Shown here one piece after another: positions 1 to 32,000 of a DNA stretch of 32,000 bases. The notes below the pieces were generated by a model. The model did not search any database and was not told the DNA's origin. It was given only the letters and a program-made list of their open reading frames with translations. Made by a program: the position numbers and the translations under genes. The stretch is from positions 870,001 through 902,000 of the forward strand of contig NZ_JAGIOS010000002.1 of assembly GCF_017876815.1 (NCBI RefSeq), in the 5' to 3' direction. The stretch comes from Sinorhizobium meliloti (GTDB taxonomy: Bacteria; Pseudomonadota; Alphaproteobacteria; Rhizobiales; Rhizobiaceae). Each line of letters begins with the position of its first letter. The first letter of the stretch is position 1.

Positions 1-864
1 CTGCCGTGCGGTCTTCTGGTCGCGCGAAAGCGCGACCGCGGCGTCCATTGCGGCCGCCCCTTGAGCGATCGCGTTCTGGAAGACGGTTACGTCCAGGTCG
101 CCCGCGGCCATGGCGGCCAGGCCGTCCGGCGTCGCGTCGATGCCGCCTACCACGACCTTCGACATGTCGACCCCCGCCGCCTTCATTGCCTGGATCGCGC
201 CGATCGCCATCTCGTCGTTATTGGCGATGATGGCATTGAATTCCCGTCCTGTCGAAAGCCAGTTCGTCATGATGTTGGCGGCTTCGAGCCGGTCCCAATT
301 GGCGCTCTGCTCCTCGATGACGCTCATGCCCTTGCATTCGTCGGTGGCGATGACGTCGTGAATGTCCTTCGTGCGCGTAAGCGAAGAGTGATTGTTGAGC
401 GGTCCCATGAGGACATAGGCAGCACCTTTGCCGCCGAGCAGCCGGCAGACTTCCTTCGTCTCGAGCGTTCCGGAATCGATCTCGTTGGAGCCGACGAAGG
501 CAGCCGTCTCGGGCAGTTTGTCGACATCGGCCGGCGGATGGTTCGCATAGACGATCGGAATGCCCGCGTCGGTCGCCATCTTCGTCAACGCCGGCGTGCT
601 GTCGCCGTCGACCGCGACGACGATGATCGCATCGACGCCGGAAGAGACGAAGTTCTGCACCTGGTCGAGCTGGCGGCTCGTGTCGTTCTGCGCATCTTCG
701 ACCTGGACGGTGACGCCATCGAGCTTGGCCGCCTGGTCCTGCATTCCGTTTCGCAGAATGGTGAGGAATGCGCTGTCGGAACGGGCGATGGTGATGCCGA
801 CGTTCTCGGCATGCGCGCTGCCGGCAAAGAGAGCCAGGACTGCGGCGGACAATAGATGTTTCAT
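1..864 (-). CDS. Periplasmic sugar-binding protein of an ABC transporter (PBP type 1, ribose/inositol/rhizopine-binding-like). The 3' end runs off the window.
   Basis: Absent from the ORF track because it has no in-window stop. My reverse-complement translation from the ATG (CAT at 862-864) gives MKHLLSAAVLALFAGSAHA/ENVGITIARSDSAFLTILRNGMQDQAAKLDGV...IIANNDEMAIGAIQAMKAAG. That is a signal peptide followed by a typical sugar-SBP sequence. GGGAGG RBS (complement of 871-877) lies about 6 nt upstream. The 61..855 + ORF is its antisense shadow. Confidence 0.85.
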   Translation of the reverse strand, partial: MKHLLSAAVLALFAGSAHAENVGITIARSDSAFLTILRNGMQDQAAKLDGVTVQVEDAQNDTSRQLDQVQNFVSSGVDAIIVVAVDGDSTPALTKMATDAGIPIVYANHPPADVDKLPETAAFVGSNEIDSGTLETKEVCRLLGGKGAAYVLMGPLNNHSSLTRTKDIHDVIATDECKGMSVIEEQSANWDRLEAANIMTNWLSTGREFNAIIANNDEMAIGAIQAMKAAGVDMSKVVVGGIDATPDGLAAMAAGDLDVTVFQNAIAQGAAAMDAAVALSRDQKTARQ

Positions 865-928
865 GGGTAAACCTCCCTCAGCTGGACTTCAGAATCCATG
901 TGTAAATGGAATACAGGTTCTGAAGAAA

Positions 929-960
929 ATCAAGAATGAAATGTACGTTTCATTCTTGAT
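929..960. promoter_or_regulatory. Perfect 13-bp inverted repeat ATCAAGAATGAAA-N6-TTTCATTCTTGAT. Candidate repressor operator for the SBP gene and/or terminator hairpin of the upstream SDR gene.
   Basis: Arms 929-941 and 948-960 are exact reverse complements and are AT-rich in a GC-rich context. The repeat lies 65-96 nt upstream of the minus-strand SBP start (864) and 65 nt past the minus-strand SDR stop (1025). On the minus strand it is followed by TTTTCTTC. Confidence 0.45.
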
Positions 961-1024
961 TTCGGTGGAGGCTATCGGCGCGACGGCACCACTTCATGGC
1001 GGTGAATGAAAGGCCGGCGTCCGG

Positions 1025-1882
1025 TCAAAGGAAAGGCTTGCCGCCGGTCACGGCAATCGTTGCGCCCGACACGTAGCTCGACATCGGATCCGCCAGCATG
1101 ACATAGGCCGAGGCGAGTTCCACGGGCTGGCCCGGTCGCTTCATCGGCACCTGTTTGCCGAAATTGGCGACGGTATCCTCGGGCATGGTGGAGGGGATCA
1201 GCGGCGTCCAGATCGGGCCCGGGGCCACGACATTCACCCTTATCCCGCGTTCGGCCAACATCTGCGCGAGACCGGCGCTGAAATTGTGGATCGCGCCCTT
1301 GGTGGTCGCATAGGCGAGTAGGATCGGATTGGGAACGTCGGCATTGATGGAAGCGGTGTTGATGATGGCGCTGCCCTTCTTCATGTGCGGCACCGCTGCC
1401 TTGGTCAGGTAGAACATGGCGTGCATGTTGACGCGGAATGTCAGCTCCCACTCCTCGTCGCTGATGTCTTCGATGTTCTTGAAGGTCGCCTGATGGGCTG
1501 CATTGTTGACGAGAATGTCGATGCCGCCGAGTTCCCGAACGGCCGTTTCGACGATCCTGCGGCAATGGTCGGACGACTGGATGTCGCCGGCGGCGAGCAC
1601 GGCCTTGCGACCTGCTTCCTCCACCAGAGCCTTGGTGGCCATCGCGTCGTCATGCTCGCTCAGATAGCTGATAAGGACGTCCGCTCCCTCGCGCGCATAG
1701 GCGATCGCCACGGCCCTGCCGATGCCGCTGTCCCCGCCGGTGATGATGGCTCTCTTGTCCTTCAGGCGTCCGGAACCCTGGTAGGAGTTTTCCCCGTGAT
1801 CCGGCAGCGGCTGCATCCGATCGGTAGTGCCGGGCATTTCCTGGGTTTGGCGGGGAAAGGGAGGGTGCGGAAATTTTTCCAT
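1025..1882 (-). CDS. SDR family NAD(P)-dependent oxidoreductase, YghA/YdaD (general stress protein 39)-like
   Basis: Motifs ITGGDSGIGRA (cofactor), NNAA, YATTKGAI (YxxxK) and APGPIWTP. AAGGAG RBS lies about 8 nt upstream of the ATG at 1882. The ORF-track start at 1990 is an upstream extension. Confidence 0.9.
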   Translation of the reverse strand: MEKFPHPPFPRQTQEMPGTTDRMQPLPDHGENSYQGSGRLKDKRAIITGGDSGIGRAVAIAYAREGADVLISYLSEHDDAMATKALVEEAGRKAVLAAGDIQSSDHCRRIVETAVRELGGIDILVNNAAHQATFKNIEDISDEEWELTFRVNMHAMFYLTKAAVPHMKKGSAIINTASINADVPNPILLAYATTKGAIHNFSAGLAQMLAERGIRVNVVAPGPIWTPLIPSTMPEDTVANFGKQVPMKRPGQPVELASAYVMLADPMSSYVSGATIAVTGGKPFL

Positions 1883-1958
1883 GGTCACGAACTCCTTCGC
1901 AAGACTCCTTCTAGAATGGCGATCGGCATCGCTGGGCTGCCCCGGCGAGTACGGCCCT

Positions 1959-1983
1959 AACTCGAGCAGACCGGCTTTGTTCC
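1959..1983 (-). promoter_or_regulatory. EcfG/RpoE2-type general stress promoter motif (GGAAC-N16-aGTT) facing the SDR gene
   Basis: The minus strand reads GGAAC (plus 1983-1979), then a 16-nt spacer, then AGTT (plus 1962-1959). It lies about 75 nt upstream of the ATG at 1882. The first base of the -10 element is A rather than consensus C. Confidence 0.5.
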
Positions 1984-2014
1984 GGGCCATGGGAGCCTTG
2001 AGAAGACCGCCGAT

Positions 2015-2039
2015 GGAACTTCGCCTACGGCTCTACGTT
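2015..2039 (+). promoter_or_regulatory. EcfG/RpoE2-type general stress promoter motif (GGAAC-N16-CGTT, full consensus)
   Basis: GGAAC at 2015-2019, 16-nt spacer, CGTT at 2036-2039. It lies 33 nt upstream of the ATG at 2072 and is divergent from the motif at 1959-1983. Confidence 0.7.
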
Positions 2040-2071
2040 GCCCTCCTGACCCAAAAAAGCAGGAGAGTAAG

Positions 2072-2314
2072 ATGGAGAGAGCCAAGCGCCCATCGGCCGC
2101 CCCCCTTGATGTGAAGACTGTGGAACGGCCTGTCGAGAATGACAGCGATCTGCGCCCCGGGGCCGACAAACCCCCGATCGAACCGGACGATATCCCGAAC
2201 GCCAAGGCCGCGCGGGAGGCGGCGCGCCTGAAGAGGGATGAATACATCGTCAAGTCCGACCTGGAGGATGCCGACCAGCGCAATCCCCTACCCGACATGA
2301 AAGACCAGGAATGA
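2072..2314 (+). CDS. Small (80 aa) highly charged hydrophilic protein of unknown function, stress-protein-like
   Basis: AGGAGA RBS lies 5-6 nt upstream. Codons are almost all G/C-ending, matching the host bias. There is no hydrophobic segment. An EcfG-type motif lies directly upstream. Confidence 0.65.
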   Translation: MERAKRPSAAPLDVKTVERPVENDSDLRPGADKPPIEPDDIPNAKAAREAARLKRDEYIVKSDLEDADQRNPLPDMKDQE

Positions 2315-2369
2315 GTGCGATCCAGATGCCCAGTGATCGGTTCGCCTCGCAGCTTAATGGAGAATGACG

Positions 2370-2561
2370 ATGAAAACGCCAAAGGAAGGCGCGCCCGGCA
2401 CCACCGAGCAGTCGCCGCGGTGGGAAGGACCGAAGGAGACGCGCCCGAGAGGATACCTTCCCGCCAAGGATGATCCGGAACGCGACCGGGACGCCGTCGG
2501 CGAGAACCTAAAGGATCCGCATCGCGGCAAGGTTTCTGACGCCGGCAAGACGAAGCGTTAG
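2370..2561 (+). CDS. Small (63 aa) hydrophilic Lys/Asp/Pro-rich protein of unknown function
   Basis: The ORF track gives 2364..2561. GGAGA at 2359-2363 abuts the 2364 ATG but sits 6 nt before the ATG at 2370, so I prefer 2370. GC3 is high. Probably co-transcribed with 2072..2314. Confidence 0.55.
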   Translation: MKTPKEGAPGTTEQSPRWEGPKETRPRGYLPAKDDPERDRDAVGENLKDPHRGKVSDAGKTKR

Positions 2562-2573
2562 CCGGCCGGCGCC

Positions 2574-2598
2574 GGAACATCTTCTGTAGCTCGCGGTT
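2574..2598 (+). promoter_or_regulatory. EcfG/RpoE2-type promoter motif (GGAAC-N16-gGTT)
   Basis: GGAAC at 2574-2578 and GGTT at 2595-2598. It lies 60 nt upstream of the ATG at 2658 and just after the stop at 2561. Confidence 0.55.
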
Positions 2599-2657
2599 CC
2601 ACACGCGGCGGGGGCGATGCTTGCGATGCGGTTGCCGACTGCAGATGGAGGAGCAGT

Positions 2658-3674
2658 ATGTTGAATTCTCTCGAAGATGCAGTGGTCGTCATCACCGGGG
2701 CCTCGTCGGGGGTTGGACAGGCGACCGCCGAGGCCTTTGCCGGGCGCAGGTCGAAGCTCGTGCTGGCGGCCCGCGATGCGGCCGCGCTTCACGAGGTGGC
2801 CAGAACCTGCCGGGAACTCGGGGCGGAGGTTCTCGTCGCCCCGACCGACGTGACGGATGCCGATGCGGTCAAGGACCTGGCCAGGAAGGCGATGAGCTTC
2901 GGCAAGATAGACGTCTGGTTCAGCAATGTCGGCGTCGGCGCCGTCGGCCGCTTCGAGGAAACGCCGATCGAAGCGCATGAACAGGTCATCCGCACCAACC
3001 TGATCGGCCATCTCAACGACGCGCATGCGGCGGTTCCGATCTTCCGCAAGCAGGGACACGGCATTTTCATCAACATGATCTCGCTCGGCGGCTTCGCCTC
3101 TGCACCCTTTGCCGCGGCCTACAGCGCCAGCAAATTCGGCCTGAGGGGCTTTTCCGAAGCTCTACGGGCGGAGCTCGCGGACGAACGCGACATTCACATC
3201 TGCGACGTCTACCCGACCTTCATGGACACACCCGGGGTCGGGCACGGCGCCAATTACACCGGTCGCAGGCTGAGCGTTCCCCCGCCCGTCTACAATGCGC
3301 GCCGCGCTGCCCGGGCGATCGTGCGCCTGGCGGAACGCCCGCGCAATTCGCTGACCGTCGGCCTCGTCGCCGACCTGACGCGGTTTGCGCATTTCGTCGC
3401 GCCGAACATGACCCCGCGGCTCATGGCGAAGCTGACATCGCGCTATCTGAGCCGCGCGCCGCGCGTAGCGAGGAGCCATGGCAATCTGTTCAGGGCACCG
3501 GCAGAGCCCGGGGGCATAGACGGCGGGCTACGCTCGTCCCGCCGGGTCCCGGTCGCAACGACAGCCGCTGTCTGCGTGCTAGGCATTGCCGTCGCCGCGC
3601 TGGTCCTCGGCAAGTCGCGCGCGCCCGTCGGCCGAGGCCGCTCCAGCGTCGCGCGTCTCTTCAGGCGCGCTTAG
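2658..3674 (+). CDS. SDR family oxidoreductase with a C-terminal hydrophobic anchor
   Basis: Motifs ITGASSGVGQA, NVGVG and YSASKFGLRGF (YxxxK). A C-terminal segment VATTAAVCVLGIAVAALVLG looks like a TM helix. Confidence 0.9.
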   Translation: MLNSLEDAVVVITGASSGVGQATAEAFAGRRSKLVLAARDAAALHEVARTCRELGAEVLVAPTDVTDADAVKDLARKAMSFGKIDVWFSNVGVGAVGRFEETPIEAHEQVIRTNLIGHLNDAHAAVPIFRKQGHGIFINMISLGGFASAPFAAAYSASKFGLRGFSEALRAELADERDIHICDVYPTFMDTPGVGHGANYTGRRLSVPPPVYNARRAARAIVRLAERPRNSLTVGLVADLTRFAHFVAPNMTPRLMAKLTSRYLSRAPRVARSHGNLFRAPAEPGGIDGGLRSSRRVPVATTAAVCVLGIAVAALVLGKSRAPVGRGRSSVARLFRRA

Positions 3675-3773
3675 GCGGCATCGGATCGTTGACTTTCGCC
3701 GCATTCGCAGTGAAGATCGCGACATACTAATATAAATTTTCACTTCCGCGATCGCGCGAAGGCAGAGTTGCGC

Positions 3774-5438
3774 ATGACGATCACGCAGCCGACCCGGAAT
3801 GACGCGCCTGCGCGCGCTCACCGCCCCGCCAGGGAATTTGCCGGGCTGGCGCGCGAGTGGCTGTTGCGCACCGATCCGGAACGCCTAATCTGCCTCGGTC
3901 GCGTGATCACGGCAGCGTTCGCTATCCTGGCGATCTATCTCGATCCCACTCGGCCGAACTCGCTTCTTTACGAGTCTCGCGTCGTTCTCGGCCTCTACCT
4001 TCTCCTCGCAATTGCGCTGGTGATCTTCCCGCTGCGGTACTCGTTCATCAGCCCGGTGCACCTTCTGATCCATGGTATCGACGCGGCGGTCGTCGGCTGG
4101 CTGACGTTTCTGACGAACGAACTGGCGAGCCCGTTCTTTTCTATACTTCCGTTCGTCATCCTGGCGATGACGATGCGCTGGGGTTTGAAGGGTGCCGCGC
4201 TCGGAGCACTGATCGCCCTTCTCGTCCAACTCGTGGTCGGCCTTCCCGACCTTCTCGACGGCGACGCGGAACTCAACGTCTTCATCATGCGGTCCATCTA
4301 TTTCGTGCTCGTCGCCGCGACGCTCGGCTATTTCGGAGCCTATCGCGAACGAAGCCGGCAGCGCCTTGCGCAACTCGCGCAGTGGCCGCCGGGCGCAATC
4401 GGCGAGGACCGGGTGTCGTGGCTGAGCATCCTGTTGGAACATGCTTCCGGCGTTCTTGGCGATGCGCATCTGCTCGTCATCTGGCGCGAGCAGGAATTCG
4501 AATCGGGGTGCGTAGCATACTGGGCCAACGGTACGCTCCAACTGGCCGACCTCAGGCACACCGACTTCTGGCGTCGTCACGATCCCGATCACCACGAGGG
4601 ACGCGGTCGCAGGAGCGGAGAGGCGCTGAATGGCCTCTTCGCCGATTTGCCCCAAATCCACGCAAACACCGAGCAATCGGATCTCAAGGTATTTTCCGCC
4701 GCCTTCTCCAGTGTCCGATATCGCGGCTGCGTTTTCGTGGTCAGCTTCGCCAACGCCGCCGACGACACGAAAGATCTGTCTCAGATCATCGCCACCCGCG
4801 TCGGGACGGAGCTCGAGCGTGTCGCTCTTATCCAGGCCGCCCGTTCGGAGGGGCGCATGCGCCTTGCCCGCGATCTGCATGACAGCGTGCTTCAGAACCT
4901 CACTGCGGCGCGTCTCAAACTGAAACTGATCGAAGAAGGAATCCCGGATGGCGCGAAGACGCAGCTGACCGAGGTTGGGTCGCTCATCCTCGAACAGCAG
5001 CAATGTGTCCGCAAATTCGTGGATGAGAACCGACCGGGAGAGGAAGGCAATCTCGCCAAGCTCGAGCAGGAACTTCCGGAATTTCTCGACCTGTTGAGAA
5101 CGCAGTGGAATTGCGCAATCGACGTGTCGCACGGACCCGCGCCGCTCGTGGTGCCCAGATGGATGCTTTACGAGATAATGCAATTGATCTCCGAAGCCGC
5201 GAGCAATGCGGTGCGCCACGGACGAGCGACGCTGTTGCGGATAGCTTTTGCCAGGACCGCGGAGCTCCTGAACCTGGAGATCACCGATAACGGCACGGGA
5301 ATACCGGGTGAACTCGAGATGAATCCCCTTTCGCTGTCGCAGCGGGTGGCGGAGCTTGGCGGAAAGCTGGCAGTCTGCCGGAATTCTCCTGGCCTCGGGC
5401 TCAAGATCGCGCTACCGCTGAAGCTGGAGGTCAGGTGA
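3774..5438 (+). CDS. Membrane sensor histidine kinase, HisKA_3 (NarX/DesK-like) class
   Basis: The N-terminal ~200 aa contain about 5-6 hydrophobic helices. H-box DLHDSVLQNLTAARLKL. HATPase motifs EAASNAVRHG, DNGTGIP and GLGLK. ATG at 3774; the track start at 3768 is a TTG two codons upstream. Confidence 0.9.
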   Translation: MTITQPTRNDAPARAHRPAREFAGLAREWLLRTDPERLICLGRVITAAFAILAIYLDPTRPNSLLYESRVVLGLYLLLAIALVIFPLRYSFISPVHLLIHGIDAAVVGWLTFLTNELASPFFSILPFVILAMTMRWGLKGAALGALIALLVQLVVGLPDLLDGDAELNVFIMRSIYFVLVAATLGYFGAYRERSRQRLAQLAQWPPGAIGEDRVSWLSILLEHASGVLGDAHLLVIWREQEFESGCVAYWANGTLQLADLRHTDFWRRHDPDHHEGRGRRSGEALNGLFADLPQIHANTEQSDLKVFSAAFSSVRYRGCVFVVSFANAADDTKDLSQIIATRVGTELERVALIQAARSEGRMRLARDLHDSVLQNLTAARLKLKLIEEGIPDGAKTQLTEVGSLILEQQQCVRKFVDENRPGEEGNLAKLEQELPEFLDLLRTQWNCAIDVSHGPAPLVVPRWMLYEIMQLISEAASNAVRHGRATLLRIAFARTAELLNLEITDNGTGIPGELEMNPLSLSQRVAELGGKLAVCRNSPGLGLKIALPLKLEVR

Positions 5439-6073
5439 TGCATTCGGTGTTGCTCGTCGACGACCACCCGTTGCTCCTGCGAGGATTGCAGGACATCATC
5501 GCCGCAGCGCCGGACTTCGACGTCGTCGGAGCAACGGCAAGTGGCGTCGAAGCGATTTCGCTCATATCCCGCCTCCAGCCGGACATTGCCGTCCTCGACG
5601 TGGCCATGCCGGGCATGGGCGGATTGGAAATCCTGAGGGCGATCCGCGGCACGCGGCGGCTGACGAGGGTGATCTTCCTGACCGCGACGATCAGCGGTCC
5701 GCAGATCGCGGAAGCGCTGAAGATGGGGCTCTCTGGGCTTCTCCTGAAGGAATATGCGCCGGAAGCGCTGCTCGACTGCATGCGGCGGGTCGCCATGGGC
5801 GGGAAGTGGCTGCCGGCCGATCTGATGGCAAATGCGTCTCAGGTCAGTAACGACGCGCCGCTGGAGAGGTTCAGTCTGCTTACACCGCGAGAACGCGAGA
5901 TATCAGCGCTGATTTGCGGCGGTCTCTCCAACCGCATGATCGCGTCGAGGCTCGGAACCTCCGAAGGTACGGTCGGAATCCACCTGCACAATATCTTCCG
6001 CAAATTGGACATCAGCAATCGCGCCACGCTTGCTGCGCTTCATGTTCAGTACGCCAATCCCTTGAGATCTTGA
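5438..6073 (+). CDS. NarL/FixJ (LuxR-type HTH) family response regulator
   Basis: Receiver motifs LLVDDHP and IAVLDVAMPGMGG. C-terminal HTH is LTPREREISALICGGLSNRMIASRLGTSEGTVGIHLHNIFRKL. The ATG at 5438 overlaps the kinase TGA (TGATG); an in-frame GTG at 5435 is the alternative start. Confidence 0.9.
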   Translation: MHSVLLVDDHPLLLRGLQDIIAAAPDFDVVGATASGVEAISLISRLQPDIAVLDVAMPGMGGLEILRAIRGTRRLTRVIFLTATISGPQIAEALKMGLSGLLLKEYAPEALLDCMRRVAMGGKWLPADLMANASQVSNDAPLERFSLLTPREREISALICGGLSNRMIASRLGTSEGTVGIHLHNIFRKLDISNRATLAALHVQYANPLRS

Positions 6074-6081
6074 GCCGCTCG

Positions 6082-6109
6082 AAAAAAAACGGAGGCATTT
6101 GAGCCTCCG
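6082..6109 (-). terminator. Rho-independent terminator of the small minus-strand gene 6144..6317
   Basis: The minus strand reads CGGAGGC-TCAAAT-GCCTCCG followed by TTTTTTTT (plus A-run 6082-6089). That is a 7-bp GC stem. On the plus strand the same hairpin follows the response-regulator stop but has no T-tract. Confidence 0.8.
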
Positions 6110-6143
6110 AGCTGGCATGGAGCTTGCGATAAGTCGGTGCCGG

Positions 6144-6317
6144 TCAACCGCCGCTATCCTGTTTTCCTTTGTCGCCCTTCTTGTGGCCGACATCGCGGCT
6201 GTCCGCGAAGGCCTTGTCGGAAGATCCGTCGAATACAGTAATCGATACAAGCGGAAGCACCAGCAGGAAGGATACTCCCAGTGCGCATACGGAAACAATT
6301 CTCCTATGTGTAAGCAT
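6144..6317 (-). CDS. Small (57 aa) secreted or membrane-anchored peptide with a Lys/Gly/Asp-rich tail
   Basis: Internal start of track ORF 6144..6473: MLTHRRIVSVCALGVSFLLVLPLVSITVFDGSSDKAFADSRDVGHKKGDKGKQDSGG. It has an N-terminal hydrophobic signal or anchor. AAAGGGG RBS lies 6-7 nt upstream, and a strong terminator follows. Codon usage is less GC3-biased than in neighbouring genes. Confidence 0.45.
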   Translation of the reverse strand: MLTHRRIVSVCALGVSFLLVLPLVSITVFDGSSDKAFADSRDVGHKKGDKGKQDSGG

Positions 6318-6906
6318 AGGTGGCCCCTTTCCTATAAAAGGCGACGGTTTACTGAGGACGCGTCGTTGTTCGGCTTTGTCGTCCGTGAAGTTGCAACCCT
6401 TCACGAACGCATCGTCGCACCAAAGCATGTAGGCCGAAATATAGTGAACCCTATATGCTCGTCTCCAGGGCAAGAGCGGTGGTGGCGACAGTTCGCTGCC
6501 GGCGTCCGAAACATCGACGCGCCTGACGACTGCTCGCTGCCGCAGAGCGCCCGATCGGCGCCGCGTCCCACCTGCACTATATCATTTGCTATATTTCCAA
6601 CACGCGCCTGCGGTGCCAGTATCCGCGAGATTGTCTTGCGTAGAAAAGGAATTGTCGAAATCACGATGTTTCGAGTCGACACCCCAAGCTCAGCACGAAA
6701 TCTATATTGAATTGAGCGGGAACCGCGCGACAAGCCGCACATATCTCTCATCCCGCGCCGGTACCAAATGAATGACCGCGCGAGCCTCGCGCACTCAGGG
6801 GAGCGCGCAACATCACCAATGCTCGGCTCTTTTACGTCAGCAATCCTCTAAGCGTTGGAGCAACATCCTGGTCGCTCCGCCGGGGAGATTTTAGGGAGGA
6901 ATTCCC

Positions 6907-9900
6907 ATGGCAGTCATCAACGGCACAGCCGGAAACAATGTCCTCATAGGCACTGATCTAGACGACGTGATTAGCGGGTTCGGCGGTGACGATTTCATTC
7001 AGGGACTTGGAGGCGCCGACGTGATCAACGGCGGCGCGGGCGTCGACACGGTCGACTATAGCGAAAAGACGACTTCCGTCGTAGTCACGTTAACGGGTGC
7101 GACCGCCGCGACGGTCTTCGTCAATGGCGTGGCCGACGACACTCTCAGCAACGTCGAGAACGTTTACGGGGGCTCCGGAAACGACACTATTACGGGCGAC
7201 GCGCAGAACAACCTATTCCGAGGCGGCGGCGGAAACGACGTCCTCGACGGCGGCGCCGGGAACGATACCGCCGACTATGCCGACAAGACGACTTCCGTCG
7301 TGGTCACCCTGATGGGGGCGACACCCGCCACCGTCTTCGTGAACGGTATCGCCGAGGACACAATCAGCAACTTCGAAAACGTCTATGGCGGGTCGGGCAA
7401 TGACATCCTGACCGGCGACGACCGAAGCAATATCCTGCGCGGCGAAGCAGGAAACGACATTCTCAATGGCGGCGCCGATGACGACTTGCTGTCCGGCGGC
7501 GCCGGCAACGACACGGCCGACGGCGGCACCGGGATCGATACCTTCGATCTCCGCGAAAAGACATCTTCAGTCGTCGTACAGCTCAGCGGCGCGAATGCGG
7601 CTACGGTCTTCGTCGGCGGCGTCGCCGAGGACACGATCCGCAATGTCGAGAACATCGTCGGCGGGACGGCGGACGACACGCTCAGCGGCGATGCGGCGGC
7701 AAACAAGCTCTCGGGTGCGCGCGGTAACGACTGGCTCAAGGGAGGAGGCGGCGCAGACACCCTTGACGGCGGCGAAGACAGCGACACCGCCGACTACAGC
7801 GACAAGGCGGCGGCGATCGCCGTGGCGCTGAACGGCGGCAATCCCGTTACCGTAACGGTCGGCGGCATTGCCGAGGATCTGATCGCGAAGATCGAGAACA
7901 TCGTGGGCGGCTCGGGCGGCGACACGATCATCGGCGATGCGGCTGCAAATGCGTTTCGAGGCGGCCTGGGTGCCGACGTGCTGGACGGCGGCGGCGGCAG
8001 TGACACCGCAGACTTCAGCGACAAGGTCCAATCCGTCGTGCTTGCCCTGAACGGTGCAGTCGACGCCATTGCGGCCGTCGGCGGAACGGCCGAGGATACG
8101 GTTCGCAACATCGAGAACATCACCGGCGGATCCGGCAACGACCAGTTTACCGGTGACGCCGCGGCGAATACCTTCCGCGGCGGCCTCGGCGCCGACGTGC
8201 TGGACGGAGGTGACGGCAGCGACACGGCGGACTACGGCGACAAGACGGTTTCGGTGGTAGTGACCCTGGCCGGCGCAAACCCGACCACCGCCTTCGTCGA
8301 CGGTATGGCCGAGGATTCTCTGCGCAACATCGAGAACATCATCGGCGGCTCGGGCAACGACGTGCTTGCCGGCGATGGGTTCCAGAACGTGCTGGACGGC
8401 GGTGCCGGCACCGACATGGCCGACTATTCTGCCTCCGCCAAGGGCATCGCGGTGATGCTCAACGGTGCCAACGATGCGAAGGTGATCGTTGGCAGTGCTG
8501 CGGAAGATACGCTGCGCAACATCGAAAATGTCACCGGCAGCGCCTTCGCGGATGTGATCACCGGCGACGCACAGGCGAACATTCTCCTGGGCGGCAGCGG
8601 TAGCGACATTCTCAAGGGAGACGGCGGGCAGGACGTCATCGACGGCGGTGCCGGGACCGATACCGCCGACTTCAGCGAAAAGACGGCAGCCGTCGTTCTG
8701 GCGCTGGCGGGTGCGGCGAACGCGATCGCGACGGTCGGTGGGCTGGCCGAGGATACGGTGCGCAACATCGAAAGCATCTTCGGCGGCATCGGCGCTGACG
8801 TGCTGACCGGCGACGGCAACAGCAATACGATCCGCGGCGGTGCGGGCGCCGACAGTCTGGATGGTGGCGCCGGTGTGGACACGGTCGATTATCGCGACAA
8901 AACCAAGTCCGTTGCCGTTACTCTCGATGGGGCCACCCCCGTGACCGTCAAGGTGGGCGGCGTAATCGAGGATACGATCCGCAATTTTGAGAACATCTCC
9001 GGCGGTTCCGCCGGCGACATGCTCACCGGAGACGGTCTGGCCAACGTCCTGGTCGGCAACGACGGCGCCGACACGCTGAGAGGGGGTCTCGGCAAAGACG
9101 TGCTGGACGGCGGCAATGGCGTCGACACCGCGGACTACCTGGAGAAAACCGATGCGATTTCGGTCACGCTGAACGGCACGGCGAGCGCGGCCGTTCTCGT
9201 CGGCGGCACAGCCGAAGACACCATCCGCGGTGTGGAAAACATACTCTCGGGGTCCGGTGCCGACACGCTTGTCGGTGACACCGCGAGCAATATGTTCCGG
9301 GGAGCTCTCGGCGCCGATTTCATAGACGGCGGCGCAGGCGTGGACACTGCCGATTACCGGGAGAAGACGGGGTCCGTCGAGGTGGCGCTCTCGGGAGCCA
9401 GCGACAGCTTCGTCTTCGTCGGCGGCGTCGTCGAAGACACCATCCGCAATATCGAGAATGTGTTCGGCGGCAAGGGCAACGATACGCTCACGGGCGACGG
9501 CCTCGCCAACACCCTCAACGGCAATGACGGCAAGGACCTCCTCACGGGCGGCGGCGGAGCGGACATTCTCGACGGCGGGGCGGCCTCCGATACGGCGAGC
9601 TACCGAGACAAGACCGCATCGGTCTCCGTTACACTCGACGGCGCCACCTATACGACCGTCACGGTCGGGGGCGCGGCCGAGGACACGATCCGCAACGTCG
9701 AGAACATCTGGGGCGGGACCGGCAACGACAGCCTGAGCGGCGACGCGAACGCGAACCTCCTTTCGGGCGGCGGCGGAAGCGACATCCTCTTCGGTGGTGC
9801 GGGTGCGGACATTTTCCAGTTCGACTTCGCTCTCGGTTCCACGAATGTCGACACGGTTCTGGATTTTACCGCCGGAGACAGGCTCTTCCTCTCGAAGAGC

Positions 9901-10125
9901 GTCTTCACCACGCTGAGTGGAGGGACGCTGGCGGTGACGCAGTTCTACGCGGCGGCCGATGCCACGGCGGCGCAGAACGCGAACCAGAAGATCATCTACG
10001 ACACGACGAGCGGTGCGCTCTACTACGACGCCGACGGTAGCCTTTCCGGTCACACGGCCGTGCAGTTCGCGGTGTTTTCGACGCATCCGAGCCTGACCGC
10101 GGGAGATTTCGTGCTCGTCGTGTGA
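6907..10125 (+). CDS. Large RTX/hemolysin-type calcium-binding repeat protein, a probable type I secretion substrate (adhesin or exoprotein)
   Basis: GGGAGGA RBS lies 7 nt upstream. There are dozens of GGxGxDxLx nonapeptides, e.g. GGAGNDTADY, GGSGNDILTGD and GGLGADVLDGG. There is no N-terminal signal peptide. The C-terminal ~100 aa (DTVLDFTAGDRLFLSKSVF...TAGDFVLVV) resemble serralysin-type RTX C-terminal secretion domains. Confidence 0.9.
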   Translation: MAVINGTAGNNVLIGTDLDDVISGFGGDDFIQGLGGADVINGGAGVDTVDYSEKTTSVVVTLTGATAATVFVNGVADDTLSNVENVYGGSGNDTITGDAQNNLFRGGGGNDVLDGGAGNDTADYADKTTSVVVTLMGATPATVFVNGIAEDTISNFENVYGGSGNDILTGDDRSNILRGEAGNDILNGGADDDLLSGGAGNDTADGGTGIDTFDLREKTSSVVVQLSGANAATVFVGGVAEDTIRNVENIVGGTADDTLSGDAAANKLSGARGNDWLKGGGGADTLDGGEDSDTADYSDKAAAIAVALNGGNPVTVTVGGIAEDLIAKIENIVGGSGGDTIIGDAAANAFRGGLGADVLDGGGGSDTADFSDKVQSVVLALNGAVDAIAAVGGTAEDTVRNIENITGGSGNDQFTGDAAANTFRGGLGADVLDGGDGSDTADYGDKTVSVVVTLAGANPTTAFVDGMAEDSLRNIENIIGGSGNDVLAGDGFQNVLDGGAGTDMADYSASAKGIAVMLNGANDAKVIVGSAAEDTLRNIENVTGSAFADVITGDAQANILLGGSGSDILKGDGGQDVIDGGAGTDTADFSEKTAAVVLALAGAANAIATVGGLAEDTVRNIESIFGGIGADVLTGDGNSNTIRGGAGADSLDGGAGVDTVDYRDKTKSVAVTLDGATPVTVKVGGVIEDTIRNFENISGGSAGDMLTGDGLANVLVGNDGADTLRGGLGKDVLDGGNGVDTADYLEKTDAISVTLNGTASAAVLVGGTAEDTIRGVENILSGSGADTLVGDTASNMFRGALGADFIDGGAGVDTADYREKTGSVEVALSGASDSFVFVGGVVEDTIRNIENVFGGKGNDTLTGDGLANTLNGNDGKDLLTGGGGADILDGGAASDTASYRDKTASVSVTLDGATYTTVTVGGAAEDTIRNVENIWGGTGNDSLSGDANANLLSGGGGSDILFGGAGADIFQFDFALGSTNVDTVLDFTAGDRLFLSKSVFTTLSGGTLAVTQFYAAADATAAQNANQKIIYDTTSGALYYDADGSLSGHTAVQFAVFSTHPSLTAGDFVLVV
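7054..9825 (+). repeat. In-frame tandem array of 12 diverged modules (73 aa / 219 bp in the shortest) inside the RTX gene
   Basis: Module consensus is DY-x-(D/E)KT-x-SVVVTL-x-GA-x4-V-x-VGG-x-AEDTIRNIENI-x-GGSG-x-D-x-LTGD followed by 2-4 RTX nonapeptides. Anchors seen: VDYSEKTTS, ADYADKTTS, FDLREKTSS, ADYSDKAAA, ADFSDKVQS, ADYGDKTVS, ADYSASAKG, ADFSEKTAA, VDYRDKTKS, ADYLEKTDA, ADYREKTGS and ASYRDKTAS. The first two anchors are 73 aa apart. The third is 90 aa further on because of extra nonapeptides. Confidence 0.85.
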
Positions 10126-10139
10126 TCGCCCGGCTACAG

Positions 10140-10164
10140 GGAACACCTGCCCAGGCTCCGTGTT
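10140..10164 (+). promoter_or_regulatory. EcfG-type motif (GGAAC-N16-tGTT) between the RTX stop and the terminator-like hairpin
   Basis: GGAAC at 10140-10144 and TGTT at 10161-10164. It is oriented toward the Zn-ADH gene (start 10240), but a hairpin plus T-tract (10177-10217) lies in between. Confidence 0.35.
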
Positions 10165-10176
10165 TGGAGGAACGTG

Positions 10177-10217
10177 AAAGGACGAGCAGCGCGCCCCGTC
10201 CTTTTCTTTTTCTTGCA
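10177..10217 (+). terminator. Rho-independent terminator-like hairpin after the RTX gene
   Basis: AAAGGACG (10177-10184) pairs with CGTCCTTT (10197-10204) around a 12-nt loop. The sequence from the right-arm T's onward reads TTTTCTTTTTCTT. Confidence 0.65.
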
Positions 10218-10239
10218 GCGATCAACAAGGAGCTCCGAC

Positions 10240-11409
10240 GTGAAAGCCCTGACATGGCACGGCAAAGGCGATATCCGGTGCGAGAGCGTGCCCGATCCGA
10301 AGATCGAAGATGACCGCGACGCCGTCATCAAGGTCACCGCCTGTGCGATTTGCGGATCGGACGTTCATATTTTTCACGGCCTCATTCCATCCATGGAGAA
10401 TGGCGACATTCTCGGCCATGAGACCATGGGCGAGGTCGTGGAGGTCGGCAAGGGCGCCAGGGGACTGGAGGTCGGCGACCGGGTGGTCGTTCCGTTTACC
10501 ATCGCCTGCGGCGAGTGCTTCTTCTGCCGGAAAGGCTTCTATTCCGCCTGCGAGCGAACCAATCCCGACCGGGAAAAGGCGGCGAAGCTCTGGGGCAATT
10601 CGCCGGCGGGCCTCTTTGGCTACTCCCATCTCCTCGGCGGCTATAGCGGCGGACAGGCGGAGTATTTGCGCGTGCCGCACGCCGATGTTGGGCCGATCAA
10701 AATTCCCGACGAACTCACGGATGAGCAGGCGCTCTTCCTCTCCGATATTTTCCCCACGGGCTACATGGCGGCGGAGTTCTGCAACATCGAACCCGGGCAG
10801 ACGATTGCGGTCTGGGGCTGCGGCCCAGTCGGACAGATGGCGATCCGCTCGGCATTCCTGCTCGGCGCCGAACGGGTCATCGCCATCGATACGATCGCGG
10901 AGCGCCTGAGGCTTGCCGAGTCCGCCGGCGCCATGACACTCGACTACATGGCTGAGGATGTCTACGACCGCGTCATGGAGATCACCCACGGCCGGGGCGC
11001 AGACGCCTGCATCGACGCCGTGGGCACGGAGGCCGACAGCCGGGCGAGCCTGGATTCGCTCGTCGACCGCGTGAAGGTGGCTACCTTCATGGGAACGGAC
11101 CGGCCGCATGTGTTGCGGCAGGCAATCCATTGCTGCAGGAATTTCGGCACGGTTTCCGTCGTCGGTGTCTATGGCGGCTATCTCGACAAGGTACCGCTCG
11201 GTTCGGCGATCAACCGCGGCCTGACGCTCCGGATGGCCCAGACCCCCGTTCAGCGCTATTTGCCTTCGCTCCTGGACCGCATCCGGAAGGGCGAGATCGA
11301 TCCGTCCTTCGTGGTGACCCACCGCGGCGGGCTCGACGACGGCCCCGAACTCTACAAGACTTTCGCGGAAAGAAAGGACGGCTGCATCAAGGTCGTCCTG
11401 AGGCCCTGA
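10240..11409 (+). CDS. Zinc-dependent alcohol dehydrogenase family (glutathione-independent formaldehyde dehydrogenase-like)
   Basis: Catalytic CAICGSDVH and [12 protein letters not shown]. Structural-zinc [15 protein letters not shown]. Rossmann [18 protein letters not shown] (10227-10232) lies 7 nt before the GTG at 10240. The track start at 10174 would run through the terminator hairpin. Confidence 0.9.
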
Positions 11410-11428
11410 CTACCGAAAGAAGCCAAGT

Positions 11429-12139
11429 TCAGAGCTCGAGTATGGCGTAGGGCCTGCCCGTCGGTTTCTCCACATGGGCGGCGACGTTGAAGACGGGGGC
11501 GCCGCCGGGCGTCCGCCCCTGATAGGCGCCCTGGTGTGCATGGCCGTGAACGACGGCGCTCACCTTGAAGCGGTCGATCGTCTCCGCGAGCCGCGACGAC
11601 CCGAGAAACGGATAGATTTCCTTCGGTTCTCCGGCAACGGTTTCAGGAATCGGCGCGTAATGCAGAACGACGAGCGCGCGCTCCGCCCTGGTAGCCCTCA
11701 AGGCGTTTTCCAGCCGCATGGCTTCGTCGACGCTTGTCTTGACCATGGTCTTTATCGCCGCTTCGCCGAAGGCGCCCAGCATATGCCGGCCGAAGCCGCC
11801 GATGAAACCCTTGGTTCCGCAGAAGCCGACGCCCGAAATTTCGACGCTCTGACCGTCGAGAAGATGCACACCCGCCCTGACGAGGATCGACGAAACCTCC
11901 TCCACGGCATCGCATTGATGATCATGGTTTCCGAGCACGGCGACGACCGGTATCGTGCAGGACTTCAGATCGGCGGCGAGAAGCTCCGCCTCCGCAGGCT
12001 TGCCGAGATCCGTCAGGTCGCCGGCGATCACGAGCACGTCCGCGGCGCGCGAGATTTCCGCGAAGAGGTCGGTATAGGAGACCGATCGGTCCTCCTTTAC
12101 ATGCAGGTCCGCCACGGCGGCCACCTTCAACTTGCTCAT
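11429..12139 (-). CDS. Calcineurin-like metallophosphoesterase
   Basis: Motifs in order: VADLH (DxH), IAGDLTD (GD), LGNHDH (GNHD/E) and VVHGHAH. The start overlaps the upstream stop as ATGA (12136-12139). Confidence 0.85.
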   Translation of the reverse strand: MSKLKVAAVADLHVKEDRSVSYTDLFAEISRAADVLVIAGDLTDLGKPAEAELLAADLKSCTIPVVAVLGNHDHQCDAVEEVSSILVRAGVHLLDGQSVEISGVGFCGTKGFIGGFGRHMLGAFGEAAIKTMVKTSVDEAMRLENALRATRAERALVVLHYAPIPETVAGEPKEIYPFLGSSRLAETIDRFKVSAVVHGHAHQGAYQGRTPGGAPVFNVAAHVEKPTGRPYAILEL

Positions 12140-12963
12140 GACTCCGTATCCTCAGTTTCTGCGCTGATGTCGGAGTCGCCGCCGACATCGGCGAAACCCC
12201 ATTCCTTCACATCGATTTCGTAGTCGGGACGCGAGTACATCCGGCCGCGACAGATCTTCGTCAGGGGCAGTGGAAGATCTCTCTGCGCCGCGAGCCTGCT
12301 CAAGAGCTCGTCCATCAGCCAGAGGGGGACCTTGTCGCGCTCGGAGGGATAGATCCATCGGAAGTTCAGCAGGTGGATGAGCAGGACCTCCCAGTGCGCT
12401 TCCATGTATCCGAGCAATCTTGCCCAATCGATTCGGTCATGTGCCTTCAGGATCAGGTGCGCGACGTCGGCGCCGTCGTAGCGGTGGCGAAGCTGGATGA
12501 AGGCCTTGGACCAGACGAGTTCCGTCGGCGCGACGATTGCACAGGTGGAGGCACCGATCTCTGTCAACAGAGCATTGGCGAACCAGGCGTCGGTGACCAT
12601 CATGGTTCCGTTCGGCGAGGAGAAGATGACGTCGAAGAAGGATTTCCCCTTGAAGACCTTGCCCAGCCATCGATCGTCCTCGATTTCGACTGCGTATCCG
12701 AGCGCCTTGAAATGATTGAGGATGCGGGTGTAATCGCCCGGCTTGCAGAAGACGTCGAGATCTTTCGTCGGCCTCGAAATGCCGGTATGGGCGCTGACGG
12801 CGAAGGTGCCCGCGATCAGGAACGGAATTTGCGACCGGCCCAGTTCGGCAATCGCCTCGGCAACGAATGCTTCGGCCTCCTCGTCGACGAGACGCGGCAG
12901 CGCGAGCGGCTCGGACGGGTGTTCCGAAGGGGAGCGCGGGGGGATTGACGTCATGCTGGTCAT
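12136..12963 (-). CDS. Pol-beta-superfamily nucleotidyltransferase-fold protein (uncharacterised, NTP_transf_5-like) with an acidic C-terminal tail
   Basis: FLIAGTFAVSAHTGISRPTKDLDVF fits the minimal nucleotidyltransferase pattern hG[GS]-x9-13-D-h-D-h. Start chosen at 12963 (MTSMTSIPP; alternative 12954) because it lies downstream of the EcfG-type motif at 13012-12988. The track start at 13122 is upstream of that motif. Confidence 0.6.
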   Translation of the reverse strand: MTSMTSIPPRSPSEHPSEPLALPRLVDEEAEAFVAEAIAELGRSQIPFLIAGTFAVSAHTGISRPTKDLDVFCKPGDYTRILNHFKALGYAVEIEDDRWLGKVFKGKSFFDVIFSSPNGTMMVTDAWFANALLTEIGASTCAIVAPTELVWSKAFIQLRHRYDGADVAHLILKAHDRIDWARLLGYMEAHWEVLLIHLLNFRWIYPSERDKVPLWLMDELLSRLAAQRDLPLPLTKICRGRMYSRPDYEIDVKEWGFADVGGDSDISAETEDTES

Positions 12964-12987
12964 CCAAATGAACGAGACTTCCCTGAC

Positions 12988-13012
12988 AACACGCCAGTCT
13001 TTCGGAAGTTCC
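12988..13012 (-). promoter_or_regulatory. EcfG/RpoE2-type promoter motif (GGAAC-N16-tGTT) for the nucleotidyltransferase/phosphoesterase pair
   Basis: The minus strand reads GGAAC (plus 13012-13008), a 16-nt spacer, then TGTT (plus 12991-12988). It lies about 25 nt upstream of the ATG at 12963. Confidence 0.5.
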
Positions 13013-13102
13013 GCTTGCCCCGAGGTGGGGGATTGCATCCCCTCAAGTCCCCGCACTTTGCGTCCGCTACTTAGCTGGGATGCACCAAGGCGCGAACGTG
13101 AT

Positions 13103-13128
13103 GGAACCGCTGGCCACGTCATGGCGTT
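13103..13128 (+). promoter_or_regulatory. EcfG/RpoE2-type promoter motif (GGAAC-N17-CGTT)
   Basis: GGAAC at 13103-13107 and CGTT at 13125-13128. It is divergent from the 13012 motif. It lies 118 nt upstream of the ATG at 13246, which implies a long leader. Confidence 0.5.
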
Positions 13129-13245
13129 TGTCTGGCAGCTATCGCATGAGCGCCCGGAGCGGAAGCGAAGGGCAGAATCATTAGGAAAATCAAAGCGCTA
13201 CAGCGACTGCGCGCGTCTATTGATGCGCCGCTGAGGGAGGAGCAT

Positions 13246-13485
13246 ATGCCTGTCATCAGCCCCACGATCCACACCCAGCAAAACAGCCGGGAGCTTGAAT
13301 GTCAGCGCGCAATGGAGGACGAGTTCCTGGTCCTTACGGCCCTGGCCGAGGAAGCGGGCTGGTCATGGCAGGAAATCGCGCTCGCCATGTTGGAGTTGAC
13401 CGAGCAATATGTTGCAGCCATGCGGCCGAGTTCGGCGATGGAGGCGAGATCACTCCTGCGCAGTCACTCCAAGAGCTTGCACTGA
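13246..13485 (+). CDS. Hypothetical 79-aa cytoplasmic protein
   Basis: A strong GGAGGAG RBS lies 5 nt upstream. GC3 is high. A long terminator hairpin follows. I recognise no family. Confidence 0.6.
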   Translation: MPVISPTIHTQQNSRELECQRAMEDEFLVLTALAEEAGWSWQEIALAMLELTEQYVAAMRPSSAMEARSLLRSHSKSLH

Positions 13486-13512
13486 CCGGAGCAGTGTCGC
13501 GTTCACCCAAAG

Positions 13513-13556
13513 GCGTTTCGCTGTTTCATTGAAGCAGTGAAACGCTTTTATATTTT
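13513..13556 (+). terminator. Rho-independent terminator (long hairpin plus T-tract) between convergent genes
   Basis: GCGTTTCGCTG (13513-13523) pairs with CAGTGAAACGC (13535-13545) with one G-U wobble. An inner TTC/GAA extension is possible. TTTTATATTTT follows. Confidence 0.7.
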
Positions 13557-13609
13557 GAGACTACGCACTCCCGGACGGAAAACCGTCGAACACCTTTCCT
13601 GGAAGTGCT

Positions 13610-13783
13610 TTAGGTCACGGCACCTCCGACGGCCAGTGCCAATACGAGGAAAACGAGGAAGATAATAACCGCAATGTAGAAGAGTATTTTCGCGATCCCC
13701 GCCGTCGCGGCCGAGACGCCGGAGAACCCGAGGAACCCGGCTATCAGTGAAATAACGAAGAAAATTAGTGCCCACTTCAGCAT
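13610..13783 (-). CDS. DUF1328 / UPF0391 family small membrane protein (57 aa)
   Basis: Not in the ORF track (<60 aa). My translation is [57 protein letters not shown]. This matches the characteristic UPF0391 sequence. AAGGAG RBS lies 7 nt upstream. Confidence 0.85.
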
Positions 13784-13834
13784 AGTCACTCCTTCCGTTC
13801 AGTTCCTGCGTTGCGGTCGTCGTGGCGCAGCCGT

Positions 13835-13981
13835 TCAGCGGCTGCCCCGGTTCGGATCCTTCCCGGCCGCCTGGCTGCTTTTCTTGACGTCGTCCTTCTT
13901 CGCCTGATCGCCTGCACGATTCCCGCCATGCGTCCCTTTCGAGCTCTTGGCGGTCTTGCCGTCCTTTACGTTCGTAGCCAT
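13835..13981 (-). CDS. 48-aa Lys/Gly-rich hydrophilic micro-protein, stress-type
   Basis: C-terminal part of track ORF 13835..14485: MATNVKDGKTAKSSKGTHGGNRAGDQAKKDDVKKSSQAAGKDPNRGSR. GGAGGA RBS (complement of 13988-13993) lies 6 nt upstream. An EcfG-type motif lies about 45 nt upstream. Confidence 0.6.
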   Translation of the reverse strand: MATNVKDGKTAKSSKGTHGGNRAGDQAKKDDVKKSSQAAGKDPNRGSR

Positions 13982-14027
13982 CTCGCATCCTCCAGCGCTG
14001 TACCGAAACCGGCAGCAGAGCGGATGC

Positions 14028-14052
14028 AACCGGGGAAGGGCGATAAAGTTCC
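14028..14052 (-). promoter_or_regulatory. EcfG/RpoE2-type promoter motif (GGAAC-N16-gGTT) for the 48-aa gene and the DUF1328 gene
   Basis: The minus strand reads GGAAC (plus 14052-14048), a 16-nt spacer, then GGTT (plus 14031-14028). Confidence 0.6.
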
Positions 14053-14114
14053 GTCCGGGCTTGGAGCCGGCGGCGCCGGTCCGCTTTCCTTCCATTGTTC
14101 CAGCGACTGCCGGG

Positions 14115-14139
14115 GGAACCAAATCTGGCCCGGACGGTT
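14115..14139 (+). promoter_or_regulatory. EcfG/RpoE2-type promoter motif (GGAAC-N16-gGTT) for the PepSY and YflT-like genes
   Basis: GGAAC at 14115-14119 and GGTT at 14136-14139. It lies 38 nt upstream of the ATG at 14177 and is divergent from the 14052 motif. Confidence 0.6.
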
Positions 14140-14176
14140 TGGTTGGCCGAATGAGGCTCCCGAGAGAGGAAAGGCC

Positions 14177-14479
14177 ATGAAGAACATCGTCTTCGGCGTT
14201 GCGGTGCTGTTGAGCGCTGCGGCAGCGCCGGCCTTCGCGCAGACGGCCGGCAACACCCCGGCCATCGCCACTCCCGACAGGCAGAACCCGACGGCGCCTG
14301 TCCCCGGCAAGAACAGCTTCACCGAAGACCAGGCACGGGAACGGATGCAGGAGGCGGGCTACACGGACGTCAAGGAGCTGAAGCTCGACGACAAGGGTAT
14401 CTGGCGGGCAACCGCGATGAAGGACGGCAAATCCGTTTCCGTCACTCTCGATTTTCAGGGCAACGTAGTCGCGCTTTAA
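14177..14479 (+). CDS. Secreted PepSY-domain protein (100 aa)
   Basis: Signal peptide MKNIVFGVAVLLSAAAAPAFA/QT. The C-terminal part is FTEDQARERMQEAGYTDVKELKLDDKGIWRATAMKDGKSVSVTLDFQGNVV, a PepSY-like fold signature. GAGAGAGGAAAGG RBS. The track start at 13811 is an upstream extension. Confidence 0.75.
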   Translation: MKNIVFGVAVLLSAAAAPAFAQTAGNTPAIATPDRQNPTAPVPGKNSFTEDQARERMQEAGYTDVKELKLDDKGIWRATAMKDGKSVSVTLDFQGNVVAL

Positions 14480-14501
14480 CGTCAAACAAAGGAAGAAGAC
14501 A

Positions 14502-15107
14502 ATGAGAACCGTGGCAGGGCTGTTTGACGATTACGGCGAAGCCCGAGGCGCCGTAAGCGATCTCGAAGCGGCAGGCTTTCCTTCCGAAAATATAAGCATC
14601 GTCGCCAACAATGCGGGCGGCCGCTATTCGGGCGACGGCTCCGCTGCAGCAAGCGGTGCCGGAGCAGGTGCCGGTCTGGGCGCCGTGGGCGGCGGCACGC
14701 TGGGGCTTTTGACCGGCCTGGGCCTAATGGCCATACCTGGGGTCGGACCCGTGGTCGCGGCTGGGTGGCTGGCGTCGACCGCCGCAGGCGCGGCGGCCGG
14801 CGCTCTCGCCGGAGGTGCGGCCGCCGGCATCATCGGATCACTCACCGATTCCGGGATCGAGGAGGAGGATGCGCATCTTTACGCCGAGGGCGTGCGCCGA
14901 GGCGGCACGCTGGTGGTGGTCAGGACCGAGGAGCACCTGGTCGCACAGGCGGACGGGATTTTGAGAAATCGCGACGCCGTCGACATATCGGTCCGGCGCC
15001 GCGCCTATACGGAGGATGGCTGGACCCGGTTCGACACCGCCTCCAGTCCCTATAGCCTCGACGAGATCGAACGCGAACGCGAACGCCTCAGCCGCCCGGC
15101 GCTGTAG
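14502..15107 (+). CDS. General stress protein, YflT/GSP17M-like N-terminal domain plus a Gly/Ala-rich (glycine-zipper) membrane segment
   Basis: MRTVAGLFDDYGEARGAVSDLEAAGFPSENISIVANN is typical of the YflT/GSP17M domain. The central AGAGAGLGAVGGGTLGLLTGLGLMAIPGVGPVVAAGWLAS segment is hydrophobic. AAGGAAG RBS. Confidence 0.75.
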   Translation: MRTVAGLFDDYGEARGAVSDLEAAGFPSENISIVANNAGGRYSGDGSAAASGAGAGAGLGAVGGGTLGLLTGLGLMAIPGVGPVVAAGWLASTAAGAAAGALAGGAAAGIIGSLTDSGIEEEDAHLYAEGVRRGGTLVVVRTEEHLVAQADGILRNRDAVDISVRRRAYTEDGWTRFDTASSPYSLDEIERERERLSRPAL

Positions 15108-15261
15108 CGCAGGTGCCGCTGCCGCGGCACGGCTGAACACTGCCGTTCGGGTCCGCAAAAGCAACCCGGCCGCCGAAGGAGCCAGATCACTGCGCCCCTT
15201 GGCGAGACAATGAAACGATCTGGCGCGGCGGTTGCGACGAGACGCAAGGAAGGCTTCCGCC

Positions 15262-17238
15262 ATGATTGATTTTTCCCGTGCCCGCGAACGGATGATCACG
15301 TCGCATCTCTCGCGACGGGGGATAAGGGACAGACATGTCGTGGAGGCGATGGGGGTCGTCCCGCGGGAGGCATTCGTCGATCCCGGCTTCGAGGAATTCG
15401 CCTATGAAGATTCGGCCCTTTCGATCAGCCATGGCCAGACCATCTCGCAGCCCTATATTGTGGCGCTGATGATCGAACGCGCCGAAGTCCAGCCGGGCGA
15501 TACGGTGCTCGAGATCGGGACCGGATCCGGTTACGCGGCGGCGGTGCTCAGCCGGATCGCGGCATATGTCTATACGATCGAGCGCCATGCCGGCCTCGCC
15601 GAGGTTGCCGAGAGACGATTTGCCGAGCTCCGTTACGGGAATATCGATGTGCGTGTCGGCGACGGCACGGCCGGCTGGCCCGAGGCAGGACCCTTCGACG
15701 CCATACTGGTCGCCGCCGGAGGTCCCGAGATACCGCATGCGCTGAAGGAGCAGCTCGACCTCGGCGGCCATCTCGTCATACCCGTCGGCCCCCCTGAGGA
15801 GCAGCGCCTGATGAAGGTCACGCGGGTCAACGCCACGACATTCGAGGAGCAGGACCTCGGCGGGGTCAGGTTCGTGCCGCTCGTCGGCGAATACGGCTGG
15901 CATGAGGAGCGGGCTCAGTCCCGGGCAAGGCTCAGACCTGCGCCCACGCTGCCCGAGTTGGTTGCAGAGGCGGCCGAGCCGCTGCCCGATCTCGGCGATC
16001 CTGCATTCGGGCTGCTTTTCGATCGCTTTGCCGGGCGGCGGATCGTGCTGCTCGGAGAGGCGAGCCACGGCACGTCGGAATTCTACCGCGCCCGCGCAGC
16101 CATCACGCGCCGCCTGATCGAGGAACACGGGTTCACGATCGTGGCGGTCGAGGCGGATTGGCCGGATGCGGCGGCAGTTGACCGCTATGTCCGACATCGA
16201 AGGCAAGGCATTCGCCTCGACGCGCCGTTCCAGCGGTTCCCGACCTGGATGTGGCGCAACCGCGAAGTGATGGATTTCGTCGAGTGGATGCGCGAACATA
16301 ACGGCCGCAGGAGCTTGCCTGACCGGGCCGGCTTCTACGGTCTCGACATCTATAATATGCGCGGCTCCATTTCCTCGGTTCTCCGGTATCTCGATGAGAC
16401 CGACCCCGAGGCCGCCGCGGTCGCCCGCGAGCGCTACGGTTGCCTGACCCCCTGGCAGAACGAGCCGTCGACCTATGGCCGTGCGGCCATGACCGCGGGC
16501 TTCCGCAAATGCGAAGAGGCCGTCGTCAGGCAATGCCGCGAACTCCTGGAGAAGCAGCTCGAAGCCGGGCGCGACAGCGGCGACGAGCTTCTCGACGCGG
16601 TGCAGAACGCGCGCCTCGTCGCCTCGGCCGAGCGGTACTACCGCATCATGTATTATGCCGGGGCCGACTCCTGGAACATGCGCGACACCCATATGTTCGA
16701 AACGCTCGAGCATCTGTTGAATGCACGCGGCGCTCGCTCGAAGGCGGTCGTGTGGGCGCACAATTCCCATATCGGCGATGCCCGCCATACCGATATGGGC
16801 ACGGCCCGCGAGGAGTTGAACATCGGTCAGCTCTGCCGCGAGCGGTTTGGCGATCAGGCAGCGCTGATCGGCTTCGGCACGCATGGCGGCCATGTGGCTG
16901 CCGCAAGCGATTGGGACGGCGATATGGAGGTGAAGCCGATCCGGCCGTCGCTCGAAGGAAGCTACGAGCGCGTGATGCACGACTCAGGGGTAGGGTGCTT
17001 CCTCATCGACTTCGCGCGCCACGCGCGTCTGCGCGACGGTCTCCTCAAGCCGTTGCTCGAGCGCTTCATCGGGGTGATCTACCGGCCGGACACGGAACGC
17101 TTCAGCCATTATGCCCACGCTTCGCTGCCCCGGCAGTTCGACGCCTTCGTCTGGTTCGATCAGACGACGCCGGTCGAACCGCTCGGCGCGCAACACATAA
17201 AGGCGGGCGTGCCGGACACGTTCCCGTTCGGCCTCTGA
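15262..17238 (+). CDS. pcm: Fusion protein: protein-L-isoaspartate O-methyltransferase (Pcm) domain plus an erythromycin-esterase-family (EreA/ChaN-like) domain
   Basis: The N-terminal ~210 aa carry GQTISQPYIVALMIE, VLEIGTGSGYAAAVL and GDGTAGWPEAGPFDAILVAAG (Pcm SAM-MTase motifs). The C-terminal ~430 aa carry LLGEASHGTSEFY and FTIVAVEADWPDA, which are erythromycin-esterase family signatures. AAGGAAGG RBS lies before the ATG at 15262. Confidence 0.85.
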   Translation: MIDFSRARERMITSHLSRRGIRDRHVVEAMGVVPREAFVDPGFEEFAYEDSALSISHGQTISQPYIVALMIERAEVQPGDTVLEIGTGSGYAAAVLSRIAAYVYTIERHAGLAEVAERRFAELRYGNIDVRVGDGTAGWPEAGPFDAILVAAGGPEIPHALKEQLDLGGHLVIPVGPPEEQRLMKVTRVNATTFEEQDLGGVRFVPLVGEYGWHEERAQSRARLRPAPTLPELVAEAAEPLPDLGDPAFGLLFDRFAGRRIVLLGEASHGTSEFYRARAAITRRLIEEHGFTIVAVEADWPDAAAVDRYVRHRRQGIRLDAPFQRFPTWMWRNREVMDFVEWMREHNGRRSLPDRAGFYGLDIYNMRGSISSVLRYLDETDPEAAAVARERYGCLTPWQNEPSTYGRAAMTAGFRKCEEAVVRQCRELLEKQLEAGRDSGDELLDAVQNARLVASAERYYRIMYYAGADSWNMRDTHMFETLEHLLNARGARSKAVVWAHNSHIGDARHTDMGTAREELNIGQLCRERFGDQAALIGFGTHGGHVAAASDWDGDMEVKPIRPSLEGSYERVMHDSGVGCFLIDFARHARLRDGLLKPLLERFIGVIYRPDTERFSHYAHASLPRQFDAFVWFDQTTPVEPLGAQHIKAGVPDTFPFGL

Positions 17239-17256
17239 GGCTCGTGAATCCTTGAG

Positions 17257-17580
17257 TTAAAGCTGCGTCGAGATGATGTTGTCGACGCTCACCTCGCCGC
17301 GGAGCACGCCGCGTTCCGTGCCGTCCGGGGCCGGCCCCTCCTCGACCACGGTGTAGAGCTTCTCGCTGCGAAATGCACTGGCCATGTCGGTCGTCACCCC
17401 TTCCGCCGGCTTGGCGTCGATCTCGAGGAAATCGAGTTCCGCCTCGCTCGCGACGATGCGGGCATCGCCGCTCGATCTTGCCGCCACCACGACCTCGCCC
17501 TGGTAGCTGGCATTCTGCCAGTTCGGATCGTCAGGCTCGGCGAGCGGCGACAGACGGTATATCTTGAGCTCTTCCTGCAT
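17257..17580 (-). CDS. Hypothetical 107-aa acidic protein
   Basis: GC3 is high throughout. The start lies 3 nt after the stop of the upstream 43-aa gene. I recognise no family. Confidence 0.6.
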   Translation of the reverse strand: MQEELKIYRLSPLAEPDDPNWQNASYQGEVVVAARSSGDARIVASEAELDFLEIDAKPAEGVTTDMASAFRSEKLYTVVEEGPAPDGTERGVLRGEVSVDNIISTQL

Positions 17581-17583
17581 GTG

Positions 17584-17715
17584 CTACTCCGACTGGTCGA
17601 TCGCATGCGGCGGCGGTTGCCCCGATTCGGCCGACTGGTCGAGAGGAAACATCATCCAGAGCGCCGCAATCACCACCAGGACGACGATCACTGCTGCAGC
17701 CAGGACCTTGGACAT
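17584..17715 (-). CDS. 43-aa single-pass membrane micro-protein
   Basis: Internal start of track ORF 17584..17775: MSKVLAAAVIVVLVVIAALWMMFPLDQSAESGQPPPHAIDQSE. GGAAGG RBS lies 6 nt upstream. Tightly coupled to 17257..17580. Confidence 0.5.
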   Translation of the reverse strand: MSKVLAAAVIVVLVVIAALWMMFPLDQSAESGQPPPHAIDQSE

Positions 17716-17835
17716 GTGAACCTTCCGACGATTGTCGAGACCGAACCGCGAAACCTGCGGTTTTCCGGTCTCCAATCACCCAGGCGTCGAATTGTTCCGA
17801 AGCACGCAGGTGACGCGACCACGCGCCGTTCTGCA

Positions 17836-17860
17836 GGAACATTTCGGGAAGCCGCCGGTT
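17836..17860 (+). promoter_or_regulatory. EcfG/RpoE2-type promoter motif (GGAAC-N16-gGTT) for the DUF892 gene
   Basis: GGAAC at 17836-17840 and GGTT at 17857-17860. It lies 31 nt upstream of the ATG at 17891. Confidence 0.65.
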
Positions 17861-17890
17861 GGAGGACGCGCGAAAAGAAAGGAATATCCG

Positions 17891-18397
17891 ATGGCTACTG
17901 CGAACGAACACCTTGTGGCTTGGCTCAGGGATGCACATGCGATGGAAGAGCAGGCGATCACGATGCTCACCAGCCAGTCGAGCCGGCTGGAAAACTATCC
18001 CGAACTCAAGACCAGGATCGACCGCCACCTGCAGGAGACGAAGGACCAGGCGGCCATGCTTGAGCGCTGCCTCGAACGGCTCGACGGCGGAACCTCGAGC
18101 ATCAAGGATATCAGCGGCAAGATCGTTGCCTTCGGGCAAGGCCTGAGCGGCCTCTTCGTCAGTGACGAAGTCGTCAAGGGCACGCTGGCCAGCTATACAT
18201 TCGAGCATATGGAAATCGCCAGCTACAGGATTCTCATCGCCGCAGCCGAACAGGCGGGCGATCAGGAGACAAAGCGGGTCTGCGAGAGCATCCTGCAGCA
18301 GGAAATCGCGATGGCGGAGTGGCTGGCTCAGAACGCCGGTGAGATCACGCGAAAATTCCTGGAGCGAGACCAGCGGGACGTGACGGCCAAGCACTGA
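17891..18397 (+). CDS. Ferritin-like DUF892 (YciE/YciF family) stress protein
   Basis: MATANEHLVAWLRDAHAMEEQAITMLTSQSSRLENYPELKTRIDRHLQETKDQAAMLERCLERL matches the YciE/YciF pattern (L..DA.A.E.QA...L, H..ET..Q...LE). AAGGAA RBS. The track start at 17732 is an extension. Confidence 0.85.
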   Translation: MATANEHLVAWLRDAHAMEEQAITMLTSQSSRLENYPELKTRIDRHLQETKDQAAMLERCLERLDGGTSSIKDISGKIVAFGQGLSGLFVSDEVVKGTLASYTFEHMEIASYRILIAAAEQAGDQETKRVCESILQQEIAMAEWLAQNAGEITRKFLERDQRDVTAKH

Positions 18398-18432
18398 AGC
18401 GGCTTCAGCCGGACCTGCGGGACCTGCCGAAA

Positions 18433-18462
18433 GCGCCGCGCCTCCGACAAGATGCGCGGCGC
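18433..18462. terminator. 9-bp GC hairpin between convergent genes (weak or bidirectional terminator candidate)
   Basis: GCGCCGCGC (18433-18441) and GCGCGGCGC (18454-18462) are exact reverse complements around a 12-nt loop. The flanking T/A tracts are poor. Confidence 0.35.
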
Positions 18463-18470
18463 TGTGGTTC

Positions 18471-19220
18471 TCAGGACGGTTCCTGCTTGTCCCGCATCAC
18501 GACGTCCAGTTCGGCAAGCAGCGGAAGATGATCCGAAGCGCTTCGCGCCAGGGTGCTGCCGTGCACCCTGCAGGAAGCCACTTCTATGCCTTTGCCGATC
18601 AGCACGTGATCGATGCGCAGCAGCGGCAATCGCGATGGAAAGGTCGGCCGAGGCTTGGCGCCGGTCAGCAGTTGCGCGTCGCTGAGCTGTCGGGCCAGGA
18701 GCCTGTAGGCGGTCGAACGCCCCGTGGCGTTGAGATCGCCTGCCAGGACCACGTGAGCGTCTCCCTGGGCCATTCCTCCGAGCCAGCCGGGGCCTAGAAG
18801 GGCGGTCGCCTGGCGCAGGCGCTCGGCGCCGCGCAATCCGAGATGCGTCACGATCACCTGAAGCTTGACTCCGGCGACGTCGATCTCCACCCAGAGCGCG
18901 CCCCGCGGCTCGCCGGACGAGGGGAGGGGTGCTGCCTTGATCAGCCGCATAGGCAAGGCCGTCAGAACGGCGTCTCCGTATTTCTCGTCCTCCAGGTGGA
19001 GAGCCGGATGGAACTCGGCTTCCATGTTGAGATGCGTGGCGATCATATGGGCCTGGTCTATTCCGCCGGTGCGGGCGCGGCCAACGTCGACTTCCTGCAA
19101 TGCGATGACGTCGGGCTGGCATTCGGCGATGACCGCGGCGATACGCGCGGGATCGAGCCTGCGGTCGGTGCCGAAGCAGCTGTGAACGTTGTAGGTGAGG
19201 AACCGTATCCGCTGTCGCAT
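18471..19220 (-). CDS. Endonuclease/exonuclease/phosphatase (EEP) family protein, YbhP-like
   Basis: Motifs FLTYNVH, DVIALQEVD, VVLAGDLN and SDHLPLLAEL (EEP catalytic motifs). Start at 19220 (MRQRIRF) has a GAAGG RBS. The track start at 19310 would overlap the divergent gene. Confidence 0.85.
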   Translation of the reverse strand: MRQRIRFLTYNVHSCFGTDRRLDPARIAAVIAECQPDVIALQEVDVGRARTGGIDQAHMIATHLNMEAEFHPALHLEDEKYGDAVLTALPMRLIKAAPLPSSGEPRGALWVEIDVAGVKLQVIVTHLGLRGAERLRQATALLGPGWLGGMAQGDAHVVLAGDLNATGRSTAYRLLARQLSDAQLLTGAKPRPTFPSRLPLLRIDHVLIGKGIEVASCRVHGSTLARSASDHLPLLAELDVVMRDKQEPS

Positions 19221-19227
19221 CGCCTTC

Positions 19228-19253
19228 GGAACACGCAGCACCTGCTTTTCGTT
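19228..19253 (+). promoter_or_regulatory. EcfG/RpoE2-type promoter motif (GGAAC-N17-CGTT) for the YbhN-like gene
   Basis: GGAAC at 19228-19232 and CGTT at 19250-19253. It lies 26 nt upstream of the ATG at 19279 in the 58-bp divergent intergenic region. Confidence 0.6.
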
Positions 19254-19278
19254 CCGGTGGGTGCGCAAGGGAGGGCCG

Positions 19279-20220
19279 ATGTCCAGAAAAATTCTAGCGA
19301 GACTGTTCATCGCTGCCGGTATCTGCGTGGCGGGCTGGTTGATCTATCGCACCCTCAGCCAACATAGCTTTCATGAAATCGCTGGTTCGATCATGCGGAT
19401 TCCGGCCCGGAATCTCTTTGTGGGCATCGGTTTCGTCTTTCTTTCCTATTTCTGCCTGACCCTCTTCGACACCCTCGCTATCCGCTATGTCGGGCGGAAG
19501 CTCGCCTATCCGCAAATCGCCATCGCCTCCTTCACCAGCCTTTCGATCGGCCACAATGTCGGCGGCGCGGCCTTGAGCAGCGGTGCCGTCCGCTACCGGT
19601 TCTACTCGCGCTGGGGGTTGAGCGCCGAAGAGGTGGCGAAGGTCATTCTGTTCTGCGGCGTCACCGTCGGCCTCGGCCTTGTCGCATTGGCCGGGCTTTG
19701 TTTTCTGATCGTGCCTTCGGGCGCCGCGCGGCTTACCGGATTTTCCACGACCGGCGCTTTCCTGCTCGGCACTGCCTGCATAGCGGCCGCGGCCGGTTAC
19801 GTCCTGCTCGCTTATTTTCTGCGGGGCTCGGTTCGCATCTTTCGCTGGACTTTCGAAATGCCCTCGGTGGGGATTGCCGCCTTGCAGGTCGTCGTCGGAG
19901 TCGCCAACTTCCTCTGCGTCAGCGCAGCGTTGCATCAGCTGCTCAGCGCCTTCGAGGAGGTGAGTTTCATCGACACGGCCATGGCCTATGTCGGGGCCGG
20001 CGTGACCGCGATCGTCAGCCATGTCCCCGGCGGAATCGGCGTACTCGAGGCGACAATCGCATTTCTGCTTGGCAGTTCGGCGAGCCTGGGCGCTCTGATC
20101 GCCTTTCGGGCGATCTATTTCTTCCTGCCGCTGCCGCTCGGCTTGATCTCGCTTTCGGTCGCTGAGTTCGTCGCCCGTCGGGATGAGGAAAAAAACCTGG
20201 TGAGCAAGGCGAAGAGCTGA
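19279..20220 (+). CDS. Lysylphosphatidylglycerol-synthase-TM-region family (UPF0104, YbhN-like) integral membrane protein
   Basis: There are about 8 hydrophobic helices. IGFVFLSYFCLTLFDTLAIRYVGRKL...GGAALSSGAVRYRFYSRWG is typical of the family. AAGGGAGGG RBS lies before the ATG at 19279. Confidence 0.8.
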   Translation: MSRKILARLFIAAGICVAGWLIYRTLSQHSFHEIAGSIMRIPARNLFVGIGFVFLSYFCLTLFDTLAIRYVGRKLAYPQIAIASFTSLSIGHNVGGAALSSGAVRYRFYSRWGLSAEEVAKVILFCGVTVGLGLVALAGLCFLIVPSGAARLTGFSTTGAFLLGTACIAAAAGYVLLAYFLRGSVRIFRWTFEMPSVGIAALQVVVGVANFLCVSAALHQLLSAFEEVSFIDTAMAYVGAGVTAIVSHVPGGIGVLEATIAFLLGSSASLGALIAFRAIYFFLPLPLGLISLSVAEFVARRDEEKNLVSKAKS

Positions 20221-21767
20221 CCGATCCAGCGCCTCACGAGCTTGTGCGTGCGATAAAAGGGTCGGATCGGCCTTTGCGGATCGACGATCTCCGTGCCCCA
20301 GACGAGACTGGTCGCGCCGTCGTCATCGATTCCGTCGAAGGCGCGTATGCCGCGCCGGCGCGTGTTCAACCTGTCCAAGGCGGCGACGAGCGAGTTCGTT
20401 TCCCTCAGTGCCTTTTCAACGGCGTCCGCTTCGATGTCGAGATGTTCTGCGATCAGGCCGTTGCGGACTCTGGCAATGGCGGCGCGCTGTCCTTCGTTGG
20501 CGGCTTCTACGGCGACGTCGCATTCGGTGTCGAGGCTTGCCGAGCGGTGGTTGAAGTTCGACGAGCCGACGCGGAAAAAACGATCGTCGATCGCGACCAC
20601 CTTGGAATGGATAATCACCTCCTGCTCGGATCCGTCGGCGGCGGGAACGACCGGGTAGGCGACCCTGAGCCTGCCGTATCGGTCGGCCCGCTTGAGCCGC
20701 CGAACGAGACGGTCGCGGTTTCCTCCCATGACGATGCGTTCCAACAGCCCATGCGAGCTGCGGGTAGTGATGACCACCACTTCCGGGCCGTCCGGCTCCT
20801 GCAGCCGGTCGCAGAGCAACTGCCCAATTCTTCCCGATGCGAAATACTGGTTTTCGATGTAGATGTGACTTTGCGCACTGCGCAAGGCATCGAGAGTCAG
20901 CCGCAGTGCCTCCTGCCGGCCGCGCCTTTTGCCGGAGCCCGGCTCCGTGCGGGCGATTGCGACCGGGCAATCCTCGAGCACCGGCACCGTGCCGTTCGGC
21001 CATGCAAGCGCCCTCGCGGGCGGCGCCTCGATTTCCTCGCCCGTAGAGGCTTTCCAGCGGGATCTGCAGAGATCGCCGATGGCGCGGCTCGCCTCGCCTT
21101 CGAGCGCCACCTGGATGTCATGCACCGGATCATAGGGTTTTCCGTCCGGATCGCGCCGCAACTCGTTCTCGGCCGCGTGCTCCGGCGTGTCCCAGCGGCG
21201 CGCCGTCAGATCGATGCCCCCGGCAAAGGCGATGCTGTCGTCGATGCAGACGAGCTTCTGGTGATGCGATCCGCGCAGCGCCCGGTGGCTCGCGAAGCGA
21301 AGTTCGATCTGCGGATGGGCCGCCCATTGCTGCCTGCGAAAGAGCCTGAGCGACTTTCCCGAGTAGATCGGTCCCATCGCCCAGACGAGAATGCGGATCT
21401 TCAGTTTCGGCTTTTGCGCAGCGAGGCGCTCGAGCCTGCTGCCGAGCGATTCCGCCTGGGGGCAGTCCGGTCTGAGCTTGATGCGCGGATCGAAGTCCCA
21501 TCCGGTGATCCAGATCTGCTCTTCCGCCTGATCGAACGTACTATCGAGACAAGCATAATAGGCGGCTGCGTCCACCAGGAAGGACAGATGCCGTGCGGGC
21601 GCGCTGCGCCAGACATTCTCCGCCTCCTTGATTATCGGCCGGCTTGTCCGACGCCATCGGCCGGCCGGATTTCCGGTGAACGCGCTTTTCCAGTCCAAGC
21701 TTCCTATCCCGTACGTGGCGACTGGAAATGAATCCCTTTCAACCGTGATTTGTTCCAGGAGCAGCAT
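20115..21767 (-). CDS. Phospholipase D / cardiolipin-synthase-like (two HKD motifs) protein
   Basis: HKD motif 1 is SHHQKLVCIDDSIAFAGGIDL. HKD motif 2 is IHSKVVAIDDRFFRVGSSNFNHRS. The stop is firm. The start is uncertain: 21767 (MLLLEQ) is chosen as the first ATG before the conserved core, with 21827 as the alternative. The 702-aa track ORF would run into the divergent TPP-enzyme gene. Confidence 0.8.
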   Translation of the reverse strand: MLLLEQITVERDSFPVATYGIGSLDWKSAFTGNPAGRWRRTSRPIIKEAENVWRSAPARHLSFLVDAAAYYACLDSTFDQAEEQIWITGWDFDPRIKLRPDCPQAESLGSRLERLAAQKPKLKIRILVWAMGPIYSGKSLRLFRRQQWAAHPQIELRFASHRALRGSHHQKLVCIDDSIAFAGGIDLTARRWDTPEHAAENELRRDPDGKPYDPVHDIQVALEGEASRAIGDLCRSRWKASTGEEIEAPPARALAWPNGTVPVLEDCPVAIARTEPGSGKRRGRQEALRLTLDALRSAQSHIYIENQYFASGRIGQLLCDRLQEPDGPEVVVITTRSSHGLLERIVMGGNRDRLVRRLKRADRYGRLRVAYPVVPAADGSEQEVIIHSKVVAIDDRFFRVGSSNFNHRSASLDTECDVAVEAANEGQRAAIARVRNGLIAEHLDIEADAVEKALRETNSLVAALDRLNTRRRGIRAFDGIDDDGATSLVWGTEIVDPQRPIRPFYRTHKLVRRWIGQLFALLTRFFSSSRRATNSATESEIKPSGSGRKK

Positions 21768-21911
21768 TGTTGCCGAACAAAGCCTTCGCGGCGACCAGGT
21801 CGGCGGAGCTTTGCCATGGCGGAACATTTCCCGGCAGGACGAGATTAGAAGGTTCCGAGCCTTCAATCGAACCCGCCAATCACCCATACGCTGACCGGAG
21901 GAGGGGCAAAT

Positions 21912-23729
21912 ATGCCGAACACTTCCGACATCCTCATCGACACGCTTATCGAATGGAAGGTCGATGTCGTCTTCGGCCTGCCCGGAGACGGCATCAACGG
22001 CATCATGGAGGCGCTCAGGAGGCGGCAGGATCGCATCCGGTTCGTTTCCGTGCGCCACGAGCAATCGGCCGCCTTCATGGCATGCGCCTATGCCAAATTC
22101 ACCGGCAGACTTGGCGTCTGCCTCGCCACATCGGGCCCGGGCGGCACAAATCTGCTGACCGGCCTCTACGATGCGAAGCTGGACCAGATGCCGGTGCTCG
22201 CGATCACCGGCATGCAGTATCACGACCTGATCGAGACGTTCTCACAGCAGGACGTCGATCTCACCCGCGTCTTCGAAAACGTCGCCGTCTACAACGCGCA
22301 GGTGAACGACGCAGCCCACATGGAAAACCTCGCAAACCTTGCCTGCCGGTCGGCGCTCTCCAAGCGCGGCGTGGCGCATCTTTCGATCGCCAACGACGTG
22401 CAGGAGCGGATGGCAGATGGCGGGCGGTCCCGCCGCAACCGGCCGGGGCACATGCCAAGCCGGTATTTCGCCGGCAAGCTCGTGCCCCTCGAAAGCGATC
22501 TTTCGAGAGCGGCGGATCTCCTGAATGCGGGCAGGAAGGTGGCAATTCTTGCGGGGCGCGGCGCACTCGAGGCGAAGGAGGCTCTGCGCGAGACGGCGGA
22601 ACTGCTGGGCGCGCCGGTGGCGAAGGCTCTTCTCGGCAAGGCGGTGCTGCCCGACGACGACCCGCTGACCACCGGCGGCATCGGCATACTCGGCACCGCG
22701 CCGTCGCAGGAGATCATGCAGCAATGCGACACGCTGCTCATCATCGGCTCGACCTTCCCCTATATCGAATATTATCCCAGGCCGAACACGGCAGCCGGAA
22801 TCCAGATCGACCATGACCCGCAGCGCATCGGTCTGCGCTACCCCGTCGAGGTCGGGCTGGTCGGCGAGGCAGGCGAGACCCTCCGCATGCTCAACAAGCG
22901 GCTCAAACGCAAGCAGGACAGGTCGTTCCTCGAGCGGGCGCAAGAGCAGACGCGAAACTGGCGCCGGGAGCTGCGGGCGATGGAAGGCGACAGGAGTTCT
23001 CCCCTGAAACCGCAGGCGGCGGTCGCGGCTTTCGGCCGGCGCATCGCGAAGAAGGGTATCGTCGTCACCGACTCCGGACAGAACACCGAGCTTGCGGCCC
23101 GTCATCTCGATCTCGGTGCGGACCACATGTTCGCGGTCTCCGGCGCCCTCGCCTCGATGGCCTCGGGCCTGCCCTATGCTATCGCGGCGGGCATCGCGAT
23201 GCCGGACCGCCCGGTCTATGCGGTCGTCGGCGACGGCGGCTTCGCGATGCAGCTCGGCGAATTTGCGACAGCCGTCGGATACCGGCTTCCTTTGAAGCTC
23301 CTGGTGATCCGAAACGACATGCTGAACCAGATCGCCTGGGAGCAGATGATGTTTCTCGGCAATCCGCAATTCGCCTGCGAATTGCCGCCGATCGATTTCG
23401 CCGCCGCGGCGGAGGCCATGGGCGGCCGGGGCTTCACCGTCCGGTCCTTCGGCGAACTGGACGGGATCATGGATCAGGCCTTCGCCGTGGATGGGCCGGT
23501 GGTCATCCAGGCGCTGGTCGACCGCTACGAGCCGCTGATGCCGCCGAAAATGCCGGCGGACTACGCCCGGAACTTCCGTGCCGCGCTTCCGGAAACGCCG
23601 GGGCACGAGAAGATCGAGGAAATCCTCAGGAATTCCTCCGTCGGCAGGAAGGTAACCGACGAGGAGCCGCAGCCGCCGCATGAGGCGGCGCCGGACGAGA
23701 ACACCGGCGAATTGCCGGGAATTCCGTAG
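21912..23729 (+). CDS. Thiamine-pyrophosphate enzyme, pyruvate oxidase / pyruvate dehydrogenase (quinone) PoxB-like
   Basis: N-terminal GLPGDGINGIMEAL and ATSGPGGTNLLTGL. TPP-binding VVGDGGFAMQLGEF...LKLLVIRNDMLN. GGAGGAGGGG RBS. An acidic and Pro-rich C-terminal tail is present. Confidence 0.85.
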   Translation: MPNTSDILIDTLIEWKVDVVFGLPGDGINGIMEALRRRQDRIRFVSVRHEQSAAFMACAYAKFTGRLGVCLATSGPGGTNLLTGLYDAKLDQMPVLAITGMQYHDLIETFSQQDVDLTRVFENVAVYNAQVNDAAHMENLANLACRSALSKRGVAHLSIANDVQERMADGGRSRRNRPGHMPSRYFAGKLVPLESDLSRAADLLNAGRKVAILAGRGALEAKEALRETAELLGAPVAKALLGKAVLPDDDPLTTGGIGILGTAPSQEIMQQCDTLLIIGSTFPYIEYYPRPNTAAGIQIDHDPQRIGLRYPVEVGLVGEAGETLRMLNKRLKRKQDRSFLERAQEQTRNWRRELRAMEGDRSSPLKPQAAVAAFGRRIAKKGIVVTDSGQNTELAARHLDLGADHMFAVSGALASMASGLPYAIAAGIAMPDRPVYAVVGDGGFAMQLGEFATAVGYRLPLKLLVIRNDMLNQIAWEQMMFLGNPQFACELPPIDFAAAAEAMGGRGFTVRSFGELDGIMDQAFAVDGPVVIQALVDRYEPLMPPKMPADYARNFRAALPETPGHEKIEEILRNSSVGRKVTDEEPQPPHEAAPDENTGELPGIP

Positions 23730-23747
23730 AGCGCATTCCCGCCGACG

Positions 23748-23772
23748 GGAACAAAGCATGCCTTCTTCGGTT
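23748..23772 (+). promoter_or_regulatory. EcfG/RpoE2-type promoter motif (GGAAC-N16-gGTT) for the ASRT-family / lactone-oxidase pair
   Basis: GGAAC at 23748-23752 and GGTT at 23769-23772. It lies 34 nt upstream of the ATG at 23806. Confidence 0.6.
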
Positions 23773-23805
23773 CGAACCGGAAGTATGGGCTTCGAGGACC
23801 CGAGA

Positions 23806-24198
23806 ATGACGCATGCTATAGGCAGCAGGCGATGGGCAATCGCCGACGGCTACATCCCTTCTTCGAGCGCGAGCGACGATCCCGCGCTCGTCTCCCCAGC
23901 GCTCGTCTCCCATGAAAGCGCCTGCATCCTGAATACCGGTGACACGCCGGCCAAGGTCGAGATCATGCTGTTCTTTTCCGACCGGGAGCCCGCAGGTCCG
24001 TACCGTGTAACCGTCGCGGCCCGCCGGACGGTCCACCTGCGTTTCAACGATCTCGACGATCCGGAGCGCGTGCCGCGGGACACGCCCTATGCCTCGCTGA
24101 TCGAATCCGACACGCCGATCGTCGTGCAGCAGACGCGGCTCGATTCCCGGCAACCGCCCCACGCTCTCTTGAGCACAATCGCCTATTGCCAGGAGTAG
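23806..24198 (+). CDS. Sensory-rhodopsin-transducer (ASRT) family protein, copy 1 (130 aa)
   Basis: MTHAIGSRRWAIADGYIP...SHESACILNTGDTPAKVEIMLFFSDREPAGPYRVTVAARRTVHLRFNDL...IVVQQTRLDSRQ matches my memory of the ASRT family core. GAGGA RBS lies 7 nt upstream. It parallels the start of its paralogue at 25550. Confidence 0.7.
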   Translation: MTHAIGSRRWAIADGYIPSSSASDDPALVSPALVSHESACILNTGDTPAKVEIMLFFSDREPAGPYRVTVAARRTVHLRFNDLDDPERVPRDTPYASLIESDTPIVVQQTRLDSRQPPHALLSTIAYCQE

Positions 24199-24199
24199 C

Positions 24200-25429
24200 A
24201 TGCCGAACACACCGTGGAGTGCTACCTCTCAGAACCTCGGCCAGGATTTTCACAACTGGTCGGGCGGCCTGCGCTTTCGTCCGTCGCGTCTGGATGTGCC
24301 GGAAGACGAGGAAACCGTGGCGGCGCTCGTGCGCGCAGCCGCGCGGCAGGGCCGCAGCATACGGCCGGTCGGCTCGGCCCATTCGTCGAGCGAGATTTAC
24401 GTGACCGACGACATCCTGGTCTCCATGGCCGGCATCTGCGGCTTACGCGAGCATGATGCGCAACACCACCGCGCCACGGTCGGCGCCGGCTCGCAGCTGA
24501 CCGAGCTCAGCAAGGAGCTGCAGGCAGCCGGCATGACGCTCTCAAACTTCGGCGACGTGGCCACCCAGACCGTCGGCGGTGCGATCGGAACCGGAACGCA
24601 TGGGTCCGGACGGGATTTCCCCAACCTGTCGATGATGCTCGTGGGCGGCCGCCTGGTCACCGCCGGGGGTGAGATAAGGACGTTCGACGTGGAAGAGGAG
24701 CCGGATTTCGTGCGGGCCCTGCGCGTCTCCTTCGGGACGCTCGGCATTCTCACCTGGACCACTCTGAAGCTCGAGCCGCTGCACGATCTGCACCGCCAGG
24801 AATGGTGCCTTGCCTTCGAGCCATGCATGGAGGTGCTCGATAAGCTCTCCCGCGAAAACCGGAACTTCGATTTCTACTGGTATCCCCGCTCCGACGAGGT
24901 GAAGATCCGTTGCCTCAACCCGCCCGGCGAGGAGAAGGATTACGGCGCCTTCGCACGGCTGGCAAAGGACGAAACCGGCCCGCCGCACGAGGTCATTCCC
25001 CAGCACAGCGACCTTCCGCATCGTTTCGAGGAGATGGAATATTCCATGCCCGCCGAAGCGGGGCCGGAATGCCTCGGAAAGCTGCGCGCGCGGATCAAGG
25101 AAAGATGGCGCCGCTCCGTCGGCTGGCGTCTGCTTTTTCGCTACATCAAGGCCGACGACAGCTGGCTCAGCGAGGCGTATGGGCGGAATTCCGTGAGCAT
25201 ATCGCTTCATCAAAATGCGACGCTCCCCTATTGGGACTTCTTTCTCGACCTCGAACCGATCATGCGCGATCACGGCGGGCGGCCGCATTGGGCGAAGAAG
25301 CACAGCCTTCGCGCAGCCGAGCTCAGACCCCTTTACCCGATGTGGGATCGTTTTCTCGCGGTCCGACAGGAAATGGATCCGGGCGGACGGTTTCTCACGC
25401 CGTATCTGCGCGGGCTTTTCGGGTGCTAG
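24200..25429 (+). CDS. FAD-linked oxidase of the D-arabinono-1,4-lactone / L-gulonolactone oxidase (ALO/GULO) family
   Basis: PCMH FAD-binding part: IRPVGSAHSSS and GGAIGTGTHGSG. The C-terminal ALO domain carries GGRPHWAKKH (the HWAK motif). The ATG at 24200 lies 1 nt after the upstream TAG. Confidence 0.8.
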   Translation: MPNTPWSATSQNLGQDFHNWSGGLRFRPSRLDVPEDEETVAALVRAAARQGRSIRPVGSAHSSSEIYVTDDILVSMAGICGLREHDAQHHRATVGAGSQLTELSKELQAAGMTLSNFGDVATQTVGGAIGTGTHGSGRDFPNLSMMLVGGRLVTAGGEIRTFDVEEEPDFVRALRVSFGTLGILTWTTLKLEPLHDLHRQEWCLAFEPCMEVLDKLSRENRNFDFYWYPRSDEVKIRCLNPPGEEKDYGAFARLAKDETGPPHEVIPQHSDLPHRFEEMEYSMPAEAGPECLGKLRARIKERWRRSVGWRLLFRYIKADDSWLSEAYGRNSVSISLHQNATLPYWDFFLDLEPIMRDHGGRPHWAKKHSLRAAELRPLYPMWDRFLAVRQEMDPGGRFLTPYLRGLFGC

Positions 25430-25486
25430 AGCGGGATGAGGAAAAGTGTGCGCGGTTTTCCGCCCGCATCCCGCTCTAATTTTTTG
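25428..25486 (+). terminator. Compound hairpin plus T-tract. It is a terminator-like or REP-like palindromic element after the oxidase gene.
   Basis: AGAGCGGGATG (25428-25438) and CATCCCGCTCT (25467-25477) are exact reverse complements. An inner GGAAAA/TTTTCC stem is present. AATTTTTT follows. Confidence 0.55.
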
Positions 25487-25501
25487 GAATCGATCACGTT
25501 C

Positions 25502-25531
25502 ATGTTTTTAGGTCGACCCGACTAAAAACAT
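25502..25531. promoter_or_regulatory. AT-rich 10-bp inverted repeat ATGTTTTTAG-N10-CTAAAAACAT, a candidate operator upstream of ASRT copy 2
   Basis: The arms are exact reverse complements. The repeat lies 19-48 nt upstream of the ATG at 25550 and is the most AT-rich patch of this intergenic region. Confidence 0.4.
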
Positions 25532-25549
25532 CGTGGTCTAGGAGGGCGC

Positions 25550-25945
25550 ATGCAGGCGATCGGCAAGAGGCGATGGACGATAGCCGGGGGGCGCATTCCC
25601 CTTGAAAGCAACGGCACGGAACCCGAATTCACGAGCCGGGACGAGATCGCGGTGCTCAACTGTTGCGACAGCCCGGCCAGGCTGCGCATTCATATCCATT
25701 ATGCGGATCGTCCGGCTGTCGGACCTTATGAGGTGGAGGTCGCCGCGAGGCGGGTCCGCCGCATCCGCTTCAACGACCTGATCTTTCCCGAGGCGCTGCC
25801 GCTGGACGAGGATTTCGGCGCAGTCATCGACGCGGATATTCCCGTGGTCGTGCAATTTACCCGCCTCGACAGCGGCACAGCATCGCGCAGCGCGGTGGCG
25901 ACCGCGGCCTATGCGGAGCGGAACCTTCAAGGGAGCGGACGATGA
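25550..25945 (+). CDS. Sensory-rhodopsin-transducer (ASRT) family protein, copy 2 (131 aa)
   Basis: MQAIGKRRWTIAGGRIP...RDEIAVLNCCDSPARLRIHIHYADRPAVGPYEVEVAARRVRRIRFNDL...VVVQFTRLDSG aligns by eye along its full length with 23806..24198. AGGAGGG RBS. The stop overlaps the next start as ATGA. Confidence 0.7.
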   Translation: MQAIGKRRWTIAGGRIPLESNGTEPEFTSRDEIAVLNCCDSPARLRIHIHYADRPAVGPYEVEVAARRVRRIRFNDLIFPEALPLDEDFGAVIDADIPVVVQFTRLDSGTASRSAVATAAYAERNLQGSGR

Positions 25946-27576
25946 AAGAGGCGCCGTGGTTCTCGAGCTCGGTCATCTATGGAATCGACGTGCGCAGATT
26001 TTCGGACGGAAATGGCGACGGGATCGGCGACTTCATAGGTCTCAAGGAGCGCGTGTCTTATCTGCACTATCTGGGCATCGACTGTGTCTGGCTCTCGCCC
26101 TTCTTCAGGTCCCCCTTTGCCGATAACGGCTACGACGTCAGCGACTATTATTCCATCGATCCGGTTCTCGGAACGCTGGACGACTTCCTGGATTTCCTGC
26201 ACGCCGCCGGCGAACAGGGCATTCGCGTCGTCGTCGATCTCGTCGCCAACCACACATCCAGCGAGCATCCGTGGTTCCAGGCGGCGCGGCGCGACGCGAG
26301 GTGCCGCTTCCGCGACTATTACGTCTGGTCGGAAAGCCCGCCGCCGGTCGCTCCGGACAACAAGACGGCGTTTCCCGGCGAGGAAAGCAGTGTCTGGACC
26401 TATGACGATCTCGCCCAGGCCTATTACTTCCACAAGTTCCGCCATTTCCAGCCGGACCTGAACATCGCCAACCCGGCGGTGCGAGACGAATTGCTTCGTG
26501 TAGTCGACTATTGGCTGACATTGGGCGTCGACGGATTCCGGGTGGATGCCGCGCCATTCGTAATCGGCGAAACCGGCATAGAGCACGCGGACCCCAGGGA
26601 CCCCCAGGGCTTTCTCAGGGAAATGCGCAAGCTGGTCGACGGGAGGCGCCAGGACGGCCTTCTGCTCGGCGAAGCGGACCTGGCGCCGGAAAAGCTGCGG
26701 TCCTATTTCGGCGACGGAAAGCTCGACCTTCTGTTCAACTTCGTGTTGTGTGCGGCTTTCGCCGCGAGCCTCGCGGGGCAGAAGGCCGACCCCATCGGCC
26801 AGGCGCTTTCGATCATGCCAGAGCCGCCTCCCCATCGCGGCTGGGCGAACTTCCTTCGCAATCTCGACGAACTGAACCTCGATCGCCTGCCGGAAGACAT
26901 TCGAGAGGAAACCTTTGCGGCCTTCGCCCCGGATGAGGAGATGCGGATCTACGGACGCGGCATCAGGCGCCGCCTTGCGCCGATGCTGGACGGAAACCGG
27001 GCGAGAATAGAACTCGCCTTCAGTCTGCTTCTGTCTTCCCCGGGCGTGCCGCTCATTCTCTACGGCGACGAGATCGGCCTTGGCGAGGACCTTTCCCGAC
27101 CGGGCCGGGAGCCGGTCCGCGTGCCCATGCAGTGGAATACGGGTTCCAATGCCGGCTTCTCCACCGCCCAGCGCGCCAAACTCGTCCAGCCGCCGGTGAC
27201 AGACGGCCCATTCTCCTTCAAGCGGGTCAATGTCGAAGCTCAGCGTGAGGACCCGGGGTCGCTTCTGAACCGCGTGCGGGCGATGATCCTGGCGCGGCGC
27301 CGGCACGAGCTCTTCAACAGGGGACGCCCGGTCATGCTGCACACCGGAGACCCGGCGCTGTTCGCGCTGGCCTATTCCGACGGCACCGAACTATTCGTGG
27401 TGCTGCACAATCTTTCGGACGGCAAGCGGCGGGCGGAGCTCGAACTGCCCGGCGCAATCGACGCCAGGCTCAATGACATTCTCGGCGAGGGTGAGGTCGA
27501 GCTTTCCGGGCAGCGTCTGGCGATAGGGCTCGGTCCGTTCGGCTACGTCTGGCTTCATTCGGGAAAGAAGGATTGA
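25942..27576 (+). CDS. GH13 alpha-amylase-family protein, trehalose synthase (TreS)-like
   Basis: DGNGDGIGDFIGL; region I VVDLVANHTS; region II GVDGFRVDAAP; region III LLGEADLAPEKLRSYFGDG (TreS-like). Region IV reads FLRNLDEL rather than the usual FLRNHDEL. Confidence 0.8.
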   Translation: MKEAPWFSSSVIYGIDVRRFSDGNGDGIGDFIGLKERVSYLHYLGIDCVWLSPFFRSPFADNGYDVSDYYSIDPVLGTLDDFLDFLHAAGEQGIRVVVDLVANHTSSEHPWFQAARRDARCRFRDYYVWSESPPPVAPDNKTAFPGEESSVWTYDDLAQAYYFHKFRHFQPDLNIANPAVRDELLRVVDYWLTLGVDGFRVDAAPFVIGETGIEHADPRDPQGFLREMRKLVDGRRQDGLLLGEADLAPEKLRSYFGDGKLDLLFNFVLCAAFAASLAGQKADPIGQALSIMPEPPPHRGWANFLRNLDELNLDRLPEDIREETFAAFAPDEEMRIYGRGIRRRLAPMLDGNRARIELAFSLLLSSPGVPLILYGDEIGLGEDLSRPGREPVRVPMQWNTGSNAGFSTAQRAKLVQPPVTDGPFSFKRVNVEAQREDPGSLLNRVRAMILARRRHELFNRGRPVMLHTGDPALFALAYSDGTELFVVLHNLSDGKRRAELELPGAIDARLNDILGEGEVELSGQRLAIGLGPFGYVWLHSGKKD

Positions 27577-27577
27577 G

Positions 27578-28564
27578 ATGGCGAGCATCGGCTATCACGC
27601 ATCGCACGAGCAGTTCACCCCGCTCGACCTGTTGAACTGGGCGCGGGCGGCGGAAGAGGCCGGGTTCGATTGCACCATGTCCTCCGACCATCTGGCGCCC
27701 TGGAGCGAACGCCAGGGGCAAAGCGGCTTTGCCTGGGCCTGGCTGGGTGCCGCCCTCCAGGCAACTGAGCGGAAGTTCGGCCTCGTCACGGTTCCCTGCG
27801 GCTGGCGCTATCACCCGGTGATAACGGCCCAGGCCGCCGCAACCCTTGCCCAGATGTTTCCGCGGCGCCTTGCCTGGCTTGCGCTCGGCACGGGCGAGGC
27901 ACTGAACGAACACGTCGTCGGCGGTGCCTGGCCCGGAAAGGCGGAACGAAACGCCAGGCTGCGCGAGGCGGTCGACGTCATCCGCGAGCTTTTTGCCGGC
28001 CGGACGGTGACGAGGGACGCGCCCATTGCCGTCTCCGAGGCCCGGCTTTATACGCTTCCCGAAACTCCGCCTGCGCTGATCGCAGCGGCTTTGACGCCCG
28101 AAACGGCGGAAGGTGCCGGCGAATGGGCCGACGGCCTCATCACCGTCAATCAGTCGCCGGAAAAGCTCGCGGCGATCGCCCAGGCCTTCAAGCGCGGCGG
28201 CGGCGACGGCAAGCCGCTCTGTCTTCAGGTCCATGTGTCCTATGCCCGAAGCGACGAGGAGGCGCGGCGGAACGCCTTCGACCAGTGGCGGAGCAATGCG
28301 CTCAGCGCCTTTCAGTCGGAAACCCTGAGGACGCCGGGCGACATAGAAACCGCGACGAGCGGTGTCCGCCCGGAGGACCTCGACGCCTATGTCCGCATTT
28401 CTTCCGATCCGGGGCGGCACCTCGCCTGGATCGAAGAGGATATCGCGGCAGGCTTCGACGAGATCTACCTCCACAATGTCGGGCGCAATCAGCTCGAATT
28501 CATCGGCGTCTTCGGGCGCACGGTGCTGCCGCGCGTGCGCGCTTCCCGACCGGCAACCGAGTAA
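27578..28564 (+). CDS. Luciferase-like monooxygenase (LLM) class oxidoreductase of the F420-dependent glucose-6-phosphate dehydrogenase-related branch (probable non-F420 flavinoid type)
   Basis: MASIGYHASHEQFTPLDLL...GFDCTMSSDHLAPWSERQGQSGFAWAWLGAALQAT...RYHPVITAQAAATLAQMFPRRLAWLALGTGEALNEH follows the FGD-like family pattern. The ATG lies 1 nt after the GH13 stop. Confidence 0.75.
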   Translation: MASIGYHASHEQFTPLDLLNWARAAEEAGFDCTMSSDHLAPWSERQGQSGFAWAWLGAALQATERKFGLVTVPCGWRYHPVITAQAAATLAQMFPRRLAWLALGTGEALNEHVVGGAWPGKAERNARLREAVDVIRELFAGRTVTRDAPIAVSEARLYTLPETPPALIAAALTPETAEGAGEWADGLITVNQSPEKLAAIAQAFKRGGGDGKPLCLQVHVSYARSDEEARRNAFDQWRSNALSAFQSETLRTPGDIETATSGVRPEDLDAYVRISSDPGRHLAWIEEDIAAGFDEIYLHNVGRNQLEFIGVFGRTVLPRVRASRPATE

Positions 28565-28656
28565 GTTGACGACAGCAGTCTAGCCGGTTTTCCACCTTGA
28601 CGTCTGATGCATTATGTTCCCCCAATGCCGGCAGGATCGGGCGGGAGGGGTGCGGC

Positions 28657-29904
28657 TTGTACGACTATTGCATCATCGGAGGCGGCATCGTCGGTCTTGC
28701 GACCGCTATGGCGCTGCAGGAAAGGATGGGCGGCGCCAGGATCGTGCTTCTGGAAAAGGAGCGGGAGCTTGCGCGGCATCAGACGGGCCACAACAGCGGT
28801 GTGATCCATGCCGGGATTTACTATGCACCGGGATCCCTGAAAGCGAAGCTGTGCCGCGAGGGAGCGGAGGCCACGAAAGAATTCTGCACCGGGAACGGCA
28901 TATCGTTCGAAACCTGCGGCAAATTGCTGGTCGCGACGAACGATGCCGAGATCGAGCGCATGGAGAGCCTGGAAGAAAGAGCGCAGCAGAATGGGATCGA
29001 ATACACTCGCCTGTCGAAGTCGCAACTGCGATCGGACGAGCCTAACATCGCCGGCCTCGGTGCGCTTCTCGTCCATGCGACGGGGATCGTCGATTATTCG
29101 GCCGTTTGCCGGGCGATGGCCGAGCGCATCGAAGTCCGGGGCGGCGAAATCCGGTGCGGGGTCGAGGCCACTGCCATTGCCGAAGAGGATGGCGGCGTGC
29201 GGATCGCAAGTGCAACCGGCCGCATCGAAGCGCGCAGGCTGATCGCCTGCGCCGGCCTGCAGTCCGACCGCATCGCGCTCATGGCCGGCCTCAGCATCGA
29301 CCACCGCATCGTTCCGTTCCGGGGCGAATATTACGTGTTGCCGGCATCGAAGGCCGGTATGACCAGGCGCCTCATCTACCCCATTCCCGACCCGGACCTG
29401 CCTTTCCTCGGAATTCACCTGACCCGGACGATCGACGGAGGCATGACCGTCGGCCCCAATGCGGTGCTGGGCTTTGCCCGCGAGGGCTACCCGAAGGGCA
29501 GCTTCAAAGCGGCCGATGTGGCGAACATGGCGGCGTTTCCCGGCTTCTGGAAAATGGCGGCGAAGAACTGGCGTTCGGCGATCACGGAATTCGCCAATTC
29601 GGCATCGCGGTTCCGCTATCTGCGGGAGTGCCGGAAATACTGCCCGTCGCTCACGATAGACGACCTCGCAGTCCCGCAGGCCGGCATCCGGGCGCAGGCG
29701 GTCATGGCCGACGGCAGCCTCGTCCACGACTTTCTCTTCAAACAGACCGAAAGGATGCTCCACGTCTGCAACGCGCCGTCGCCGGCTGCGACCTCGGCAA
29801 TTCCGATCGGCCGCATGATCGTCGATCGCCTGCTCGACGGGGCTCCTCCCGCGACGGAACGATCACAATCGCTTCATGGGACTCATGCGCAACTTCATCG
29901 GTAG
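28657..29904 (+). CDS. lhgO: L-2-hydroxyglutarate oxidase/dehydrogenase
   Basis: YDYCIIGGGIVGLATA (FAD), HQTGHNSGVIHAGIYYAPGSLKAKLC, PFRGEYY, IYPIPDPDLPFLGIHLTRTIDGGMTVGPNAVLGFAREGY and CNAPSPAATSAIPIG closely track E. coli LhgO (YgaF). The probable start is TTG at 28657, 6 nt after GGGAGGGG. The track start at 28597 is another TTG. Confidence 0.9.
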   Translation: MYDYCIIGGGIVGLATAMALQERMGGARIVLLEKERELARHQTGHNSGVIHAGIYYAPGSLKAKLCREGAEATKEFCTGNGISFETCGKLLVATNDAEIERMESLEERAQQNGIEYTRLSKSQLRSDEPNIAGLGALLVHATGIVDYSAVCRAMAERIEVRGGEIRCGVEATAIAEEDGGVRIASATGRIEARRLIACAGLQSDRIALMAGLSIDHRIVPFRGEYYVLPASKAGMTRRLIYPIPDPDLPFLGIHLTRTIDGGMTVGPNAVLGFAREGYPKGSFKAADVANMAAFPGFWKMAAKNWRSAITEFANSASRFRYLRECRKYCPSLTIDDLAVPQAGIRAQAVMADGSLVHDFLFKQTERMLHVCNAPSPAATSAIPIGRMIVDRLLDGAPPATERSQSLHGTHAQLHR

Positions 29905-29991
29905 TGCATCGAGCCGCCGCTTCCTTTACTTTCGCCCCTGCCATGCGCACACTCTGCCGGAGGAGCAAGCGCGGTCCGTTGGGAGGCGGTG

Positions 29992-31875
29992 ATGGTTTCA
30001 CATTCCGAGCACATCCGCGAAATCGAACGCGTCAGCCGTGGTCTTCCCGTGCGCCGCGACGAGACGGTCGTGAAATCGTGGCTGCGCTGCCTGGAGCATC
30101 ACCGGCTCGATCCGGCGCAGAGTTGTGAAGCCTATATCGTTCCGGAAACGCGACTTAGGGAACACCGCCAACAATCGGAGGATCTGATCGCCATCGCCCG
30201 TTCGGGGCTCGAAAACCTGTTCCGCCAGGTGGCGGGGCAGAACTACGTGCTGCTGCTTTCCGACCGCGAAGGCGTGACGGTCGAGTTCCTCGGCGATCCC
30301 CTCTTCGGCAACAGCCTGCGCAAGGCGGGGCTCTATTTGGGTTCGGAGTGGTCCGAGTGGCGCGCCGGGACCTGTGCGGTGGGCGCGTGCCTGGAAACGG
30401 GAGAGGCGCTGACGATCCACCAGACCGACCACTTCGACAACACCCACACGCCGCTCTCCTGCACGGCCGCGCCGATCTACGACATCCAGGGCGAACTCTC
30501 CGCCGTGCTCGACATCTCGCTTCTGAGTTCGCCGATCCTCAAGGCGAGCCAGAACCTGGCACTGCACCTGGTGAGCGCGACCGTAAGGCGCATCGAGCTT
30601 GCCAATCTCATGGCGCAAGCGCGTAATCAATGGGTCCTGCGATTCTCGCGCTCACCCGAATTCCTCGACGTCGATCCGGAGGCGGCGATCTCGATCGACG
30701 GTCTCGGCCGCATCGCCGGCATGACGCATGCGGGAGCGAAAATCCTTGCGCGTTCGACAGGCCTCGACTGGCGCGATCCGCAGCAACTGATCGGCGAGCC
30801 GGTGTCGCGCTTCTTCGACATCGAGGTCGACAATCTTTCCGACCTTACCCGCCGGCGCCCGACCCGGGAGCGGCTCGTCTTCGCGCGGGATGGAAACGCG
30901 CTCTTCGCCCATGCGATCGAGCCGCACTCGAAGGTCCGCGCACCGCTCGTTTCGCGCGAGCAAATTCCACCGGCCTTGCGGCGGCTCGGCGGCGACGCGC
31001 CCGTGATCGCGGCGCTGCAGGCAAAGGCGGCAAAGCTTGCGCGGACGCGATTGCCGATCCTCATTCAGGGCGAGACCGGAACGGGCAAGGAACATCTCGC
31101 GCGGGCCATCCACGAGGGCAGCGGTCTCGAGGGCCCGTTCGTCGCCATCAATTGTGCGGCAATCCCGGAGCAGCTGATCGAAAGCGAGCTTTTCGGCTAC
31201 TTGCCGGGAGCTTTCACCGGCGCTTCGGCAAAGGGTCGCAAGGGCCTGATCGAGCAGGCGGACGGCGGAACGCTCTTCCTCGACGAAATCGGCGACATGC
31301 CGCTTGCCCTGCAAAGCCGGCTGTTGCGCGTGCTTGCCGAGGGCGAGGTGCTGCCGGTCGGCGGGACGGCACCGCGGAAGGTTCGGATCCGGATCGTGTC
31401 GGCATCGCACCGGCCCCTGCAGACGCTCGTCTCGCAAGGAGCATTCCGCGAGGACCTCTATTACCGGCTCAATGCCGCGACGCTCACCCTTCCGGCGCTC
31501 CGGGACAGGCCGGACTTCGACTGGGTTCTGGAGCAACTCCTGAAGCGGCACGGCGATGGCGAATTGATATTGTCCCCGGCCGCGCTTTCTGCGCTCAAGG
31601 CCCACGATTGGCCGGGAAACATCCGCGAGCTCGACAACGTCATCGGGGTCGCCGCGGCACTTGCCGAGAACGGCGTCGTGGAGCTCGGCGACCTGCCGGA
31701 CCAACTCCTGGCGAATGCGGACACTGTCGGCGGAAACGAGGCGAGCGCGACCTTGAGCCTGACGCTGACCGCTTGCAACTGGAACATTTCCGAGGCTGCC
31801 CGCCGGCTGGGGCTCGATCGCTCGACGGTGCACCGGCAGATCAAGCGCTACCGCCTCAAACCGCACCGCCATTGA
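29992..31875 (+). CDS. Sigma-54-dependent transcriptional activator, AcoR-like (GAF-type sensor, AAA+ domain, Fis HTH)
   Basis: Walker A GETGTGKE, GAFTGA loop (LPGAFTGAS), Walker B LFLDEIGD, and C-terminal HTH NISEAARRLGLDRSTVHRQIKRY. The N-terminal ~300 aa resemble the AcoR sensor region. GGGAGG RBS lies 5 nt before the ATG at 29992. Confidence 0.9.
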   Translation: MVSHSEHIREIERVSRGLPVRRDETVVKSWLRCLEHHRLDPAQSCEAYIVPETRLREHRQQSEDLIAIARSGLENLFRQVAGQNYVLLLSDREGVTVEFLGDPLFGNSLRKAGLYLGSEWSEWRAGTCAVGACLETGEALTIHQTDHFDNTHTPLSCTAAPIYDIQGELSAVLDISLLSSPILKASQNLALHLVSATVRRIELANLMAQARNQWVLRFSRSPEFLDVDPEAAISIDGLGRIAGMTHAGAKILARSTGLDWRDPQQLIGEPVSRFFDIEVDNLSDLTRRRPTRERLVFARDGNALFAHAIEPHSKVRAPLVSREQIPPALRRLGGDAPVIAALQAKAAKLARTRLPILIQGETGTGKEHLARAIHEGSGLEGPFVAINCAAIPEQLIESELFGYLPGAFTGASAKGRKGLIEQADGGTLFLDEIGDMPLALQSRLLRVLAEGEVLPVGGTAPRKVRIRIVSASHRPLQTLVSQGAFREDLYYRLNAATLTLPALRDRPDFDWVLEQLLKRHGDGELILSPAALSALKAHDWPGNIRELDNVIGVAAALAENGVVELGDLPDQLLANADTVGGNEASATLSLTLTACNWNISEAARRLGLDRSTVHRQIKRYRLKPHRH

Positions 31876-31902
31876 GGCGCAATCCGTCGCGGCAGGCGGC
31901 CG

Positions 31903-32000
31903 TGCAACAGGCGCGGCGCCACACATGTTGCAGCCGCGTCGCATCATGCGACACCTCCACGTTCTCGCTTCTTGAAAACACTCGTTTTTCTGCCCTGGCA
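31903..32000 (+). promoter_or_regulatory. Possible enhancer palindromes plus a truncated sigma-54 -24 element downstream of the activator gene
   Basis: TGCAAC-N18-GTTGCA lies at 31903-31932. GTCGCAT-C-ATGCGAC lies at 31938-31952. The window ends in CTGGCA (31995-32000), which fits the TGGCA(C) -24 box. The -12 region is outside the window. Confidence 0.3.

Follow-up and report, generated by a model that had tools for sequence, protein, structure and literature searches.

RpoE2-type promoters in a stress-gene block of Sinorhizobium meliloti pSymB, with a candidate two-way promoter element

Introduction

Does a short, degenerate motif that recurs upstream of many genes in one stretch of DNA mark the members of a single stress regulon and, if so, how much of that regulon is already on record? 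This question is raised by a 32,000-nucleotide stretch of Sinorhizobium meliloti DNA (hereafter, the window), in which an initial annotation noted GGAAC followed 16-17 nt later by (c)GTT at eleven intergenic sites, three times as divergent pairs, and read them as promoters of the EcfG/RpoE2 general stress sigma factor. At 100% identity the window matches S. meliloti pSymB, and its counterpart in strain 1021 is located at about 81.3-113.3 kb (genes SMb20072-SMb20102). An RpoE2 general stress regulon of this species was reportedly described by Sauviac et al. in 2007. The regulon has since been treated in several works (Schlüter et al. 2013, PMC3616915; Sallet et al. 2013, PMC3738161; Lang et al. 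2018, PMC6180224), and S. meliloti is the organism where GGAAC-N16/17-cGTT was defined as the RpoE2 promoter. The window itself is devoid of rpoE2, rsiA1/2 and rsiB1/2, which are chromosomal in S. meliloti according to the literature; based on species identity and on that literature, the host encodes an EcfG sigma factor with its NepR and PhyR partners.

According to the literature, unstressed cells keep RpoE2 bound to two anti-sigma factors of NepR type, RsiA1 and RsiA2. Under heat, salt, starvation or stationary phase the PhyR-type proteins RsiB1 and RsiB2 become phosphorylated, bind these anti-sigma factors and set RpoE2 free. RNA polymerase guided by the free sigma factor then recognizes a -35 GGAAC with a -10 (c)GTT 16-17 nt away and begins transcription about 8 nt past the -10 hexamer. 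On the chromid pSymB, the block would in this way drive genes for small hydrophilic proteins, DUF892 and DUF1328 proteins, a PepSY-YflT operon and SDR and ADH oxidoreductases, as well as a lipid-related trio of EEP, MprF-flippase-like and PLD genes. We hold it very likely that RNA polymerase with RpoE2, an EcfG-type sigma factor of group ECF15, uses the motifs as promoters. The finding is correct but for the most part not new: the regulon, several of the window promoters and the induction of every gene concerned were previously published. The link between the motifs and one stress regulon thus stands, but not as a discovery, since it is largely in the literature.

Results

Motif excess, spacing and position

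All eleven sites were found again by motif search, at the coordinates and on the strands first reported. Nine have the form GGAAC-N16-xGTT and two (13103-13128 and 19228-19253) the form GGAAC-N17-CGTT; each is an exact match to the promoter form (-35 GGAAC and -10 (c)GTT, 16-17 nt apart) and points at a gene that lies downstream of it. The distance from the -10 element to the start codon is 24-117 nt, in agreement with the 25-120 nt given originally. When GGAAC-Nx-GTT was counted on both strands for x from 12 to 21, the counts were 0, 1, 0, 2, 1, 11, 3, 3, 1 and 2, that is, a peak of 11 matches at N17 versus 0-3 at every other spacing tested. Dinucleotide shuffles gave 1.46 +/- 1.22 matches at N16-17 (largest 5) versus 12 observed, a mean close to the one to two chance matches estimated initially. 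No repeat family covers the sites, and the idea that they are copies of a repeat or mobile element was rejected on these grounds.

A weight matrix trained on 53 published RpoE2 promoters, all outside the window, scores the eleven sites at 12.7-19.5 (training minimum 11.7, median 17.5). At a threshold of 14.5 or more it finds 13 hits in the window versus 0.8 +/- 0.9 in shuffles; an unrelated 49-kb pSymB stretch used as negative control (strain 1021, 1.62-1.67 Mb) holds 1 such hit and 2 motif hits. Roughly 11% of the sequence is 5' regulatory, and this fraction holds about 15 of the 19 hits at 11.7 or more (binomial P ~1e-11). The description of the window as a hot spot is also borne out, the roughly 108 published RpoE2 units per 6.7 Mb predicting only about 0.5 per 32 kb. 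Pfam confirms the products assigned to the genes (two SDRs, a Zn-ADH, DUF1328, PepSY, YflT, DUF892 and ASRT) and additionally recognizes an EEP-family protein and a PLD.

Motif matches outside the list of eleven include two in coding sequence, 16673-16697 (+) and 22906-22929 (-), and two reverse readings, 2600-2576 (-) and 19255-19230 (-), which arise because the sites concerned end in GTTCC. The matches at 22906-22929 (-), 24593 (+) and 26170 (+) were rejected as promoters, being coding and not conserved in S. medicae. The one in SMb20088 (PIMT fusion protein; 16673..16698, +, score 15.2) is conserved there, but was judged no promoter, its core consisting of the codons Trp-Asn (TGGAAC) and Met-Phe (ATGTTC) of a gene that is absent from both published RpoE2-induced lists.

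Promoters with published start sites

Every gene downstream of the eleven motifs is induced upon RpoE2 overexpression in published microarrays, which are the basis for RpoE2-dependence throughout this work, with log2 values for the eleven units ranging from 0.75 (SMb20080) to 4.6 (SMb20074) (Schlüter et al. 2013, PMC3616915; Lang et al. 2018, PMC6180224). Neighbouring genes that lack a motif (SMb20077/78, SMb20088 and SMb20099-102) do not appear in the published RpoE2-induced lists. Start sites are given in Schlüter Table S19 (PMC3616915), where RpoE2 promoters are laid out as heptamer, 13-14 nt spacer and hexamer, for four of the eleven sites and for SMb20094. The expectation of a start site shortly after the -10 element holds for these five, where RNA-seq places it 7-8 nt after the hexamer; for SMb20082 and SMb20091, the only reported start sites that were found lie upstream of the motif.

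The promoter of SMb20073 (YghA-type SDR; 1958..1983, minus strand, GGAACAA-N13-GAGTTA, score 19.5) has its start site at 83259 (about window 1950) and an induction of log2 2.3-2.8; in S. medicae the core is kept and the spacer is one base longer. On the other strand, the promoter of SMb20074-SMb20075 (80-aa and 63-aa proteins; 2015..2040, +, score 15.9) starts at 83357 (about window 2048), is conserved in S. medicae and precedes genes induced by log2 4.6 and 3.7, respectively. SMb20083 (79-aa protein; 13103..13129, +, score 13.3; log2 3.5-3.6) has a long leader, its start site 94443 (about window 13137) being classed as a cis-encoded mRNA leader, and the S. medicae site keeps the core with 5 spacer changes. 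For SMb20085-SMb20084 (48-aa protein and DUF1328; 14027..14052, minus strand, score 16.5), with a start site at 95314 (about window 14019) and inductions of log2 2.9-3.6 and 1.9-2.9, the core is kept and the spacer matches at 11/17 positions. The fifth mapped promoter, that of SMb20094 (PLD family; 21730..21756, minus strand, GGAACAA-N14-GGATTC, score 16.7), is outside the list of eleven, its -10 reading GATT; it starts at 103018 (about window 21723), is identical in S. medicae and belongs to a gene induced by log2 2.5-3.7.

Sites outside Table S19 and added candidates

The other seven sites (SMb20076, 80, 82, 86, 91, 93 and 96) are not in Table S19, and it is here that a more cautious reading has to be weighed, namely that only the promoters with mapped start sites work, the rest being weak, decaying or silent, and their genes responding indirectly (through RpoH2, RpoE5 or two-component systems) or by read-through. 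RpoE2 does top a cascade with rpoH2, rpoE5 and exsFG, and SMb20080, SMb20096, SMb20095 and SMb20089/90 are induced below 2-fold, which could be indirect or read-through. Also in favour of this reading is SMb20076 (SDR; 2574..2599, +, score 14.6, log2 about 3.0), the weakest of the eleven and the only one whose two core elements are both lost in S. medicae. A terminator-like site was looked for between SMb20074-SMb20075 and SMb20076 and none was found; the SMb20074 promoter probably reads on into SMb20076, with which the local site may be redundant. This site ends in GTTCC, and its minus-strand reading (2600-2575, score 10.7) was rejected as a promoter, being low-scoring, antisense and not conserved.

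Against this reading stands the conservation of the remaining sites. Both core elements are kept in S. medicae at 10 of the 11 sites while the spacers have diverged, and over 12 sites the core retains 96/96 positions versus 166/208 for the spacer (Fisher P = 2.7e-8), in a comparison with about 82% overall identity. Purifying selection on the core relative to the spacer is thus apparent for the set, with the SMb20076 site as the exception, and among the sites that are unmapped or newly added, 9/10 retain the two core elements as their spacers change. At SMb20080 (Zn-dependent alcohol dehydrogenase; 10140..10165, +, score 15.0; weakly induced, log2 0.75) the core is kept despite an insertion of about 50 nt just upstream, and at SMb20096-SMb20097 (ASRT-family protein and sugar-1,4-lactone oxidase; 23748..23773, +, score 18.6; log2 0.87 and 1.3-3.1) it is kept beside a 20-nt insertion. 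The candidate for SMb20082-SMb20081 (nucleotidyltransferase-like protein and metallophosphoesterase; 12987..13012, minus strand, score 15.0) is identical in S. medicae, with diverged sequence upstream of it; it lies inside the PGAP-annotated 5' end of SMb20082 (start 13038), yet upstream of a conserved ATG at 12954, the start originally given for strain 1021. SMb20082 is induced 16-fold (log2 4.0-4.6; SMb20081, 2.2-3.1), and no RpoE2-type motif other than this one was found for it. The candidate for SMb20086-SMb20087 (PepSY and YflT-like; 14115..14140, +, score 18.7; log2 1.3-1.8 and 0.97) is conserved in S. medicae, and the motif is also found 25-48 nt upstream of PepSY-YflT operons in 4/4 cases (Agrobacterium fabrum, two Rhizobium strains and Bradyrhizobium japonicum). 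The motifs of the DUF892, PepSY and EEP/YbhN-like genes persist across genera, at a fixed distance to the start codon.

Three further conserved candidates come from the matrix scan; they point toward SMb20090, SMb20092 (described below) and SMb20095. The SMb20095 candidate (TPP enzyme, pyruvate-oxidase-like; 21821..21847, +, GGAACAT-N14-AGATTA, score 14.4; log2 0.90) is the divergent partner of the SMb20094 promoter, and that of SMb20090-SMb20089 (43-aa and 107-aa proteins; 17773..17798, minus strand, GGAACAA-N13-TGATTG, score 16.2; log2 0.84 and 0.63) is the partner of the SMb20091 promoter. Both are intergenic and keep their core in S. medicae, with 6 and 5 spacer changes, respectively; a published start site was looked for in each case and none was found. 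The three divergent pairs noted initially were confirmed, and three further candidate pairs can be added to them. The block SMb20073-SMb20097 would therefore hold about 15 promoters, twelve of them as six divergent pairs, in 22 kb. Taking the evidence together, we consider it unlikely that only the mapped promoters work and infer that the seven sites outside Table S19 and the three added candidates actually fire.

SMb20091 and the second ECF15 sigma factor

SMb20091 (DUF892, ferritin-like) was stated to have no motif by Lang et al. 2018 (PMC6180224), who proposed indirect control. Contrary to that statement, a perfect motif is present 30 nt before the ATG (17836..17861, +, score 17.3), which is a small new point. 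Its core is conserved in S. medicae, and across DUF892 orthologues a motif lies upstream at 65/71 alphaproteobacterial loci versus 1/9 non-alphaproteobacterial ones; orthologues with an upstream motif (DUF892, PepSY-YflT) occur in Mesorhizobium, Rhizobium, Agrobacterium, Bradyrhizobium, Bosea, Brucella, Phyllobacterium and Nitrobacter. The sole published start site, SMb_TSS0208, is at about window 17781, and the motif lies 55 nt downstream of it.

SMb20091 is also the single gene induced by RpoE5 overexpression, which bears on a further alternative, that some motifs are read mainly by another group-ECF15 or related sigma factor (RpoE5 or RpoE6) and not by RpoE2. SMb20074 and SMb20065 are slightly RpoE6-responsive as well. 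The effect of RpoE2 is larger every time (log2 1.36 versus 0.78 for RpoE5 at SMb20091, 4.6 versus 0.9 at SMb20074), and the fit of the sites to the RpoE2 matrix is as good as that of typical promoters in the published set. We therefore regard this alternative as improbable and keep RpoE2 as the main reader; nevertheless, since RpoE6 and RpoE5 also slightly raise SMb20074 and SMb20091, sigma specificity is not absolute. Given the motif, direct control of SMb20091 by both RpoE2 and RpoE5 is likely, and 17836..17861 is a candidate promoter for RpoE2 and probably for RpoE5 too.

The weakest of the alternatives, that a short degenerate motif is simply matched by chance in GC-rich DNA, holds for the rejected coding matches described above and has a negligible probability for the whole set, in view of the excess over shuffles, the sharp peak at one spacing, the concentration in regulatory sequence, the published start sites and induction, and the core elements conserved between species.

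A candidate two-way element

Between the divergent genes SMb20092 (EEP family) and SMb20093 (YbhN-like) there is a 28-bp element with palindromic ends, GGAACAC-N14-TCGTTCC (19228..19255), which is a promoter-quality match on both strands (scores 12.7 on the plus and 15.1 on the minus strand). On the plus strand it is the listed SMb20093 promoter; on the minus strand it reads GGAACGA-N14-GTGTTC and is a promoter candidate of SMb20092. RpoE2 induces both genes (log2 1.25 and 1.48-1.94), and neither is in Schlüter Table S19 (PMC3616915). In 15/15 divergent EEP/YbhN-like pairs that were compared the ends are invariant, and interior and flanks vary; where a YbhN-like gene has no EEP gene next to it, the motif is one-way.

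Since the complement of GGAAC is GTTCC, the EcfG consensus is in part self-complementary, and in such an element the -35 of each promoter would be the -10 of the other. A single, mutually exclusive stress switch could in this way govern an EEP-phosphatase gene and an MprF-flippase-like gene, the two being neighbours of a PLD gene. For S. meliloti, the predicted minus-strand start coincides with the SMb20092 ATG, and the mRNA would be leaderless. The trio of EEP, YbhN-like and PLD genes may be related to the ybhP-clsB-ybhN genes of E. coli; against NCBIfam, the cardiolipin synthase matches of the PLD protein are far under the cut-offs. As a joint proposal, that the Rhizobiaceae 27-28-bp element GGAAC(A/C)C-N13/14-TCGTTCC is two overlapping, opposite RpoE2 promoters and that SMb20091 is, separately, a direct and deeply conserved EcfG target, we see the chances as evenly balanced.

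Discussion

The RpoE2/EcfG reading of the eleven motifs is supported by published start sites, by induction and by cross-species conservation of the core. Compared with the published RpoE2 regulon, the organism, replicon, genes and consensus are the same and five window promoters have start sites there, whereas the seven listed sites and the three added candidates are outside Schlüter Table S19. Neither the clustering into divergent pairs nor the two-way element is discussed in Schlüter 2013, Sallet 2013 or Lang 2018. The EcfG/PhyR/NepR regulons of other Alphaproteobacteria (Caulobacter SigT and EcfG of Methylobacterium, Bradyrhizobium, Sphingomonas and Rhizobium etli) share the GGAAC-N16/17-CGTT promoter type and the cargo of small hydrophilic proteins, DUF892, PepSY-YflT, catalase and dehydrogenases, but their units are scattered over the genome, whereas here many are packed in about 22 kb of a chromid. 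The RpoS regulon of E. coli and the SigB regulon of Bacillus have an analogous cargo, with DUF892 (corresponding to the YciF family), YflT-domain and YghA/YdaD-type SDR proteins; sigma family and promoter logic are unrelated, and the likeness is functional only. Bidirectional promoters arising from the symmetry of sigma-70 -10 elements were reportedly described by Warman et al. in 2021. As in those, one short segment that reads as a promoter on both strands is predicted to drive divergent transcription; the difference is that here the symmetry is between an ECF -35 (GGAAC) and -10 (GTTCC), with a predicted full overlap within 27-28 bp.

For the regulon as a whole, little is added, since it has been defined several times and published tables already include the pSymB block. 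What is left of value is a full promoter map of a block that ranks among the densest for RpoE2, together with improved start codons for SMb20082, SMb20092 and SMb20094. A compact two-way promoter made from an ECF sigma consensus could, if true, interest builders of ECF-based synthetic circuits in S. meliloti, and the correction for SMb20091 bears on what RpoE5, the second ECF15 sigma factor, recognizes.

Results and Discussion

Promoter motifs in the window

An exact-pattern scan of the window recovered, with unchanged coordinates and strands, all eleven EcfG/RpoE2-type motifs of the initial annotation, which are directed toward SMb20073 (1983-1959, minus strand), SMb20074 (2015-2039, plus), SMb20076 (2574-2598, plus), SMb20080 (10140-10164, plus), SMb20082 (13012-12988, minus), SMb20083 (13103-13128, plus), SMb20085 (14052-14028, minus), SMb20086 (14115-14139, plus), SMb20091 (17836-17860, plus), SMb20093 (19228-19253, plus) and SMb20096 (23748-23772, plus). 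Nine of them read GGAAC-N16-xGTT, whereas in those at 13103-13128 and 19228-19253 the spacer is longer by one base and the end is CGTT. The spacing is highly specific: counting GGAAC-Nx-GTT in the window for x from 12 to 21 gave 11 occurrences at x = 17 and 0-3 at each other value. The pattern was matched 12 times, versus 1.46 +/- 1.22 (maximum 5) in dinucleotide-preserving shuffles, a mean in agreement with the one to two chance matches estimated beforehand, and an unrelated 49-kb control stretch of pSymB held two matches, at chance level. A repeat element was ruled out, since the repeat check found no repeat family covering the promoter sites. Five exact-pattern matches exist in the window beyond the eleven, namely three within coding sequence (16673-16697, plus, 22906-22929, minus, and 778-804, plus, the last N18-CGTT) and two other-strand readings of listed sites with a GTTCC end (2600-2576 and 19255-19230, both minus).

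We also trained a weight matrix on 53 published RpoE2 promoters, all outside the window, in which the eleven sites score 12.7-19.5 (versus a training minimum of 11.7 and a median of 17.5). At a score of at least 14.5, the window contains 13 matches versus 0.8 +/- 0.9 in shuffles, and the control pSymB stretch contains one. Annotated intergenic DNA makes up 3243 of the 32000 bases of the window, and about 15 of the 19 matches scoring at least 11.7 fell within 5' regulatory regions (binomial P near 1e-11). Three further candidates, intergenic or at a 5' end and additional to the published SMb20094 promoter, were obtained with the matrix: toward SMb20090/89 (17798-17773, minus, GGAACAA-N13-TGATTG), toward SMb20095 (21821-21847, plus, GGAACAT-N14-AGATTA) and toward SMb20092 (19255-19229, minus). 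Published and candidate promoters together form six divergent pairs (SMb20073/74, 82/83, 85/86, 90/91, 92/93 and 94/95).

Published start sites and RpoE2 induction

It was in S. meliloti that GGAAC-N16/17-cGTT was established as the promoter motif of RpoE2, the general stress sigma factor, and 108 RpoE2 transcription units are reported genome-wide (Sallet et al. 2013, PMC3738161). Several S. meliloti strains have a pSymB that matches bases 1-25000 at 100% identity, and the window corresponds to ~81.3-113.3 kb of pSymB in the reference strain 1021 (SMb20072 to SMb20102), which has all eleven sites. Table S19 of Schlüter et al. (2013, PMC3616915), a list of RpoE2-dependent genes with an RNA-seq start site behind an RpoE2 promoter, gives strain 1021 start sites for SMb20073 (83259, ~window 1950), SMb20074 (83357, ~2048), SMb20083 (94443, ~13137), SMb20085 (95314, ~14019) and SMb20094 (103018, ~21723). 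The first four promoters are among the eleven sites, and that of SMb20094 was missed by the GTT pattern because its -10 hexamer is GGATTC. In all five, transcription starts 7-8 nt past the -10 hexamer, within the range anticipated in the initial annotation. The other seven sites (SMb20076, 80, 82, 86, 91, 93 and 96) are absent from Table S19.

Overexpression of RpoE2 raises transcript levels (Schlüter et al., Table S18; Lang et al. 2018, PMC6180224, Data Set S1), the log2 values of Lang et al. being 2.3 for SMb20073, 4.6 for SMb20074, 3.7 for SMb20075, 3.0 for SMb20076, 0.75 for SMb20080, 2.2 for SMb20081, 4.0 for SMb20082, 3.6 for SMb20083, 1.9 for SMb20084, 2.9 for SMb20085, 1.3 for SMb20086, 0.97 for SMb20087, 0.63 for SMb20089, 0.84 for SMb20090, 1.36 for SMb20091, 1.48 for SMb20092, 1.25 for SMb20093, 2.5 for SMb20094, 0.90 for SMb20095, 0.87 for SMb20096 and 1.3 for SMb20097. 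The motif-less SMb20077/78, SMb20088 and SMb20099-102 are absent from both induced-gene lists. Published data establish start sites for five promoters and show that all motif-bearing units are induced, and we infer that the seven sites outside Table S19 and the three new candidates also fire. The literature describes control of RpoE2 through a partner switch involving RsiA1/2 and RsiB1/2, and its activation under heat, salt, starvation and stationary-phase conditions.

The promoter cluster continues past the window, with motifs 6-7.5 kb upstream at 73.9-75.2 kb of strain 1021 pSymB (3896-3921, plus, 4452-4476, plus, and 5197-5221, minus, in the strain 1021 stretch L003). Schlüter et al. (2013, PMC3616915, Table S19) list the RpoE2 promoter of SMb20065, a gene just upstream of the window, the second motif precedes SMb20066 (RpoE2 induction log2 2.3) and the third lies near SMb20067.

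Conservation in S. medicae

In the syntenic region of S. medicae WSM419 (~82% identical), both core elements are kept in ten of the eleven sites and in all four extra promoters, with altered spacers and flanks; over twelve equal-spacer sites, 96/96 core positions are identical versus 166/208 spacer positions (Fisher P = 2.7e-8). The statistics, positional bias and conservation of the motifs are direct observations of the present analysis. The sole exception among the eleven is the SMb20076 site, where both elements are lost. Its transcription may come from the SMb20074 promoter, since no terminator-like site was found between SMb20075 and SMb20076.

The coding-sequence matches at 24593 and 26170 are unconserved in S. 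medicae WSM419 and were rejected. Another, at 16673-16697 (plus) within the coding sequence of SMb20088, is conserved, but it corresponds to the codons Trp-Asn and Met-Phe, and the gene is not RpoE2-induced. SMb20088 (15262-17238; 658 aa), in which a protein-L-isoaspartate O-methyltransferase is fused to an erythromycin-esterase-like region, lies centrally within the stress block, yet is absent from the RpoE2-induced lists.

Control of SMb20091

SMb20091 (DUF892) was reported as the only gene induced by RpoE5, the second ECF15 sigma factor, and as having no RpoE2 motif (Lang et al. 2018, PMC6180224), Data Set S2 of that work covering the 60 nt upstream of SMb_TSS0208 and ending at window 17780. 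A perfect motif, GGAACAT-N13-CGGTTG, is located 55 nt downstream of SMb_TSS0208 (~17781, the sole published start) and 30 nt before the SMb20091 ATG, and is kept in S. medicae. Among DUF892 orthologue loci in other species, a matrix match at most 260 nt upstream (background rate, 0.08 per 270 nt) is present in 65 of 71 from Alphaproteobacteria but in only one of nine from elsewhere; most of the alphaproteobacterial matches lie 25-40 nt ahead of the start codon, and their spacers are unrelated. Direct control of SMb20091 is thus more likely. The candidate promoter toward SMb20090/89 is divergent from this motif.

A candidate two-way element between SMb20092 and SMb20093

As GGAAC and GTTCC are complementary, the sequence GGAACAC-N14-TCGTTCC at 19228-19255 matches an RpoE2 promoter in either direction; in the plus direction it would serve SMb20093 and in the minus direction SMb20092. 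The predicted minus-strand start falls on or just before the SMb20092 ATG at 19220, which implies a leaderless mRNA and places translation initiation 48 nt downstream of the PGAP start. The element, GGAAC(A/C)C-N13/14-TCGTTCC (27-28 bp), was present in 15/15 divergent EEP/YbhN-like pairs examined, with invariant ends and variable interior and flanks. Sources of the pairs were S. medicae, S. mexicanum, S. fredii, Sinorhizobium sp. B11, three Rhizobium strains (R. leguminosarum among them) and seven metagenome loci; besides the window, the sequences are L004, at 27163-27190, L085-L090, L095-L104 and L119-L120. Where no EEP gene adjoins, YbhN-like genes have a one-way motif that ends in GTTG or GTTT, and a GTTCC end occurs in only 3/53 published RpoE2 promoters (Table S19, PMC3616915). 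Bidirectional promoters are not discussed in the text of Schlüter et al. 2013 (PMC3616915), and no mention of one together with EcfG was found in the literature searched.

Extra GTTCCCCCGGGGAAC-type palindromes adjoin the two-way element in the region between the EEP and YbhN-like genes of R. leguminosarum (L088, 620-700). The lipid-related trio SMb20092-94 (EEP, MprF-flippase-like and PLD; 18471-21767) is entirely RpoE2-induced and is reminiscent of the E. coli ybhP-clsB-ybhN genes; the SMb20094 PLD protein matches cardiolipin-synthase models far below cut-offs.

Gene assignments and neighbouring features

Pfam and NCBIfam confirmed the YghA-type SDR, second SDR, Zn-ADH, metallophosphoesterase, DUF1328, PepSY, YflT, DUF892, EEP, MprF-flippase-like, PLD, ASRT and lactone oxidase assignments. 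The nucleotidyltransferase of the initial annotation is supported only by a weak NTP_transf_5 match below the Pfam cut-off. The annotated starts of SMb20082 (13038, versus a conserved ATG at 12954), SMb20092 (19268, versus the ATG at 19220) and SMb20094 (21767, versus the TTG that Schlüter et al., PMC3616915, proposed at 21698) lie upstream of RpoE2 promoters, whether predicted or published, and the annotated genes are probably too long.

The published SMb20082 start, SMb_TSS0200 (~window 13093, minus strand; strain 1021 pSymB 94399), lies ~11 nt beyond GGTTCC, the reverse complement of the SMb20083 -35 element, with no GGAAC -35 ahead of it on the minus strand; its source might be this -35, used in reverse as a -10, or a promoter unrelated to it. 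SMb20079 (6907-10125), a 1072-aa calcium-binding, RTX-like protein with about nine diverged 219-nt repeat units of nested 27-nt periodicity (7017-9779), is weakly induced by RpoE2 (log2 0.94) and has no upstream motif. Within 23806-25945, the sugar-1,4-lactone oxidase gene is flanked by the two ASRT-family paralogues SMb20096 and SMb20098, of which SMb20096 alone has an RpoE2 motif; in the data of Lang et al. (PMC6180224), SMb20098 is found only in the Rm1021 versus CL150 strain comparison. In Rhizobium sp. SL42 (L094, 275-301, minus, and 434-459, plus), a divergent EcfG motif directed toward a catalase gene forms a pair with the PepSY promoter.

Conclusions

Given the published start sites and induction lists, the general-stress reading of the initial annotation is correct and largely published already, and novelty is low because the sites belong to the known RpoE2 regulon of S. 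meliloti. The value left lies in a complete local promoter map, in the correction concerning SMb20091 and in a candidate two-way ECF promoter.

Follow-up and report, generated by a model that had tools for sequence, protein, structure and literature searches.

Single-domain ASRT (Anabaena sensory rhodopsin transducer) proteins that occur without a rhodopsin and adjoin carbohydrate enzymes were described in 2009 by De Souza, Iyer and Aravind as stand-alone ASRT/ASRAH proteins (PMC2739507). From gene neighbourhoods, these authors proposed that they bind and sense sugars and regulate the adjoining enzymes through protein-protein contacts, so that, contrary to the initial annotation, a function for ASRT beyond rhodopsin signalling had already been put forward. 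The cited partners include a Sinorhizobium amylase and pyruvate oxidase, a dehydratase/racemase and a glycolate-oxidase-like FAD enzyme, and the conserved pocket residues (signature SHEshChhN) touch a small-molecule ligand in TM1070 (PMC2739507). Experiments on Anabaena ASRT reportedly concern DNA binding and looping (PMC8660804) and not sugar or enzyme binding.

The locus analysed here lies on the pSymB megaplasmid of Sinorhizobium meliloti SM11, in a window of 32,000 nt (the whole stretch of DNA analysed), and comprises the five genes SMb20096-SMb20100. Like the stand-alone systems, it encodes single-domain ASRT proteins next to carbohydrate enzymes and, as noted previously, no rhodopsin gene is annotated anywhere in the window. 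It differs from the Anabaena system in its sugar oxidoreductase partners and in the presence of two ASRT paralogues rather than one. Neither a second subfamily without the His and Cys of the pocket, nor a near-obligate pairing with an ALO-type oxidase, nor a recurrent link to a TIGR03885 LLM oxidoreductase, all found here, is described in PMC2739507.

Gene order, junctions and an inserted repeat

The features of the locus are as follows.

21912..23729, + strand: pyruvate-oxidase-like TPP enzyme (SMb20095); three TPP_enzyme Pfam domains
23748..23772, + strand: RpoE2/EcfG-type promoter motif GGAAC-N16-GGTT, identified from sequence
23806..24198, + strand: ASRT type A (SMb20096, ASRT copy 1); Pfam ASRT, 4.8e-51, 172 bits
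24200..25429, + strand: ALO/GULO-type FAD oxidase (SMb20097); Pfam FAD_binding_4 and ALO, TIGR01679
25430..25541, no strand assigned: RIME/MITE-like two-hairpin repeated element, 112 bp; supported by relatives without the insertion, plasmid copies and fold
25550..25945, + strand: ASRT type B (SMb20098, ASRT copy 2); Pfam ASRT, 2.4e-44, 150 bits
25942..27576, + strand: TreS-like GH13 (SMb20099); Pfam Alpha-amylase, 8e-81
27578..28564, + strand: TIGR03885 FMN-dependent LLM oxidoreductase (SMb20100); Pfam Bac_luciferase, 3.8e-36

Pfam and NCBIfam profile matches agree on the five genes and their families as first proposed, including membership of both ~130-aa proteins in the ASRT family. The longest ORF of SMb20096 begins at 23680; its start was placed at M43 (23806), in agreement with the beginning of the Pfam match and of every homologue. 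SMb20095, which precedes ASRT type A, gives its best NCBIfam matches to PRK08273 and pyruvate oxidase models, both under cutoff. This gene is outside the ALO/ASRT-B core and is a recurrent type-A ASRT neighbour in other genomes, 17 of 55 full-context loci having a TPP homologue no more than 6.5 kb from type-A ASRT.

Three of the four junctions, read directly as TAGcATG, ATGA and TGAgATG, represent the 1-nt gaps or ATGA overlaps originally reported for the whole cluster, but the oxidase and ASRT copy 2 are separated by 120 nt (25430-25549). Most of this gap is occupied by the 112-bp element, which is flanked by CTAG and separates the stop codon of the oxidase from the ribosome-binding site of ASRT2. 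The element folds into two strong hairpins (-50.6 kcal/mol, z -3.7), the first of which is followed by a U-run and is thus terminator-like; it is present in ~30 copies per pSymB, and a search of 247 rhizobial plasmids located it at 2724 places. S. psoraleae (L002), Ensifer (L003) and a further relative (L086) lack the element, the corresponding sequence being ...GCTAGGAGGGTGCATG, and the oxidase-ASRT2 gap in close relatives is ~8 nt. The insertion is specific to S. meliloti, and it accounts for the separation of ASRT2 from the oxidase.

A type B ASRT subfamily and its oxidase partner

ASRT1 carries the canonical type A pocket signature (SHESACILN, conforming to SHEshChhN), matches Anabaena ASRT (2II7) over its full length with 153 bits and shares 62-81% identity with homologues from many phyla. 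A 5-aa duplication in this protein (PALVS x2, nt 23881-23910) is polymorphic between strains. ASRT1 and ASRT2 are 43% identical, and the signature of the latter, SRDEIAVLN, exhibits replacement of His by Arg, Glu by Asp and Cys by Ala. Subfamily alignment revealed WxIxGG and VVQF as further type B hallmarks, and type-B proteins mostly form one clade in a neighbour-joining tree. Judged by these sequence features, ASRT copy 2 belongs to a separate subfamily, type B, whose pocket residues are altered; both this membership and the location of the subfamily directly 3' of an ALO-type oxidase gene seem to be novel.

In 48 of 50 evaluable loci, the gene directly preceding type-B ASRT is an ALO gene, at a spacing of 10-35 nt or with overlap in nearly every one, whereas GH13 was immediately downstream in 6 of 51. 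In the reciprocal comparison, a B-like ASRT was located directly 3' of the oxidase in all five loci seeded with oxidase orthologues (50-53% identity), which represent five phyla (Desulfocurvibacter, Kallotenue, a Pirellulaceae MAG, a Haloarculaceae archaeon and a Nitrospirota MAG). The ALO/ASRT-B pairing thus spans bacteria and archaea, and the conserved partner of type B is the oxidase and not the GH13, with which ASRT copy 2 had been paired at the outset; the ASRT2/GH13 overlap is a local feature.

The remaining genes are recurrent yet optional members. Among the 17 loci flanked by 5 kb or more on either side, ALO was present in 17, type-A ASRT in 10, GH13 in 8 and LLM in 8, with ALO, GH13 and LLM together in 7. 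The five oxidase-seeded loci contained LLM in three, GH13 in one and GH15/TREH_N in two (a weak fragment in one of these). When 39 loci of 5 kb or more were clustered without use of annotation, ALO was recovered in 32, ASRT in 31, LLM in 13 and GH13 in 10, and no other family in more than four. Since GH13 and LLM are missing from about half or more of the ALO/ASRT-B loci, neither represents an obligatory step. The expectation that the genes co-occur elsewhere was nevertheless borne out, as all five families were found together in six further loci, i.e. in Vulcaniibacterium (L037), Pseudoxanthomonas (L083) and the metagenome loci L088, L114, L123 and L125. Type-B peptide patterns served as seeds for the metagenome loci, many of which are short; L084, L085 and L093 are near-duplicates. 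Recurrence of the same families together in distant lineages indicates that their clustering is not due to chance.

Predicted enzyme activities and role of the ASRT proteins

SMb20099 is similar over its full length to trehalose synthases of the TreS GH13_16 type (D. radiodurans 4TVU, mycobacterial 3ZO9/4LXF; 400-451 bits, compared with 243 bits for the best alpha-glucosidase) and shares their nucleophile, acid/base and third Asp motifs (catalytic Asp/Glu/Asp). In contrast to these enzymes, it scores 533 with the NCBIfam TreS model TIGR02456 (cutoff 678), has neither a Pep2 maltokinase fusion nor a GlgE context, and carries Leu308 (nt 26863-26865; NLD vs NHD) in place of the region IV His. This replacement is a feature of the Sinorhizobium lineage, in which TreS activity may consequently be altered. 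Genetic work on treS reportedly exists. SMb20099 has been named treS and handled as a stand-alone trehalose gene (PMC4960864).

SMb20100 is a member of TIGR03885 (507, cutoff 399), FMN-dependent by its NCBI name, and falls below the cutoff of the FGD model (160 bits vs 420). Its closest solved structure is 9HAV (303 bits), which is undescribed. With the F420-dependent FGD1 (3B4Y, 150 bits) it has in common the LLM TIM-barrel fold and equivalents of the catalytic residues His40, Trp44 and Glu109; the catalytic His and Trp are invariant. The initial assignment to the FGD-related branch therefore holds as kinship and not as subfamily. Lys198, Lys259 and Arg283 of FGD1, which we take to form its phosphate pocket, correspond to Ser, Ser and Tyr in SMb20100, and a sugar phosphate is accordingly an unlikely substrate.

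With GULO, yeast ALO1, plant GLDH, M. tuberculosis Rv1771 and Streptomyces alditol oxidase, SMb20097 shares the FAD_binding_4 and ALO domains, the HWAK motif (residue 363) and the covalent-flavin His (His61). Gly118 occupies the oxygen-gatekeeper position and is of the oxidase type, aligning with the A113G variant position; Ala113 of GLDH presumably serves as the gatekeeper there. No ASRT-type partner is known to be required by, or encoded with, any of these characterised enzymes. Because alditol oxidases also belong to the ALO family, the substrate need not be a lactone, and SMb20097 could be an alditol or polyol oxidase of the AldO/xylitol-oxidase type, in a module turning over a polyol or compatible solute and yielding no ascorbate-like lactone. 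In line with this, it exceeds the cutoff only for the generic bacterial model (TIGR01679 bact_FAD_ox of NCBIfam, 332 vs cutoff 292), fails the sugar-1,4-lactone-oxidase model TIGR01678 (189 bits vs 397), and matches xylitol oxidase 2VFR nearly as well as galactonolactone dehydrogenase 8QNC (113 and 136 bits, respectively). However, the recurrent LLM is a relative of an enzyme forming the C1 lactone of glucose-6-phosphate, trehalose-active glycosidases yield glucose and not polyols, and no polyol transporter or dehydrogenase was recurrent in the annotation-free clustering of loci, rendering a polyol oxidase rather unlikely.

The best overall explanation, which we hold with moderate confidence, is a conserved sugar-oxidising module with the ALO oxidase and a dedicated ASRT-B as its core, accompanied by ASRT, LLM and glycosidase companions. 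Its evolutionary core is the ALO/GULO-type covalent-flavin oxidase followed by the diverged type B, usually with a canonical type A 5' of the oxidase, and the optional, recurrent companions are the TIGR03885 LLM and a trehalose-active glycosidase (TreS-like GH13 here, sometimes a GH15 trehalase-like enzyme in other loci). The glycosidase may free or interconvert glucose units of a stress-accumulated trehalose/maltose pool, after which the LLM would perform an FGD-like oxidation of a non-phosphorylated sugar; with O2, the oxidase would then act on the sugar lactone so formed or on a similar polyol. Both ASRT proteins are envisaged as small sugar- or lactone-binding subunits on the oxidase, gating or feeding it; since ASRT is a tetramer with pocket walls contributed by the dimer interface, a mixed A/B oligomer is possible. 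The protein association, the substrates and the product are predictions; the putative route from trehalose to an ascorbate-like lactone is chemically coherent and in keeping with the recurrent gene set.

As the full-length match to 2II7 implies that ASRT1 should share the activity of Anabaena ASRT, for which DNA binding and looping are reported (PMC8660804), the ASRT proteins might instead be DNA-binding transcriptional regulators of adjacent operons. This appears distinctly unlikely, given that the tight couplings (the 1-nt gap, the ATGA overlaps and the ALO/ASRT-B spacing) are more suggestive of stoichiometric partners, two paralogues around one enzyme would be unusual for a regulator, no DNA-binding motif is evident and the conserved pocket residues are in contact with a small-molecule ligand in TM1070.

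Alternatively, the ASRT proteins could themselves be small enzymes, i.e. aldose mutarotases or delta- to gamma-lactone isomerases preparing the dehydrogenase or oxidase substrate, with type B non-catalytic or of different specificity. For a protein of 125 aa, conservation is extreme, with 62-73% identity between proteobacteria, actinobacteria, planctomycetes and chloroflexi and with 34 alignment columns invariant, His, Arg and Asp among them. The pocket is lined by the His-Glu-Cys signature (PMC2739507), and in many loci type A adjoins genes for glucose-oxidising enzymes, its neighbours including Zn-ADH glucose dehydrogenase (17 loci), enolase-superfamily dehydratase (20), GH15 (27) and OtsA (17). 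Yet no activity has ever been reported, the argument being one of conservation and context, and the pocket residues are not kept in type B, which makes an enzymatic role very unlikely.

Mere adjacency, with SMb20099 as one of three trehalose-synthesis routes and the rest as stress-island passengers, would agree with the stand-alone treatment of treS and with the many ALO/ASRT-B loci without GH13 and LLM, but is disfavoured as highly improbable because the four families, and no further one, recur in varied order and orientation in gammaproteobacteria, planctomycetes and unclassified metagenome lineages.

The RpoE2 setting

RpoE2 (EcfG) of S. meliloti governs trehalose synthesis and desiccation resistance (PMC2918589), and the sugar-oxidising module is set in a general-stress (RpoE2) gene island of pSymB. 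The motif at 23748, 34 nt 5' of the ASRT1 start codon, has GGTT and not CGTT as its -10 element; its layout is that of RNA-seq-mapped RpoE2 promoters nearby, e.g. SMb20085 (GGAACTT-N13-CGGTTG). Of the three close relatives compared, two (L003 and L086) retain it with unchanged spacing, within a spacer that has otherwise diverged. In the supplementary tables examined, no mapped TSS was found for SMb20096. In published arrays, RpoE2 overexpression induced SMb20093-97, including SMb20096/97 (Lang 2018, Data Set S1) and SMb20095 (log2FC 0.90), and SMb20097 was among the rpoE2-dependent genes (value 3.13; Schlueter 2013), in agreement with the EcfG-type control initially suggested.

Control of all five genes as one stress-driven unit, also suggested then, did not fare as well. 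SMb20098-100 do not appear in the published RpoE2-induced array lists, which is negative evidence only, and a terminator-like hairpin lies between the oxidase and ASRT2; the five genes are therefore probably not one stress operon in this S. meliloti strain. The repeat split an ancestral tight operon: the RpoE2 promoter at 23748 drives ASRT-A and the oxidase, and for ASRT-B, GH13 and LLM the insertion may entail attenuation or separate control. In other phyla, catalase, Usp and Nramp genes adjoin the module. Several neighbouring motifs in the window coincide with mapped RpoE2 promoters.

Gene content and protein families of the SMb20096–SMb20100 cluster

The 5.1-kb region encompassing the cluster shares 100% identity with pSymB of S. 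meliloti SM11 and >98% identity with dozens of S. meliloti pSymB replicons. ORF calling, combined with Pfam and NCBIfam searches, recovered the five ORFs and the protein families proposed in the initial annotation. In the GenBank record of an identical copy, these genes are named, in order, sensory rhodopsin transducer, D-arabinono-1,4-lactone oxidase, sensory rhodopsin transducer, alpha-amylase family protein and TIGR03885 family FMN-dependent LLM (luciferase-like) class oxidoreductase. SMb20099 is designated treS in strain 1021 (PMC4960864), and published array tables list SMb20096 and SMb20098 as conserved hypotheticals and SMb20097 as an oxidoreductase, preceded by SMb20094 (phospholipase D) and SMb20095 ('acetolactate synthase') and followed by SMb20101 (L-2-hydroxyglutarate dehydrogenase) and SMb20102 (acoR). 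A literature search returned no main-text mention of SMb20096, SMb20097, SMb20098 or SMb20100. The start of ASRT1 (SMb20096; Anabaena sensory rhodopsin transducer family) was assigned to position 23806 (MTHAIG...), rather than to the upstream ATG opening the longest ORF, because the Pfam match and all homologues begin at 23806.

All gene junctions had been described as 1-nt gaps or ATGA overlaps. Three tight junctions were observed, while the oxidase gene and ASRT2 (SMb20098) are separated by a 120-nt gap that had been overlooked; the original observation was thus largely right, with one junction wrong, and its interpretation was in part supported and in part published before.

Tight junctions (read directly from the sequence) and repeated element of the cluster
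24196-24202, + strand: tight junction between ASRT1 and the oxidase gene, TAGcATG
25430-25541: CTAG-flanked, RIME/MITE-like repeated element of 112 bp with two hairpins, single copy within the window
25942-25945, + strand: tight junction between ASRT2 and the GH13 gene, ATGA
27574-27580, + strand: tight junction between the GH13 and LLM genes, TGAgATG

Both proteins of about 130 aa were confirmed as ASRT family members by matches to Pfam PF07100 that span all 119 profile positions (172.2 bits for ASRT1 and 150.5 bits for ASRT2; gathering score, 25). Among solved ASRT β-sandwich structures, ASRT1 matched 2II7 at 153 bits and 1NC7 at 77 bits, with corresponding values of 116 and 40 bits for ASRT2. 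The function of ASRT has been debated ever since it was named as a rhodopsin transducer, most family members being found in organisms without rhodopsin. As had been noted, no rhodopsin was found among the annotated genes across the window or among the Pfam matches of neighbouring ORFs, in contrast to the Anabaena ASR–ASRT photosensory system, where a sensory rhodopsin is co-encoded. De Souza, Iyer and Aravind (2009) reported that stand-alone ASRT proteins mostly occur without rhodopsin and beside sugar-metabolism genes, including amylases in Sinorhizobium, pyruvate decarboxylase/oxidase, dehydratase/racemase and a glycolate-oxidase-like FAD enzyme. They postulated that the His and Cys of the signature SHEshChhN line a pocket that binds sugar, and that neighbouring enzymes are regulated via protein contacts. 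The sugar-binding or enzyme-partner role put forward in the initial annotation is the same idea, and this central inference is therefore a rediscovery. The signature reads SHESACILN in ASRT1 and SRDEIAVLN in ASRT2. In a literature search linking 'sensory rhodopsin transducer' with 'lactone oxidase', the ASRT term appeared in none of the matches listed. ASRT1 furthermore carries an imperfect 15-bp tandem duplication at 23881-23910 (CCCGCGCTCGTCTCC / CCAGCGCTCGTCTCC), giving it a second PALVS directly before the pocket strand; this is absent from all aligned relatives and apparently missing in many S. meliloti strains (match span of 5086 versus 5101 nt).

The SMb20097 protein was shown to contain FAD_binding_4 (PF01565, 2e-28) and ALO (PF04030, 3.1e-42) domains and passed the bacterial model TIGR01679 (332.5 against a cutoff of 292.25), upholding its assignment as an ALO/GULO-type FAD oxidase, but failed the curated sugar-1,4-lactone-oxidase model TIGR01678 (189 bits against 396.8). 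With this combination, the enzyme may act on either lactones or alditols, and an alditol oxidase constitutes a rival to the lactone oxidase reading; among solved structures, the protein scored highest against L-galactono-1,4-lactone dehydrogenase (136 bits), followed by xylitol oxidase (113 bits). Residues with assigned roles in aldonolactone oxidoreductases include a His for covalent FAD attachment, a small gatekeeper residue in the oxidase type and an HWxK motif. In SMb20097, His61 (in VGSAHS) occupies the covalent-flavin position, HWAK is present at residue 363, and Gly118 aligned with the position substituted in the '8QNC A113G variant' (wild type Ala). Gatekeeper work attributed to Leferink reportedly links a small residue of this kind to reactivity with O2, and Gly118 therefore predicts O2 reactivity for the oxidase.

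The LLM protein (SMb20100) passed TIGR03885 (FMN-dependent by its NCBI name; 506.9 against 398.7) and the broader TIGR03557, but failed the curated FGD model TIGR03554 (160.3 bits against 420), so that it falls within TIGR03885 and outside FGD proper. The phosphate pocket of FGD1, in work of 2008 attributed to Bashiri, reportedly consists of Lys198, Lys259 and Arg283. The equivalent residues are Ser, Ser and Tyr in the window LLM and variable in 23 cluster-linked LLMs, among which the His40 and Trp44 equivalents are invariant and that of Glu109 is Glu or Gln. Since the pocket equivalents are not kept, a non-phosphorylated substrate would be more likely than glucose-6-phosphate. Among solved structures, 9HAV ('Luciferase family protein') comes closest, at 303 bits; unlike the window LLM, it has kept Lys and Arg in two of the pocket's three positions; 9HAV, 9HAW, 9HAX and 9HAY together comprise 54 chains in four entries. 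Literature searches found no paper describing PDB 9HAV and none mentioning TIGR03885.

The best PDB matches of the GH13 protein (SMb20099) are by far trehalose synthases (full-length scores of 400-451 bits, while the best alpha-glucosidase reached 243 bits), in keeping with a TreS-like enzyme, but the protein fell below the cutoff of the curated TreS model TIGR02456 (533.5 bits against 678.35). The catalytic Asp, Glu and Asp are present, as are the conserved regions DLVANHT, GFRVDA and LLGEAD; region IV reads FLRNLDE rather than the FLRNHDE of D. radiodurans TreS, replacing His by Leu308 (nt 26863-26865). Based on this substitution, the 'trehalose synthase' of the literature may have an altered activity or specificity. 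NLDE is shared with close Sinorhizobium relatives and two other loci; it was rejected as a hallmark of cluster-linked GH13 proteins, as 14/19 TreS-like neighbours keep NHD.

Genomic neighbourhoods of the two ASRT types

Loci were collected using peptide patterns drawn from each ASRT subfamily, and partners were detected by tblastn with the window proteins at fixed thresholds; many of the metagenome contigs are short, and L084, L085 and L093 are near-duplicates. Close relatives of ASRT1 (type A; 62-81% identity) were surveyed in 80 genome loci (L002-L081) from many phyla. With the window proteins as probes, the full gene set was shown to recur in S. psoraleae, Ensifer sp. and the gammaproteobacterium Vulcaniibacterium thermophilum, bearing out the expectation that these families co-occur in other genomes. 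In the 55 loci flanked by at least 5 kb on each side, partners comprised ALO (3), TreS-like GH13 (5), LLM (4) and a pyruvate-oxidase-like TPP enzyme (17). Annotation-free clustering followed by Pfam analysis of all 80 loci identified GH15 with a trehalase N-domain (27), TPP enzyme (23), SDR (20), enolase-superfamily dehydratase (20), a ~1000-aa FAD-oxidase_C/Fer4/CCG enzyme (18), Zn-ADH-type glucose dehydrogenase (17), OtsA (GT20; 17), GH13 (12), GT4 (12), a GDE/MGH1-like hydrolase (11) and LLM (9), which indicates that type A generally accompanies gene sets for trehalose and glucose oxidation. This neighbour set, with D-lactate-dehydrogenase-like FAD/Fe-S enzymes, resembles a route from trehalose via glucose, gluconate and 2-keto-3-deoxygluconate to pyruvate.

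ASRT2 displays 43% identity to ASRT1 and at most 62% identity to its relatives outside Sinorhizobium. Subfamily alignment revealed the hallmarks of a type B, namely W-x-I-x-G-G (versus WAIAEGY), EPEFTS-R/x-D (versus PALVSHE), VVQF (versus VVQH) and loss of the pocket Cys, with the loss of SHEshChhN in ASRT2 being common to the whole subfamily. Type B was surveyed by tblastn in three genome contexts and, with type-B patterns as seeds, in 80 metagenome loci, and types were assigned by alignment-column classification, a stricter regular expression having caught only 28 genes. Among the 50 type-B genes preceded by at least 700 nt of sequence, 48 have an ALO-type oxidase gene on the same strand that ends no more than 250 nt upstream. 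In a neighbour-joining tree, 53 of the 63 ASRT genes directly downstream of an ALO gene (the type-B position) group in one clade, whose 10 other tips include sequences located a few hundred bases from a contig end, with the upstream gene out of view. Conversely, GH13 is encoded immediately downstream of only 6/51 type-B genes; the suggested partnership of ASRT2 with GH13 thus retains its ATGA overlap here, but the recurrent neighbour is the upstream oxidase.

The reverse comparison sampled five oxidase orthologues (50-53% identity) from Desulfocurvibacter africanus, Kallotenue papyrolyticum, a Pirellulaceae MAG, a Haloarculaceae archaeon and a Nitrospirota MAG. In all five, a B-like ASRT gene overlaps the oxidase gene or lies within 35 nt downstream of it, and the archaeal locus contains an ASRT-ALO-ASRT triad. 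Further genes at these loci encode LLM (3), GH15/TREH_N (2, of which that in the Nitrospirota locus is a weak match on an 83-residue fragment only), Nramp (2), GH13 (1), catalase (1) and ThuA with a GFO/ThuB-like dehydrogenase (1). The Nramp (Mn/Fe transporter) genes lie directly 3' of ASRT-B in Desulfocurvibacter (L167), where the catalase gene is nearby, and in the Nitrospirota MAG (L171), while the ThuA and GFO/ThuB-like genes adjoining the Pirellulaceae module (L169) belong to the 3-keto-trehalose pathway.

The 17 type-B loci flanked by at least 5 kb on each side encode ALO (17), type-A ASRT (10), TreS-like GH13 (8) and LLM (8), with ALO, GH13 and LLM together in seven. Annotation-free clustering of 39 loci (at least 5 kb) returned only four families in more than four loci, i.e. 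ALO (32), ASRT (31; 39 genes), LLM (13) and GH13 (10). The order and orientation of GH13 and LLM genes vary by lineage, which argues for selection on co-location rather than common ancestry of one arrangement, and coincidental adjacency of the genes is unlikely given the recurrence across phyla. The type-B subfamily seems to be new, as do its near-obligate link with an ALO-type oxidase in both bacteria and archaea, the recurrent ALO/ASRT/LLM/trehalose-glycosidase module and the repeat insertion splitting the S. meliloti operon.

The TPP enzyme and canonical ASRT represent a second conserved ASRT pairing, beside that with the oxidase. This enzyme is encoded at 21912-23729 of the window, and its family often directly adjoins canonical ASRT in unrelated phyla (e.g. 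L009, L011, L013, L015, L019, L028, L047, L050, L054, L063 and L065).

Repeat insertion and proposed RpoE2 control

In S. psoraleae (L002), Ensifer sp. (L003) and a metagenomic relative with 88% identity (L086), the oxidase stop codon abuts the ribosome-binding site of ASRT2 (...GCTAGGAGGGTGCATG). Compared with these, SM11 contains an extra 112 bp at the same site with CTAG on either side, and the 120-nt gap is the product of a recent insertion. The ancestral state was therefore a gapless five-gene operon, with S. meliloti harbouring a terminator-like element in mid-operon. The element resembles the RIME class of rhizobial intergenic mosaic elements. Each pSymB holds ~30 copies of it, and it was located at 2724 places across 247 plasmids of Sinorhizobium, Ensifer and Rhizobium. 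It was predicted to fold into two long hairpins (-50.6 kcal/mol, z = -3.7), with UAAUUUUUU directly after the first. An Rfam search of the window, including the element, identified no known RNA family, and a generic sigma-70/terminator scan yielded nothing useful across the cluster, the long-loop hairpin not being picked up.

The EcfG-type motif reported at 23748 was verified as GGAAC-N16-GGTT, and both GGAAC and GGTT are kept at equal spacing in L003 and L086 despite a diverged surrounding spacer. This site was missed by a search with a strict CGTT -10 element and recovered with a relaxed GTT. The window contains 17 GGAAC-N15-18-GTT sites (spanning 1959-23772) against 2.25 expected, a number reached in 0/100 shuffles, and those at 1959(-), 2015(+), 13103(+) and 14028(-) correspond to RNA-seq-mapped promoters of RpoE2, the EcfG-type general stress sigma factor, for SMb20073, 74, 83 and 85 (Schlueter 2013, Table S19). 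This enrichment and the four matches indicate that the window is an RpoE2 island. The general-stress genes of the window encode a general stress protein, PepSY, DUF1328, a ferritin-like protein, PIMT and phospholipase D.

Upon RpoE2 overexpression, log2 changes of 1.25, 2.47, 0.90, 0.87 and 1.31 were reported for SMb20093, SMb20094, SMb20095, SMb20096 and SMb20097, respectively, whereas SMb20098 is listed only in a strain contrast and SMb20099 and SMb20100 are absent (Lang 2018, Data Set S1). SMb20097 was also found to be rpoE2-dependent (value 3.13), without a mapped TSS (Schlueter 2013), and none was found for the SMb20096/97 promoter in the published tables searched. The proposed stress control of the cluster is supported by the motif and by the reported induction of SMb20096 and SMb20097, to which the published evidence is confined, SMb20098-SMb20100 being unlisted as RpoE2-induced in the published arrays. 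These data would fit transcription from 23748 largely ending at the inserted hairpin, although little weight can be placed on genes not being listed. In S. meliloti, RpoE2 also controls trehalose synthesis and resistance to desiccation (PMC2918589).

Candidate role of the module

The best-supported reading is that the cluster represents a conserved sugar-oxidation module, with the ALO-type oxidase and a dedicated ASRT-B as its invariant core, usually preceded by a generic ASRT-A, and with the LLM and a trehalose-active glycosidase as frequent additions; in Sinorhizobium, this module sits within the general stress regulon. A chemically coherent route can be envisaged in which glucose would be released from trehalose or maltose, converted by the LLM to gluconolactone, and the lactone oxidized by the oxidase to a 2-keto/enediol lactone such as erythorbate with release of H2O2. 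The ASRT pair would most plausibly act as sugar- or lactone-binding subunits gating or feeding the oxidase. Alternatively, ASRT may be a small enzyme, e.g. a mutarotase or lactone isomerase, or a DNA-binding regulator, for which there is an experimental claim for Anabaena ASRT.

It is considerably less probable, and in our view doubtful, that the ALO-oxidase/ASRT-B pair, ASRT-A, the TIGR03885 LLM and a trehalose-cleaving glycosidase constitute a widespread, so far unrecognised prokaryotic pathway which, under stress, converts trehalose-derived glucose via gluconolactone to an ascorbate-like enediol lactone (e.g. erythorbate), with ASRTs as catalytic or substrate-channelling subunits. Such a pathway would at last provide a biochemical function for the ASRT family, and production of this lactone from the trehalose pool would represent a new stress-protection route in bacteria and archaea, with a bearing on desiccation survival of rhizobial inoculants. 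If no such lactone is made, the local picture is still corrected to an ancestral five-gene operon that a mobile repeat has split in S. meliloti, with published evidence of RpoE2 control for its first two genes only. The near-obligate pairing of one ASRT subfamily with one enzyme offers a concrete, testable ASRT partner.

The region following the cluster (28597-31875) encodes an L-2-hydroxyglutarate oxidase (lhgO; annotated start 28657) and an AcoR-like sigma-54 activator with a GAF domain. These two genes are linked to the cluster only in close Sinorhizobium relatives (L086) and not in distant loci, and they therefore probably lie outside the module.
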